NCBI GenBank assembly: GCA_963700285.1
Contig: CAVOXA010000001.1
Span: 736,001-800,000, forward strand
Length of the DNA: 64,000 bases
Reading direction: 5' to 3'
Source: an uncultured Chloroflexia bacterium
Lineage (GTDB): Bacteria; Chloroflexota; Anaerolineae; JAAYZQ01
Shown here: positions 1-64,000 of the stretch, one piece after another
Layout of the letters: each line of letters opens with the position of its first letter
How positions within the stretch are numbered: the stretch's first letter is position 1
Notes under the pieces: generated by a model
The model's database searches: none
What the model saw: the letters and a program-made list of their open reading frames with translations, nothing else
Told to the model about the DNA's origin: nothing
Translations under genes and position numbers: made by a program

Positions 1-2
1 TG

Positions 3-602
3 CTGATCATTGAGGATGACGCGTATCGCGACTTGTCTTACGGGGCAGCGCTGCCGCCCTCTCTGTTTGCCTTGGACGATGGCCGGGGGCGGGTGCTGCG
101 CATCGGCAGTTTTTCCAAGATACTGGCGCCCGGCTTGCGCATGGGTTGGCTCATGGGCTCCGTGGACAGAATCGCTCGAGTGATCGAGAGCGGCCTGAGG
201 GTTATCGGAGGCGGTGCCAATCCCCTGGTGGCAAACATGTTGGCGGACTATTGCCAGCAGGGCCTGCTGGAACCTCACATCGGCTACTTGCGCCATCTCT
301 ACCAGGAGCGAAGGGATATCATGCTGGCAGCTCTGGATGCTCACATGCCGGAGGACGTTCGTTGGACTCGGCCGGGCGGTGGTTTTTTTGTATGGCTGAC
401 GCTGCCGGAACCACTCCGTGCTGCTCAGGTAGTGGAACAGGCCCAGCATGCGGGCGTCATGGTCCTGGCTGGCGATTCGTTCTTTGCCCAGCATCCAACG
501 GGCCAGCACCTGCGCCTGGCGTTCAGTTTTGTGACCCCGGAGAACATACAGAAGGGGATTGAAAAACTCGGCAGAGTGCTGAGATCGGCTCCAATCGTCT
601 AG
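3..602 (+). CDS. PLP-dependent aminotransferase class I/II (ARO8/MocR-like), 5'-truncated by window edge
   Basis: IIEDDAY, GSFSKILAPGLRMGW (PLP lysine), WTRPGGGFFVW and LRLAFS motifs; frame is open to the window start. Confidence 0.9.
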   Translation: MIIEDDAYRDLSYGAALPPSLFALDDGRGRVLRIGSFSKILAPGLRMGWLMGSVDRIARVIESGLRVIGGGANPLVANMLADYCQQGLLEPHIGYLRHLYQERRDIMLAALDAHMPEDVRWTRPGGGFFVWLTLPEPLRAAQVVEQAQHAGVMVLAGDSFFAQHPTGQHLRLAFSFVTPENIQKGIEKLGRVLRSAPIV

Positions 603-656
603 GACTGCGTGCACGGTACTGCATGGAACTGGACCTGAATCCGCACATTGTCGCCA

Positions 657-685
657 TTGACTTGACCATCTACAACTGCTATACT
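657..685 (+). promoter_or_regulatory. sigma70-like promoter (no intact gene downstream)
   Basis: TTGACT-17 nt-TATACT with an extended TG. Confidence 0.5.
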
Positions 686-847
686 CCAAGCTCGGAGACA
701 TCTCCTTTTCGGCTACTCTCGAGGCACTCGCCTTCCTCCCCAGTCGTCCGGTTATTGCGCCCAAACAGATGTATCCTGATCCTTGTGCCCCAGCAAGACC
801 CGTCTCCTGAGCCTATGTAACCTAGCCAGGCCGATCAAGCGTAGCTG

Positions 848-1797
848 CCCTGGCAGTGGTTGGTTTGTGGCTTCGTGGACGGGTACGGACGCCGACGGGA
901 GCGCCTCGCTCACGAACCGGGTGACCATGCCTGCCGCGGCGCACAGTGTGGCGGTGAACTATGAGCAAGTGCCGGCGACCTGCTACGCCTTGACGCGGAC
1001 GCACACCGGGACGGGCGGCGACCCGGCAGCGACGCCGGGCAACTCGGCCGGCTGCGCGACAGGCCAGTACGTGGCTGGGGCGGTGATCGACCTGAGCGCG
1101 AGTCCAGGGGCTGGCTGGTCGGTGGTGTCGTGGACGGGCACGGACGACGATGGGAGTACGTCGTTGCCCAACCAAGCAACCATGCCCGCCGCAGCGCACA
1201 CGGTGACGGTTCACTACGAGGCAGCACCAGCGGGGTCCAGTCTAGACATTCGGGTATCGGCGTCAACGGACGATGCTGAGGAGAAGGGCGGCGATGGCAG
1301 CATAGCTCGCAGCGGAGACGACCTGGAGCTGGGTGAGGACAGGACGCCGCAACTGGTGGGACTGCGCTTTCAGAACTTGACGATACCCCGGGGGGCGAGC
1401 ATCACGCGGGCGTACGTCGAGTTCACCGCGGACGAGGTACAGGGCGACACGACGAACGCGACATTCCACGGTCAGGCGAGCGACAATGCGCCCACCTTTG
1501 GCAGTGGGACGGGGGACATTTCCGCCCGGCCGCGGACGTTAGCCGCGGTAGATTGGCCATACCATCGCTCCCTGGACTGAGAAACATACCACGTACCAGT
1601 CGCCGGACCTGTCGCCGATCGTCCAGGAGATCGTAAACCGCAGCGGCTGGTCGGGGGGCAACGCGCTAGTACTGGTCATCAGCGGCTCTGGACGCCGCAC
1701 GGCGGAGGCATACAACGGGGAGCCGGTAATGGCGCCTATCCTGTACATCGAGTATGCGACGACTGCGAGCCGCGGTTCGGACGGCACCGGGGAGTAG
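848..1797 (+). pseudogene. N-terminally truncated extracellular protein fragment: InlB B-repeat-like repeats plus a C-terminal beta-sandwich-type domain
   Basis: Two similar units (GW.V.SWTGTD.DGS.SL.N..TMPAAAH.V.V.YE), then ASTDDAEE...VGLRFQNLTIPRGASITRAYVEF. After a frameshift near 1560 it continues YQSPDLSPIVQEIVNRSGWSGGNAL...APILYIEY to TAG at 1797. No signal peptide; begins mid-repeat. Confidence 0.65.
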
Positions 1798-1908
1798 GAC
1801 TGCCCGATCTGTCCGGCCACTGCGCCCGCAAACAACCGCTGATCCATGCACGGGCGCCTCTGATGGTGCGGCGGGATAGGAGACACTCGAGCCATACGCG
1901 GGAGAAGG

Positions 1909-1940
1909 AGGGCCACGGGCGCAGCCCGTGGCCCTTTTTC
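1909..1940 (+). terminator. intrinsic terminator
   Basis: AGGGCCACGGGC-GCA-GCCCGTGGCCCT stem-loop followed by a T run. Confidence 0.75.
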
Positions 1941-2025
1941 CATCCAATCTCAGCTCCTCGAGGATCCCTATCAGATTCACATAACAATTTGATGCAAAAG
2001 CTCGCTCTTCCGCTCCCCGGGTCGT

Positions 2026-2054
2026 TTGCTCTGCCCGGCAGGCCATGCTATAAT
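2026..2054 (+). promoter_or_regulatory. sigma70-like promoter of aminotransferase gene
   Basis: TTGCTC-17 nt-TATAAT with an extended TG. Confidence 0.6.
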
Positions 2055-2141
2055 CAAGGTGGCCGGGGCAGCACTGCGAGGTGGTGGTCCAAGGCTGATC
2101 GCAATTTCGTGCAGTGCCTGGTGCACGGCCGGGAGGGAACA

Positions 2142-3411
2142 ATGGCGTTCATAGGACAGCGCTCCAAGAGCGAGACTATCGAGGGGTTCCGCGACCACGT
2201 GTCTTCAGGGAAGGTCGCCTTTTTTGCCCAATATGGCATGGACTTTGTGCCTGGACGCCGGGAAGGCGTCTATCTATGGGACGTCGAAGGCGACAAGCGC
2301 CTCGTCAACTGCCACTGCAATGGCGGGGTCTTTAACTTGGGACACCGGCACCCTGCTGTCGTTGATACGTTGGTGCGCGCTGTGGACGAGCTGGATATCG
2401 GCAACCACCACTTCATCTCGGAGCAGAGGGCGGCGCTTGCCAGGCGGCTGGCGGAACTAGCCCCAGGCGAGATGCCCTACAGCGTCTTTGCTGTGGGCGG
2501 CGGCGAAGCCATCGACTTTGCCCTCAAGCTGGCCCGGGCCCACACGGAGCGCCCTGGCATCATCTCGGTCCGGGGCGGCTATCACGGCCACACCGGATTG
2601 GCGCTGGCTGCTGGCGATGCCCAGTACCGCGACCCCTTCGGACCGATGCCCCCTGGGTTTGTTCAGGTACCCTTTGGCGACGTGGCGGCTATCGCCGATC
2701 GCATCAATGGAGACACGGCGGCCGTCATTCTGGAAACGATCCCTGCTACGCTGGGAATGCCCATCGCCCCTCAAGGGTACTTTGCCGAACTTAGGGCGCT
2801 GTGCGACCGGTACGGCGCATTGCTGATTGTCGACGAGGTGCAGAGTGGGCTGGGCCGCACCGGGAAGATGTGGGCCATTGAGCACTGGGGAGTCGAACCC
2901 GATATCTTGGTGACAGGCAAGGGGCTCAGCGGCGGTGTATATCCCATCGCCGCCACCTGCTACCGCTCGGAACTGAATGCCTTTATGGAGGCCAACCCCT
3001 TTATTCACATTTCGACCTTTGGCGGGGCGGAGATCGGGCTGTGCTGTGGCCCTGGCCGTACTGGATCTGACGGCCAGCCCTGCCTTCTTGGGGCGTGTGG
3101 ACAAATTGGCGGGGCGCTTGAGAACTGGCTTCCAGCAGCTTCAGACGCGCTATCCAGACACGCTGATGACTGTCCGACAATTGGGACTGATGATCGGCCT
3201 GGTATTCCCGGATGCGGTCTGTGGCCCGCTGATGACCAAGTTCCTCTTCGAGGAAGGTGTCCTGGCCATCTATGCCAACAATGACCAGCGCGCGCTCCAG
3301 TTTCTGCCACCCTTGACTATGGAGGACATTGAGGCAGAGGAGGCTCTGGGTGCCCTGGACCGTGCCCTGCTGGCGCTGAGTACTGCGCGAGGCTGGGCCA
3401 TCAATTACTAA
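2142..3411 (+). CDS. class III aminotransferase (putrescine/acetylornithine type), one frameshift near 3040
   Basis: GGYHG, ILETI, LIVDEVQSGLGRTGK, GKGLSGG and HISTFGG motifs; C-terminus (GLMIGL...FLPPL) lies in the 2977..3411 frame; GGAGGG SD before ATG 2142. Confidence 0.85.
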
Positions 3412-3435
3412 ACTACCGCCGTACTGAGGTACGGG

Positions 3436-4152
3436 TTGCTCCCTATCAGCGTCCCGCGGGAGCCGAGATTGGCACACAGGCTGAGGCATACTTTGGCACA
3501 GTTGCTACCAATCCCCTTTCTTATTGTGACGGTTTGCCTCCTCGTGAGGGCCAGGTTGCGGTCAAACGAGGGGCAGATCTATTTCTTCAAGCCTCTTTCC
3601 ACATTGCTGGTCATCCTGGTGGCGCTGCTCTCCTTCACGACCCCGGGGGTTCAGCCGGCCTATACAGCCTGGATCATGCTAGGGCTGGTGCTGTCGCTAG
3701 GGGGAGACGTGGCTCTGATGTTCCGGTCCGGCCGGGCATTCCTCGTCGGGCTGGTATTTTTCTTGCTGGCCCACGTTCTCTATGCTGTAGCCTTTACATT
3801 ACCAAACGGTTTTCATCCCCAAGATCTCGCCGTGGCACTGGTGCTGTTGGCTGTGGGCGTGGCCGTGTACCTCTACCTCAAGCCTGGCCTGGGATCAATG
3901 CAGGGCCCGGTCATCCTGTACATCCTGATCATTTGTTTTATGGTAAATCGAGCGGCATCCACCTTTTTTGGTGACGCGTTTACTACTACCCAGGCATGGC
4001 TGATAGCCCTGGGTGCCATCCTTTTCTGGCTCTCGGACCTGATTTTGGCCATCAACCGCTTTCGCTGCCCGCTCAAGCTGGAGGCACAGGGTCTTTACCT
4101 TTACTATGGCGGGCAACTGCTCATTGCACTCAGCCCCTCCTATTTCCAATAG
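3436..4152 (+). CDS. YhhN family lysoplasmalogenase-like membrane protein (start uncertain)
   Basis: FKP, SLGGDVALM, GLVFFLLAH, GAILFWLSD and YYGGQ motifs; multiple TM segments. Confidence 0.85.
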   Translation: MLPISVPREPRLAHRLRHTLAQLLPIPFLIVTVCLLVRARLRSNEGQIYFFKPLSTLLVILVALLSFTTPGVQPAYTAWIMLGLVLSLGGDVALMFRSGRAFLVGLVFFLLAHVLYAVAFTLPNGFHPQDLAVALVLLAVGVAVYLYLKPGLGSMQGPVILYILIICFMVNRAASTFFGDAFTTTQAWLIALGAILFWLSDLILAINRFRCPLKLEAQGLYLYYGGQLLIALSPSYFQ

Positions 4153-4189
4153 TCACACGGCCGGGACTGTCAGTCCAATCCCAGCCGTC

Positions 4190-4220
4190 AAACCCGCAAA
4201 AAACCCGCAAAAACCCGCAA
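4190..4220. repeat. short tandem repeat (AAACCCGCAA x3)
   Basis: aaacccgcaa(a) aaacccgcaa aaacccgcaa, followed by degenerate ctaatcgcgc aaatcgcc. Confidence 0.8.
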
Positions 4221-4259
4221 CTAATCGCGCAAATCGCCTGAAACACTAGAACATGTGTT

Positions 4260-5261
4260 CTAATCCCGAAGGATGTAGTGGCGGCCGCGACCGCTGCTCA
4301 AAGGCAGGACCAGTCCAGCGTCCACTAGCCCTTGCAGGTCGTAGAGCGCGGTCCTCTCCGAGACGCCAAACTCCGTCTGATACTGGCGGTTGGTGATGCG
4401 TCCGTGGCTATGCAGGTACTGCATGGCCCGTGCTTGGCGTTCGCTCAAGCCCATGCGGTACAGATCGGCCAAGGGTAGTGTTGCGGTACCTGCTTTGAGG
4501 GTCACCCAGAAGGATGTGCCCCTGTCTTCAAAGGTAGGGGGTGGCAGGTTGGCGCCGCTCATGGCGTGGATCATGCGATCCACGCCCAGGCCACGCTGTT
4601 CGACGTAGCCATGGTGCTCCAGCAGGCGCATGATGTGGGGATTGCGCGTGTATTGCTCGTAGACCATGTTTTCCACCGTCAGGTTGCCACCCAGGCCGCC
4701 AGGGCTTTGGACCTCCAGCCGATCAGTGAAGAGGCGTACCTGGATAAAGCGGCCCTCCAGCCCATAGTCACGATGGCCTATGGCGTTGACGATGGCCTCG
4801 CGGTAGGCAAGTTCTGGGTAGTCGGCCACATCCTGGCGGACAAATCCATTCATCCTGGCTTGCTTGCTCAGCTTGTCAAAGATCGTAGATCTCGCCGCGT
4901 CGATCATAGCCGGCAGGGCGCCGCGAAACTCGCGGTTGTCCAGGTACAATGGACCATTGGGATCTACTCCGGCTGCAGAGGGGCCGGCAAAGTGCAGGAA
5001 GGTGATGGTGAAGGAGGGATAGAAACGGCCGGGATCCCGGCCAAAGAAGAGCATGCCTGTCAGGGTAGGCCGGAATTGCCTCTGGTCCTCGATGGCACAG
5101 CCGACCTGAACCAGCATCTGGTCCAGGGGCAGGCGGAGCAGGGTTGAGCCTGGCCGGCGCCGGTTCAGTTCCCCGCGATAGGCCTCGAGCAGGGAGGGGT
5201 CCAGGTCGTCCAGGGTGGCGTCCCGGCAGGGACGGAGATCCGTGAAGCGGCTAATCATCAC
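4260..5261 (-). CDS. ATP-binding protein (HATPase_c_4 / 'RecG C-terminal-like' plus C-terminal winged HTH)
   Basis: PTLTGMLFFG, YPELAYREAIVNAIGHRDY, DRLEVQSPGGL, RNPHI, VEQRGLGV motifs; HTH ITNRQYQ...SERTALYDLQGLV. Confidence 0.85.
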   Translation of the reverse strand: MMISRFTDLRPCRDATLDDLDPSLLEAYRGELNRRRPGSTLLRLPLDQMLVQVGCAIEDQRQFRPTLTGMLFFGRDPGRFYPSFTITFLHFAGPSAAGVDPNGPLYLDNREFRGALPAMIDAARSTIFDKLSKQARMNGFVRQDVADYPELAYREAIVNAIGHRDYGLEGRFIQVRLFTDRLEVQSPGGLGGNLTVENMVYEQYTRNPHIMRLLEHHGYVEQRGLGVDRMIHAMSGANLPPPTFEDRGTSFWVTLKAGTATLPLADLYRMGLSERQARAMQYLHSHGRITNRQYQTEFGVSERTALYDLQGLVDAGLVLPLSSGRGRHYILRD

Positions 5262-5476
5262 TTCCGTCTTTCCTGGTGCAGTCGCTCCTGATGGGCTATG
5301 CGCCGAAGGCCAGAATACTTCATTCTCGGATTATAGCACAAGTTGCTCACCGGGAGAAATGACAATCTCACCCCCTCATGGATACCGCGGTGGGTAGGAG
5401 TTTCTCTTCTGCTGGGCGAAAGGTACTGTCCGAGCCATACTGGGCGATCGAGGGGGCCTTGCCGAGAAAAAAAGAC

Positions 5477-5505
5477 TTGACAGAGCCGCAAAATGGTGCT
5501 ATACT
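5477..5505 (+). promoter_or_regulatory. sigma70 promoter of catabolic cluster
   Basis: TTGACA-17 nt-TATACT with extended TG and an upstream A-tract. Confidence 0.8.
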
Positions 5506-5508
5506 TGG

Positions 5509-5529
5509 TCAGCTGGTCATACCAGCTGA
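5509..5529. promoter_or_regulatory. putative GntR/FadR operator
   Basis: Perfect palindrome TCAGCTGGT-CAT-ACCAGCTGA containing the FadR-subfamily core TGGT-N3-ACCA, overlapping the predicted +1. Confidence 0.75.
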
Positions 5530-5799
5530 TAGCTAGGTGGGCGGACATGGCTGCCCGTTCGTGGCCATCGTGTCGCACATGCAACTTCACTACTTTTGGA
5601 ATGAACGCTGAGGTAGCGCTGATTCAAACAGATCACCAAGGACTGGCTTGAACATGGTACTCCCAATGGAGCACGGCGCTCTTTGCGCCACCAGTACCCT
5701 CGGCGCCGCCAGCGCGCTGGCGCTGTCCAAGCAGGTCCGTTTCAATCATCGCCCGGCAGCGACTCGCGGGAGCTAGTTGGTAGAACAGGAAACGATCCA

Positions 5800-6597
5800 A
5801 TGACGAGCGAACTCCGGCTGATCCCGCCTCAAAAAGTAACCCTCGTTGAGTCAATTATTGAACAGATCGTGACGCAGATCCGCGACGGAAACCTGGAGCC
5901 CAATGACCGGCTGCCTTCTGAACGCCAGCTCATCGATATGCTGGGCGTGGGCCGTTCTTCGGTGCGAGAGGCCCTGCAAGGGTTATCGGCAATGGGCCTG
6001 GTAGAGATACGGCCCGGTGAAGGGACTTTCGTGAAGGGACTCAACCCTGGTGAGGATCTGCTCAGCCGGGACATCCGAACCCTCTCGATGGGCTTGCAGA
6101 AAGAGATGCGCAAGTACCTGAATCAGGCCCGGCTGGCTCTGGAAACTGGGATCTTGACGGTCGCCGCTGAGGTGACCACCGAGAAGAGTGGGGCGTGCAT
6201 CCGGCAGGCGCTTGCCGACTATGAACGTGGTCTCGAGGCTGATCCGGCGAATCTGGATTGGGCCGTGCACGATAGGCTTCATCTGTCCATGGCCGAGGCG
6301 ACGGGCAATGGTTTTCTCGTGGATATGCTGCAGAGGCTCATAGAACTCGTTCCCTACTCGTTGCGGGACATGAACGCTCCTTACGCCGACCCGCAGGAGA
6401 TATGGGAGTTCCATGAGACCTGGCGGATCATCCATGGGAGGCTATGCGACGCCGTGCTGAGGGGGGATGCCCAATCTGCCTGCAAGTGGATGAGGCGGCA
6501 TTCCAAGTACGAGAGCATCAACATCGAGCGTGATTATGGGCACCTGTCCGCCCGCGCCCAGCAAGAGTACCAAGAGAGCATCAGGAGGATGGCCTAG
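5800..6597 (+). CDS. FadR/GntR family transcriptional regulator
   Basis: LPSERQL...GVGRSSVREAL...GEGTFV HTH; FCD-type C-terminus. Confidence 0.92.
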   Translation: MTSELRLIPPQKVTLVESIIEQIVTQIRDGNLEPNDRLPSERQLIDMLGVGRSSVREALQGLSAMGLVEIRPGEGTFVKGLNPGEDLLSRDIRTLSMGLQKEMRKYLNQARLALETGILTVAAEVTTEKSGACIRQALADYERGLEADPANLDWAVHDRLHLSMAEATGNGFLVDMLQRLIELVPYSLRDMNAPYADPQEIWEFHETWRIIHGRLCDAVLRGDAQSACKWMRRHSKYESINIERDYGHLSARAQQEYQESIRRMA

Positions 6598-6598
6598 C

Positions 6599-7708
6599 AT
6601 GAAAAAGCACGAGATCCCTACGCCAGCCTTGGTTGTAGACATTGACAAGCTGAGGCACAACATCGAAGACATGGCCCAACGGGCACGGAAGGCTGGTATG
6701 GCGCTGCGCCCCCATGTCAAGACCCACAAGACTCCTGCCATAACCCACATGCAGATCAAAGCGGGAGCGGACGGCATCGTCTGCGCCAAACTGGGCGAGG
6801 CAGAGGTCATGGCCGCGGCGGGCGTCGACGATATCCTGGTGTGTTATCCTATCGTTGGTCCTGACAAGATCGAGCGCTTGCTCAACCTGGCACGATGGGT
6901 GGACAGAGTCTCCACGACAGTCGATACGCGGACCGCTGCCCAGGCCCTGAGCGACGCGGCTGTGGCAAGGGGCCAGCGCCTGGATGTGTTGGTCGAAGTT
7001 GACGTGGGCTACAAGCGTACGGGCATCGCGCCGGGACAATCACTCCTGGAGTTGATCCGGGGTATCGTAGAATCGATGCCCGGCTTGCGCTACAAGGGGT
7101 TGATGTATATTGCCGGCGGCCTAATCAAGCACATGGAACCGGAAAAGCAGTTGGCCGAGGAGCAAGCTGCCATCGACATCGTTCTGGATGCTGCCAGCCT
7201 GTTGCGAGCCCACGGTATTGAGACGGAGGTAGTCAGCGGCGGTACGACGCCAGGCGCCCGGTACATGGCGGATCTCGATGGGGTCACGGAATACCGCGTC
7301 GGCTGCTACGTCTTTGGCGACATGAAATATGCCGACTTGGGTGCCCTTGCCCGGGAGCAGTTGGCTCTGACCATCTTGACTACCGTCGTCTCTGTCCCGT
7401 CGGTTCCGGCGCCGGGCCACTTTGTCGTGGATGCCGGGTCCAAGACGCTGACGCACAGCGGGGCCATGACCTCGCCAGGGTATGGAACCTTTGTGCAGCA
7501 TCCAGAGTGGGCGGTGAATGTACCGAGTGAGGAGCACGGTGGCGTGTACCTGCCGCTGGGTGCCAAGCCACCGGCCATCGGCACCAAACTGGACATCTAT
7601 CCCAACTATGTGTCCGACGTGGTGAACCTAGCTGACGAGCTGTGGGTGGTGCAGGGTGATGAGGTCATTGCGGTGTGGGATATCCTGGCTCGGGGCAAGA
7701 GGGTGTAG
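6599..7708 (+). CDS. D-threonine aldolase / DSD1-like PLP enzyme (alanine racemase fold)
   Basis: PTPALVVD, LRPHVKTHK, CAKLGEAE, VEVDVGYKRTG, SGGTTP, DAGSKTL, SEEHG motifs. Confidence 0.85.
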   Translation: MKKHEIPTPALVVDIDKLRHNIEDMAQRARKAGMALRPHVKTHKTPAITHMQIKAGADGIVCAKLGEAEVMAAAGVDDILVCYPIVGPDKIERLLNLARWVDRVSTTVDTRTAAQALSDAAVARGQRLDVLVEVDVGYKRTGIAPGQSLLELIRGIVESMPGLRYKGLMYIAGGLIKHMEPEKQLAEEQAAIDIVLDAASLLRAHGIETEVVSGGTTPGARYMADLDGVTEYRVGCYVFGDMKYADLGALAREQLALTILTTVVSVPSVPAPGHFVVDAGSKTLTHSGAMTSPGYGTFVQHPEWAVNVPSEEHGGVYLPLGAKPPAIGTKLDIYPNYVSDVVNLADELWVVQGDEVIAVWDILARGKRV

Positions 7709-7716
7709 GGGGCACA

Positions 7717-8769
7717 ATGAGTCTTGGAGAGAATATGATCGATCTGCGAAGTGATACGGTTACCAAGCCTACGAAAGCGATGCGACGGGCAATGTACGAC
7801 GCCGAGGTAGCCGACGATACCTACGACGGCGATCCGACAGTAAACCGGCTGCAGGAGCTGGCGGCTGAGAAGACGGGAAAGGAATCAGCACTGTTCGTCG
7901 TATCGGGCACGATGGGCAACCTCCTAGGCGTACTGATCAACACCCGGCCCGGTCAGGAGGTGATCCTGGGCGACGAATCGCACCAATTCCTGTGGGAGGT
8001 GGGCGGCATCGCCCGAGTGGCCAACTGTGTGACGCACACGGTGCCCTTTCACAGGGGCTATCTCGACCCGACAGAGGTGGAAGCGGCGATCCGGCCCGCT
8101 GCCAGAGAGGCAACGACCACCGGCATGATCTGCCTCGAGAACACTAGCAACATTGGCGGCGGTCTGGTGATCCCGCCCGAGCACATGGCCGGGATCTCGG
8201 ACGTGGCCAAGAGGCACGGGCTGCCCATTCACATGGATGGCGCCCGCTTTTTTAATGCGATCGCCGCCTCGGGCCGCCCGGCCTCGGATTTTACCCGGAA
8301 CGTGGACACGCTGGCCTTCTGCCTGTCCAAGGGATTGGGGGCGCCTTTTGGCGGGCTGTTGTGTGGCAGCGCCGATCTTGTCGAGCGGGCGATTCCATTT
8401 CGACAGATGCTTGGTGGCGGCATGCGCCAGGCGGGCGTAATGGCCGCAGCGGGCATTGTGGCCCTGGAGACAGGCATTGATAGGCTGGCGGAGGATCACG
8501 CCAATGCCAAGAAGCTGGCTCTGGGCCTGGCAGAGCTCTTTCCCGGATGCTGTGATCCGGATAATGTGGAAACCAATCTATTCCACATCGACGTTGCCAT
8601 GCTCGGCATGGGGGGGCAGGAACTGGCGGATCATTTGGCAACCGAGGGCGTTCTGGTGTTCGCCGGGGAGCCGCGCATGCGATTTGCTACGCATGCCATG
8701 GTTAGCTCGGAGGACATCGACCAAGTCCTGGAGGTCTTTGCCCAGTTGCCAACGCGATCTGCCACATGA
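7717..8769 (+). CDS. ltaE: low-specificity L-threonine aldolase-like protein
   Basis: DLRSDTVT, SGTMGN, HMDGAR, CLSKGLGAP, GGGMRQAG motifs. Confidence 0.88.
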   Translation: MSLGENMIDLRSDTVTKPTKAMRRAMYDAEVADDTYDGDPTVNRLQELAAEKTGKESALFVVSGTMGNLLGVLINTRPGQEVILGDESHQFLWEVGGIARVANCVTHTVPFHRGYLDPTEVEAAIRPAAREATTTGMICLENTSNIGGGLVIPPEHMAGISDVAKRHGLPIHMDGARFFNAIAASGRPASDFTRNVDTLAFCLSKGLGAPFGGLLCGSADLVERAIPFRQMLGGGMRQAGVMAAAGIVALETGIDRLAEDHANAKKLALGLAELFPGCCDPDNVETNLFHIDVAMLGMGGQELADHLATEGVLVFAGEPRMRFATHAMVSSEDIDQVLEVFAQLPTRSAT

Positions 8770-9027
8770 GCATTGTCCCTCGCGCGCTGGCTGCGTCGTG
8801 GGTCCGGACGGCCCGTGCTACAGCGCGCCAGGGAAGCCGGTGAGGGGGCAATCGGGCTCAAGCAGTAGCCACAAGGAGGCGTCTGCCAACTGATCCAGGA
8901 TTGGGACTGGCGATCCCGGTGGGCGGGAGGTCTGTGAGGCCCATGTCGTAGCTGCAAGAGAGCTGGCCTGCGGACTGTCGCACGGTGTTGTGTTTCGTCA
9001 GAAAGGATCCATAAGGAGGAAGGAACA

Positions 9028-10509
9028 ATGAAAGCATTGAGAATTCTGTTTCCAGTCCTGGTCGTAGCCTCCCTGCTGGTGGGCTGCGCAGCGACGCCCG
9101 AGGTCGTGGAAAAAACCGTCGTCCAGACCGTTGTGGTCTCGGAGGAGAAGGTCGTCGAGAAGCCGGTGGTCCAGACGGTCGTCGTCTCGGAAGAGAAAGT
9201 CGTGGAAAAAGAGGTGGTGGTCACCCAGGTGGTCGAGGTGGAGAAGGTGGTCGAGGTTACCTCAACCCCGGCGCCCAAGATGATCGAAGGTGGCCCGCTG
9301 GAGGTGGGTGTGCTCTGGGAGGCGCCAGCGCCATGGGGCCTGTTGGCAGAGGAAGTTGGTACCTCACTCGAAGAGGATTTCCCCGGAACCAAAATGTCCT
9401 ATACCTTTAACAACACGCCTGCCCGCCCGGCCATCGAGCTCCGCTGGCTGAGGGGCGATCCCCTCGATGTTGACTTTATCTTTGAGGGGACGGATCCCGG
9501 TTCCTGGACGTGGGTGGAGGAGGGCTACCTCCTGGACCTGACGCCCTACATGGAGGACGAGGTCCAACCCGGCGTCAAGTGGAAAGATCTTCTCCTGCCG
9601 ATCACCTACAGTTCGGCCAAATACAAGGGCGACTTTTATGCCGCGCCGGAGCAGATCTTTATCTGGTTGCTGCACTACAACAAGAAGCAGTTCGACGAGT
9701 GGGGCCTAGAGCCGCCCCAGACCTGGGACGACATGCTGGCCCTGTGTGAGGATATCAAAGCCCAGGGTGTGGCGCCCATTGCCCTTTCGGGACCGATCAA
9801 CTTTTACGTGGGCATGTGGTACGATTCCCTGGTCCAGCGTATCGTGGGTGCCGACAAGGTCATGCAGGTGCTGTACGGCGAGGGCAAGGTAGCCGATGAC
9901 CCCGGCTTCCTCGAGGCAGCGCAAGAGTTCGAAAAGCTGTTCAAGAGCGGGTGTGTCATCGATGGCTTTGAGGGCATCGGCTTTACCGAAGTGCAGGTCG
10001 AGTTCTTCCAAGACAAGGCGGCCATGATCCTGATGGGGAGCTGGCTCGTCACCGAGATGAAGGACTCGATCCCGCCGGACTTTGAGCTAGGCATCTCCAC
10101 CTTCCCGTCCGTGGAAGGGGGGGCGGGGCAGCAGGACGCCATGTTCGGCCGGACGCTGAGCTGGTCCATTGCTGCGGGGACCGACAATCCGGACCTGGCT
10201 GTCGAGTACCTGAAACGCTTCACCACCGACCCGGCGGTCATCGAGAAACGGGCCATGGAGCTGGGGCAGTTGGTCCCGTTGAAGGGGGCACCGGCACCTC
10301 CTGGTATCCCGGGAGCTGACGCAGTGCTGGAGCAGGCGGCGAATGTACGGTTTATCCTCTACAACTATGGCGCGACCTCTGATACAGGGCTTTCTTCTGC
10401 CTGGTACGACCCCCAGGTGGAACTGGCCTTTGGCAAGATCACGCCTGAGGAAATGATCGCCAAGATCGACAAGAACCTGGAGGAGTATCGCGCCCTCAAG
10501 GGCGAATAG
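9028..10509 (+). CDS. carbohydrate-type ABC transporter substrate-binding lipoprotein
   Basis: Lipobox LVGC; LHYNKKQF, PPQTWDDM and AAMILMGSW motifs; SD AGGAGG. Confidence 0.9.
   Translation: MKALRILFPVLVVASLLVGCAATPEVVEKTVVQTVVVSEEKVVEKPVVQTVVVSEEKVVEKEVVVTQVVEVEKVVEVTSTPAPKMIEGGPLEVGVLWEAPAPWGLLAEEVGTSLEEDFPGTKMSYTFNNTPARPAIELRWLRGDPLDVDFIFEGTDPGSWTWVEEGYLLDLTPYMEDEVQPGVKWKDLLLPITYSSAKYKGDFYAAPEQIFIWLLHYNKKQFDEWGLEPPQTWDDMLALCEDIKAQGVAPIALSGPINFYVGMWYDSLVQRIVGADKVMQVLYGEGKVADDPGFLEAAQEFEKLFKSGCVIDGFEGIGFTEVQVEFFQDKAAMILMGSWLVTEMKDSIPPDFELGISTFPSVEGGAGQQDAMFGRTLSWSIAAGTDNPDLAVEYLKRFTTDPAVIEKRAMELGQLVPLKGAPAPPGIPGADAVLEQAANVRFILYNYGATSDTGLSSAWYDPQVELAFGKITPEEMIAKIDKNLEEYRALKGE
9103..9258 (+). 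repeat. coding V/E/K-rich linker repeat (16-aa unit x2 plus degenerate copies)
   Basis: VVEKTVVQTVVVSEEK / VVEKPVVQTVVVSEEK / VVEKEVVVTQVVEVEKVVEV. Confidence 0.85.
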
Positions 10510-10539
10510 TCGTTCAGCGATAGGGTCACTCGATGATTT

Positions 10540-10569
10540 AGGGGGCGGGGAGTTTGCCTCCTCGCCCCT
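10540..10569 (+). other. intercistronic stem-loop after the substrate-binding protein gene
   Basis: AGGGGGCGGGGAG...CTCCTCGCCCCT inverted repeat without a U-tract. Confidence 0.55.
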
Positions 10570-10633
10570 GTCCATAAACCACATTGGGTGCAACGCCGTC
10601 GAAAGACGCGTCGCATCCACGGGAGGAGTCAGT

Positions 10634-11518
10634 ATGCTTCAGAAGGCGCGCCGCAAGCTGATTATCCCCTTTCTTCTGCCTGCGTTTCTCCTATACACGC
10701 TTCTGTACGCCTACCCGATTGTTCAGACCTTCCTGTGGTCCTTCACCGGCTGGAGCGGACATACAGTCAAACGCCCCTTCGCCGGCTTGCGGAATTATGC
10801 CTCGCTCCTGATCGATCGCCGTTTTCATGGCGCTCTTCAGAATACGCTGCTCTATGCCGTGGTTGGCGGGATCCTTCTCTTCGTTTTCGGGCTTATCCTG
10901 GCCTGGGGCCTCAGCCAGCCGATCCGCTTCCGTCGCATTTTCCGCTTCATCGTGCTAGCACCCATGGTTATCTCGGTAGCGGTGACCGGCGTAATGTGGC
11001 GAATGATCTTTGAGCCCAACCTTGGCGTGTTGAACAATGTCCTGCGGGCCATCAACCTGGACCAACTGGCCCTGCCCTGGATGGGCGACACCCGCACTGC
11101 GCTGCCGGCTATCATCATCGCCTCCGTTTGGTGGCAGATGGGCATGTGGGTCCTGCTGCTCCTGGCCGGGCTGGAGCGCATCCCCGCCGACCTGCAGGAC
11201 GCGGCCAAGGTGGACGGGGCCAACGAGCTGCAGGTATTCTGGCACGTGACCCTGCCCCTCCTGTGGGACGTCGTCCGGACTCTGATGGTGGTGTGGATCA
11301 TCCTCGCCCTCCAGGTGTTCGGTATCGTACTGGTTATGGCGCCCTGGGGAGGGGTGAGCGGCGCGACACAGGTGGCAGCGACTTATATCTACTACACCGC
11401 CTTTAACGACTTCAAGTGGGCCTATGCTTCGGCGGTGGCGACCGTGGTCTTGCTCATCATCTTTGGCCTGAGCATGGTCTCCATGCGGGCGATGCGCCGG
11501 GAAACGATCGAGTTTTGA
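10634..11518 (+). CDS. carbohydrate ABC transporter permease
   Basis: AGLERIPADLQDAAKVDGA (EAA motif); TM segments. Confidence 0.93.
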   Translation: MLQKARRKLIIPFLLPAFLLYTLLYAYPIVQTFLWSFTGWSGHTVKRPFAGLRNYASLLIDRRFHGALQNTLLYAVVGGILLFVFGLILAWGLSQPIRFRRIFRFIVLAPMVISVAVTGVMWRMIFEPNLGVLNNVLRAINLDQLALPWMGDTRTALPAIIIASVWWQMGMWVLLLLAGLERIPADLQDAAKVDGANELQVFWHVTLPLLWDVVRTLMVVWIILALQVFGIVLVMAPWGGVSGATQVAATYIYYTAFNDFKWAYASAVATVVLLIIFGLSMVSMRAMRRETIEF

Positions 11519-11532
11519 GGGAGCATTCACCT

Positions 11533-12405
11533 ATGTCTACATCGGAAAGAACTGTCAGGAAAGGCCGGCACAGAGGTCGAATCGATCCCACCCGCATTTT
11601 TATCTACCTGGTGCTCGGTATCTATAGCCTGACCACCGTGCTGGCCTTCGGTTGGGTTTTCCTGACTTCGTTAAAGACTACGCCCGAGTTTCTCAGCAAC
11701 AGCCCGTGGTCGCTGCCTGAGAAAATCAACCCGATTAACTATGTCAACGCCTGGCGCTATGCCAATTTCGGCCGCTACTTTGCCAATACACTGCTTGCTG
11801 CGACGGTGGGTGGTGGTGTGTCGGTTGCTATTTCGACTACTGCCGCCTATGCCCTGTCCCGCATCCGGTTTCCCTTCAGCCGGGTGGTTGGCGCTTACTT
11901 TCTGATCGGGTACATGGTTCCTCTCATGCTGTCCGTCATCCCCATCTACTTCATGCTGCCCAAGCTGGGTCTGGGAACTGGGCTGGCGCCCCTGATCCTG
12001 ATCTACATCGCTTCCGGTATTCCGTTCAACACTTTCGTCCTGGGCAGTTATCTGGCCTCTCTGCCGTATGAGATGGAGGAGGCGGCGGCCATTGATGGCG
12101 CATCCCCGTTCCGAACCTTTTGGCAGATTATGGTCCCGCTGGCCATGCCGGGCCTCGTGTCCGTGTTTTTTATCAATTTCCTGAGCCTGTGGAACGAGTT
12201 CTTCCTGGCGCTGCTGTTCCTGCGCGACGAGAACATGACACTGGCCGTTGGCCTATTCGGCCTGTTGCGCCGGGCCGAGTATTCGGGCACCTGGGTCGAG
12301 GTGTTCGCAGGGATGATCATCAGCGTCGCTCCGGTGTTGATCATCTTTGCCTTGCTGCAGCAGCGGATCACCAAGGGTTTGACCTTCGGCGCGATCAAGG
12401 GCTAG
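11533..12405 (+). CDS. carbohydrate ABC transporter permease
   Basis: EEAAAIDGASPFRTFWQI, WNEFF, C-terminal GAIKG. Confidence 0.93.
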   Translation: MSTSERTVRKGRHRGRIDPTRIFIYLVLGIYSLTTVLAFGWVFLTSLKTTPEFLSNSPWSLPEKINPINYVNAWRYANFGRYFANTLLAATVGGGVSVAISTTAAYALSRIRFPFSRVVGAYFLIGYMVPLMLSVIPIYFMLPKLGLGTGLAPLILIYIASGIPFNTFVLGSYLASLPYEMEEAAAIDGASPFRTFWQIMVPLAMPGLVSVFFINFLSLWNEFFLALLFLRDENMTLAVGLFGLLRRAEYSGTWVEVFAGMIISVAPVLIIFALLQQRITKGLTFGAIKG

Positions 12406-12434
12406 CGGGCATGATCGAGGAGCGAGGGGAGCCG

Positions 12435-13499
12435 ATGGCTGCTCTGGCACGCCATCGGGCCTTCTGGCGAGGCGAGCAGACCGACCGGCCCCTGGCCGGT
12501 GCGTACCTGGGGGAATACGAGGTCGCCGACATCTATCTTGTGGCCGGCGACGGCGATCTCCTTGAGCCGCAACGGCTTGTCCCTGAACGCTTCCTTGAGG
12601 TATTCGTCCAGCGGTGTGAGACCAGCGAAGGGCTGGGCCAGGACCTGTTCAGGCCGTTGTCGCCCCTGTACTGTGTGCCCTGGCTGGAGGCCATCCTGGG
12701 CTGTCCGGTTCGGGTGCATTCCCAGGCTTGTTGGGCTGAGGCCCTCCTGGACGAGGACGAGCCGTTGGAGACCCTACAGCCCGGCTGGATTGAGGCTTGG
12801 TTGGAGGCGGCAATCTCATTCGTACGGTGCTTGGCCGGTAAGGCCGGCTGCCAGCCACCTCACGCCGGGCGCTTTCCGGTGGCCGGACTTTTTCTGCGCG
12901 GCCCGGCAGATGTGGTCGCGGCGATGCTGGGCATCGAGCGCATGTGTTATGAGTTTTACGACCACCCACAGCAGATCCACCGCCTGGCCCGTCTGTCCGC
13001 CGAGGTCTGGATCGAGGCAACGCGCCTGATGTACCAGCACATGCCATCGTTCTACGGGGGCTTTGTCGATCCGGGGCGCTGGCTCTATTCCCCGGCGCGC
13101 TGCGCCTACAGTTCAGAGGATACTAGTGCCATGATATCGTCTGACCTGTATCGCGAGTTCTTTCTGCCCTACAACCAGATGATGGTCAATGCCTTTCCCT
13201 ACGGCTATGTCCACCGCCACTCTGCTTCAGCGCACAATCTCCTGGCGCTCCTGGACTTGGAAACTACCTGGGCCATCGAGGTAACCATGGATCCGGGCGG
13301 GCCCACCGTACCGGAGATGCTGCCCCTCTTCCGGCGGATCCAGGAGAAAGGACGGCCGTTGATCGTGTTTGGTTTGGATGAGGAAAGGGACGTAGCTGCC
13401 CTTGTCGCAGGACTGTCGCCGCGAGGGCTGTGTGTGGTTGTCCAGGCAGACGCCGAGGAAGATGCCCGGGCTCTGCTGTCGGTGGTGAAGGGAGAGTAG
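12435..13499 (+). CDS. uroporphyrinogen decarboxylase (URO-D/MtaA)-like protein
   Basis: AFWRGEQTDRPL, RGPADVVAAMLG, SEDTSAMISSDLYREFFLP, VHRHS, LSPRGL patterns. Confidence 0.65.
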   Translation: MAALARHRAFWRGEQTDRPLAGAYLGEYEVADIYLVAGDGDLLEPQRLVPERFLEVFVQRCETSEGLGQDLFRPLSPLYCVPWLEAILGCPVRVHSQACWAEALLDEDEPLETLQPGWIEAWLEAAISFVRCLAGKAGCQPPHAGRFPVAGLFLRGPADVVAAMLGIERMCYEFYDHPQQIHRLARLSAEVWIEATRLMYQHMPSFYGGFVDPGRWLYSPARCAYSSEDTSAMISSDLYREFFLPYNQMMVNAFPYGYVHRHSASAHNLLALLDLETTWAIEVTMDPGGPTVPEMLPLFRRIQEKGRPLIVFGLDEERDVAALVAGLSPRGLCVVVQADAEEDARALLSVVKGE

Positions 13500-13542
13500 T
13501 GGCCCGAGATGCTACTGTTCGCGAAACGAGGGATCAGACGCC

Positions 13543-14310
13543 ATGTTGAGCTTTTTTGATTGCAATGCGGCCATCGGACGCTGGAAGCACCCACCATTGG
13601 GTGGCTATGAGACGGCTGGCGAACTGGAGGCCGTCCTGGACTACCTGGCTGTGGAACGCGCCGTCGTGTATCATGCCCAGGCCCACGAGGTCCACCCGAC
13701 AGTGGGCAATGGCCTGCTGATGGAATCACTGGCCGGCCGCGAGCGACTGTTGCCCAGTTGGGTCATCTTTCCTCACTTTACCGGCGAGATGCCCGAGCCT
13801 GAGGTCCTGGTAGGCGACATGCTGGAGCAGGGCGTGCGCGTCGCCCGGCTGATGCCCGGCTATGATGGCCATCGCTTCAGTCTGGAACCGTGGAGCGCCG
13901 GCCTGCTGCTGAAGGAGCTGGCTGCGCGTCGTCTGCCGGTGCTCATCGACTTTATGTTCTTCCGCCGTGACGACCCGGACTGGAAGCTGCTCCACGATCT
14001 GTGCTACCGCTATCCTGCGCTGCCCATCATTCTGACTGGCTGGTCGGGCCTGGCCAGCCGGTCCTTCTATCCACTGTGCCAGGCCTGTCCCAATCTACAC
14101 CTGGACACTTCTGGCTATGCGTTGTTTCGAGGCTTGGAGGCATTTTGCCGGGAGGTCGGCGCCCGCCAATTGCTGTACGGATCGGGCCTGCCGTACCGGG
14201 CGGCGGGCACGGCGCTGACGACCATCACCCATGCCATGGTCAGCGATGAAGAGAAATCGCTGATCGCCCACGGCAACCTGGGAAGGCTGCTGGCGGAGGT
14301 GGTCACATGA
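13543..14310 (+). CDS. amidohydrolase family protein (Amidohydro_2) with degenerate metal site
   Basis: PNLHLDTS, LLYGSGLP, IAHGNL; DCNA replaces the DxHxH motif. Confidence 0.75.
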   Translation: MLSFFDCNAAIGRWKHPPLGGYETAGELEAVLDYLAVERAVVYHAQAHEVHPTVGNGLLMESLAGRERLLPSWVIFPHFTGEMPEPEVLVGDMLEQGVRVARLMPGYDGHRFSLEPWSAGLLLKELAARRLPVLIDFMFFRRDDPDWKLLHDLCYRYPALPIILTGWSGLASRSFYPLCQACPNLHLDTSGYALFRGLEAFCREVGARQLLYGSGLPYRAAGTALTTITHAMVSDEEKSLIAHGNLGRLLAEVVT

Positions 14311-15224
14311 GTTCAGTACGAGGACTCGAGTACGCAGGTACACCGATCTGGCAGCGAGCCTCACAGCAAGCGCTGCGGGACCGGCCGTGGACTCCCTGCC
14401 CCTGGCAGGAGCAGTTGCGCCGGGGCGAACCGGTACAAGACCTGTTCATCCTCGATGGCCATGCCCATCTGGGCGAGTATCCCGGCTTCTATATGAACAG
14501 ACCGGATGCCGCCAGCATGGTGGAGGTCATGGACCGGATTGGCATGCAAGCCGCCATCATCTCGGCCAATGCGGCGCTGCGTTCCGAACCGGAGTACGGA
14601 AATCGGATGGTACTCGAAGCCGTCCGAGCCCATCCGGGCCGCCTGCTGGGCTACGTCGTGGCCAATCCCCACTATCCCGAGGAGGTGGAATCCTCACTCA
14701 CGCGTTACCTGGACGAACCGGGCATGGTTGCCATCAAGCTTCATCCCGAGTGTCACGACGATTACCCTCTTCTCGGGCCGCGGTACGAGCCGGTGTGGGC
14801 CGTCGCCGCCAACCGGCAGGTACCCGTGCTGTTTCACACCTACTTTGGTGGCGACAGTCTTGAGGATATCGCCAACCTTGCAGCCAAGTACGCCGATGTC
14901 CCCTTGCTGGTGGGCCACGAGCTTCAGGACAAGAGCCTCGACGCCATGGCAGAGCTGGCCAACAGCTTCCCCAACGTCTACGTGGACCTGTCGGTTCCCG
15001 AGATCTTTGGCGTGACCGAGTTTTTTGTCGAGGCGCTGGACGACATCCGGAAGCTGATCTTTGGTACCGACTTTCCCTGGGGTAACGGTCACTTTCGGGT
15101 AGCGGCCGTGGTTTATGCTAGGATATCCGAGGACGCCAAGCGCAAGATCCTGGGTGAGAACGGGGCGGAATTCTTCAAGATAAACCGGGCGAAGGCACAA
15201 GCTCGGTTTGCCAACCCTTTGTAA
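14307..15224 (+). CDS. amidohydrolase family protein (Amidohydro_2)
   Basis: DGHAH, IKLHP, VLFH, PNVYVDLS, IFGTDFP, ILGENG motifs. Confidence 0.88.
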   Translation: MSSVRGLEYAGTPIWQRASQQALRDRPWTPCPWQEQLRRGEPVQDLFILDGHAHLGEYPGFYMNRPDAASMVEVMDRIGMQAAIISANAALRSEPEYGNRMVLEAVRAHPGRLLGYVVANPHYPEEVESSLTRYLDEPGMVAIKLHPECHDDYPLLGPRYEPVWAVAANRQVPVLFHTYFGGDSLEDIANLAAKYADVPLLVGHELQDKSLDAMAELANSFPNVYVDLSVPEIFGVTEFFVEALDDIRKLIFGTDFPWGNGHFRVAAVVYARISEDAKRKILGENGAEFFKINRAKAQARFANPL

Positions 15225-15255
15225 GGGAAAAATGATGTGAGAGGAGAACCTGACA

Positions 15256-16380
15256 TTGCTAGTCATTGATTCCCATCTAGATCTTTCGATGAATGCGCTG
15301 CAGTGGAACCGGGACCTGTTGTGCTCGGTCTATACCATCCGGGCCCAGGAGGGGGGTACACCTGGCAGAGGTCAGGGCACCGTGGCTTACCCAGAGATGC
15401 GCCAGGGACGGGTTGCGCTCAGCTTTGCCACGTTGATCGCCCGTTGTACGGGCCGGCCCCAGCCACACATCGACTATGCGACGGTAGCCCAGGCTTATGG
15501 CGTGGCCCAGGGACAATTGGCTTACTATCGCGCCCTGGAGCGCGAGGGCCACGTGCGCGTCGTTGCCGAGAGCGGTGAGCTGGATAGCCACATTGCGGCC
15601 TGGGAAGCCTGGGAAGCTGCCGCTGAGAAAATGACCTCAGCGGGCGCTGGGAAAACGAGCTCAGCCACGTCAGAAGATGAGCCCGGGCCTTACCCACCGC
15701 TGGGTTTTGTGATCGCCATGGAGGGGGCGGATCCGATCATGGAGCCGGAGCAACTGGAGGAATGGTGGGCGGCCGGCTTGCGGGTCGTGGGCCTCACCCA
15801 CTATGGCCCGGGGCGTTACGCGGGCGGGACGGCCACCGAACTCGGTCTGTCGGAACTAGGTCCGGGCCTGCTGGCCGAGATGGATCGGCTGGGTATGCTT
15901 TTGGATCTCACACATTGCTCTGACCAAGCCTTCTGGCAGGCGCTGGAGCACTATGGCGGACTTGTACTGGCCAGCCATCAGAACGCGAGGGACTTGGTTC
16001 CCCACCAGCGCCAGTTCAGCAATGAGCAGCTCCGGGCCATCATTGAACGGGACGGCGTTATTGGGTCGAGCTGCGACGTCTGGATGCTGCAGCCAGGCTG
16101 GACCCGGGGCGTGGGTACCAATCAGGGTGTGACGCTGAGCACGCTAGCCGACCACATGGACCATGTTTGCCAGTTGGCGGGGAATAGCCGTCATGCCGCC
16201 ATCGGCAGCGACCTGGATGGTGGCTTTGGGCAGGATCAATCGCCTCAGGACCTGCAAACCATTGCGGACCTGCAAAAGCTGTCGGGCATCCTGGCTGGGA
16301 GGGGTTACGGTGCGGAGGATATTGCCAACATCTTGTACGGCAACTGGCTGCGTCTGCTGCGCCAGGCCTGGGGAGCGTGA
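15256..16380 (+). CDS. membrane dipeptidase (peptidase M19)
   Basis: IDSHLD, MEGAD, LDLTH, ASHQN, DHMDH, IGSDLDGG, GNWLR motifs. Confidence 0.9.
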   Translation: MLVIDSHLDLSMNALQWNRDLLCSVYTIRAQEGGTPGRGQGTVAYPEMRQGRVALSFATLIARCTGRPQPHIDYATVAQAYGVAQGQLAYYRALEREGHVRVVAESGELDSHIAAWEAWEAAAEKMTSAGAGKTSSATSEDEPGPYPPLGFVIAMEGADPIMEPEQLEEWWAAGLRVVGLTHYGPGRYAGGTATELGLSELGPGLLAEMDRLGMLLDLTHCSDQAFWQALEHYGGLVLASHQNARDLVPHQRQFSNEQLRAIIERDGVIGSSCDVWMLQPGWTRGVGTNQGVTLSTLADHMDHVCQLAGNSRHAAIGSDLDGGFGQDQSPQDLQTIADLQKLSGILAGRGYGAEDIANILYGNWLRLLRQAWGA

Positions 16381-16386
16381 GAACCC

Positions 16387-18003
16387 GTGTTTGATACCGT
16401 CATAGCGGGAGGCACACTGGTCGATGGTACAGGCGCGCCGGGGCTCCGGGCCGACGTGGGCACTATCGGCGGGCGCATCGCCGCTGTCGGCGATCTGACG
16501 GTGGGGAACGCGGTGGAGCGGATCGAGGCCGGGGGGCACGTGGTCTGTCCCGGCTTCATCGATGCACACACCCACTCAGATCTCACCCCACTGCTCGACG
16601 GCCGCTGTGCCAGCAAGGTACGGCAAGGCGTGACCACCGAACTGGTGGGACACTGCGGCTTTTCGGCCTTTCCCCTGGTCAAGGGGACGCCCCAGAAGCG
16701 GGCAGAGCTGGATCGTGCCGTGATGTTGGCGACCGCTGGCGGGCGTGCTATCGAGGCTGATTGGTCCGACTGTGCCGGTTATTTGGAAGCGATGGAACGG
16801 GCAAAGCCTGCTTTCAACATGGCTACGCTGGTCGGCAACGGCACGATCCGGTCTGCCATCATGGGCTATGACAACCGCCCGCCCGATACTGATGAGCTGA
16901 AGGCCATGCGCAGGCAGGTAGCGCTGGCCATGGAGCAGGGCGCTTTTGGGCTGTCCTCCGGCCTGACCCTGTATCCAAGCAGTGTGGCCCAGGCTGAAGA
17001 ATTGGTGGCGCTGTGCGAGGAACTGGTCCACTGGGGTGGCCTCTACGATTCCCACACGCGTCACCTGGCTGGCTGGCACTTCCGGTCAGTGGAGGAGGCC
17101 ATCGACACCGGCCAGCAGGCCGGGGTCGCTGTTCAGGTTGCTCATATCTGCCTCATCGATCCCCGTCACTGGGGTGAGGCGGCCCAACTGCTGGAGATCA
17201 TTGAACGAGCTCGTAGGGATGGCGTTGATGTCACCTACGACGCCTATCCTTATACCGCTGCTGGCTGCCCGTTCAGCGAGCTCATGCCCGAGTGGGTGCA
17301 GGATGGCGGGACCGAGGCGATGATCAGGCGGCTGTCCGACCCAGCGACGCGCCGGCAGGTGCTGACCGAGGCGGACACTACGTGGGGCAGTGGCATCCCC
17401 AGCCGGTGGGAGAAAGTAGTTATTGCCTGGGGCGGTCCACACGGCGACCCGTCTTGGACCGGCAGGTCGGTGGCAGAGCTGGGAGAAAAAGCAGGCAGTT
17501 CTCCCGAAGAGATGATGATCTCCATCGTCGTCCAGTCGCGCGACGTGGGCCTGATGGTTGTCCACAACCGCTTGGATCAGGACGTGGAGTGCTTTGTATC
17601 GCATCCGCTGGGTATGATCGGCTCTGACGGCGTCGCCGTTGCTGCCGATGGCCTGTGGGGCCAGGCGCCGGTCCACCCCCGCTTCTACGGAGCCTTCCCA
17701 CGTGTGCTGGCCCACTATGTCCGCGAGCGCGGGGCGATGACCCTGGAAGAGGCGATCCGCAAGATGACGTCGCTGCCTGCGGACCGGCTGGGATTGGGCG
17801 ACCGGGGACGGCTTCGGGAAGGCAAAGCCGCCGATCTGGTGATTCTGGATCCGGCTACGGTACAGGACCGGGCCACGTTTGAAGAGCCGCACCAGTACCC
17901 GGTGGGCATCACCCACGTGATGGTCAATGGCCAGTGGGTCGTGCGCGACGGCCAGCAGACCGATGCCCGGCCCGGACAGATTTTACGGTACCGTGGCGGC
18001 TAG
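16387..18003 (+). CDS. N-acyl-D-amino-acid deacylase (D-aminoacylase)
   Basis: PGFIDAHTHSD, QGVTTELVGHCG, YDAYPYTA, GSDG, HPRFYGAFPR, EEAIRKMT motifs. Confidence 0.92.
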   Translation: MFDTVIAGGTLVDGTGAPGLRADVGTIGGRIAAVGDLTVGNAVERIEAGGHVVCPGFIDAHTHSDLTPLLDGRCASKVRQGVTTELVGHCGFSAFPLVKGTPQKRAELDRAVMLATAGGRAIEADWSDCAGYLEAMERAKPAFNMATLVGNGTIRSAIMGYDNRPPDTDELKAMRRQVALAMEQGAFGLSSGLTLYPSSVAQAEELVALCEELVHWGGLYDSHTRHLAGWHFRSVEEAIDTGQQAGVAVQVAHICLIDPRHWGEAAQLLEIIERARRDGVDVTYDAYPYTAAGCPFSELMPEWVQDGGTEAMIRRLSDPATRRQVLTEADTTWGSGIPSRWEKVVIAWGGPHGDPSWTGRSVAELGEKAGSSPEEMMISIVVQSRDVGLMVVHNRLDQDVECFVSHPLGMIGSDGVAVAADGLWGQAPVHPRFYGAFPRVLAHYVRERGAMTLEEAIRKMTSLPADRLGLGDRGRLREGKAADLVILDPATVQDRATFEEPHQYPVGITHVMVNGQWVVRDGQQTDARPGQILRYRGG

Positions 18004-18117
18004 CCAGGTGCTTGCTCAGAGGAACTGTGCGAGGCGCCTTGGGACGAGCCTACCGCTCAGAACCCTGAGAAGTCTTGAACACACAGGCAACAGTCGACTG
18101 GTGCCGAGGATAAGGCC

Positions 18118-18909
18118 ATGATTGTAGATGCTCACGTACACTTGATGGAACCTGAGAAGGGGGCCGCAGGCTATGACTATCTTAAAAAGACCGGCGGCGC
18201 CTGGGGGCAGGTCTGGGATGCGGAGCGTGTCGTTGGGCTCCTTGATGAATGTGGGTTTGACAAAGCCATCGTTTTTACGGGGGCAGGGCTCTATCCCAAC
18301 GTAGATTACCGCTACTACAATGACAACCTAGCCCGCGAGGTGGGCCAGTTCTCCGACAGGCTCATCGGCTTTGGCTGTCTGGACCTGAAGGGCGATCCGG
18401 ACGCCGCCGCCGAGGTCCCGCGCCTGGTCGAAGGGTTGGGCCTGGTGGGGATCAAATTTCACCCCTGGCTGCAGGACTTCCCGGCGAACTCTGGCCTTCT
18501 CCGTCCGGTCTACGAACAGGCATCGTGCTATCACCTGCCCATCCTCTTTCACACCGGTACACCGCCCTACGCCCAACCGGCCCAGGTGGCGCAGTGGGCG
18601 GGCGAGTATCCCGACGTCCAGTTCATCATGGGCCACTTTGGCAAGCTGATCTGGCTCGACGCGGTCCGCGCTGCCCTGGAATACCCCAACGTTTATCTGG
18701 AGACGAGCGGGGCGCAGGTGGCGGATCTGGAGATCGCCGTGAGACTGCTGGGCGAGGAACGGATCGTCTTTGGCACGGACCTGCCGATCGGGGGAGCAGC
18801 CGCTGGGAAGTGGAACGTGGACAAGATCCGCGCCGCGCGGATCAGCGACCGCGCCAAGGAACGGATCCTGGGTCAGAATGTCCTGGATATTCTGGCACGG
18901 GTTGGTTAG
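18118..18909 (+). CDS. amidohydrolase family protein (Amidohydro_2)
   Basis: DAHVH, GIKFHP, LFHTGTP, MGHFG, YLETS, FGTDLP motifs. Confidence 0.9.
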   Translation: MIVDAHVHLMEPEKGAAGYDYLKKTGGAWGQVWDAERVVGLLDECGFDKAIVFTGAGLYPNVDYRYYNDNLAREVGQFSDRLIGFGCLDLKGDPDAAAEVPRLVEGLGLVGIKFHPWLQDFPANSGLLRPVYEQASCYHLPILFHTGTPPYAQPAQVAQWAGEYPDVQFIMGHFGKLIWLDAVRAALEYPNVYLETSGAQVADLEIAVRLLGEERIVFGTDLPIGGAAAGKWNVDKIRAARISDRAKERILGQNVLDILARVG

Positions 18910-19061
18910 GTCGTCCAAAGTTGAAGGGCAAGGTCCCAGCTTTTGACTCGGGCCAGGCCTGGATAGGGACCGCACCCAGGAATGCGTTCGCCCATCAGCG
19001 GAGGCTTTCGCCCATCAAGCGGGCAACTTGCCTGTAGGAGGTGAAAAGGGGGAGTGGAACG

Positions 19062-19820
19062 GTGATCGTCGATTCGCACGTGCACATTGGCACCACGGTA
19101 CACCATTTCGAACAGCTGGAAGCAACCGACGACGACATCCTGCGAGAGATGGATGCCCATGGCGTGGATATGGCCGTCCTGTGCCCGGCTGGCGCTGCCC
19201 TGGCGGTCCAAAATCGCCAGGGTAACGACTTGGTCGCTTCGGCTGTCCGGGCGCATCCCGACCGGTTTATCGGCCTGGGAACAGCCAATCCCTGGTACGG
19301 CGAGGCTGCGCTGGCCGAGCTGGACCGGGTCATTTACGGCCTGGGTCTGAGCGGCTTCAAGTTCCACTCGCTGGTCCAGGGATTCCACCTGAATGATCCG
19401 CTCCTGGTCTACCCCCTGGTGGAAAAGGCCATCGATCTGGATGTACCGGTCTATTTCCACTGTGGGACACCGATCATGGCCATGCCCTACAAGATCCAAG
19501 ATCTGGCCCGGCGCTACCCCAAGGCCAAGCTGATCATGGGCCACCGGGGCTGGGACTATCACTTTGACGTGATCCACGTCGAACAAAACTGCCCGGGGAT
19601 ATGGATCGAGACTTCCAAGTGTGAATACGTGAACCTGGAGCACTCTTACAGGATGGGAAATGTCGGAAGACTCCTGTATGGCTCCGATTATCCCATCAGT
19701 TCCATGGCGCCCGAGTTGTCCAAAGTCCGCCGTCTGGTGGGCTTGACTTCTGAGCACGAGTCTGCTATCTTGGGGCGCAACTGCCAACGCCTGTTTGAGC
19801 TAGAGGAATATGACAGATAA
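19062..19820 (+). CDS. amidohydrolase family protein (Amidohydro_2); alternative start at 19041
   Basis: DSHVH, GFKFH, FHCGTP, MGHRG, IETS, YGSDYP motifs. Confidence 0.88.
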   Translation: MIVDSHVHIGTTVHHFEQLEATDDDILREMDAHGVDMAVLCPAGAALAVQNRQGNDLVASAVRAHPDRFIGLGTANPWYGEAALAELDRVIYGLGLSGFKFHSLVQGFHLNDPLLVYPLVEKAIDLDVPVYFHCGTPIMAMPYKIQDLARRYPKAKLIMGHRGWDYHFDVIHVEQNCPGIWIETSKCEYVNLEHSYRMGNVGRLLYGSDYPISSMAPELSKVRRLVGLTSEHESAILGRNCQRLFELEEYDR

Positions 19821-20280
19821 GATACGCATCAAGGTCGATCGCCACGTGTGCAGCGGATGCCTGTCGTGCATGACTACCTGTTCCATGGCCAATGAATGGT
19901 ACGCCAGTCTTCCAGGGTCCCGGGTTCGGGTTGATCTGAGCCCCTTCGCCGACACCCACCGGATCACCCTCTGCCACCAGTGTGCTGCGACGTCCAGGTC
20001 GGAGGCCGCCTGCCTGCAAGCCTGCCCTGAGGGCGCGATCAGCCGCGATCCCGATGCCGGCCATCTGGTGGTGGACTATGGTCGGTGCACTGGCTGTAAG
20101 GCCTGCATTGAGGCCTGTCCCTTGAACGCCATGTTCTGGAATCCAATTTCGGAGCACGTGATCAAGTGCGAGCTGTGCGACGGCGACCCGCAATGCGTAC
20201 AGGCCTGTCCGACTGGCGCCCTGACGATCCGGGTCGTACCAGGCAGGAAAGCCATTGGAAAGCGCGAGCGAAACCGATGA
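19810..20280 (+). CDS. 4Fe-4S dicluster protein (AOR electron-transfer subunit)
   Basis: CSGCLSCMTTC, CHQC...CLQACP, CTGCKACIEACP, KCELC...CVQACPTGAL. Confidence 0.92.
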   Translation: MTDKIRIKVDRHVCSGCLSCMTTCSMANEWYASLPGSRVRVDLSPFADTHRITLCHQCAATSRSEAACLQACPEGAISRDPDAGHLVVDYGRCTGCKACIEACPLNAMFWNPISEHVIKCELCDGDPQCVQACPTGALTIRVVPGRKAIGKRERNR

Positions 20281-22268
20281 AGCGAAGCAATGGCTGGGTG
20301 GGCAAGATCCTGTGGGTCGACCTCAATGATCGGACAACGCGCACGCTGGATACGGCGGACTATGGCCCGGGCTATATCGGAGGACGCGGGATCGCCGCCC
20401 GCATCGCTTGGGACGCGATCCCACCAGGCGTTGGTGCGCTCGATCCGGAAAACCTGTTCATGGTCTTTACTGGACCGCTGAGTGGCACGACCGCTCCCTT
20501 TTCCGGACGGACCTCCATCTGCGGCCTGAGTCCGCAGGGGTGGCCCCAGGAGTGGTTCAGCCGCTCAAACGTCGGAGGGCATTGGGGTCCGTCACTAAAG
20601 TACGCGGGCTACGATGGGTTGGTGGTCGAGGGACAGGCCGATTCGCCTGTGACGCTGTGGATCACCGACGACAAGGTCGTGTTGCTGGACGCCGGTCACC
20701 TGTGGGGTATGGGTGTCATGGACACCCAACAGGCGCTCATGGGTGAACTGGGCAACGATATTCGAATCCTGACCATCGGACAGGCGGGTGAGAGGCTCAG
20801 CCGTATTGCCACGGTGGCCACGGAGACCAATTCGGCTGCCGGTCAAGGGGGCTTTGGCGCGGTCATGGGTTCCAAGAACCTCAAGGCCATCGCCGTGCGC
20901 GGCAGCGGGCCCGTCTACGTTGCCGAACCGGAGTTATTCCTGGCCCGATGCAAGGCGATCGCCGAGGAAGCTCGCACCGGTAGCCGTTTTGCCAATACTG
21001 AGCTGGACCCGGAGCGGGTGACTGGGTTTAAGCAGCGATGGCAGGCCTGCACCCAACAGTGTGGGATGCGTTGCGGCATGGTCTGCCGTTTCTACGGCGA
21101 GGTCAGGGGACCGGCTACCGGCGAGGTGCTCTCCGGCCAATTCCACTGCGTCTCAAACTTTTTCCCGGGCATACCCAATAGCTTTTACGACTGGGATCTG
21201 GGGTTCGAGGGGGCCTTTGAAGCCCGGCACCTGTCGGACAACTATGGTCTCAATCAGTGGGATCTGCTCCTGGGCATCATACCCTGGCTGCGGCTGTGCG
21301 GTCCGGCGCCCGCGGGAGCTGGGCTGGTGCGTGAGGTCAACGGCCGGGCCATCGACTTTGACGACCCGACCTTCTGGGCCCATCTCTTCCGAGTCATTGC
21401 CTACCGAGAGGGAATAGGCGATGCCCTGGCCGAGGGCGGCCGCCGGGCGCCAGCCCTGTTGGGCTATGGGCAGGAGCTGGCCGAGCCGTTGTTCACCGCA
21501 TGGGGCAGCGCCGGCCACTGGGATGGTCATGGAGACCGGGGCAACCGCATCGTCTATCCCTTCTGGCTGGCGCCGGCCGTGCAGTGGGCCGTGGACGTCC
21601 GGGATCCTTTTAGCAGCGCCCACGGGTATACGGCGCTGACCATGCATTGGTCGCCATTCCTCAACGATGAAGGCTTGTCCTGGGACACTATCAAGGCGGT
21701 GGGCCAGCGTATCTATGGCACCGAGCAAGCCGTGGATCCCATGAGTGATTATGAGGCCAAAGAGATCCCGGCCGTGTGGCACGGACATCGCAGCGTGATG
21801 AAGGACTCGGTGACGGTGGACGACAATGTTTTTCCTATGATCTTGAGTACCAACAGTACGGATGGGCTGGCCCGTGCGGGTGATATGCTGGGTCCCGATT
21901 TTGAATATCACCTCTTTAGGTCAGCGACGGGCGCTGGCCTGACGCGTGAGGAATTTGAGCTGGCTTGCGAGCGCGTGTTCAACCTGGAACGCGCCATCCA
22001 AGTGCGGAACTTTGGGCGGCAGCGGGGCGATGACGAGACCGTGATCCCCCAGTTCGAGCGCGAGGAGTGGTGGGAGAATCCCCTCATTGGCGAAAAGAGG
22101 CGACTGGACCGGACCAAGTTCATCCCGCTCCTGGAAAGGTACTACCGGCTGCGGGGATGGGATCTGATGCAGGGGCGACCTACCTGGTCCAAGCTGCGGG
22201 AGCTGGGGCTGGACGATGTGGCCAAGGAACTGGCCCAGGCTGACCTTATCGAGAGCGATACGATTTAA
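20277..22268 (+). CDS. aldehyde:ferredoxin oxidoreductase (AOR/WOR family)
   Basis: GKILWVDL, IGGRG, LKYAGYDG, GFGAVMGSKNLKAIAVRG, Cys cluster, REGIGDALAEG, YYRLRGWD. Confidence 0.92.
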   Translation: MKRSNGWVGKILWVDLNDRTTRTLDTADYGPGYIGGRGIAARIAWDAIPPGVGALDPENLFMVFTGPLSGTTAPFSGRTSICGLSPQGWPQEWFSRSNVGGHWGPSLKYAGYDGLVVEGQADSPVTLWITDDKVVLLDAGHLWGMGVMDTQQALMGELGNDIRILTIGQAGERLSRIATVATETNSAAGQGGFGAVMGSKNLKAIAVRGSGPVYVAEPELFLARCKAIAEEARTGSRFANTELDPERVTGFKQRWQACTQQCGMRCGMVCRFYGEVRGPATGEVLSGQFHCVSNFFPGIPNSFYDWDLGFEGAFEARHLSDNYGLNQWDLLLGIIPWLRLCGPAPAGAGLVREVNGRAIDFDDPTFWAHLFRVIAYREGIGDALAEGGRRAPALLGYGQELAEPLFTAWGSAGHWDGHGDRGNRIVYPFWLAPAVQWAVDVRDPFSSAHGYTALTMHWSPFLNDEGLSWDTIKAVGQRIYGTEQAVDPMSDYEAKEIPAVWHGHRSVMKDSVTVDDNVFPMILSTNSTDGLARAGDMLGPDFEYHLFRSATGAGLTREEFELACERVFNLERAIQVRNFGRQRGDDETVIPQFEREEWWENPLIGEKRRLDRTKFIPLLERYYRLRGWDLMQGRPTWSKLRELGLDDVAKELAQADLIESDTI

Positions 22269-22427
22269 CCAAAGGGACACAGAGGACGCGGAGTCATTTT
22301 GGGGCTATTGAGAGGACCTTGGTTCTTCTGCACTTTAGCGGCAAATACTGGGGATCCAAGGTAGACTGGACAAGGCGCCGGTAACAGAGACTAGCGTCTG
22401 TTGTGCACAAGTGCAAGAGGAGCAGGA

Positions 22428-23252
22428 ATGATGTTTGAGAAGATAGATCCCTTTGTGTTGGCTAGCGGTTTTCAGTCCCCCGAAGGGCCTAGTTTTGACC
22501 GGGAAGGTACCCTGCATTTTGTGGACTGGGACGCGCAGGTGGTCTACCGTGTCACTTTGGATGGCAAGGTGTCCCCCTTTGTCAATACGGCTGGCGTGCC
22601 GACGGGTTCCAAGTTCCACCGGAACGGCCATCTGTTCGTGGCTGATGGGGATCGAGGCATCCTGGATGTCTCGGCTGAGGGGAAGGTGCGCGTGGTCGCT
22701 TCCGGCTGGGAAGGACGGCGCTTTCGTGGCCCCAATGACCTGGTTTTCGCCGCCAACGGCGATCTCTATTTCACCGATCCCAAGGGCTCCGATCCTGAGC
22801 ACCCCATCGGCAACGTCTTCCTCATGCGCCAGGATGGCCATGTCGAGCGCTTTGCCGGAGGATTCCAATTCCCCAATGGTATTGTCCTCTCTGATGATGG
22901 CCGGACGCTGTATTTGGGTGAAACCTACCCCAATCACGTTCTGGCCTTCGACCTGGACGAACAAGGCCACGAGCAGGCCCGGCGAGTATTTGCCAGGCTG
23001 GAGGGCGGCCTGGGGCCCGATGGCATGGCCTTTGGACGAGACGGCAACTTGTATGTGGCCCATTATGGTAAGGGGGCCGTAGCCGTGATCGATCCTGGGG
23101 GCAGGGTGATCGCGGAACTGCCGGTTGGGGGCATGAACCCAACCAACGTCGCTTTCTGGGAGTCCAGCCTGTTCGTCACCGAAGTGGAAAAGGGCCAAGT
23201 CGTGCGGCTGGACATTGGCGTTGAGGGTCAAGTGCTGTATGGCCTCACCTGA
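22428..23252 (+). CDS. SMP-30/gluconolactonase/LRE family protein
   Basis: PEGP, GPNDL, YFTDP, FPNGI, PDGM, PTNVAF motifs. Confidence 0.92.
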   Translation: MMFEKIDPFVLASGFQSPEGPSFDREGTLHFVDWDAQVVYRVTLDGKVSPFVNTAGVPTGSKFHRNGHLFVADGDRGILDVSAEGKVRVVASGWEGRRFRGPNDLVFAANGDLYFTDPKGSDPEHPIGNVFLMRQDGHVERFAGGFQFPNGIVLSDDGRTLYLGETYPNHVLAFDLDEQGHEQARRVFARLEGGLGPDGMAFGRDGNLYVAHYGKGAVAVIDPGGRVIAELPVGGMNPTNVAFWESSLFVTEVEKGQVVRLDIGVEGQVLYGLT

Positions 23253-23336
23253 CCCCTTTTCTCTTGTCCCAGCAAGTTGGGAACTCCCAGGCTGGATCGT
23301 GCAAACTGTTCGGGCACGGAAAGCTGAGGCTGTGAC

Positions 23337-24149
23337 ATGAAGCGTCTCGAAGGGAAGGTTGCGCTGATAACCGGCGCCTCGCGGGGCATCGGCCGCGGGA
23401 TCGCGCTGTGCCTGGCAGCTGAGGGGGCAGATATCGTTGTCAACTACCGGTCTCATGGCGATGAGGCGCGAGAGGTAGCCAACTGCATCCAGCAGATGGG
23501 TTGCCGCAGCCTGGTCTGCCGTGGCGATGTAGCTGAGCGGGACGCCGTCGTAGAGATGTTTGCCAAAGCCGTGGAGCATTATGGCCGCATCGACATCGTA
23601 GTGGCCAATGCCGGGATCAACATTCCAGGCTCCGTACTGGAGGCCGACTGGCAGAGCGTGCTGCGCGTCATCCAGGTCAGCCAGTTTGGCGTATTTCACA
23701 CGGCTCAGCTTGGGGCCCAACAGATGGTGAGACAGGCGTCGAGCGGCCATAGCGGAGGTAAGATCATCCTTGTCGGGTCCATCCACGAGCAGCTTGCGGT
23801 CCCCAGCAGCGCGGCGTACAATATGGCCAAGGCGGCGGTGGGCCACCTGGCCAGGACTATGGCTCTGGAGCTGGCGCCCTATCGGATCAACGTCAACATA
23901 GTCGCCCCAGGCCGCATCGACACTCCATCGACGCGTGGCTTTCTGGAGGGGAAGCGGTTGGAGGAAGCAAACCGGCATATTCCGTGGGGCCGGGTGGGGA
24001 CACCGGAGGAGATTGGCAAGGCCGTGGCCTACCTGGCCAGTGACGACGCCGACTATGTGACCGGAGCGACGTTGGTCATCGATGGCGGTTTTTCCATCAA
24101 CCTAGATCTGAGGATAGGGGAGTCGGACGTCTGGGGGAAACAAGATTAA
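23337..24149 (+). CDS. SDR oxidoreductase (glucose-1-dehydrogenase-like)
   Basis: TGASRGIG, NAG, SIHE, YNMAK, PWGRVG motifs. Confidence 0.9.
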   Translation: MKRLEGKVALITGASRGIGRGIALCLAAEGADIVVNYRSHGDEAREVANCIQQMGCRSLVCRGDVAERDAVVEMFAKAVEHYGRIDIVVANAGINIPGSVLEADWQSVLRVIQVSQFGVFHTAQLGAQQMVRQASSGHSGGKIILVGSIHEQLAVPSSAAYNMAKAAVGHLARTMALELAPYRINVNIVAPGRIDTPSTRGFLEGKRLEEANRHIPWGRVGTPEEIGKAVAYLASDDADYVTGATLVIDGGFSINLDLRIGESDVWGKQD

Positions 24150-24222
24150 GTCAGACCTGGTTGGTCAGAGTCTGTTGACCAATCCATGGCTGGCATGGAT
24201 AGTCCCGAACTCGGCAGATTAG

Positions 24223-25571
24223 CTACAACTGGGCATCACACGCGAGTTCCTGATTGCCACGATTGGCCACAAGCTTGAGGCGTTGGAGTTCCTTCACGTA
24301 TCTAGCGCCCTGCAAGTAGGGATAGACTGTGTTGTTGTGCAGGAGCGGGTCGACCCGCGGGGACAGGACGGTGTCGCCGTCCGGGGTGCCGGGGATGGGT
24401 GAGAACAGGGCCAGCTTGGCCTGGACGCCCAACCGGTGGGCGGCGCGTATGGTGGCCGCTACCTCTGAGAGGGGCTGGCCCGGTAGGCCAGCCAGGATGT
24501 AGGCCCCCAACTCGTGCGAACGAAAACCGGCTTCCCTAAGATGTGCGACTGCCTGTGCAAAGGCACCGGTGGTGACTTTGCCCCCAGTGGACTGCTGCCG
24601 GGCAGCGTCGACCGTCTCCAGCGACAGGCGGATCGAGGCAAAGCCCGCCCTGCGCAGCAGTACAGCCAAGTCGGCGGTGATCTCCCTGGCGTGCAGACCA
24701 TTGGGTGTGTAGAAGCGGACTTGCTCCCCCCCTGCCAGTACCCTTTCCAGGATGGGCACGATGTGGCGTTCCGCATTCAGTAGCAGGGCGTCGTCGTAGA
24801 AGGCGAAATCGTGCACGCCGCGCCGCGCGCAGTCCAAGATCTCGTCGGCGACTGCGGCGGGCTCCCGCTGGACAAAGGCCGGCTGCAGGCGGCGCTGGCG
24901 CAGTAGGTGCAGTCGTATGGGCAGCCCCAGGAGGTGAGCACACTGGCGAACCCGCGAGGAGAAGAAGGATGGAACAGCAAGTCGTGCGCGGGTGGCGGCC
25001 AGGCGCGAGCATCGGCGTAGGGGCCGGAGTCGAAACTGAAGCCAGTCACCTTTCCAGCCAGGCGCAAGGCCGCAGCCAGGCCCGGGCCGGATATCACCTC
25101 GTCAGCCCCAGAGTGCTCCCAGGCATGCTCCGGGCAGAGAGTAGCATATACGCCTCCAAGGACAACGGGCACCGGGCCAAACTGTGTCCGTACGTGGCGG
25201 ATCGCCTCTACCACGCCAGGATACCAGTAGGTCATGCCCGAAGCGACCATCACCAGGTCAGGGCGCAGCGTGGCTGCCAAGGCTGCATCGAAACGATCCA
25301 GGGGCAGGCCAAAGCGTCCGTAATGGCGCGGGACGGTAGACACCGGTTCCGGCTTGTCGATGATGGTCTTGAGGAACTTGCCCGAGCCATCGGAACGGGG
25401 CTGGGGCGCGCCAGGGAAGGGCGCGAGGCAGTCGATGAGGGTGACGCCGTAGCTATTGTTGCGCAGGGCAGCGGCAACAGTCAGAAGCCCCAATGGCTCG
25501 ATCCAGAGGTTGTGGGCTGCAAAGTCATAGATCCAGGGATTGATGAGGAGAATCTGGCCCTTGACGTCCAT
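24223..25571 (-). CDS. B12-binding-domain radical SAM protein, frameshift near 24893
   Basis: LLINPWIYDFAA, MTYWYPG, LGGVYA, GCPYDCTYCAS; continues FAFYDDALL...TPNGLH in the second frame. Confidence 0.85.
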
Positions 25572-25577
25572 GGGGGT

Positions 25578-25606
25578 ATTATACTGCCTGGCTGTACCCG
25601 AGACAA
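25578..25606 (-). promoter_or_regulatory. sigma70-like promoter directly before ATG (leaderless)
   Basis: Minus strand TTGTCT-17 nt-TATAAT-ACCCCC-ATG. Confidence 0.65.
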
Positions 25607-25856
25607 GCTGGGTGCCAACTATAATCGGGCTCGAGTAATGGTTTGGCGACCCATGTCCAGGTGACGGGCGAGATCTCCGGACTTAGCCCCAAGGATACTT
25701 GCCCAGCAATCGCCAATGCCTTGCATTTGCCTCTTCTAAACCTATGGATTACCATAGAAATTGTGTGAAAACAGGCGAAAAAAGGAACAAACCCCTCAGG
25801 TCCCTGATTGACTACTCGCTACGTATGGGGCGAGACTTGGTACCTGGTGAGGTTTC

Positions 25857-26495
25857 ATGATAGAATGCCCCATTGTGATTGAGGATAAGAGAGTAGAGGC
25901 GCCAGTAGCAGGCATCGTGCTGGCCGCCGGCGGGTCGGAGCGCATGGGAGAGCCCAAACAACTATTACCCATCGACGGCCAGCCGATGGTGCGCCGGGTG
26001 GTGGACGTAGTGTGTGGGGCAGGGCTGGACCAGGTCGTTGTGGTTACGGGTGCCTACGCCGGCCAGGTATCGCAAGCCCTAGTTGGCTTGCCCGTGGAGT
26101 TCGTGACCAACGAGGCGTGGCCCGAGGGTATGAGTGCTTCCTTGCGCAGGGGGCTTGGCGCCCTGCGTCCAGAGATCCAGGCGTCCATCATCGTGCTGGC
26201 CGATCAACCGACGCTGACGTCCGATGTGCTGTCAGCCCTGGTAGCTCGCTACCGGGCCACAGGGGCGCCCATCGTGGCGCCTGTATGGCAGGGGCGACGC
26301 GGCAACCCGGTGCTTTTTGACCGGAGGCTCTTTGCCGCTCTGTTGGCGGTGGAGGGAGACCAAGGGGGGCGGGTTCTTCTGACCCGCTATGCTGCCCAAG
26401 TGGAGCAAGTCGAGGTTGACGGTGCTGCCGTGTTATTTGACGTCGATACGCTGCAAGACTATGAAGAAGCACAGAAATTGAGTACCCGGTTGTGA
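25857..26495 (+). CDS. MocA-like nucleotidyltransferase (molybdenum cofactor cytidylyltransferase family)
   Basis: LAAGGSERMG..KQLL, GMSASL, LADQP, RGNPVLF, GDQGGR, DVDT motifs. Confidence 0.88.
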   Translation: MIECPIVIEDKRVEAPVAGIVLAAGGSERMGEPKQLLPIDGQPMVRRVVDVVCGAGLDQVVVVTGAYAGQVSQALVGLPVEFVTNEAWPEGMSASLRRGLGALRPEIQASIIVLADQPTLTSDVLSALVARYRATGAPIVAPVWQGRRGNPVLFDRRLFAALLAVEGDQGGRVLLTRYAAQVEQVEVDGAAVLFDVDTLQDYEEAQKLSTRL

Positions 26496-27730
26496 GTACC
26501 GTGAACCCCGTGACTGGTCCCAAGTGGCGCACGCTCGGGCTACTAGCCCTGGCGGTGCTGCTGGCCATGTCGTTGTGGTTCTCCGCCTCCGCGGTGGTTC
26601 CCCAGTTGACGGCGGTCTGGCGCCTGAGTGGGGGGCAGCAGTCGTGGTTGACCATGAGCGTACAGATCGGATTTGTGGTGGGCACTCTGCTGAGCGCACT
26701 GCTCAACCTGGCCGACCGGCTATCGCTGCGCTGGTTGATAGCGGGCAGCGCGCTGGCAGGGGCAGCTTGCAACGCGGCCATCGCTCTGTTTGTACGCAGC
26801 CCGGAACCGGCGATGTTCCTGCGCTTCCTGACCGGTATGACCATGGCCGGAGTCTACCCGCCAGGCATGAAGTTAGTGGCCACCTGGTGCAAGGAAGACC
26901 GGGGCTTGGGTATTGGTCTGCTGGTGGGAGCACTAACGGTTGGCTCGGCCATGCCCCACCTTCTGAACGCGCTGCCTGGGCTGGCGAGCGATATCAACAT
27001 TCCAGCGTGGCGCATGGTGCTCCTGGCATCATCGGTGCTGGCGCTGGTAGCTGCTGGGATCGCCGCACGCTTTGTTCGGGCTGGCCCGATGCTGCCGCCG
27101 GCCGTTCACTTCAATTGGCGCCTGGCGGGACTGGGCCTGACGGACCGGGCCGCGCGCCTGGCCAACTTTGGCTATCTGGGGCACATGTGGGAGTTGTATG
27201 CCATGTGGGCCTGGGTACCGCTGTTTCTCCTGGTGAGCTATGAACAGGCCGGTTGGAGCGAGGCGGCCGCCCGCCTGGCAGGCTTTGCCGTGGTGGCGGC
27301 TGGGGCCGCGGGCAGCGTGGCTGCCGGGTTGCTGGCTGACCGGTGGGGGCGTACCGCCATTACGACCATCAGCTTGGTCATCTCGGGAAGTTGTGCCTTG
27401 GTGGTCGGCTCCTTCTTTGGGTCGCCGGGTCTGCTCACGGCCCTGTGCCTGGTCTGGGGCTTTGCCGTCGTGGCCGACAGCGCCCAGTTCAGCACGGCCA
27501 TCAGCGAACTCGGCGATCCGCGCTACGTGGGCACCGCTCTGACGGTGCAGACCTGCCTGGGCTTCACCCTGACACTGTTCAGCATCCGCCTCATTCCACT
27601 ACTTGTGGAAGCGATAGGCTGGCAATGGGCTTTTGTGGTGCTTGCTCTGGGGCCGTTATTCGGTATCTGGAGCATGTTGCGTCTGCGGCGTCTGCCGGAC
27701 GCGGCCAAGATGGCATCTGGAAATCGGTGA
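26492..27730 (+). CDS. MFS transporter
   Basis: ~12 TM segments; LWFSASAV, YPPGMK, GYLGHMWELYAMW, ADSAQFS. Confidence 0.9.
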   Translation: MSTVNPVTGPKWRTLGLLALAVLLAMSLWFSASAVVPQLTAVWRLSGGQQSWLTMSVQIGFVVGTLLSALLNLADRLSLRWLIAGSALAGAACNAAIALFVRSPEPAMFLRFLTGMTMAGVYPPGMKLVATWCKEDRGLGIGLLVGALTVGSAMPHLLNALPGLASDINIPAWRMVLLASSVLALVAAGIAARFVRAGPMLPPAVHFNWRLAGLGLTDRAARLANFGYLGHMWELYAMWAWVPLFLLVSYEQAGWSEAAARLAGFAVVAAGAAGSVAAGLLADRWGRTAITTISLVISGSCALVVGSFFGSPGLLTALCLVWGFAVVADSAQFSTAISELGDPRYVGTALTVQTCLGFTLTLFSIRLIPLLVEAIGWQWAFVVLALGPLFGIWSMLRLRRLPDAAKMASGNR

Positions 27731-27748
27731 TCGCAGAGGGAGTAGCGG

Positions 27749-28597
27749 ATGAGTGCGAAGCAAGAGGCAAAACCCAGGAGGAAAATGACAAAGCTAGAAG
27801 ACGGACTGCGTATTCTTGAACATTTGGTAATCGATGTAGATGGAGTACTGTACCGGGGCACTGAGGCCATCCCTGGAACAGGCGCTTTCTTGGACTTTTT
27901 GCGAGGGCAGGGGATAGGCTTTGTGCTGGCGACCAACAACGCGACGCGTACGCCGGAGCAGTATGCGGAAAAGCTCTTAGGTATGGGCGTGATGGTCCGC
28001 CCCGAGGAGATACTCAACTCAGCCCAGGCCACGGCCAGCTACCTGGCGGGCATTGCACCGCAGGGAACCCGCGTTTTTGTCATCGGTCAGGAGGGGCTCA
28101 TCTCGGCGCTGCGCGACGAGGGCTTTGAGCTGGTGGACGAGCATGCGGAGTATGTGGTTGCCGGCATGGACTTTACCATCGGCTACGACCGGCTGGCTGA
28201 TGCAACCCTTCAGATTCGCGCTGGGGCGCAATTCATTGGCACCAACCCGGACCGGACCTTTCCCAGTGAGCGGGGGATTGTACCCGGGGCCGGCTCCTTG
28301 CTGGCGTTTCTGGAGACTGCCACAGACGTCAAGCCAACGGTCATTGGCAAGCCGGGGACGGCCATGATAGAGCAGGCTCTGACCCGCATGGGCGCCCGAG
28401 CTGCAACCACAGGCATGCTTGGCGACCGGCTGGAGACCGATATCCTGGCCGGACAACGGGCTGGGTTGCATACCTTGCTGGTACTCAGCGGGGTTACCGA
28501 CCGGGAGATGCTTAGGGAAGCGGCGATCCAGCCAGATCTGGTATTCCAGGATGTGGGAGACCTGCATGCAGTGTGGCAGGGTGTACTGGATGGCTGA
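27749..28597 (+). CDS. HAD-IIA family hydrolase (NagD-like)
   Basis: [34 protein letters not shown] motifs. Confidence 0.92.
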
Positions 28598-29732
28598 GCC
28601 TCGGCTGAACGGTGGCTGCCGCACGAAGGCGGACCGTCTCATACTATACGACCTGACCTATGAGCAACTGGCCGAACTTCTCTCTGGCTGGGGTGAGCCT
28701 CGCTTCCGCACGGACCAGGTATGGCGCTGGCTCTATCGATCGCTGGCCGGCGATTTCGGAGCCATGGGCAATCTGCCGTCAGAGCTAAGGGCGCGCTTGG
28801 CCGCCGAAACTGAACTGCCTGTGCTGTTCCCGCTGGCGGAGCAGGTATCAGCCAGCGGACAGACGCGCAAGGCCCTGTTCCGGTTGGGCGATGGGAATAC
28901 CTTGGAAAGCGTTCTGATGCAGTACCATGACCGGCGGACGGCTTGCATCTCGACCCAGGTGGGTTGTGCCATGGGCTGCACCTTTTGTGCCACGGGGCAG
29001 GGCGGTTTGGCCCGAAACCTCTCGGCAGGCGAGATCGTGGCTCAGGTCCTATACCTCGCCAGGGCGGTACGGCAAGAGGAGCTGGAACGGGCGGAGGCAC
29101 TGGGACAGCGCAGTCAGATCCCCGATCACCCAGTGAGCAACATTGTCCTGATGGGCATGGGCGAGCCCTTGGCCAACTATCGTGCGACGTGGCAGGCTAT
29201 CGAAACCCTGACGGATCCTCGGGGCTATGACTTGGGAGCGCGGCGGATTACCCTCTCGACGGTGGGGCTGGTTCCCGGCATCCGGCGGTTGGCCGAGGAA
29301 GGCTTGGCCGTCAATCTGGCCGTGTCGCTTCACGCACCTAGCGATGACTTGCGAGACCAGCTTGTCGCTATCAATCGGCGCTATCCACTGTCCGAGCTGA
29401 TGGCGGCCGTTCGTGGGTATGCGGAGCGCACGCGGCGGCGGGTCACGGTTGAGTACGCGCTCATTGCTGGCGTCAACGATGCCCCTCAGCAGGCCCTCCA
29501 GCTGGCTGGGCTGCTGAGTGGCTTGTTGTGTCATGTGAATCTGATTCCGCTGAACCCGACGCCTGGTTCAGACCTGAGACCGTCGTCCCGGGATCAGGCG
29601 GATACTTTTCGTGACGTACTGGAAGGAGCTGGGATACCGACGACGGTGCGGATGCGGCGAGGTATCGATATTGAGGCTGGTTGCGGCCAGTTGCGCCAGC
29701 GTCAGGATGGCTCCCAGCTTGTTGGTGGATAA
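28590..29732 (+). CDS. rlmN: 23S rRNA m2A2503 methyltransferase RlmN
   Basis: [37 protein letters not shown]. Confidence 0.95.
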
Positions 29733-29773
29733 CAGTCTAAGGCCAGAATTGCGGCAACTCTCTGCTCGAGCAC

Positions 29774-29802
29774 TTGCATTTTTGCTCAAAAGCGGGTATG
29801 AT
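29774..29802 (+). promoter_or_regulatory. sigma70-like promoter of rpe
   Basis: TTGCAT-17 nt-TATGAT. Confidence 0.5.
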
Positions 29803-29816
29803 ATCGTTGATTCCAT

Positions 29817-30500
29817 TTGGAGCGCATTGTGACTAGACGTAAGGTCAAGATTGCACCATCCATTCTGTCTGCAGACTTTGCCCGTCTCGGCGAGCAAGTA
29901 GCCGAGGCGGAGGCCGCAGGCGGCGACTATATCCACGTAGATGTGATGGATGGCCATTTTGTACCCAACATCACTATCGGTCCGCTGGTAGTCAAGGCCG
30001 TGCGTCGCTCTACGCACCTGCCAGTGGATGTGCATTTGATGATCGAGACGCCGGAGCGTTACCTGGCTGACTTCTGTGCCGCTGGCGCCGACAACCTGAC
30101 GGTACATGTGGAGACCTGTCCTCACTTGCACCGGACGATCCACCAGATCAAGGAACTGGGCTGCCGAGCTGGGGTAGTACTCAACCCCTCTACGCCGGTG
30201 GTCGCCCTTGAAGAGATCATTCCAGACGTTGATCTGGTTCTGGTGATGACAGTGAATCCCGGCTTCGGAGGTCAGGTGTTCATCGAAGGAATGCTGTCCA
30301 AGATCCAGCGGGTACGGGCGATGCTGGATGAACAGGGCTCTGAAGCAGAGATTGAGGTCGATGGGGGCATAGATCCAAAGACGGCAGCCCGCGTGGCTGC
30401 AGCCGGGGCGACGGTACTGGTGGCCGGGTCTGCGATATTCGGCGCGCAGGAGGGTATCGCGGAAGCGATCTCTTGCATTCGGGCAGCCGCTGCAGGATAG
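29817..30500 (+). CDS. rpe: ribulose-phosphate 3-epimerase
   Basis: [38 protein letters not shown]. Confidence 0.96.
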
Positions 30501-30564
30501 GTGTCAGTTTTGAGAGCGTTTGCTTCCGCGCCGGGCGTCGCGCTCCGGATTGACACGGCGCACA

Positions 30565-30602
30565 ACAAAGGCCAGATCTGGAATGCTACGCCAGAACTGG
30601 CC
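30565..30602 (-). terminator. intrinsic terminator after rpmB
   Basis: Minus strand GGCCAGTTCTGG...CCAGATCTGGCC followed by TTTGTTG. Confidence 0.55.
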
Positions 30603-30625
30603 CAGGTGGAAAATCAGAGGGGGAA

Positions 30626-30805
30626 CTAGGATTTGCTAAGCGTACGCAGACAGCGGGTACAGACCTTCATTTTGAGGTGCTTTCCATCTTGGTAGACGGT
30701 AACCTTCTGGATATTTGGCTTCCACTGCCGCTTGGTCCTGACGTTGGAGTGGCTGACACTATGCCCGAAGGATGGAGTCTTGCCACATATCTCACACTTG
30801 GCCAT
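30626..30805 (-). CDS. rpmB: 50S ribosomal protein L28 (absent from ORF track, 59 aa)
   Basis: Manual translation [59 protein letters not shown]; SD AGGAG. Confidence 0.96.
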
Positions 30806-30957
30806 GATTGCATCTCTCCTACATAGATAGAGCCAGCTAACACGACAGCTGGCCCCGAAAGGTCCGTTTGTGGAACTATGTTACCACAAGCCAGATTTTT
30901 TCGCAAACCAGGTGTGGTCTGGTGCACACAGTGTGACGGGAAAAGGTGGGTTGACTA

Positions 30958-31308
30958 ATGGAAGTAACTAGGCTGGGCAGGATTGAAGTGTCGCCCACGG
31001 CCATTGGCAGTCTCGCCAGTCAGGCCGTACTGGAATGCTATGGCGTCGTGGGCATGGCGACCAAGGATCTGGCTAGTGGCATCGTCGAGATCCTACAGCC
31101 TGCCAGTCACCGGCGTGGTGTAGATGTTCACCTGGACGATGATGACCTCGTGATAGACCTTTACGTTGTAATGGAGTATGGGACGCGTATCGCGGTCGTG
31201 GCCCGGAACATTCAGAGCACAGTCAAGTATGCAGTGGAGAAGGCATTGAGTGCTCCGGTGGCCACGGTGAACGTGCATGTACAGGATCTGCGGGTCAGTG
31301 GCGACTGA
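30958..31308 (+). CDS. Asp23/Gls24 family protein (YloU-like)
   Basis: ECYGVVGM, IDLYVVMEYG, VNVHVQ; precedes the DAK2 gene. Confidence 0.9.
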   Translation: MEVTRLGRIEVSPTAIGSLASQAVLECYGVVGMATKDLASGIVEILQPASHRRGVDVHLDDDDLVIDLYVVMEYGTRIAVVARNIQSTVKYAVEKALSAPVATVNVHVQDLRVSGD

Positions 31309-31372
31309 CCTGGAACTGGACCCATGATGGTACCAGACTTCCACTGCCAAAAATAGCCAGGAGGCAGAGGCT

Positions 31373-33073
31373 TTGACCAACGAGCTGAAAATCACGGACG
31401 ACCTGATGGCAGAACCGAGACCTGATGCTGCCGCGTCCGCAGGTGGTAGCGATGGTGGTATCCCCCTCTGCGACGGTCGGGGGTTCAAGCTTCTGATGAG
31501 ATCGGGCCTGGCCTGGTTGGAACGCCACCAGGAAGCCATCAATACTCTGAATGTCTATCCCGTGCCCGATGGCGATACTGGCACCAATATGCTGCTGACG
31601 ATGCAGTCAGCCTACAAGGAGATCCAGGAATCACCGGAAGAGGAGGTATGTGTCATTGCCCAAAAGGTGGCGCACGGAGCCCTGATGGGAGCCAGGGGTA
31701 ATTCGGGTGTCATCTTGTCGCAGATCTTCCGAGGTTTTGCCCGGGATCTTGAAGGTGTAGATGCCTTTGGTACGATTCAGTTTGCCTCTGCGCTCCAGGA
31801 AGCGGCCAGGACTGCCTACAAGGGTGTGATCAAGCCGGTAGAGGGCACGATCTTGACGGTAGTACGCGAAGCGGCAGATGCATCAGTCCTCGCTGCTGCC
31901 AGCAGCGGGGATCTGCGCTACGTTCTGGAACAGGTAGTCAACGAAGCCCGTGACTCGGTGACGCGAACTCCAAGCTTGCTCCAGGTACTGGCCGATGCTG
32001 GCGTGGTAGATGCTGGCGGGCAGGGCCTGCTTGTCATTCTGGAAGGAATGCTCCGCTACGCCCAAGGTGAGCCGGTGAGCATGGATACCGAGCTGGAGGC
32101 GGCTGTGGATCTCCAGCCGTTCCACCTTGAGGCCGAAGAAGGCTACGGCTATGACATTCAGTTCATCATCCGGGGCCAGGGGTTAAATGTCGAGGAGATC
32201 CGCGAGACGATTGCCTCGATGGGGGACTCGGCGCTGGTGGTCGGCGATTCCGCCGCCGTAAAGGTACACGTACATTCCCCGGAGCCGGGCACGCCGATCA
32301 ACTATGGGGCTGGCTTGGGTGCGCTCAGTCGTGTCATCGTTGAGAACATGCAGGAGCAGTACCAGGAATTCATCCTGAGCAAGGCCAAGCGGCCACCAGC
32401 TCCGGTAGAACCCTTGGGTGGTGTTGGCACGGTGGTCGTTGCGCCTGGGCAGGGGTTGGCACAGGTGTTTAAAAGCCTGGGGGCAAGTGTCGTGGTTTCT
32501 GGCGGCCAGACGATGAATCCCAGTACCGAAGATCTGCTCAGTGCGGTGGAAAGCGTACCGAGTGACGATGTGATTATCCTGCCCAATAACAAGAACATCG
32601 TCATGGCTGCCGAGCAGGCCAGTGCTCTGTCCGGAAAGAATGTGCGCGTGGTGCGGACGATCACGGTGCCACAGGGGGTCAGTGCCTTGCTGGCACTGAA
32701 CTATCAGGCCGATCTGGACACCAATGTCAGAGTGATGGCCGATGCAGCCAGGGCCATCGAGACGATAGAGATCACAAGGGCAGTGCGGTCGGTACAGGTT
32801 GATGGCATCCGCGTGAAAGAGGGCGAAGTGATTGGGCTTGTGAATGGAGTTCTAAAGGCCAAGGGTGACTCACCCAATGAGGTGAGCAAGATGGCCCTGC
32901 GCGAGATATCCGCCGACGAACTTGAGATCATTACGATCTACTATGGCGAGTCGGTTACAGAGGATGAGGCTCAGCAGCTGGCCGGTGAATTGGAGACGCT
33001 GTTCCCGGACCAAGAGGTCGAGGTTGTGGATGGCGGCCAGCCCTACTATTACTATATTCTATCTGCGGAGTAG
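31373..33073 (+). CDS. DAK2-domain fatty acid kinase subunit A (FakA/YloV)
   Basis: LNVYPVPDGDTGTNM, GARGNSGVILSQ, GVVDAGG, GGQTMNPS, GGQPYY. Confidence 0.93.
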   Translation: MTNELKITDDLMAEPRPDAAASAGGSDGGIPLCDGRGFKLLMRSGLAWLERHQEAINTLNVYPVPDGDTGTNMLLTMQSAYKEIQESPEEEVCVIAQKVAHGALMGARGNSGVILSQIFRGFARDLEGVDAFGTIQFASALQEAARTAYKGVIKPVEGTILTVVREAADASVLAAASSGDLRYVLEQVVNEARDSVTRTPSLLQVLADAGVVDAGGQGLLVILEGMLRYAQGEPVSMDTELEAAVDLQPFHLEAEEGYGYDIQFIIRGQGLNVEEIRETIASMGDSALVVGDSAAVKVHVHSPEPGTPINYGAGLGALSRVIVENMQEQYQEFILSKAKRPPAPVEPLGGVGTVVVAPGQGLAQVFKSLGASVVVSGGQTMNPSTEDLLSAVESVPSDDVIILPNNKNIVMAAEQASALSGKNVRVVRTITVPQGVSALLALNYQADLDTNVRVMADAARAIETIEITRAVRSVQVDGIRVKEGEVIGLVNGVLKAKGDSPNEVSKMALREISADELEIITIYYGESVTEDEAQQLAGELETLFPDQEVEVVDGGQPYYYYILSAE

Positions 33074-33115
33074 TGGCGGTCAAGGCTCACGCAGTACCCC
33101 GGAGGCACGATGTAA

Positions 33116-33970
33116 ATGGCAAAAGTGCGCATCATCACCGACGCCACAGTCCATCTGAATTCAGACATCATTGACAAGTACCAGATCACAGTCTTGCCAA
33201 TCGAGATCCTGTTCGGCAACGAGATCTTTGTCATTGGGCGCAAAGACAGCCCGGCCAAGCTTTTTTCGAGAATGATCGATGGGCCGGCTGATGTGATGCG
33301 GGCCTCGATCTCGCCCCAATCCATCCGGGCAGCCTATCGGGCCTTGACTGCGGAAACGGACGAGATCCTGGTTGTTGTGAGTTCACGAGCCTTGAGCCAG
33401 GTCTACGATGTGGCCTTGGCTGAGGCTCAGACCTATCTGGGCCGATGCCGGATTGTGGTGGCGGATTCAGAGTCTACATCGTGGGGATTGGGTCTGGTCG
33501 TAGAGGCTGCAGCTCGGGCAGCGGAAGGGGGGCAGTCCCTCGATCAGATCATTCGGCTGGTACGAGGGGTACTGCCTCACATCTATCTAGTTCTCATTGT
33601 CGATCGCCTGGATTACCTGGAGAAAGGAAGCCGCATCGGTCCGGCTCAGGCTCTGCTGGGCAGTATGCTACGCATCAAGCCCCTGTTGATTGTGGAAGAT
33701 GGGGATGTCATTCCGATGGAAAAGGTACGCACGCGCGCCATGGCGATTGAAAAGCTGGTTGAGTTTGTGGCCGAATTCGCCGTGGTTGAGCAGGTGGTAA
33801 TCTTGCGAAGCCAGTCTGGGAATGATATGGATGAGCTGACGGACGAATTGTGCGAGCGACTGGGCGAGGTGTTGCCGGGCTTTGAGTTTCCAGCCATCGA
33901 GTACGATCCGGTGCTGGCCTGCCACGTGGGTCCAGAGGCTATGGGCGTGATCGTTTACGAAGGTTTATGA
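33116..33970 (+). CDS. DegV family protein (FakB-like)
   Basis: IITD, LDYLEKGSRIG, LRIKP, CHVGP motifs. Confidence 0.9.
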   Translation: MAKVRIITDATVHLNSDIIDKYQITVLPIEILFGNEIFVIGRKDSPAKLFSRMIDGPADVMRASISPQSIRAAYRALTAETDEILVVVSSRALSQVYDVALAEAQTYLGRCRIVVADSESTSWGLGLVVEAAARAAEGGQSLDQIIRLVRGVLPHIYLVLIVDRLDYLEKGSRIGPAQALLGSMLRIKPLLIVEDGDVIPMEKVRTRAMAIEKLVEFVAEFAVVEQVVILRSQSGNDMDELTDELCERLGEVLPGFEFPAIEYDPVLACHVGPEAMGVIVYEGL

Positions 33971-34004
33971 TTGGTCGATACGCACTGTTCATGGATGGCC
34001 GACC

Positions 34005-34306
34005 ATGGTCAGAATTGTCACCGATAGCACGGCGGACCTGCCGGCTGGTGTGGCAGCAGCGCTTGGTATCACCGTGGTACCCTGCTATGTCGTCTTTGGG
34101 ACTGAGACCTATCGGGATGGCGTAGAACTGACAGTGCAGCAATTCTACGGGAAGCTCGCTGGGTCGAGCGTGATTCCTACGACTGCCGCACCGCCACCCG
34201 CTGTTTACGAAGAGGCTTATTGCCAGCTAGCCAAGGAGCAGGTGTGACGATCGCCAGCCACGCAGGACCGGGAGCGGTAGGCATTGCCTGCGTCGCAGCG
34301 GAGTGA
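34005..34306 (+). pseudogene. DegV family gene with large internal deletion
   Basis: N-terminus IVTDSTADL...PTTAAP is joined at ~34240 to the DegV C-terminus GVTIASHAGPGAVGIACVAAE* in a shifted frame. Confidence 0.8.
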
Positions 34307-34382
34307 CAGAGCTAGGCTACGCCAGGGTACGACGGCAGGCCGGGACAGAGCAGCGTAAATCGGAATTTGGTTCGGAGGCAGA

Positions 34383-36883
34383 ATGCTGGCAGCTTTTGAC
34401 AAGCTGGACAAGATACTCAGACTGGAACAGAGCCAGGGTTATCGCAACCGCTCTGTGATCGGCGGACTGGACAAGTTTGCGGTACTCTGGCGGGATGAGG
34501 CTCAATCAGAATCGCAAGACGATGTGCAGATCAGCCAGATTGCCAAGATCTCCGATCTGTTGGCTGGCTATTCTCAAGCCGACCAGCCAAAGCGCCAAGA
34601 GTCGGTGGAGAGTATTCTGGGCCTGCTCCAGGAGGCGCCGGGCGATTCTCCACTCCGCAAGCCGCCTCTGCGCAAGCCGGGCTCGACTGCCACCCAGTCT
34701 CCGGCCGAGTCGCCTGCGGCTCCCGAGCCCCAGGGCGCACCACGGCCTGTCAAGGAGACCTCGGACGCGCCCTCCGGACCCCTTGAGCCTCCTGCCTCGG
34801 GACTGCAGGCGCCGGTTACCAGCCTGCCTGGGATCAGCGCAGCATACTCGGCCCGCCTTGCGCGTCTGGGGATTTCTACCGTGCGTGACCTACTATACCA
34901 CATTCCCCATCGCTACGATGACTATCGCACACTGAAACCAATTAACCGGCTGGAGTACGGGGACGAGACGACCGTGGTTGGCACGATCTGGGAAACCACC
35001 AGTCGCAAGATACGGGGAGGCAGCACACTTGTTAGCAGCATCGTGGCCGATGCTTCGGGCACTATCGAAGCGGTCTGGTTCAACCAGCCTTACCTGGTCG
35101 GCCAACTGCGTGCAGGGAGGCAGATCGTTCTGAGCGGGAAGGTAGACGAGTACCTGGGGCGCCTGATGCTGCAATCACCCGTTTGGGAGCCGCTGGAGAA
35201 GGAATTGATTCATACAGGCCGCTTGGTGCCCATCTACCCCTTGACGAGTGGTATCACGTCCCGTTGGATGCGGCGGCTCATTAAGCGCGTTGTGGATCAC
35301 TGGGCTCCGCGTCTGGAGGATCACCTGCCCGCGCAGATCCGCAAGAGGGCGGATCTGATAGAACTTTCTGCTGCCCTCCGGCAGATCCACTTTCCGGACA
35401 GTGAGGCGACGGCTGCGGAGGCTCGCCACAGGTTGTCTTTTGACGAGTTCCTGTTTATCCAACTGGGGATGCTGCGCCAGCGTCAGGAATGGCAGAACCA
35501 GGCTGGGACGCCCATTCCACGCAATCAGCGATTACTGGACGCTTTCCTGGGTTCGCTGCCATTTCAACTGACCCCCGCCCAACAGCGCAGCCTCGATCAG
35601 ATATTGGTCGATATAGCTCAGATCACAGCCAATGAGCCGTCTGCTGCAGGGAGACGTGGGCTCGGGCAAGACGGTGGTTGCGACGGCGGCCATGCTGATG
35701 GCTGTTGCGGCCGGCAGACAGTCAGCCCTGATGGCTCCCACCGAGATCCTGGCCGAACAGCACTACCGGACCATAACAGAACTGGTGGCCCATGCTGAGG
35801 ACTGGGGCCTCGAAGGTCCCCTGTCGGTGGTACTGCTCACAGGCAGCCTTCGCCGTGTGGAGCGTGGCAAGGCATATGCGGCTCTGGCCTCGGGCCAGAC
35901 AGACATCGTTGTCGGTACCCACGCCCTGATCCAGAAGCATGTTACGTTCAAAGATCTAGGCTTGGCCATTGTGGACGAGCAACACCGTTTTGGTGTGACC
36001 CAACGCACTAGCCTGCGCGGAAAGGGGGCATCTCCCCACGTACTGGTCATGAGCGCCACGCCTATCCCCCGCAGCCTGGCGCTGACGGTCTACGGTGATC
36101 TGGAGGTCTCGGTGATTGACGAACTGCCTCCCGGCCGCCAGCCCATCGAAACCCGCTGGCTTCTACCCAAGGAACGGGAGCGTGCCTACGCCTTTCTGCG
36201 CAGCCAGGTCGAAAAGGGCCGCCAGGCTTTCATCCTGTACCCCCTTGTCGAGGAGTCGGAAAAGGTTGAGGCCAGGGCCGCAGTGGAGGAGTACGAACGG
36301 CTGCAGCAGACCGTGTTCCCAGACCTTCGGCTGGGATTGCTCCACGGCCGCATGAAGGCGCAGGGAAAAGGAGCGGGTGATGGTCGATTTCCACGAGGGC
36401 GAACTAGACATCCTGGTGTCCACCTCGGTGATAGAGGTCGGCATCGATGTACCAAATGCTACTGTCATGCTCATCGAGGGCGCCGACCGTTTCGGCTTGG
36501 CCCAATTGCACCAGTTCCGAGGCCGGGTTGGCCGAGGCTCACACCAATCGTACTGCTTGCTGCTCTCCGATACGGCTTCTCCGCACGATCCTACAACCAA
36601 GGCCACGTGGGAGCGGCTAAAGGCCATCGAAGACACGCAGGATGGATTCGTTCTGGCCGAAAAGGACCTGGAGCTTCGCGGACCCGGGGACTTTTTCGGG
36701 GTACGGCAGAGCGGGCTGCCCGCACTGCGCCTGGCCAGCCTGAGCAATGTCCAGATCTTGGAGCAGGCGCGCACCGAGGCGCAATCCCTATTCGAGGACG
36801 ATCCGACGCTGAGCATGCCAGAAAACCAAGCGTTGGCCGAGCAGGTATCGCATTTCTGGCAAGCGGTAGGGGAGCCAAATTAG
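34383..36883 (+). CDS. recG: ATP-dependent DNA helicase RecG (frameshifts near 35620 and 36365)
   Basis: [49 protein letters not shown] across three frames. Confidence 0.93.
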
Positions 36884-36903
36884 ACTCCCTGCGGAGACCA
36901 TTC

Positions 36904-37457
36904 ATGTCCAAATCAACCAGAGTTGTGCCATTTACCCAGGCACTTTTGACCCGGTGCACAATGGCCACATCGACATCGTTGCACGCGCTTCCAAGCTGTT
37001 TGATCATCTGACGGTTGCGATCTATGCCCGGCCACTCAAGAATCTGTTGTTCACCACGGAAGAGCGTAAGGCCATGATGGAAGATGCCTTGTGCGATATC
37101 CCAAACGTCAGTGTTGCAACCTATCGCCAATTGACCGTGGAGTTTGCCCGGCAGGCTGGTGCCCAGGTCATCGTCCGCGGCCTTCGGGTGATTTCTGACT
37201 TTGAGTTGGAGTTCCAGATGGCGCTGACCAACAAAAAACTGGCGCCAGACATCGAGTTCGTGTGTCTGATGACGAGCCAGGAGTATGCCTTTCTTAGCGC
37301 CAGTACGGTCAAAGAGATTGCCATGTTGGGGGGCTGTGTTGATAGCATGGTGCCTCCCCACGTGGCAGACGCGATGAGCGCCAAGTTCGAAGGGCCAGCC
37401 AGCGCCGACGACGAAAGTGTGAAGCTTGGTCTCACTACGAGACTAGGCTCAGCGTAG
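36904..37457 (+). CDS. coaD: phosphopantetheine adenylyltransferase (frameshift near 36925)
   Basis: AIYPGTFDPVHNGH, RGLRVISDFELEFQMA, LSASTVKEIA. Confidence 0.93.
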
Positions 37458-37486
37458 CCAAACCAAGAAGAAAGGAGGCGATTCCC

Positions 37487-38027
37487 ATTAGCGACATCTA
37501 TCACCTAATCGATCGATTGGAACGGCTGCTGAACGATAGCTGACGCAGGTGCCCTTGAGCGCATACCTGATTATCAATGAAGGAGACTTCCTGGACATCA
37601 TTGACCAGATGCGCACAGCCATTCCGCAGGAGGTCAAGCGGGGGGAGAGAGTCCAACAGGAGCGGGACCGGATCATCGCTCAGGCAGAGGAAGAGGCCGG
37701 GAGCGATCGTGGAACTGGGGCAAGGAGGAGGCGGCCAGACTGGCTGATGAGCATGAAGTCATCCAGGCCGCGAACCAGAGAGCCCAGACGATCCTCGAAC
37801 GCGCCCAGCGCGAAGCCGAAGGGCTCAAGAGTGAGGCCGACAAGTACGCGCAAGGCGTCCTCATCTCTCTCGATGAACAACTCGGGGTACTGGATGGGCA
37901 GATCGAAGGCCTGCTGACGACGGTACGAAACGGCCTAAGGAGACTTTCGCAGTCCGAAGGCCCTGCGCCTGTGCATAGACCCGTACAAGTGGAAGAGCCT
38001 GCTACTTTACTGGAAGCCGGATCCTAA
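37487..38027 (+). CDS. conserved coiled-coil protein (DivIVA/ATPase-subunit-like) downstream of coaD; several indels, start uncertain
   Basis: HLIDRLERLL, DFLDIIDQMRTAIPQEVK, ADKYAQGVL..LDEQL, VRNGL segments in different frames. Confidence 0.6.
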
Positions 38028-38121
38028 CACTGGTTTGCACGCAGATCGCAACAACGTCCGCGAATGACATGGCCGTGCCTGGTGGGGAGTGCGGGTCAGC
38101 CTGCCCTGCCGCGTCTATGTC

Positions 38122-38150
38122 TTGACACGTGACCTACTCTGGCCTATAAT
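38122..38150 (+). promoter_or_regulatory. consensus sigma70 promoter of yceD-rpmF
   Basis: Exact TTGACA-17 nt-TATAAT. Confidence 0.85.
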
Positions 38151-38177
38151 TGGGCCGACCAATGGTCGGGGATAGAC

Positions 38178-38808
38178 ATGCGTTACAACGTTGCCCAACT
38201 GCTCAAGGGGCCGATCGGCGGACGCCGAGAATACGATCTGAACGAAGAAGTGAGCTGGCTGGATGCGGAGTTGGAGCTCATTCGCCCGCTGACTGGTTCG
38301 GTGACGTTGATGCGTACGAGCCAGGGGATCCTGGTCGCAGGGCAATTGCGGACTGTGCTCCGAGGGACGTGCCGGCGCTGCCTCGAGCCGTGCGACCTGG
38401 CGGCTGAACTTGATCTGGAAGAAGAGTTCTATCCTGCCGTACACATTGGCCAAGGCTCCGCTGGACGAGGTGCCTGACGAGGACGAGGACGAGGCCCTGC
38501 TGATTGACGAGCACCATGTCCTTGATCTGAGCGAGGTGATCCGCCAAGGCCTGTTGCTGGTTGACCCAAGGCAGACTTTGTGCCGTCCCGATTGTGCGGG
38601 GCTGTGCCCGCGCTGCGGCGGAAATCGCAACCTGGGGGAGTGCAATTGCGACGAGGGTCTGAGGGATCCGCGCTGGGCGGCGCTGCAGACGTTGCTATCG
38701 AATCCATCGGATTCGGTAGGAAAGGAGCGACTAAGCCAGTGGGAGCATTACCAAAACACAAACTGGGCAAAGGCCGCAAGGGTCGCCGGCGCAGCCACCA
38801 CGCGCTAA
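38178..38808 (+). CDS. yceD: YceD/DUF177 family protein (frameshift near 38460; true stop probably near 38720)
   Basis: [43 protein letters not shown]. Confidence 0.85.
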
Positions 38809-38925
38809 AGGCCCGAAACTTGATCCCTTGTCCCAAGTGCCACGAATTGCGTTTGCCTCACCAGGTCTGTCCCGTCGTGCGGCAGCTACAAGGGCATTGA
38901 GGTTATCGAAATCAAGTGTGAATAG
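38739..38925 (+). CDS. rpmF: 50S ribosomal protein L32 (frameshift near 38871)
   Basis: [19 protein letters not shown]...CPKC...LPHQVCP then SCGSYKG; SD AAGGAG. Confidence 0.92.
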
Positions 38926-39052
38926 TACGGGCAGACATTGCTCGGCGGTATCTGCGTTCTGGGATAGAGAGAGGCCGTGTCAGGTATTCAGGCACACGGC
39001 CCTTGTTTTGCCGGTAGCGCACAGCCAGCGATGACACTATCAGGAGGTCACA

Positions 39053-40197
39053 GTGATTGATTTCTCTTTAGTCCGACGACCTGTTGGAGATCCAGACCAG
39101 GGCACGCGAGTTCGCCCAGGGAAGAGATTCTGCCCATTGCCGCCGAGTACGACCGCAAGGCCGAGGTGCCGCCTGGCATCGTGGCCAAGGCCAAGGCAGC
39201 GGGGCTGCTCAACGTCACCATTCCCAAGGAATATGGGGGCATGGGCTATGGTGCGCTTGAAAGCGCCATCATCGCCGAAGAGTTGGGTGCGGCCTGTGCT
39301 GGCATCAGCATCACCATCCTGGTCAATGGCCTGGCTCTGACGCCAATCCAGCTCTTTGGCAGCGAGGAGCAGAAGAAGAAATTCCTTCGTCCCGTCGCCG
39401 AGGGCGGCCAAGCTGGCAGCCTTTTGTCTGACGGAGCGTGACGCAGGTTCCGACGCGAGTGCGATCCAGACTACGGCCCTGCCTGACGGCGATGACTTTG
39501 TCATCAACGGGCAAAAGTGCTTTATCACCAGCGGCGGTCTGGCCGATATCATGACCGTCTTTGCCCTGACCGATCCGGATCGCGGGCCCCGAGGCGTGTC
39601 GGCCATCGTCGTGCCGGCGGACACACCCGGCATCCAGGTGACCAAGGTCGAGGACAAGATGGGGCAAAGGGCGTCGAACACGGTGGAACTAACCTTTGAG
39701 AACGTGCGCGTTCCCCAGGCGAACCTGTTGGGCAAGCGGGGTCGGGGCTTTCCCATCGCCCTACAGACACTGGACTTTGGCCGGTCCGGCGTGGCTGCCT
39801 TGAGCGTCGGTGTGGCCCGGGCGGCCCTAGAATATGCCGTCGCCTATGCCAAAGAGCGCCAGCAGTTTGGCGCACCCATCAATCACCAACCAGGGCGTCT
39901 CCTTCATGCTGGCCGACATGGCCATGAAGGTCGAGGCTGCACGGCTGCTCACCTGGCAGGCGGCCTGGTACGCAGACCAAGGGCGTCAAGGCCACCGACA
40001 AGTCGGCCATGGCCAAATGCTTTGCCTCGGATACGGCGATGGAGGTGACGACCAACGCGGTACAGATTTTTGGCGGCTATGGCTACATGAAGGACTATCC
40101 CGTCGAGAAGCTGATGCGCGATGCCAAGCTGCTCCAGATCTACGAGGGCACCAACCAGATCCAGCGGATGGTGATCGCCCGGCAGTTGGGCAAGTGA
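39053..40197 (+). CDS. acyl-CoA dehydrogenase (multiple frameshifts)
   Basis: [69 protein letters not shown]. Confidence 0.9.
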
Positions 40198-40223
40198 GGG
40201 ATCGGAGCTAAAGGGACGACGAT

Positions 40224-41168
40224 ATGGGTGAGACGGCACTGGTTTTCCCAGGACAGGGATCACAGGAAGTGGGAATGGGCCGGGATCTGGCAGAAGCCTA
40301 TCCACAAGCCCGGCTTTTGTTTGACAAAGCTGATGCGATCCTGGGCTTTTCGCTGTCAAGTCTCTGTTTCAAGGGGCCTGAAGCAGCCTTAAACGATACG
40401 ATCAACACACAGCCGGCGCTTTTTGTTACCAGCCTGGCCGTACTGGCTGCCCTGGAGGTCGAGGGCGGAGATGCGGCGCGGCCAGCGATGGTGGCCGGCC
40501 ATAGCCTGGGCGAGCTGACTGCTCTTGCTGCGGCCGGGGCGATGGACTTTGCCGATGGCCTGCGGCTGGTGCGGGAGCGCGGCCGGTTGATGAAACTGGC
40601 CGGAGAACAGAGTCCGGGCGGCATGGCTGCCGTACTCAAGATGGACGACGAAGAAGTGGAGCAAGCCTGCCAGGAGGCCAGCGACGAGATTGGGCAGCCG
40701 GTGCAGATCGCAAACTATAACTCGCCGGGCCAGGTGGTTATCTCTGGCGACAAGGACGCACTGGCGCGGGCCATAGAATTGCTGAAGCAACGAGGCGGCC
40801 GGCGCATCATCCCCCTGGCTGTGAGCATCGCTGCCCATTCGCCGCTGATGTCTAGTGTCGTGGGTGAATACCGGGCGGCGGTGGACGCGACATCCTTCCG
40901 GGTACCTGAGGTGCCGGTCGTGGCCAATATCAGCGCTCGGCCGCTGCTGGGCGTTGATGAAATCCGCGACGAATTGGCCGGGCAGCTCACCTGGCCCGTG
41001 CGCTGGACGTCCTCGGTGCAGTGGATGATCGAGCAGGGCGTGACTCGCTTTGTCGAGGTCGGACCCAAGGACGTGCTGAGCAAACTGGCGGAGCGGATTG
41101 ACCGCCGGGCAGAGGCCCAGAGTGTAGGAGATGTAGCGTCGGTGCAAATGCTGTATCCTGGCGGATAG
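40224..41168 (+). CDS. fabD: malonyl-CoA:ACP transacylase
   Basis: FPGQGSQ, TQPA, GHSLGE, ANYNSPGQ, AHSPLM. Confidence 0.96.
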   Translation: MGETALVFPGQGSQEVGMGRDLAEAYPQARLLFDKADAILGFSLSSLCFKGPEAALNDTINTQPALFVTSLAVLAALEVEGGDAARPAMVAGHSLGELTALAAAGAMDFADGLRLVRERGRLMKLAGEQSPGGMAAVLKMDDEEVEQACQEASDEIGQPVQIANYNSPGQVVISGDKDALARAIELLKQRGGRRIIPLAVSIAAHSPLMSSVVGEYRAAVDATSFRVPEVPVVANISARPLLGVDEIRDELAGQLTWPVRWTSSVQWMIEQGVTRFVEVGPKDVLSKLAERIDRRAEAQSVGDVASVQMLYPGG

Positions 41169-41265
41169 GGCTTGTCTGCGGTGGCATCGCCGCAGGAGCA
41201 GTGGGTCTGATGCGTCGTGGTTGGTGAGGTGGATCTGGCCTTCAGAGACTGCGAGGGGGGAAGCG

Positions 41266-42012
41266 ATGAGCATTCAGGACCAGGTAGCTGTCGTAACAGG
41301 TAGCTCGCGGGGCATTGGTCGTGCCATCGCCCTGCGGTTGGCAGTGGACGGTGCTAGGCTTGTGGTCAACTACCGGAGCGACGAGGCTGCGGCCATGGAG
41401 GTCGTGGATCAGATCGTCGCCGGTGGCGGGGAGGCCGTGGCCGTTCAGGCTGACGTGAGCCAGGTTGCTGAAGCCCAGGCCCTCATCGACAGCGCCAAAA
41501 AAAGATTCGGCCGGGTGGATGTCCTGGTCAACAATGCTGGCACTACCCGGGACACGCTCATTATGCGCATGAGCGAAGACGATTGGGATCTGGTGATCGA
41601 CACCAATCTAAAGGGTACATTTAACTGCATCAAGGCTGTCACCCGGCAGATGATGCGCCAGCGCGAGGGAAGGATTGTGAATATTACCTCTGTGGCTGGT
41701 ATCAGCGGCAACCCCGGGCAGGCCAATTACGCTTCAGCCAAGGCTGGCATCATTGGGCTGACCAAGACGGTGGCCAAGGAGCTTGGTTCACGGGGCATCA
41801 CCTGCAATGCCGTAGCGCCCGGTTTTGTGCCCACAGACCTGACTGCCTCTCTGCCCGAAGAGCTGATTCAGATGGGCATTGACCGCACGCCGCTGGGCAG
41901 GCTCGGGACCCCCGAGGATTGTGCTGCCGCGGTTTCCTTCCTGGTCTCGCCGGATGCAAGTTTTATCACCGGGCAAGTACTGGCTGTGGATGGTGGCTTG
42001 GCGATTTCTTGA
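41266..42012 (+). CDS. fabG: 3-oxoacyl-ACP reductase
   Basis: TGSSRGIG, NNAGTTRD, GNPGQANYASAKAG. Confidence 0.95.
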   Translation: MSIQDQVAVVTGSSRGIGRAIALRLAVDGARLVVNYRSDEAAAMEVVDQIVAGGGEAVAVQADVSQVAEAQALIDSAKKRFGRVDVLVNNAGTTRDTLIMRMSEDDWDLVIDTNLKGTFNCIKAVTRQMMRQREGRIVNITSVAGISGNPGQANYASAKAGIIGLTKTVAKELGSRGITCNAVAPGFVPTDLTASLPEELIQMGIDRTPLGRLGTPEDCAAAVSFLVSPDASFITGQVLAVDGGLAIS

Positions 42013-42041
42013 ATGGCAGGGTTGGACGAGAGGGGCGAACA

Positions 42042-42407
42042 ATGGACGACAATCTTGGCAAGGTGATGATCGCGCCCAATGTGCTGGTCACGATCGTTCA
42101 AAAGACCGCGACTTCTGTGCCTGGTGTGCACCAGTTGTACGATAGTGTGCCTGGCGTGAAGCGACTGCTTGGCTTGCACACGGTGGGCCAGGGTGTGGAG
42201 GTAGAGGTCGCTGATGACCAGGTGGCTGTCGACGTCTACCTGGTGGCCAGGCGTGACACAGATCTGTTGCAAATGGGGCGCCAGCTACAAAGCGATGTCA
42301 CGCGTGCTATCGAGCACATTGTAGGGATGGACGTGCGTGAGGTCAATGTCCATGTCGAGGATGTCGCGACCGAACTGCCTCAGGGCAAGGTACGAAAGAA
42401 AGGGTAG
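42042..42407 (+). CDS. Asp23/Gls24 family protein (YqhY-like)
   Basis: [23 protein letters not shown]; precedes nusB. Confidence 0.88.
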
Positions 42408-42412
42408 ACTGG

Positions 42413-42832
42413 ATGAAGGTCCGCCACCAGGCGCGAGTCATCACTCTGCAATCATTGTTCGAGATTGACTGTGCCGGACACAATCCCGTTGCAGTGATTG
42501 AGCAACGGTTGGACGAAGCCGGTTTGCCAGAGCCGGGCGCGGTCTTTGCCCGTGAATTGGTGATGGGAGTCAGTAGCCATCAGGAAGAATTGGATGCCCT
42601 GATCAAGCGCTATGCGCCCGAATGGCCAGTAGAACAGATTGCCATCGTCGACCGCAATGTCCTGCGGATTTCCATTTACGAGATTACAATGCGCCAAGAC
42701 ACACCAATTAAGGTGGCCATCAACGAGGCAGTTGAGCTTGCCAAGCAGTTTGGCAGTGACAGTTCGGGCCGGTTTGTCAATGGTGTGTTAGGCTCTCTAG
42801 TTGCACAGGAAACGGTCCTTGTTAGACCATGA
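42413..42832 (+). CDS. nusB: transcription antitermination factor NusB
   Basis: [27 protein letters not shown]. Confidence 0.96.
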
Positions 42833-43548
42833 ATATTTTCAGCAATTTGGGCATCACTGAACTAGTCCTCATCTTTCTGTTGGCCCTCTTGGTTGTCGGC
42901 CCCGAGCGACTGCCGGAATTGGGTCGGAAATTGGGCGCCACACTGCGGGATCTGCGGAAAGCCTACGAAAATCTGACCAGAGACCTGGGACCGGAGCTGG
43001 CCTCTTTCCAGGAGACTGCCCGGGAGTTGCGGGATTCGGTTGATTCTGTCCGGACCATTCCCCAGGATATGGTCCAGAAGGTAGTCAAGTCTGCTGAACT
43101 TGATGAAACCCTGGATGAGTTGAAGGGGGTGCGGGATACAGTTGGAGGAATGGGGAAGACCTTGACTGATGCCCAGAAAGCGGTCAGCAACCCCTTGAAT
43201 GCAGCCGTGGCTACGGCGCGCAGTGCGCTGTCACCTGAAAAGGCTCAAACAGAAAAGGGGCCAGGGGACGAAAGGACAATAGCAACAAGACCCGCCGAGG
43301 AGCCTGGCGACGCGGCAGGGATGGCACAAAAAGCAGCAGCGGGTGCTGAGCAGCAAAATGCATCCCGGCCCGACGCCGGGACGGCTACAAGTGTGGAGGA
43401 AGAGCCTATTCCAGCCAATACTGGGGCTGGTAGTGAAACAGTGGCTGCTGCCAAGGTGACCGCTGACCCCACAGCTCTTGCAGAACAACAGGAGCAGGAC
43501 AGTCTGGAGGTGGATACTACGGTCCCCCCGGAGCAGGACGATGATTGA
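42829..43548 (+). CDS. tatB: twin-arginine translocase TatA/TatB family subunit with long C-tail
   Basis: [21 protein letters not shown]; upstream of tatC. Confidence 0.8.
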
Positions 43549-44803
43549 TGATCCATCTGTTCCGATGAGCTACGATCCTTCCAGCCCGATGGATGATGAG
43601 CGGACCACTCCAGATGGCGAGGGAGAAGCTGAGTCAGGAATTGGCTCCTCTAGTGATGCTCAGGACACGCCAAGCAGCGAACCAGAAGCTGAACCTGAAA
43701 CGACGCCCTCGACCGACTCCCAGGAAACGCAGCGCAGCGAGGCAGATTCCGAGCCTGAGATGGCACCCTTGATAGATTCTCAGGATATGCCGAGCAGCGA
43801 GCCGGACCCTGAGCATGAAGCGATGCCGTTGGCTGATGCTCAGGATACCCCGAGCAGCGAGCCAGACCCTGAGCCTGAAACGACGCCCTTGACAGACCCT
43901 CAGGATGCGCCGAGCAGCGAGCCAGACTTCGAGCCTGTACCGGCGCCCTCGACTGAGGCATTGATCGCGCCCAGTGGGGAGTCGGATGCTGATCAGACGA
44001 GTGCACCGGAGAGCAGTACCCAGGCTGAGGTGCGCGCTGAGCCTGTTGCAGAGGCCAAGGCCAAATCTGCTGGCACGGCCCAAAGCCCAGCAGAAAGTGT
44101 GCCAGGCACCGAGCCGGCCGTCATGCCGCTCATGGAGCACCTCATAGAACTCCGCAAGCGGCTAACATGGGCTGTGCTGGCGCTCTTGATTAGTACGGGT
44201 ATCAGCTTTATCTTTGCCAAGCAGGTGTTGATCTTTCTCATTGCGCCCATGGGGGATGCTATGCCCCAGGCCCTCAAGCCCACCGAGTCCCTGGGCAACT
44301 ATATGAAGGTGGCCCTCATCTGCGGCGTAACATTGGCCATGCCAGTGATCGTGTACCAAATCGGGCGCTTTCTGGCGCCTGGACTGACAAAGCAAGAGAA
44401 GCGCTGGCTTTTCGTGTTGGTGCCCGGAGCTACCTTGTGTTTTGTGGTCGGCGCTGCCTTTGCCTACTTTGTAATGCTTCCGACGGCCATCCCCTTCCTC
44501 CAGGGTTTCATGTCCGACATCATCGATCAGGCGTGGGCCATCGGCGAGTACCTGTCCTTCGTCACTTCCCTCCTCTTGTGGATCGGACTGGCCTTTGAGT
44601 TGCCCCTCTTCGTCTTCTTTTTGGCCAAACTGGGCATCATTAACGTCGAGATGCTCACCAAGAACCGAAAATACGCCTATCTGGGCATCGCGGTGGCAGC
44701 GGCGATTATCACCCCCACGGTTGACCCGTTGAACATGATGCTCGTCATGGGTCCCTTGATTGTCCTGTACGAGGTAGGTGTGATCCTGGCCAGGATCGCC
44801 TGA
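43541..44803 (+). CDS. tatC: twin-arginine translocase TatC with acidic repetitive N-terminal extension
   Basis: MPLMEHLIELRKRL, FLAPGL, FELP, AAIITPTVDP, LYE. Confidence 0.93.
   Translation: MIDDPSVPMSYDPSSPMDDERTTPDGEGEAESGIGSSSDAQDTPSSEPEAEPETTPSTDSQETQRSEADSEPEMAPLIDSQDMPSSEPDPEHEAMPLADAQDTPSSEPDPEPETTPLTDPQDAPSSEPDFEPVPAPSTEALIAPSGESDADQTSAPESSTQAEVRAEPVAEAKAKSAGTAQSPAESVPGTEPAVMPLMEHLIELRKRLTWAVLALLISTGISFIFAKQVLIFLIAPMGDAMPQALKPTESLGNYMKVALICGVTLAMPVIVYQIGRFLAPGLTKQEKRWLFVLVPGATLCFVVGAAFAYFVMLPTAIPFLQGFMSDIIDQAWAIGEYLSFVTSLLLWIGLAFELPLFVFFLAKLGIINVEMLTKNRKYAYLGIAVAAAIITPTVDPLNMMLVMGPLIVLYEVGVILARIA
43655..43954 (+). repeat. 60-nt (20-aa) coding tandem repeat, 5 copies plus a degenerate sixth
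   Basis: DAQDTPSSEPEAEPETTPST-like units. Confidence 0.9.
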
Positions 44804-44906
44804 TTCCCGTTTTCAGAACCAAGCAAATAGCCAGGTGACCGCAGTACCGGCAGCAGACAGCGGGAACAATCTGCTGCCGGTGTCGCGCTTGTGTCTCACG
44901 TCTAGA

Positions 44907-44935
44907 TTTACATTTGGCTGATTCTGGTGTAGAAT
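44907..44935 (+). promoter_or_regulatory. sigma70-like promoter of methyltransferase-parA operon
   Basis: TTTACA-17 nt-TAGAAT. Confidence 0.55.
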
Positions 44936-45029
44936 GGGAGCGCATCGTGTCCACCTAGAACTGCAAGACGTCCCCAACATGGTGCACTGAGAACCTGGCA
45001 AGCCAACCCAGGTCAGAACAAAGGATATC

Positions 45030-45842
45030 ATGACGATCAAAGACCTACGACAGGCCAATATCGAAACTCGCGAGGTGTGGAACGAGAACGCCGCTTTCTG
45101 GGATGAGCGTATGGGTGAGGGCAACGATTTTGTTGAGCTGCTGATCTGGCCCGCGACGGAGCGCCTGCTGGAGCTGCAACCGGGCGAACGGGTGCTGGAT
45201 ATCGCCTGTGGCAACGGCTTGACCTCGCGGCGCATGGCGGCCATCGGGGCCGAGGTTGTGGCCTGTGATTTTGCGGCTGAGATGGTGGCCCATGCCCGGG
45301 CTCGCACGGCAGACCATGCAGCACCGATCCAATACCATGTTCTCGATGCGACCGACGAGGTTGCCCTCCTGGCACTGGGTGAGGGCCGGTTTGATGCTGC
45401 TCTGTGCAGTATGGCGCTCTTTGACATGGCCGAGATCGAGCCGCTCATGAGGGCTCTGGCCCGGCTCCTACACCCCGGAGGACGTTTCGTGTTCTCGGTA
45501 CTTCATCCTTGTTTCAACCATGTCCACATGGTTCAGATGGCCGAGATGGAGGACCGGGAAGGGCAGATCGTCACCACCTACTCGGTGAAGGTCTTTGGCT
45601 ACATGACTCCCTCGGTGGCCCGCGGTACGGCCATTGGTGGGCAGCCAAAGCCGCAGCTCTATTTTGATCGTCCCTTGCAGGTGTTGCTGGGTGCTGCTTT
45701 CGCGGCGGGCTTTGTTCTGGATGGTTTGGAGGAGAGGGCGTTTCCTCCGGAGCATTTGCCCGACCGGAACCCGTTGGCCTGGAGCGGTAACTTTTGCGAG
45801 ATCCCGCCCGTACTTGTGGCGCGGGCGCGTCTGGCTGGATAG
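45030..45842 (+). CDS. class I SAM-dependent methyltransferase
   Basis: VLDIACGNG, LHPGGRFVFSVLHPCF. Confidence 0.9.
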   Translation: MTIKDLRQANIETREVWNENAAFWDERMGEGNDFVELLIWPATERLLELQPGERVLDIACGNGLTSRRMAAIGAEVVACDFAAEMVAHARARTADHAAPIQYHVLDATDEVALLALGEGRFDAALCSMALFDMAEIEPLMRALARLLHPGGRFVFSVLHPCFNHVHMVQMAEMEDREGQIVTTYSVKVFGYMTPSVARGTAIGGQPKPQLYFDRPLQVLLGAAFAAGFVLDGLEERAFPPEHLPDRNPLAWSGNFCEIPPVLVARARLAG

Positions 45843-45854
45843 GGCGAGGAATTC

Positions 45855-46604
45855 ATGAGAAAGATTGTTGTCGCCCTTTCAAAAGGGGGTGTGGGCAAGA
45901 CCACAACGGCGATTAACCTGGCGGCAGGTCTGGCCAAGAGTGGCAACCGCGTGCTCCTGGTTGACATGGATACGCAGGGACAGGTGGCAAAGGCTCTGGG
46001 ACTTGAGCCTCAGGCAGGCCTGGCCGAGGTCATGGCTGGCGAGCTGTCGGCAGACAGAGCAATAACGGTGGCTAGGGAAGGGCTCTGGCTTTTGGCTGGA
46101 GGCCGCTCCCTGGCTGGTCTGAAGCGAGATATTGCCCGTAAGGACTTTGGCGGCGAAAAGAGCTTGGCCGAGGCCCTTGGCCCGCTGGAAGGATGCTACG
46201 ATCAGGTCATTGTTGATACAGCGCCCGCGTGGGATGTGCTGATGGTCAACGCACTCTTTTATGCGGACGAGGTCCTGATCCCGGTCGCATTGGAGGTCAT
46301 GGCTCTGCAAGGCCTGGTTGATTTTTCCCATGCGTTGGGCCCCATCCAGAAATACCACCGGAATCTGGTCCTGCGCTACGTTCTCCCGACCTTTATGGAT
46401 CGCCGGGTTAAAAAGTCGGAAGAGATCCTCCATCAATTGGGGCATCACTATGCCGAGCGGGTCTGCGATCCCATCCGCTACAACGTGCGGTTGTCGGAGG
46501 CGCCAGGGTATGGCCAGACCATCTACGAGTATTCTCCAACCTGTGCTGGCTCCCAAGACTATATGAAACTTACTGAAAGGGTGTTGCAGGATGGCCAGTC
46601 GTAA
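45855..46604 (+). CDS. ParA/Soj family ATPase
   Basis: KGGVGKTTT, LLVDMDTQG, VDTAP, IRYNVRLSEAP.YG.TIYEY. Confidence 0.93.
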   Translation: MRKIVVALSKGGVGKTTTAINLAAGLAKSGNRVLLVDMDTQGQVAKALGLEPQAGLAEVMAGELSADRAITVAREGLWLLAGGRSLAGLKRDIARKDFGGEKSLAEALGPLEGCYDQVIVDTAPAWDVLMVNALFYADEVLIPVALEVMALQGLVDFSHALGPIQKYHRNLVLRYVLPTFMDRRVKKSEEILHQLGHHYAERVCDPIRYNVRLSEAPGYGQTIYEYSPTCAGSQDYMKLTERVLQDGQS

Positions 46605-47085
46605 AGAGACTCCAGACGTACTTGGTGAGCTGTTAGGTGGTAGTACATCTCCACCCCGGCCGGTGCCCGTGATGGTAGCCAATCTGCTGCCTGGGGAAGG
46701 ACCTGAGCCAATACCTGCGGATGAACCGAAACCAGCGATGGTGGCAGAATCTAAACCGGTGCTGCTGGAAAAACCCAAGGCGCTTCCAGCGTCAGAACCG
46801 GCATTGGATCTTGTGGCGGGGGTTGAGCCAGTTCACGGGCGTGGGGTATCCAGCCGCCCGCGCCGGACCAAGGATCTACGGTGGGAGTATGTCGAGATCG
46901 TATTCTGCGATCATGGTGGCTTTCGCCCGCGTTATATCAACGGCCTGGAGTCAAGGAACTGGAAAAAAGCCCCGCTCATCTACGACTATTTGAATTACCT
47001 TGGCGAGCAGGGCTGGGAGCTGGCCGGGGTAGGTGGCCGGCACAAAGGTCAGATGCCTGCCTACGTGAAGCGGCTGAAACGATAG
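46591..47085 (+). CDS. hypothetical protein with Pro-rich linker and C-terminal DUF4177-like domain
   Basis: WEY...YLNYLGEQGWELAGV...YVKR pattern; overlaps the parA stop. Confidence 0.65.
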   Translation: MASRKETPDVLGELLGGSTSPPRPVPVMVANLLPGEGPEPIPADEPKPAMVAESKPVLLEKPKALPASEPALDLVAGVEPVHGRGVSSRPRRTKDLRWEYVEIVFCDHGGFRPRYINGLESRNWKKAPLIYDYLNYLGEQGWELAGVGGRHKGQMPAYVKRLKR

Positions 47086-47125
47086 GGAGCGTTCTGGCAA
47101 CCTCTGATGCAGGGCTTTCGCTACC

Positions 47126-48163
47126 TCACAGACCCCGGAGGCTTTGTCTCTGTGGCATCTCGCCCCGAAGAAACCCCTCGGCCAGCTCTACCAAGTCTTT
47201 GTTGCCGACAAAAACTGGCGTGCGTTGGTGCAGCTCGGTAGGCTGAATGTTCAGGATTCGCTGCCAGCCATCGGATGCGGCCCCGCCTGCCTGCTCTGCG
47301 AGGAAAGCCATCGGCGCTACCTCGTACAGCAGGCGCAGCTTGCCGTGGGGTCTCTTGGGATCGCGACTATCAGCAGGGTAGTAAAAGATGCCGCCACCCA
47401 AAAGATTCCGGTGAAAGTCGGCCACCAGCGATCCCACGTAGCGCATGGAGAGGTTTTGGGCCTGGAGATGCTCGGTGTATTCCTGGATCTCGCGTGGCCA
47501 GTAGCGCTCGTAGCCCTGGTTGACGCTGTAGAACTTGGGCGGCTCTGGAATGCGGATATCGGGATGGGTCAGCAGGAATTCTCCTACCGTCTGGTCGAGC
47601 GTGAAACCATGCACGCCGTCGCCCGCGCTGTAGACCAGCATGGTACTGGGTCCGTAGAGGATATAGCCGGCGGCTACAATGTCGCGCCCGGGCTGCAAGC
47701 AGTCGTCGATAGTGCCCCGTGTCCCATCTGGCGACTTGCGGCGCATGATGGAAAAGACAGTCCCGATGCTGACCGCATAGTCGATGTTGGAGGAGCCATC
47801 CAGCGGGTCAAAGACCAACACATAGTGGCCCGTGTCGTATTGATCCGGGATGGGGATTACGCTCTGGCTTTCTTCAGATGCCATAACTGCCAGGCGGCCG
47901 GTAAACTGATTGAGGCGTACGATGGTGGCGTTGGCATACTCGTCCAGCTTGGCCACCTCCTCGCCTTGGACGTTGAAATGGCCGGTGAGGCCCAGGATGT
48001 CCTGGAGCCCGGCCATGGTGGTCTCTCGGGCGATCACCTTTCCGGCCAATGCGATGTCGTACAGGATGCTGGTCAACGCGCCGGTAGCTCCTGGATATTG
48101 CTTTTGCTGCTGTAGGATGTGGCGTTCAATTGTGATGACCCGGTCGGGACTCGTATCCTCCAT
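47126..48163 (-). CDS. fbp: fructose-1,6-bisphosphatase class 1
   Basis: [39 protein letters not shown]. Confidence 0.96.
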
Positions 48164-48378
48164 GGTTACGTTCCTCCTCCTGTGCTGGGTGAGGACATTG
48201 TAGCGTAGAACCGGTAGAGAGGCAAGTAGTATCCTGCGAGATGGTGAACTCTGTGGTCATCCATTCTGAGATCCAGCTGCAAACACTTTTTCTCCCCTTG
48301 GTTTTGTGCCAAGATGGGGACTGTTACGGGTACCAAGACAAGTATCAGCCAGGGCTGACTTCCTGGCCCCGTCTTTGG

Positions 48379-49371
48379 TCACTCGGTGAACAGAAGCTGG
48401 CCATATACAGCCCGATGGTCCATGCCCCAACCTCCATCGAGCCGTGCGGTCCCGGGCGACTCGCCGAGGACCCGGGCGGTACCCGTGAGAAAGTTGCTGG
48501 TCACATGGTCGTAGGTTCTTGTGAAAAACGGATAGCGCAGTGTGGGATATGGTGGCTCGCGCTCCGCAATTCCACTGTGATAGACATAGCCCGAGGCGCT
48601 ATCGAGGCCGATCTGCTGTCGCCAATAGCGGATGCTTGGGTCATCCTCACGCCAGGGATCGAGGTTAAAGTCACCCATGATGAGGGCTTTTCTTTCGCGT
48701 ACCAGGCTCTCTGACTCAAATACCTGCTGGATGGCGGCCAGACGGCAGGGGGGGCTCCGATTCTCGGCGTGGGCGTTTACGACGTCAAAGGTACGACCTT
48801 TAATCTGTACAGTCGCGGCCATGATGGATACGCTGTGGCGGCAGTCCTCTTGCTGCCGCTCAAAGCGGTTGGTGTGGCACAGGGCGCCCGGCTCGCAGCC
48901 CAGAATACCGCCGGCACCGGTTCGGACGGCGATGCACTCGAATGCGTTTCGCCTTTCACAGATGATGGTATAATCTGGTCCAACCAACCTGCGAACCTGT
49001 GGATGGTCGGGGGAACCGGCGCAGACACTCCCGGGAAGGGTCAGTCGGCGGTTTTCGCACATCCAGGGTGGCAAGGTTTCCTGGATGCCAACGAGGTCTG
49101 GATGCAGAGCCTGAAGGTTCCTCGCGATCCGCGTTTCCACGGCCCGCCGGCAGAGCTTTACAAAATAGGGCCAGCACAAGGGTGACGTATTGCCAACATT
49201 GACGGTCATCACCGTTAGTCCGTCGCGATTGTTATTCATTTCGGGAATTGAGGCCCTCCTGCTGCTTGTGTCGGAAGGCTGATCCCGCAAAGGCCAGCAC
49301 ATTCCGATCGCAAAAAGGATGGTAAGGATGCCTGGAACTGGGACAAGCAGAAACATCCGGCTCTGGCGCAT
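48379..49371 (-). CDS. endonuclease/exonuclease/phosphatase family protein with N-terminal membrane anchor
   Basis: MTVNVGN, DLVGIQE, NAH, MGDFN, YDH, MDHRAV motifs; start set at ATG 49371. Confidence 0.8.
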   Translation of the reverse strand: MRQSRMFLLVPVPGILTILFAIGMCWPLRDQPSDTSSRRASIPEMNNNRDGLTVMTVNVGNTSPLCWPYFVKLCRRAVETRIARNLQALHPDLVGIQETLPPWMCENRRLTLPGSVCAGSPDHPQVRRLVGPDYTIICERRNAFECIAVRTGAGGILGCEPGALCHTNRFERQQEDCRHSVSIMAATVQIKGRTFDVVNAHAENRSPPCRLAAIQQVFESESLVRERKALIMGDFNLDPWREDDPSIRYWRQQIGLDSASGYVYHSGIAEREPPYPTLRYPFFTRTYDHVTSNFLTGTARVLGESPGTARLDGGWGMDHRAVYGQLLFTE

Positions 49372-49378
49372 GACGGTT

Positions 49379-49407
49379 ATTATAGTCCAATGCCTGGTGA
49401 CGGTCAA
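49379..49407 (-). promoter_or_regulatory. sigma70-like promoter directly before ATG (leaderless)
   Basis: Minus strand TTGACC-17 nt-TATAAT-AACCGTC-ATG. Confidence 0.7.
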
Positions 49408-49549
49408 CCTCTGTCACAGTCATAGACACTTATGTCGGGACAAACTGGCAGTCTTGGTGAACGCAGGATTGCACCCAGGGCTGGGTCGGAGGGTCTTGGT
49501 CCAATGACCGAACCAGGGTAAGACCGCAAAGAGAAGGAGGACACCAAGC

Positions 49550-51143
49550 ATGTCTTCGAACCCCGTAGTATGCCAGGAATGGGATGATGAGGCTGACATC
49601 GTTGTCGTGGGATTTGGGGGCGCCGGCGCCTGTGCGGTGCTGGAGGCTGCGCAGAAAGGCGCGGCGGTGATGGCCCTCGACCGCTACCATGGCGGTGGGG
49701 CGACGGCTGCCAGCGGGGCCATCGTCTATGCTGGCGGCGGGCTATGACGATACGCCGGAAGAGATGTACCGCTATCTGAAGCTGGAGGTTGGTGAGGCCG
49801 TCTCTGACTCGACGCTGCGCCGCTTCTGTCGCGAGTCGCCGGGCAACATCGCCTGGCTCGAGGAGGCAGGGGTTCCCTTTGAGGCATCGCTGTGCCCGTT
49901 CAAGACCTCCTATCCCACCGATGATTACTACCTGTACTTTTCTGGAAACGAGCTGGTCCTCCGCTTCGAGGCCCAGGCCAAACCAGCACCGCGCGGTCAC
50001 CGCGCCAAGGGCCCAGGTATCTCGGGGCTCACGTTGTACCACGCCCTGGAGGAGGCTGCTCTGCGTTGCAGAGTCCGGTTGCGGCGCCAGTCGCAGATAC
50101 GGCGCCTGCTCATGTCGCAGCATGGACGGGTGATTGGCGTGGAAGGCCGCTCTATCCCACCCGAGTCAGTATGGGCAGATCTTCACGGTCGCCTGTCCAA
50201 GGTTAACGCCAAAGCCACCACCTATGCGCCGGGTATTGCCAGGCATATCACAGCCACGCTGGAAAAGATCATGGACCGCCATGCCCATCCCTACCGGGTA
50301 CGAGCACACAAGGCCGTCATCTTGGCAGCAGGCGGTTTCATCTTTGACCCGGACAAGGTGCAGGAGCACGCGCCAGCCTATCTGCGCTGCCTGCCCCTGG
50401 GCACGCCAGGCGATGATGGTGCCGGGATCCGGTTGGGAGAGAGCGTCGGTGGGGTAACAGCGCGTATGGACCGCGTTTCTGCCTGGCGTTTTTACGCGCC
50501 CCCGGATGTGCTAGTACAGGGAGTGCTGGTGAACAAGCAGGGGCAGCGCATTTGCAGCGAGGACTTGTATGGTGCAACACTGGGAGATCAGATCGTGGCG
50601 AACGGGGGCGAAGCCTTTCTGGTTTTTGACGCCCAAACCTATCGGGAGGGTGTGCGCAAGCTGAGAAGCCAGGCCGCCCTGTTCCAATGGTTGTACATGT
50701 TGCCCATGTTTCTTATCGGCCGGAAAAGGGCCAAGTCGTTTGAGGGGCTGGCGGCCAAAATCGGTGCGCCTGCCGCTGGGCTTTCGGCTACAATGTCTAC
50801 TTGCAACGCTGTCGCTGAACGCGGTGAACCTGATCCACTGGGCAAGATCCAGGAGCGCTTTGTTCCTCAGGACAGGCCGCCTTTCTATGCTATCGATTGC
50901 TCTCTCGATTCGTCCAATGGGGTACCTTGCCCGGCCATGACCCTTGGCGGCTTGGTGGTGAATGAAGGGACCGGACAGGTAGTCCGCACTGATGGCTCGA
51001 CTGTCGAGGGGCTGTACGCAGCGGGGCGGAACGCTGTGGGCGTCTGCTCCGAAGCTTATGTCAGTGGGCTTTCTATTGCTGACTGCGTGTTCTCGGGCCG
51101 GCGAGCTGGGCGCCACGCAGCGCTACTATCGAGCGAGGAATAG
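49550..51143 (+). CDS. FAD-dependent oxidoreductase (FAD_binding_2; 3-ketosteroid dehydrogenase-like), frame break near 49740
   Basis: VVGFGGAG, GGATAASG, ILAAGGF, TLGGL, GLYAAGR, SGLSIADCVFSGRRAG. Confidence 0.8.
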
Positions 51144-51175
51144 ACCTCGGAGGTTTTCCGAAACCTCCGAGGTCT
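51142..51175. repeat. REP-like perfect palindrome between convergent genes
   Basis: AGACCTCGGAGGTTT-TCCG-AAACCTCCGAGGTCT (15-bp stem). Confidence 0.75.
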
Positions 51176-51214
51176 GCTGCAAGGACATCGGCCATGAGAA
51201 TTCGCCCAACAATC

Positions 51215-52813
51215 CTAGAAACCGACGGCGCAGCCATCCTTTCGGGGTTCCGAGCCGCCCCACAGGACGCCCGTATCCGGATCGACGGCGATAACCTGGC
51301 CACCCCCAAAGCCGGGTGAGAAGGTTCTCTCCCGCACTACCTCGTGGCCCATCATGGCCAAGGCTCTGCGCGTTGTAGCTGGTACGGCGGTTTCGATCTG
51401 GACCTGCGGCCCGCCGCGACGATCTACCTGGAACCGCGGGGCATCCAGGGCTGCTTGGGGATCCAGGCCATAGTCCACCATGTTGACCAGCACCTGCAGG
51501 TGCCCTTGGGGCTGCATAAAGCCGCCCATTACGCCAAAGCTGAGCCACAACCGGCCATCGCGCAGAGCCATAGCGGGGATGATGGTGTGGTAAGGCCGCT
51601 TTCCCCCGGCCAGTGCGTTGAGATGTCCCGGCTCCAGGCTAAAACACGCGCCCCGATTCTGCAAGCAGACACCAGTGTCCGGTACGACCAGGCCAGAGCC
51701 AAAGCCCATGTAGAGACTGTTAATAAATGATACGGCGTTGCCCTGTCCATCGGCAACGGTGAGGTAGACGGTGTCCTTGTGCTCCGGCTGATCCGGGCCG
51801 GCCATCTCCAGCGCGCGGTCAGGGTGGATGCGGGCCCGGTGCTGGGCAGCGTACTCCTTGGACAGGAGTTTTTCCAGCGGCACGTCGGCCATAGCCGGGT
51901 CGGCCACGAAGCGTCCGGCGTCGACCATGCCCAGGCGCATGGACTCTATCATCGTATGCCAGCGTTCGACATCGTAATAGTTCATGTTCCCGATGTCATA
52001 GCCTTCGACGATATTGAGGGCCACGAGAGCGGCCAGGCCCTGGCCATTGGGTGGGTGTTCGAGTACCTCTACGTCCCGGTATGTGGTCCGGATGGGTACT
52101 CCCCAGGTAGCGGTGTGGGCCGCCAGGTCGCCTGCGGTCAAGTAACCGCCCTTGGCTTGGACGCAGGCGGCGATCTTTTCCGCCAGCGGGCCGTGGTAAA
52201 ATGCATCGGCGCCCCCCTCGGCGACGGCGCGGAAGGTGCGAGCAAGGTCGGGCTGGCGGTGGATCTCTCCCGGTTTGGGCGCCGGCAGATAGATGCGAGC
52301 CGCTTCGGGGTCCTGTGACAGCTTTCCGGCGCCATAGTTCCAGCCACGGCTGATCCATGGACTGACTGGAAAGCCCTCCTCTGCGCTGGTGATAGCGGGG
52401 GCCAGGCAGTCGCTCAGGCTCATGGTGCCGAAACGTTCCAGGAGTGCAGCCCAGCCACTGGCTGTCCCAGGCACGGTTACCGGCAACGGCCCGTTGCTGG
52501 GGATCTCCTCCAGGCCGAGCCTCTGTGCCTCCTCCAGCGTAAAGGCTGCCGGAGCGCGGCCGCTGCCGTTGAGGGCTGTCACCTGGCCGGAGTCTGCCTC
52601 GTAGATCAAGGCAAAGCAATCGCCGCCGATACCGGTGGACATCGGCTCCACGACGTTGAGCATGGCGGCCACGGTCACGGCAGCGTCGGCTGCGTTGCCG
52701 CCGTCCATCAAGACCCGCAGACCGGCTGTAGCGGCCAGGGGCTGGCTGGTGGCGACCATTCCCTTCCGGGCAAGTATGGGTGAGCGACGAGAGTGGAATT
52801 TCCTAGTTGTCAC
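51215..52813 (-). CDS. ggt: gamma-glutamyltransferase
   Basis: GGNAADAA, GIGGD, PPNGQG, DTVYL (catalytic Thr), RPYHTIIP, GVMGG, PRKDG. Confidence 0.94.
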   Translation of the reverse strand: MTTRKFHSRRSPILARKGMVATSQPLAATAGLRVLMDGGNAADAAVTVAAMLNVVEPMSTGIGGDCFALIYEADSGQVTALNGSGRAPAAFTLEEAQRLGLEEIPSNGPLPVTVPGTASGWAALLERFGTMSLSDCLAPAITSAEEGFPVSPWISRGWNYGAGKLSQDPEAARIYLPAPKPGEIHRQPDLARTFRAVAEGGADAFYHGPLAEKIAACVQAKGGYLTAGDLAAHTATWGVPIRTTYRDVEVLEHPPNGQGLAALVALNIVEGYDIGNMNYYDVERWHTMIESMRLGMVDAGRFVADPAMADVPLEKLLSKEYAAQHRARIHPDRALEMAGPDQPEHKDTVYLTVADGQGNAVSFINSLYMGFGSGLVVPDTGVCLQNRGACFSLEPGHLNALAGGKRPYHTIIPAMALRDGRLWLSFGVMGGFMQPQGHLQVLVNMVDYGLDPQAALDAPRFQVDRRGGPQVQIETAVPATTRRALAMMGHEVVRERTFSPGFGGGQVIAVDPDTGVLWGGSEPRKDGCAVGF

Positions 52814-52873
52814 TGTTCGACCTCCACGGACATAGTTGTCTCAGAGTGTTCTCGGATCTGCAAATCATGCCTG

Positions 52874-54577
52874 TTATCCCTTGATTCGGATGGTCCAGGG
52901 TGCAAGAGCAAAAACCCCCTCGTGCAGCAAGCCTGACAGGCCTGCAATCCACTCGAGTGCGTCGGTAGGGATAGGCTGCGGTACTTGATATCGTTTGGGG
53001 ATGGGGATGTTCACCAAGGCCGCGTAACGATTGGGATCCAGGTCGGCCAGTTCACGGGCCTGGTCTGCGGCAGCCTGCAGATCTCCCAACAGATCCACCA
53101 GCCCATTGGCCACGGCTTGCTCACCGGTCCAAACACGACCCCGGGCAAGGGCTTCTACCTCTTCGTCTGTCATATCGCGACCCTGGGCCACGCGATCCAT
53201 GAACCGGGCGTAGCCGTCGCCGATATCAGACTGGATCTTGAGCCGCTCCTCCGGGCCAAAGGGCGCAACATCGGCGTAGAGACCGGCAGCCTGGCCCCGC
53301 GAGACAACTTCCCGCCCAGCTTGGATCTTTGCAAAGAGGTTCCTTGTGACAATCTTGCCGCCCCAAATGCCGATGGAACCAGTAAGGGTTGCCGCTTGGG
53401 CGACGATAGCATTGGCCGGGGCCGCAACATAGTAGCCGCCGGAGGCGGCCTGGTTGCTCATATAGACCACCACCGGCTTGATCCTTCTGAGGTGATCTAC
53501 CTCGCGCCAAATCAGGTCCGAGGCCAGGGCCGAGCCACCGGGCGAATCCACGTGCAGGACCACAGCCGCAAGATCCTTGTTCTGCGCGGCGGCGCGAAGT
53601 TGCTGGGTGATGGTATCGGATCCGGCCTGGGTCGCGGGCAACGGCAATGGTAGTGGGATGGTAAGGGGTGGCTGACGGCTGGGACCCGGAACAATTGTGC
53701 CCTCCACGGAGATGATGCCGATGTTCCTTCTGCTGTGCCAGCGCCGGGGACGAACCAGCCGTCGCCGAACCTGATCCCAGGTCTGGAGGGCAGCCGGCGC
53801 ATCAGGTGCGCCGAGGTGAACAGGCATTTCGTCCTCATAGCAGACGGCATCCAGGAATCCCACTTCGAGGGCTTGCAGGGACGTCAATGGCGTTTTGTCC
53901 AACAGCTCCATAACCCGGCCTGGTTCGAGGCAGCGTCCCTGAGCGATGGCACCGACGACCTCGGCATATAGGGAGTCGAGGAGCGATTCCAGCATCTCCC
54001 GGTGGGGAGCGGTCATCTCTGACCGGCGGAGCATGTCAGGCGAGACCTTGTATTCAGCGATGGCCTCAAAATCGGCTTCGAGGCCGACCAGGGCCAGCGT
54101 ATCCTTCAGAAAGATGGCTTCGGACCACAGGCCGGCAGCTCGAAAGGGGGCGCTCTCTGGGGCCAGGATCTCATCACAAGCACAGGCCAAATAGTAGGAC
54201 CACATGCTCGGGTCATGAAGGTAGGCCACGGCCCGTTTCCCTGACTCGCGGAAATGGGCAATGGCTTGCCGCAGGCTGCCAAGCGTGGCCGGGCCGGCTT
54301 GTAAGCCAGAAACGACAAGGACCACGCCTTCGACCCGCGGGTCGAAGGCCAGACGCTCCAGCGCGGTGGTCAAGTACTCGACGCTAGGGGGCGGGGGCGG
54401 CCAGGGCAGCAAAGACAGTGGAAAAGGACGTCGTGACTGGGGGGTCCGCTCCGGAAAGCTACCCGTGAGGTTCAAGACGACATAATCCATCCCCCGGCGC
54501 CGGAGCAGGCGCAGACGATTGGTCAGGATCAAACCCGCACTACGGAACAGATCGGAGATGAGGATCCGTTCGGCCAT
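52874..54577 (-). CDS. sppA: signal peptide peptidase SppA (67K type)
   Basis: VDSPGGS, AASGGYY, TGSIG, GRVWTGEQA motifs; duplicated S49 architecture. Confidence 0.93.
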   Translation of the reverse strand: MAERILISDLFRSAGLILTNRLRLLRRRGMDYVVLNLTGSFPERTPQSRRPFPLSLLPWPPPPPSVEYLTTALERLAFDPRVEGVVLVVSGLQAGPATLGSLRQAIAHFRESGKRAVAYLHDPSMWSYYLACACDEILAPESAPFRAAGLWSEAIFLKDTLALVGLEADFEAIAEYKVSPDMLRRSEMTAPHREMLESLLDSLYAEVVGAIAQGRCLEPGRVMELLDKTPLTSLQALEVGFLDAVCYEDEMPVHLGAPDAPAALQTWDQVRRRLVRPRRWHSRRNIGIISVEGTIVPGPSRQPPLTIPLPLPLPATQAGSDTITQQLRAAAQNKDLAAVVLHVDSPGGSALASDLIWREVDHLRRIKPVVVYMSNQAASGGYYVAAPANAIVAQAATLTGSIGIWGGKIVTRNLFAKIQAGREVVSRGQAAGLYADVAPFGPEERLKIQSDIGDGYARFMDRVAQGRDMTDEEVEALARGRVWTGEQAVANGLVDLLGDLQAAADQARELADLDPNRYAALVNIPIPKRYQVPQPIPTDALEWIAGLSGLLHEGVFALAPWTIRIKG

Positions 54578-54612
54578 GATGCCTCCGTCTAGGTTGTTGC
54601 GGAATCGAGCGC

Positions 54613-54641
54613 ATTATAGCCGGAAATGGAAGTCGTGACAA
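54613..54641 (-). promoter_or_regulatory. sigma70-like promoter of sppA
   Basis: Minus strand TTGTCA-17 nt-TATAAT; GGAGG SD downstream. Confidence 0.65.
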
Positions 54642-54857
54642 CCTGAGTCCTGCCCGGCGCAGCGGTCTTGCTTATGACCAGATTGGCAAAAACCGGAGAT
54701 CCCCGTGGAGGATCTCCTCGATCGGGGGGCTCAGGCGGCGTCCGGGCGGATTGGGGTCTTGACAGATGGGTCTGCATCTGATATTGTTCTATTGGTCATG
54801 GCCCCGGCGTGGCATCTAGGCTATCATCATTCCGTATGCCAAAGGAGGCAGTGTAAC

Positions 54858-55412
54858 ATGAACGCTATCGTCATCAGTTCGAGCCCCAACGTGGATGGCT
54901 TGACCGCCGCCTGTGCCAGCGCCGCGGTAGAAGGCATAGTACGGGCGGGTGGGCGGGCCGAAGAGGTGCGACTCAATGACTTGAAGATTGGGATCTGTGA
55001 GGCCTGCGATAATGGTTGGGGGACCTGCCGGACCGACCACGAGTGTCAGGTAGAGGATGATTTTCAGGCATTGCACGCGCGCGTATTGCAGGCCGAGGGC
55101 CTTGTGCTCGTCACGCCTGTTTACTGGCATGAGATGAGCGAATCAGCCAAGGCTTTTGCCGACCGGCTGCGGCGCTGCGAGGCGACCAAGGGCGACGAGA
55201 GCGGTCTGTCTGGCAAGCCGGTGATAGCTGTGGCGGCGGCTGGTGGCAGCGGCAACGGTATGATCACCTGCCTATTCAGCATGGAACGCTGGATCGAGCA
55301 CGTTCGGGCGCGCAAGTTTGATTTTATCCCGGTCAACCGCTGGAACCGGCCCTACAAACTGACAGCCATCAGTGAGGCGGCGCAGGCTATGGCACGGGAA
55401 CCGCTTGGGTGA
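54858..55412 (+). CDS. flavodoxin-like iron-sulfur flavoprotein / NADPH-dependent FMN reductase family
   Basis: SSPN..GLT, CEAC...C...C..EDDF, TPVYW...KAFADR; SD AAGGAGG. Confidence 0.85.
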   Translation: MNAIVISSSPNVDGLTAACASAAVEGIVRAGGRAEEVRLNDLKIGICEACDNGWGTCRTDHECQVEDDFQALHARVLQAEGLVLVTPVYWHEMSESAKAFADRLRRCEATKGDESGLSGKPVIAVAAAGGSGNGMITCLFSMERWIEHVRARKFDFIPVNRWNRPYKLTAISEAAQAMAREPLG

Positions 55413-56260
55413 CCGGCCGTGTCGAGGCGATTCTGCTGGGTACCGCCCAGGATGGGGGAGTGCCCCAGGTTGGATGCTACTGTGTCCATTGTGCGCGTGC
55501 GCGCGAAAACCCTGCAGAGCGCAGGTGGGTCTCCTGTCTGGGACTGGTGGACCATGGCAACTGCCATTCCTGGCTGATCGATGCTACGCCTGATCTGCGG
55601 GAGCAGGTGCATGCCCTGCAGGAGTATGTACCCAATTGCCCGCTGGCCGGGATTGCGCTGACCCACGCTCACGTGGGTCACTATGCAGGCCTGATCCATT
55701 TGGGGCGCGAAGCCTGGGACAGACGAGACCTGCCCGTGTACGTCTCGGCACGGATGGCCGCCTTCCTGGCTGAGAACGCACCCTGGTCTCAGCTAATTGC
55801 CCTGGGCAATATCAAGCCCTGTATCGTCAAAGCTGGTCACGAAACCGCGCTCAGCTCCAATCTGCACCTTCTGCCCGTGAAGGTACCGCATCGCGACGAG
55901 TTCAGCGACACGATGGCTTTCGTAGTATCTGGCCCTGCCCGGGGGCTGTTCTACTGCCCCGACACAGACGGCTGGGACGGCTGGGACCGAGACCTGAAGT
56001 GTCTTGTGTCTGGGCTCGACGTAGCCCTGTTGGATGGTACGTTCTACAGCGCTGACGAGTTGCCACGGAGGGATCTGAGCCAGATCCCCCATCCCTTCGC
56101 GACCGATACTGCCCAAAGGCTCGACGGGGTGGACTGTGAGGTGAAGTTGATCCACATGAATCACAGCAACCCGCTGTACACTACGGGTCCTGAGAGGGAC
56201 TGGCTGGCAGCGAAGGGGATTGGGGTGGGCGCCTTGGGCGACCGGTGGAGGTTGGACTGA
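55409..56260 (+). CDS. MBL-fold metallo-hydrolase (PqqB-like)
   Basis: LGTAQDGGVPQ.GC.C..C, IDATPD, LTHAHVGH, VPHRDE, LDGTF, IHMNHSNP. Confidence 0.88.
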   Translation: MTGRVEAILLGTAQDGGVPQVGCYCVHCARARENPAERRWVSCLGLVDHGNCHSWLIDATPDLREQVHALQEYVPNCPLAGIALTHAHVGHYAGLIHLGREAWDRRDLPVYVSARMAAFLAENAPWSQLIALGNIKPCIVKAGHETALSSNLHLLPVKVPHRDEFSDTMAFVVSGPARGLFYCPDTDGWDGWDRDLKCLVSGLDVALLDGTFYSADELPRRDLSQIPHPFATDTAQRLDGVDCEVKLIHMNHSNPLYTTGPERDWLAAKGIGVGALGDRWRLD

Positions 56261-56349
56261 CCTTTCCGGTATTGCCTTGACGCCATCGCGAGACATACTG
56301 TATGGGCGCGGATGGCGCTGTAGAGAGAGAGGAAAGGAGTCCAGCGCCA

Positions 56350-58347
56350 CTATTCTTTTGTGATCTTGTAAGAGTAGGCCGTTGGGTCTGTCGTCACTGG
56401 AGCCAGCGCCGAGATGACCAGTACAGCCTCGTCAGTCCGCTGGCCAAGTCTGGGTATGGTCATTCTCCCACGATTCTGTTCGTCGAGGACCATCCGCCGT
56501 ACCCGCGTGTCAGGGCCAAGGGTGATCAACTGGACCAGATAGTCTTGGGGTACCTCGTCGCCTACGCGCAGCCAACCCTGGGATTGCCAGCCGCCGTCGC
56601 CCACTTCGGCATCGTAGCTGTAGCCCAATTCGGGTATAGAGATATCATCCACGGCCAGCCCTGGATAATTCAGTGCCTCGTCCGTGATCACCTCGAAGCG
56701 GACGAGTACCTGCTGGCCAGCATGGGGCCCAAGATCAAAGCTCTCCTCTACCCAGCGCGCTTCATCCCGGCCGCCGCTGGCGCCTGTGAACCCTGGACCA
56801 TAACTATTGCCGCTAGGATTGGTGATGGTTGTGTGCTGGTTTGCCAGAATATCCCACGTCTTGCCCCCATCGGCCGAGACCTCAACGTAGGCATAGTCAT
56901 AGTCTGTTTCCAGGTTGTACCACATCCAGGCCTTGAGGGTAGCGCTTTCCAGGTTGCTCAGATCAAAGGCCCGGGTGAGGGTGACGTCGCCGTCGTCACC
57001 CCGGTTTGACCACCATTGGTATTCCCCGCTGTGTACCTCGTTGCCGATCAAGGGGACAACGGTGCTTCCCTCGAACTCGATGGTGAGATCCCCCTCCCCC
57101 TCCAGGAGGATATAGTCAGCCGCATATTGGTGGATGGTCGCTTGCTTCTGGACCGGGTATCTATTGTGGCGCGCTGCGTAGCGTGGCTGCTCGATGCTCA
57201 GGGATGGGTAGCCATAGCGCCCAGCAGCCGGATGTGGGCTATCGAGATAAGTTGGCGACCAACCAGTCGGCAAAAAGATCCTCGAAAGCTCTGTTGACCG
57301 TCGCCTATTGAGGCCAGTACGGCATCAAAGCCGGCGATTCCATTTTCCTGTTCGGCGACCAGCTGCTGGACTGCTTCCTCGCCGTAGCCGTTCCAAAAAG
57401 TATGCCAAGAAAAGATAGCTGGCGCCATAATGGGGCGCAGAGTCGTCAAGCGCGGTCCAGGCGGTCAATTGCGTATCCGGGGTCAAGCTGTATGCATAGT
57501 CTGAGCCCCCCACATCGTAGCCATTGACCTGGGCGGCCAACTCCGATAGGCCTTCGTTGACCCAGGTATCCTCATTCCGGTCCTGGGCCCAGTGGATCAT
57601 GTGCTGGAACTCGTGGGCCAGGATGCCGTCAAAGTAATCGCTGCCTGGCATGGCATTCTCCAGGTTGATGTAGAACATCTCGTGCTCGTTGGAGTGGGGC
57701 CTCACCAGGGTCGAGTATTCATCAGGACCGGAATAGTAGCCACCCACTCCCGGGACGTCGCCCAGAAAGATGTAAACATGGGGATCTCCATCTATGCCGG
57801 GGACCCATTCGCTGCCAAAATAACGGCGGTTGGTAGGGTAGGTTTGATTCTCGAATCTATCTGCCGAGTGCGCCAAAGACTCGGATGGAACATCATAGGC
57901 CTCTTCGATCCACCAGTATGCGTGGGGAGTCTCGTAGCGCAGGACGGCTGTCGAGGTGAAGAAGCTGTTCTCCGCGACGTTGTGAACCCAGAATACAAGC
58001 TCGTCGCCCACGACATAGTCGGGTGGACTGGTCGTGGTTGGGGTTGCTTGGGCCTCGGTGATACCCTGCAGGCGCCGGGCCAAAGCATGCAGATCTCGCT
58101 CAGGAATGGAGGCGTGCTCTGCCACACGGGCAGTTTCGCGCCCGGACGGGATAGGGGCATGGCGAACGAGGGCCAGCGCCGGTGTCGGTTCCTCGATTAC
58201 CAGAGAATCGGCAGGACTGGCATAGATTGCGCCATCGCTCCACCATAGGATTCCGGCAGCGCCACAGACAGTGAGGCAAGTACAGGCCACGGCGGCCAAG
58301 GCCATGCTCAGGGTGATAAACCAAATTGGTCGTTTCATGGGACTCAT
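56350..58347 (-). CDS. secreted/anchored zinc metallopeptidase (M30/M6 immune-inhibitor-A-like), frameshifts near 57390 and 57270
   Basis: AHEFQHMIH...WVNEGLSE zincin motif; C-terminal WYNLETDYDYAYVEVS.DGG.TW domain. Confidence 0.82.
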
Positions 58348-58386
58348 TTCCAGGCTAGATTGGCTGGTACACTAGCCATCAAACAG

Positions 58387-58420
58387 AATGCAGGGCGCCT
58401 GCTTGGCAGGGCCCTGCATC
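58387..58420 (-). terminator. probable terminator after ftsH
   Basis: ATGCAGGGC...GCCCTGCAT stem followed by TCTGTTT on the minus strand. Confidence 0.5.
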
Positions 58421-58526
58421 CGAATCGGTGAGCGGTCTGACAACTGTACAGGCAGTTCATTGCAGCGTAGAGCTAGGTGGGCGGTCGCTTCTTGCCCTGG
58501 CAAAGGTCTGGACCCAGATTTTGCGG

Positions 58527-60367
<1,841 letters not shown>

Positions 60368-60574
60368 TTGTGTGCGGTGGGTAGTCTAGCATAGAGACTA
60401 TGTCATGTCAAGTAAGGTTGTTCACCTTCGTTGAGAACTCGTTTCTGGAGAAGCCGAGACTGACGTCTTTTGCAAAGATGTCTGACAATTTCGCAAAGCT
60501 GGATATAATAGGGATCAATCAAGACGGTGTGCCTTGTGCAGCGAGGTCCGCTGCGGCAGGGTGTACCGGGTCAC

Positions 60575-60910
60575 AGGCTGTGACGGAGAAGAGTAGGCGG
60601 GGGACAGCCCCCAGGGAGGCAGGGTCAGGGACTGAAAGCCCTGCCGGGAAAGAACCCGCTGAAGTTCGCTCCTGAGCCGACGGGTGAAATGGCAGTCTCG
60701 ATACATGATTCGCTCAGTAGTGCTGACCAAGTAGTCCGCTCCGGAAGCCCACCGTTAGCGGGGCAGCCGATCGCGGCATGATCCCTCCTGGAGATGGAGG
60801 CGGCGCTGCCGCTGCCGGTGCATGAGAGGGCCGGCCTAGGGCCGGCCAACCAGGGTGGTACCGCGGGAGTGATACGCTCTCGTCCCTGAAGGGGCGAGAG
60901 CGTTTGTTTG
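60575..60910 (+). promoter_or_regulatory. T-box riboswitch (Phe specifier)
   Basis: Stem I motifs (GAAGAGTA, GGGAG, ACTGAAAG); specifier TTC at 60665-60667; T-box AACCAGGGTGGTACCGCG at 60848-60865; terminator ACGCTCTCG...CGAGAGCGT-TTGTTT; upstream of pheS. Confidence 0.92.
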
Positions 60911-60948
60911 GCGGTGGGATTCTGGATTTCGGATCATTTGGAGGCCTT

Positions 60949-61979
<1,031 letters not shown>

Positions 61980-62024
61980 ATCTGCGTCAGGTGCGGTATC
62001 TCCCTTGTACAGGAGAGCATGAGC

Positions 62025-64000
62025 ATGAAAGTACCCATAAGCTGGCTGAAGGACTATGTGGACATCACCGTGCCCCTGGAGGACCTGGCCGAGCGTTTGA
62101 CCCTGGCCGGGTCTGGAGGTGGCTGCCATCGAGCGTATCGGCGACTGGTGGGATCGGGAGAAGATCGTGGTGGGTGAGGTGCTGGAGGTTCGGCCTCATC
62201 CCAACGCCGACCGGCTGGTGCTGGTCGACGTGGACTATGGTGGGGGCGAGGTCGAGCAGTGCGTCACAGGCGCTCCCAATCTCTTTCCCTACAGAGGTGC
62301 TGGGCGGGTGAGCCTCAAGGTGGCCTTTGCCATGGAGGGCGCCGAGCTGTACGATGGCCACAAGGATGGTTTCGTCAAGACCCGCCTCAAGCGGACCAAG
62401 ATCCGGGGCGTTCCATCGCGGGCGATGGTCTGCTCGGAGAAGGAACTGGGTATCTCGGAGGAGCACGAGGGCATCATGTTCCTGCCGGACGATGCGCCGG
62501 TCGGGCAGCCGCTGGCCGACTATCTGGGCGACGCGGTCCTCGACCTGGACCTGACGCCCAATCTGGCCCGCTGTTTCAGCATGATCGGCGTGGCCCGCGA
62601 GGTCGCCGCGCTGACAGGCGTTGCGCTGCGCTATCCTGACACCGACTGGCAGGCCGATGGCCCGCCGGCCGTCGATGCTGGCTCGCGTCGAGATCGAGGA
62701 CCCCAGACCTGTGCGCTCGCTATATCGCCACCATCATCCGTGATGTGGAGATCGGCCCCTCGCCCCAGTGGATGCAGGACCGGGTACGCAGGGCTGGGAT
62801 GCGGCCCATCAGCAACATCGTCGATATCACCAACTATGTGATGCTAGAATGGGGCCAGCCGCTCCACGCCTTTGACTATGACAAACTTGCTGGCCCGAGC
62901 TGGAGGCGCCGTACCGACCATCATCGTCCGGCGCGCCAAGCCAGGCGAAGCCATGATGACCCTCGACGGCGTGGAGCGGACCTTTAACGAGGACACGCTG
63001 CTGATCTGCGATACGGCTGGGCCCATGGCCGTGGCGGGCGTAATGGGCGGCTTTGAGACCGAGATCGACGAGGAACACCGCAACATCCTGCTGGAGTCGG
63101 CCAACTTTGACTTTATCAGCATCCGGCGTACCACACAGGCACTGCAAGCTGCCCAGCGAGGCTAGCCTGCGCTTTGGCAAGGGGATTCACCCGGCGTTGT
63201 CCGAACCAGCGGCACGGCGGGCCAGTGAGTTGATGCGCGTTCTGGCCGGCGGAATCATTGCCCAGGGCATGGTCGATGCCTATCCGGCTCCACCGGAACC
63301 AGTGGTCATCGATCTGACTGCGGCTGAGGTCGAGCGCAATCTGGGTATCCCCTTGAATGTCGAGGAGATCGCGGCCATCTTGCGAGTCACTGGAGTTCCA
63401 CTGCGAACCGGTGGGGGACGAGAGCCTGCGTGTCACGGTGCCCGATCATCGCTTGGACTGCACGTATCCGGCAGATCTCATCGAGGAGGTTGCGCGGATC
63501 TATGGCTACGATCGCATCCCGGTGACCGAGATGGCTGACCGGCTTCCGCCGCAGCGGTCCAATCGCAACCTGGATCTGGAGGAGGAGGTTCGCGACGTGC
63601 TGGTAGGCTGCGGCTTGCAGGAGACAGTTACCTATTCTCTCACCAGCCTGACCCGGGAGGCGGCCCTCGACCCGGCCATTGCTGTTGAGCATCTGCCAAC
63701 CTGAGACCTATGTTGCCCTCGCCAACCCCATCACCCAGGAGCGGTCGGTGATGCGTCGTAGCCTTCTGCCCTACGGCTCTGGAGACAGCGGCCGCCAACC
63801 TGCGTTTCCGAGAACGGCGTAGAGATCTTTGAGGTAGGCAAGGTCTTTTTGCAGGAGCCTGGCGAGGAACTGCCTGACGAACCGCCCGTCTGTCCATCGT
63901 GATGGCTGGTTTCCGTGACAGGCGTCATTGGCTTGCGAGTGGGGATTCAGGCGATGCGGCCCATGAATCGCGGCAGAGGCTCGACTTTTTTGACCTGAAG
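62025..64000 (+). CDS. pheT: phenylalanine-tRNA ligase beta subunit (multiple frameshifts; 3'-truncated by window)
   Basis: [62 protein letters not shown]. Confidence 0.95.

Follow-up and report, generated by a model that had tools for sequence, protein, structure and literature searches.

The window, by which we mean the whole 64,000-nucleotide stretch of Anaerolineae DNA analysed, contains a cluster of 17 intact plus-strand genes (5800-24149) that forms a co-conserved and probably co-regulated catabolic unit, without a kinase and among neighbours of sugar-acid type. We detected in it a fold-type III PLP enzyme of the DSD1/D-threonine aldolase family that lacks both metal ligands of D-threonine aldolases (DTAs) and, to judge from its sequence, likely performs another reaction. 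Our best reading, to which we give a probability of roughly 0.35, is a serial route of deacylation, C-alpha epimerisation by the metal-free PLP enzyme and L-allo-type aldol cleavage. The cluster hints at how Anaerolineae may use N-acylated, D-configured organic nitrogen, and family-name annotation (D-threonine aldolase, AOR, alanine racemase) misleads for its fold-III enzyme and its oxidoreductase.

Gene content, conservation and regulation of the cluster

Pfam and NCBIfam assigned the genes (Table 1) to GntR-FCD, Ala_racemase_N plus D-ser_dehydrat, Beta_elim_lyase, a solute-binding protein (SBP) with two permeases, URO-D-like, Amidohydro_2 (four genes), Peptidase_M19 and Amidohydro_3 (one each), 4Fe-4S, AFOR, SGL lactonase and SDR. 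Each translation has one terminal stop. Families and translations agree with a first-pass annotation of the same DNA, which had listed 17 co-oriented, frameshift-free genes; it had also reported no kinase, and none was detected by Pfam/NCBIfam among the 17 genes. The many overlaps it described exist, but in 3 of the 16 junctions only; five more have gaps of 1-14 nt, and gaps of 114-258 nt between some genes leave room for inner promoters. RNA-library contigs over the cluster are short and none spans all 17 genes; the SBP gene has near-identical contigs in 4/4 runs.

Table 1. Features of the cluster and its upstream region
Feature	Position	Strand	Evidence or remark
Sigma-70-type promoter, TTGACA-17-TATACT, extended -10	5477..5505	+	11/12 consensus matches, top-ranked among 7 sites in 19 kb
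Palindrome at predicted transcription start, candidate operator	5513..5525	.	TGGT-N3-ACCA directly 3' of -10 box, 7/7 loci
GntR/FadR regulator, core	5800..6597	+	Pfam GntR+FCD; 5' of PLP gene in 8/9 other records
Fold-type III PLP enzyme, DSD1/D-threonine aldolase family, metal site lost (Tyr337, Ser339), core	6599..7708	+	Domains, alignment, tree, model
L-threonine aldolase, Thermotoga L-allo family, core	7717..8769	+	Start may be 7735; 1jg8 E 8e-96
CUT1 solute-binding lipoprotein, core position	9028..10509	+	Pfam/NCBIfam; swapped for a 24%-identical one in G234
ABC permease 1	10634..11518	+	Pfam/NCBIfam
ABC permease 2	11533..12405	+	Pfam/NCBIfam
URO-D-like protein, accessory (G263, G418)	12411..13499	+	Weak Pfam match, E 4e-4, below cut-off
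Amidohydro_2 pseudoenzyme, accessory	13543..14310	+	Overlaps next gene; dN/dS 0.19
Amidohydro_2 protein, accessory	14307..15224	+	Pfam
M19 dipeptidase-like protein, accessory	15256..16380	+	Pfam
Long-form N-acyl-D-amino acid deacylase, core	16387..18003	+	1m7j E 2e-85, OngB 7e-64
Amidohydro_2 protein, accessory	18118..18909	+	Pfam
Amidohydro_2 protein, accessory	19041..19820	+	Pfam
4Fe-4S small subunit, WorS-like	19810..20280	+	Pfam/NCBIfam; overlaps large-subunit gene
W/Mo-pterin oxidoreductase large subunit, Cys-type (YdhV/BamB-like), not canonical AOR	20277..22268	+	Sequence comparison
SMP-30/gluconolactonase	22428..23252	+	Pfam; 3' of oxidoreductase in G263, G328, G418
SDR, broad glucose-1-dehydrogenase-like subfamily	23337..24149	+	NF005559 222.6 bits vs cut-off 215

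Genomes and loci named here include G000, G263, G234, G328, G418, L120, L122, L154 and L187, together with G190, a genome without the cluster. The cluster is more than a chance assembly, because another genome of the same genus has the full set of 17 in synteny (86-95% identity), dN/dS is 0.07-0.19 in all 11 genes tested, and two flanking genes outside the cluster, intact in that second genome, are frameshifted here. A core of GntR, fold-III PLP enzyme, L-threonine aldolase, CUT1 ABC transporter and D-aminoacylase-like protein recurs in other Anaerolineae with a common promoter and likely operator upstream; accessory genes are those for the URO-D-like protein, the dipeptidase and four small amidohydrolases. 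Conservation had been named as a check on the earlier scheme: core and synteny are conserved, but G328 has no SDR in its cluster (G263, G234 and G418 have one) and the G234 cluster has no AOR module, which means that the set of 17 does not make up a single invariable pathway.

The -10 box lies 5' of gntR in 7/7 aligned loci and TTGACA in 6/7. The palindrome is presumably a FadR-type operator, judged by the FadR consensus; genome-wide its motif is at chance level (23 occurrences against 21 in the control).

The PLP enzyme, the L-threonine aldolase and the deacylase

The earlier label of D-threonine aldolase does not fit the fold-III protein, in which other residues stand at the two metal-ligand positions and at the ring-stacking one. 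Tyr337 and Ser339 align with AxDTA His347 and Asp349, the essential Mn ligands common to all DTAs compared (PMC4401734). Among clade proteins covering the site, Tyr337 is found in 95/95 and Ser339 in 94/95; the same site has His/Cys in 22/23 outgroup matches and His in 154/175 distant loci covering it. The His-x-Cys site of D-serine and hydroxyaspartate dehydratases is likewise absent from the clade. The position of the stacking Tyr187 is Met or Ile in 96/97 clade proteins, and the base His193, present in the window protein, is kept in just 27/97. Characterised DSD1 enzymes activate the beta-hydroxyl by a divalent metal, and a natural clade with Tyr-x-Ser must use other chemistry; Tyr337, at the former metal position, could engage the beta-hydroxyl and favour elimination or retro-aldol cleavage.

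The protein is not decaying, because the PLP residues are kept (Lys41 in 88/88 clade proteins covering the position; also Arg140, Arg233 and Glu311-His313), dN/dS is 0.07, the model is confident (pLDDT 97, DTA fold) and the clade of about 97 proteins is monophyletic and under purifying selection (38/38 tree tips together, support 1.0). The closest solved fold is AxDTA 4v15 (Z 47.6, rmsd 1.4, 357 aligned), with the dehydratases tied within about 1.5 Z. Resemblance to the DSD1 enzymes 4v15 (D-threonine aldolase), 3anu (D-serine dehydratase), 3wqc (D-threo-3-hydroxyaspartate dehydratase) and 6qkb (BhcC) is close (TM 0.89-0.92, 27-36% identity) and extends to the PLP lysine, the carboxylate Arg and a head-to-tail dimer, predicted here; the clade, however, stands apart in the tree and in the residues above. 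A homodimer is supported: the prediction scored 0.84 against 0.00 for the best control (contact agreement at least 97%, pLDDT at least 94). The mark was reached by 20/30 solved pairs and 1/23 single chains, and the pass may reflect likeness to solved dimers. The predicted interface includes Lys41, Arg140 and His286; the last is clade-specific (87/97; Asp, Asn or Tyr in the other 10).

The protein also resembles the fold-III alanine racemase (Z 24-28) in being metal-free, in an Arg at the pyridine nitrogen and in a dimer with partner-completed active sites, but identity is 13-20%, His166 has no equivalent and no second base equivalent to Tyr265 was identified. The clade would offer a direct test of aldolase, dehydratase and racemase interconversion on fold III, and the enzyme is a possible biocatalyst for beta-hydroxy amino acids.

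The aldolase gene lies 3' of the PLP gene in 7/7 other records with DNA there. Like Thermotoga maritima 1jg8, its product keeps the catalytic residues (His83, His166, Asp168, Arg171, the PLP Lys199 and Arg316); it differs in that the Tyr87 position is Trp in 6/6 orthologues and His125 is lost in 4/6 (the window protein and 3/5 others). Mutants of the E. coli and Aeromonas enzymes described in the literature show that His125 is dispensable there. The substrate pocket is likely altered. The Thermotoga-type family prefers L-allo substrates about 150- to 1400-fold (PMC4761611).

The deacylase keeps its metal site and catalytic Asp (Cys90, His223, His253, Asp414). Of the carboxylate anchors mapped via 1m7j, Tyr287 and Arg432 are kept, while Lys is replaced by Cys255 and Ser by Gly293. 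The OngB polyol contacts Glu226, Ser290 and Ser292, mapped indirectly via the A. faecalis enzyme, correspond to Leu227, Ala292 and Cys294; an insertion prevents mapping of Gln298. Enzymes of this family liberate D-amino acids (PMC12017989).

The PLP clade was found in 4/401 genomes of the class, deacylase orthologues of at least 58% identity in the same four, and aldolase orthologues in these and one other (5/401); co-occurrence is overstated because the carriers are related, and only 3-5 candidates were scored per genome.

The tungsten/molybdenum oxidoreductase module

The large subunit had been taken for an ordinary aldehyde oxidase, which its active site argues against: the catalytic Glu313 of AOR is replaced by a YdhV/BamB-type Cys291, invariant in 26/26 aligned proteins and in 28/30 loci compared pairwise. 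In sequence, the spacing from Cys291 to the pterin motif equals that of BamB Cys322 within one residue after an insertion. Among the AOR second-shell residues (Thr243, Glu313, Tyr427, His448), the Glu313 motif is replaced and the Thr243 segment absent, both kept in 11/11 other WOR ORFs of the genome; His448 seemingly has an equivalent. Foldseek placed FOR, AOR and BamB at a tie (TM 0.70-0.73). The Cys, the lost second-shell residues and the FeS small subunit match the YdhV and BamB clades and the Class II WorLS architecture as described in PMC12096430 and PMC13328260. It differs from them in its score (best NCBIfam match YdhV, 302 bits, below the cut-off of 868), in the adjoining lactonase and in partner subunits, since the cluster encodes an FeS subunit and no membrane or bifurcating ones.

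Cys-type enzymes occur in 31/401 Anaerolineae genomes sampled, and sugar-acid context is found for oxidoreductase relatives as well as for one PLP clade member. One enzyme of the YdhV clade showed no activity towards 46 aldehydes (PMC13328260), and the two reviews consulted assign no function to Cys-type enzymes except BamB. Aldehyde oxidation by the cluster enzyme is, on sequence grounds, not established; the lactonase beside it gives a Cys-type enzyme a readable context. In the G234 cluster, Gfo and SDR dehydrogenases take the place of the FeS/Cys-type oxidoreductase and lactonase.

Candidate routes, substrates and accessory proteins

In the serial route, the cell would import and deacylate a polyhydroxy D-amino acid that is N-acylated or peptide-linked (an amino-sugar acid or its conjugate is most likely). 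The fold-III enzyme would invert C-alpha, and cleavage of the epimer by the L-allo-type aldolase would yield glycine, for the glycine cleavage system (GcvT match in 5/5 genomes, above cut-off in 4), and an aldehyde. The FeS/Cys-type oxidoreductase and lactonase would most likely supply or dispose of a sugar-like aldehyde, from aldose through lactone to acid. We infer every reaction of this route, their order and the substrate class. It is favoured because synteny and co-occurrence couple PLP enzyme, aldolase and deacylase tightly, and it fits stereochemically because the deacylase family releases D-amino acids and because D-threo and L-allo differ in configuration at C-alpha alone. Members of the DSD1 family take D-threo and L-erythro isomers alike (PMC8071972). 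The sugar-acid context of relatives of the oxidoreductase, of the SBP and of one clade member also favours the route. Against the epimerase, a second catalytic base opposite the PLP lysine was not located, as judged from sequence and interface list, and G418 carries the PLP clade with a best deacylase of just 37% (a split MAG). The dehydratases' acceptance of both isomers may also reflect flipped binding rather than two bases. The fuller version is unlikely: the family's first metal-free C-alpha epimerase feeding D-amino-sugar acids to the L-allo aldolase for glycine and tetrose without ATP, with a soluble Cys-ligated tungsten enzyme and lactonase oxidising aldoses and reducing low-potential ferredoxin, which would be a first function for a YdhV-like enzyme.

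Close to the serial route stands a tentative alternative: without a metal, the fold-III enzyme would work as a beta-eliminating lyase or deaminase in the position of OngC, Tyr337 taking over from the metal as the acid that protonates the departing OH or substituted O or N, and a 2-oxo or imino acid would result. Elimination is the DSD1-family default, and an OCD/mu-crystallin-type imine reductase near the PLP gene in G328 and L120 and an enolase-family dehydratase with an RraA aldolase 5' of it in L122 suit a deaminase. KDPG aldolase (Eda) is present in 5/5 genomes, but also in cluster-free G190, and the characterised eliminases of the family are metal-dependent (PMC4401734, PMC8071972). The L-aldolase would take the other epimer or act synthetically, from glycine and aldehyde, upstream of the lyase; a parallel role leaves its constant 3' position unexplained. 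Such a synthetic aldolase ahead of a PLP enzyme is found in the beta-hydroxyaspartate cycle.

The lyase reading recalls the oxidative chitin pathway (ong) of Pseudoalteromonas, with deacetylase OngB, fold-III deaminase OngC and KdgK, whose substrate, an N-acetyl amino-sugar acid, is not phosphorylated beforehand (PMC9537276, PMC12017989). That oxidise-deacylate-deaminate logic is in print (PMC9537276), and the amino-sugar idea of the earlier annotation is thereby partly described already; an L-threonine aldolase in the core sets the cluster apart from ong. Both have a D-aminoacylase-family protein, a fold-III PLP enzyme (at family level), a transporter and a regulator. The cluster, however, lacks kinase (KDG kinase included), RidA and hexosaminidase, its deacylase lacks equivalents of OngB Lys254, Glu226 and Ser290-292, and it has CUT1 ABC and GntR where ong has SSS and RpiR. 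If an ong cluster is taken to need four or more ong homologues, with KdgK, RidA or OngA among them, the present one falls short, since only the deacylase and fold-III families are shared.

The first-pass scheme of parallel D- and L-threonine aldolases on glucosaminate and mannosaminate, which SDR, lactonase and deacylase would make from GlcNAc/ManNAc while the AOR oxidises the aldehyde, we consider improbable. The AxDTA-like fold, a canonical second AOR within the G328 and G418 clusters and an SBP whose best NCBIfam match is NgcE (133 bits against a cut-off of 400) would suit it, and a metal-free retro-aldolase is known as an engineered alanine racemase; but the metal ligands, His193 in most of the clade and the stacking His used by that enzyme are replaced, the oxidoreductase is Cys-type and the G328 cluster has no SDR. 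GlcNAc/ManNAc as substrates fit poorly with the missing OngB residues, with NagA in 3/5 genomes (G000, G263, G234), with no GH20 found in G000, G263 or G328 and with no DUF1537 tetronate kinase found in five genomes. The missing carboxylate Lys and polyol residues of OngB and the tetronate kinase result count against the serial route as well.

A doubtful reading, though compatible with epimerase chemistry, replaces sugars by detritus-derived amides of beta-hydroxy and D-amino acids, N-blocked peptides included. A GntR-PLP-aldolase-deacylase core would then carry the redox genes and the sugar-type transporter as exchangeable add-ons. Peptidase-type accessories (S9 peptidase and an M14-like protein in G328 and L120, M14-like in G418, M19 in the window) speak for this, as do the SBP swap in G234, nine D-aminoacylase-like loci in G000 and 52%-identical deacylase relatives that adjoin canonical AORs; the accessories of G328, L120 and the window also count against the serial route. 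The transporter is nevertheless CUT1-type, never peptide-type, in every record reaching that gene, SBP relatives sit in amino-sugar/sugar-acid-type islands, and lactonase, SDR and Gfo recur. It had been called a sugar-type ABC transporter, which holds for SBP and permeases, but the cluster has no ATPase gene (MalK-type genes lie elsewhere in 5/5 genomes tested).

The six amidohydrolase-superfamily proteins reported earlier are present, but in the window, G263 and L154 alike the 13543-14310 product has neither the metal histidines nor the terminal Asp. Atlas features of the URO-D-like protein score 0.97 to URO-D clusters. In L187, a 64% relative of the M19 protein has an SDR and a further DSD1 protein of the Tyr type beside it.

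Conservation and layout of the gene cluster

Translation of the cluster gave 17 intact, co-oriented genes, and family profile matches agreed with the first-pass annotation on the families and on the absence of a kinase from the 17. The overlaps that it called many are real but occur at just 3 of 16 junctions; five more junctions are spaced by 1-14 nt, and the widest intergenic gap (258 nt) lies ahead of the gene for the CUT1 solute-binding lipoprotein (SBP). A near-consensus promoter followed by a palindrome precedes gntR in 7/7 aligned loci. The palindrome is of the FadR type and a likely operator. As a regulon finder, the operator pattern occurred at chance-level frequency across five genomes, and the one identical site elsewhere in the source genome G000 (7.05 Mb assembly) lies in a neighbourhood without a clear link. 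The terminator scan was uninformative (16 found vs 12.3 expected). G000 is also rich in paralogues, with 12-13 WOR large subunits, 9 D-aminoacylase-like loci, as many as 40 SDR loci and several genes for OCD and Gfo proteins. Its relatives are labelled Anaerolineae or Chloroflexota.

G263, a genome of the same genus, has the full set of 17 genes in synteny, and dN/dS was 0.07-0.19 in 11/11 cluster genes tested. Among 401 class genomes, 4 (G000 being one) yielded a close relative (at least 59% identity) of the second gene, which encodes a fold-III PLP enzyme of the DSD1/D-threonine-aldolase family; so did 3 of the 23 family genomes, one more genome (G418) and five metagenome contigs. A GntR gene lies upstream of it in 8/9 other records and the L-aldolase gene downstream in 7/7 other records with DNA there. 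N-acyl-D-amino acid deacylase orthologues are present in G263, in the compared genomes G328 and G234 and in record L120; none was found in G418, a split MAG. In the class sample, where 3-5 candidates were scored per genome and the carrier genomes are related and so not independent, deacylase orthologues at 58% or more mark the same four genomes as the fold-III clade, aldolase orthologues mark these four plus G326, where the gene stands alone, and two more genomes have 52% deacylase relatives adjoining canonical AORs.

Other parts are patchier. The FeS-oxidoreductase-lactonase set is present in G263, G328 and G418 (there on a second contig) and absent from G234; G263, G234 and G418 have the SDR, which the cluster of G328 lacks; of the other records, only G263 showed M19 and the four small amidohydrolases. 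G328 carries an S9 peptidase, an OCD/mu-crystallin, an M14-like protein and a canonical AOR as accessories, and G234 a Gfo and a deacetylase-like protein. We rejected the latter as a counterpart of the G328 M14-like protein, the two being unrelated. The cluster is a real, conserved catabolic unit of known families, and this patchy distribution indicates, on gene content, a core of five functions, with hydrolase and redox parts that can be swapped, rather than a single fixed 17-gene pathway: the core recurs and the whole set is kept in G263, but the redox and hydrolase parts vary elsewhere.

In four RNA libraries labelled sediment metagenome, which were picked using cluster words, 32 contigs matched the cluster at 99% identity or more, mostly on the SBP gene, and 3 matched the next 19 kb, with unequal likeness cut-offs (92 vs 95) and some short partial matches among them. 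Such contigs have no power to show a single transcript or to rank genes, and uncovered stretches prove nothing; they faintly hint at expression of the cluster, with a DNA origin possible.

Coordinates of features in the window and at compared loci
Feature	Position	Strand	Remark
Class III aminotransferase	2142-3411	+	Frameshift-split, single frame in G263; assembly indel or pseudogene
Near-consensus promoter	5477-5505		Sequence scan
Palindrome	5513-5525		Present in locus alignment
Leader, ~280 nt	5526-5799		Between promoter and gntR; kept in G263, much shorter in other five loci
Gene cluster	5800-24149	+	17 genes
Fold-III PLP enzyme	6599-7708	+	
Amidohydro_2 pseudoenzyme, then intact paralogue	13543-15224	+	Conserved; also at unrelated locus L154:1372-2831
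B12-binding radical SAM gene	24223-25571	-	Frameshift-split; single frame in G263
MobA-like NTP transferase	25857-26495	+	3.6 kb 3' of tungsten oxidoreductase gene; putative link to cofactor maturation
Consecutive genes for canonical AOR, 52% deacylase relative and SDR	L263:7105-11398 (G041); L264:5430-9725 (G084)		Without PLP genes
Duplicated deacylase 3' piece	L032:12098-12202 (G263)		Short; after intact gene
Conserved protein	L035:9015-10130 (G328); L120:19006-20118; L281:3-950		53-76% identical across three records; zinc-carboxypeptidase-like motifs by eye, no Pfam or NCBIfam match
DSD1-family gene	L248:13050-14165 (G028:C56)		Metal site Asp-x-Asn; cluster also holds distant Cys-type WOR, FeS, GntR, SDR and transketolase
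SBP/permease island, 50 kb	L274-L276 (G409:C58:28000-80000)		Two related SBP/permease sets; many Amidohydro_2 and Gfo genes, DegT aminotransferases, three enolase-family dehydratases, creatininase-like genes, lactonase

A DSD1-family enzyme with a replaced metal site

The model of the fold-III enzyme (pLDDT 97) has the D-threonine aldolase fold (TM 0.92; Z 47.6, rmsd 1.4 over 357 aligned residues). Its predicted homodimer scored 0.84 against 0.00 for the best control, with pLDDT of at least 94 and contacts agreeing to at least 97% between runs; 20 of 30 solved pairs passed this mark, as did 1 of 23 single chains, and a pass may reflect likeness to solved dimers. Judging from a dN/dS of 0.07, this is a working protein.

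Aligned with the D-threonine aldolase structure 4v15, His347 is replaced by Tyr337, Asp349 by Ser339 and Tyr187 by Ile171. PMC4401734 names His347 and Asp349 as the only residues of the protein that bind the essential Mn; all 19 D-threonine aldolases compared there have them, and the dehydratase has His/Cys. Of the 120 homologues listed, those at 55% or more make up a group of 97, with Tyr337 in 95/95, Ser339 in 94/95, Asp340 in 95/95, Met or Ile171 in 96/97 and His286 in 87/97; the other 23 have His/Cys at the metal positions in 22 cases. The Tyr-x-Ser group was monophyletic (38/38 tips, support 1.0) in a midpoint-rooted FastTree of 234 sequences that sampled about one in three of the close proteins and no characterised enzymes. 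Because the metal ligands are replaced in the enzyme and its group, the protein, judged by these residues, fails to qualify as a D-threonine aldolase or a metal-dependent dehydratase, and the earlier reading as a D-threonine aldolase is not supported.

A second, distinct DSD1-family clade has Tyr for the metal His and keeps the Asp (20/20 loci, support 0.998; L187, L154, L149, L107, L101, L102, L174, L175 and others), and deacylase-type genes often adjoin. The metal His seems to have been lost twice in the family.

Candidate route and alternatives

The L-aldolase belongs to the Thermotoga L-allo family and has intact catalytic residues; among its orthologues Tyr87 is Trp in 6/6 and His125 is gone in 4/6. 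The family prefers L-allo-threonine ~150- to 1400-fold and tolerates changes at His125 (PMC4761611). The Cys/His/His site and the Asp are preserved in the deacylase, whose D-aminoacylase score is better than its score for OngB, the deacetylase of the oxidative chitin (ong) pathway. OngB's carboxylate Lys is missing from the deacylase of the cluster, as are those of its polyol contacts that could be mapped (PMC12017989).

Since a D-specific deacylase would release a D-amino acid and the aldolase would be L-specific, a stereochemical link between them would be needed, and the simplest would be the metal-free PLP enzyme whose gene adjoins the aldolase gene in every readable record. Without a Lewis acid, elimination and retro-aldol cleavage should be disfavoured, leaving exchange at C-alpha; turning D-threo into L-allo takes just an inversion at that carbon, and DSD1-family members accept both isomers (PMC8071972). 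We put at about one in three the probability that the fold-III enzyme is a C-alpha epimerase between deacylase and aldolase, which would invert D-threo to L-allo substrate and feed the aldolase. Against this counts that we located no second catalytic base in the enzyme. Tyr337 could also stand in functionally for the metal, and the OCD, dehydratase and RraA neighbour genes would suit a deaminase, so that a deaminase or lyase is nearly as probable as an epimerase. With the metal ligands replaced, the original proposal of D- and L-threonine aldolases acting in parallel on amino-sugar acids, plus an AOR, appears quite improbable.

GcvT and Eda were each matched in 5/5 genomes, including one without the cluster, so sinks exist and do not discriminate; tetronate kinase, a sink for a C4 product, was not found in five genomes that are 89-95% complete. 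NagA was found in 3/5 genomes; GH20 was found in G234 and G418 and not in G000, G263 or G328. Plain GlcNAc or chitin is thus not favoured as substrate, and the GlcNAc route suggested earlier finds no backing. A peptide-type substrate, which the S9 peptidase and M14-like accessories of G328 would suit, is rather improbable. Amino-sugar acid stereochemistry, the typical activities of S9, M14 and M19 enzymes and the beta-hydroxyaspartate cycle are general background to these comparisons.

In the main texts of open papers, neither this gene combination nor a DSD1 enzyme with Tyr-x-Ser turned up. The oxidise-deacylate-deaminate logic is already in print for chitin-derived GlcNAc1A (PMC9537276). As described there, ong has a kinase and no aldolase, whereas the window cluster has no kinase and an L-aldolase in its core.

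The Cys-type oxidoreductase and other components

The WOR large subunit of the cluster, first annotated as an ordinary AOR, does not fit that label: the Glu313 motif, kept in 11/11 other WOR ORFs of G000, is gone, the Thr243 segment is absent, and a Cys with the spacing of BamB Cys322 is invariant in 26/26 aligned relatives. Cys at the Glu313 position is reported to be confined to YdhV and BamB (PMC12096430), and a partly purified YdhV-clade large subunit reportedly had no activity on 46 aldehydes (PMC13328260). Foldseek with the model did not rank BamB above AOR/FOR, and a fragment search gave no alignment to BamB. The subfamily occurs in 31 of 401 class genomes; several of its 10 closest neighbourhoods carry GH36, FAH, UxaE, transaldolase, ROK or sugar ABC genes and others do not. 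Both this oxidoreductase and the fold-III enzyme are variants at the residue level that lend themselves to testing as enzymes.

The SDR had no match among solved structures at E 1e-52, the second amidohydrolase matched a single uncharacterised protein, Atlas matches gave family-level names only, and PF12849 was too broad to read as a TupA probe. The Amidohydro_2 pseudoenzyme and its intact paralogue possibly form a dead-plus-live heterodimer. SBP relatives carry generic sugar labels, and no match was found in plasmids. In a Paenibacillus genome, amidohydrolase, Gfo, aminotransferase, dehydratase and lactonase genes surround a 49% relative. P0124, an SBP 72% identical to that of the cluster, bears the label of a Nitrososphaerales archaeon MAG, which may reflect transfer or mis-binning.
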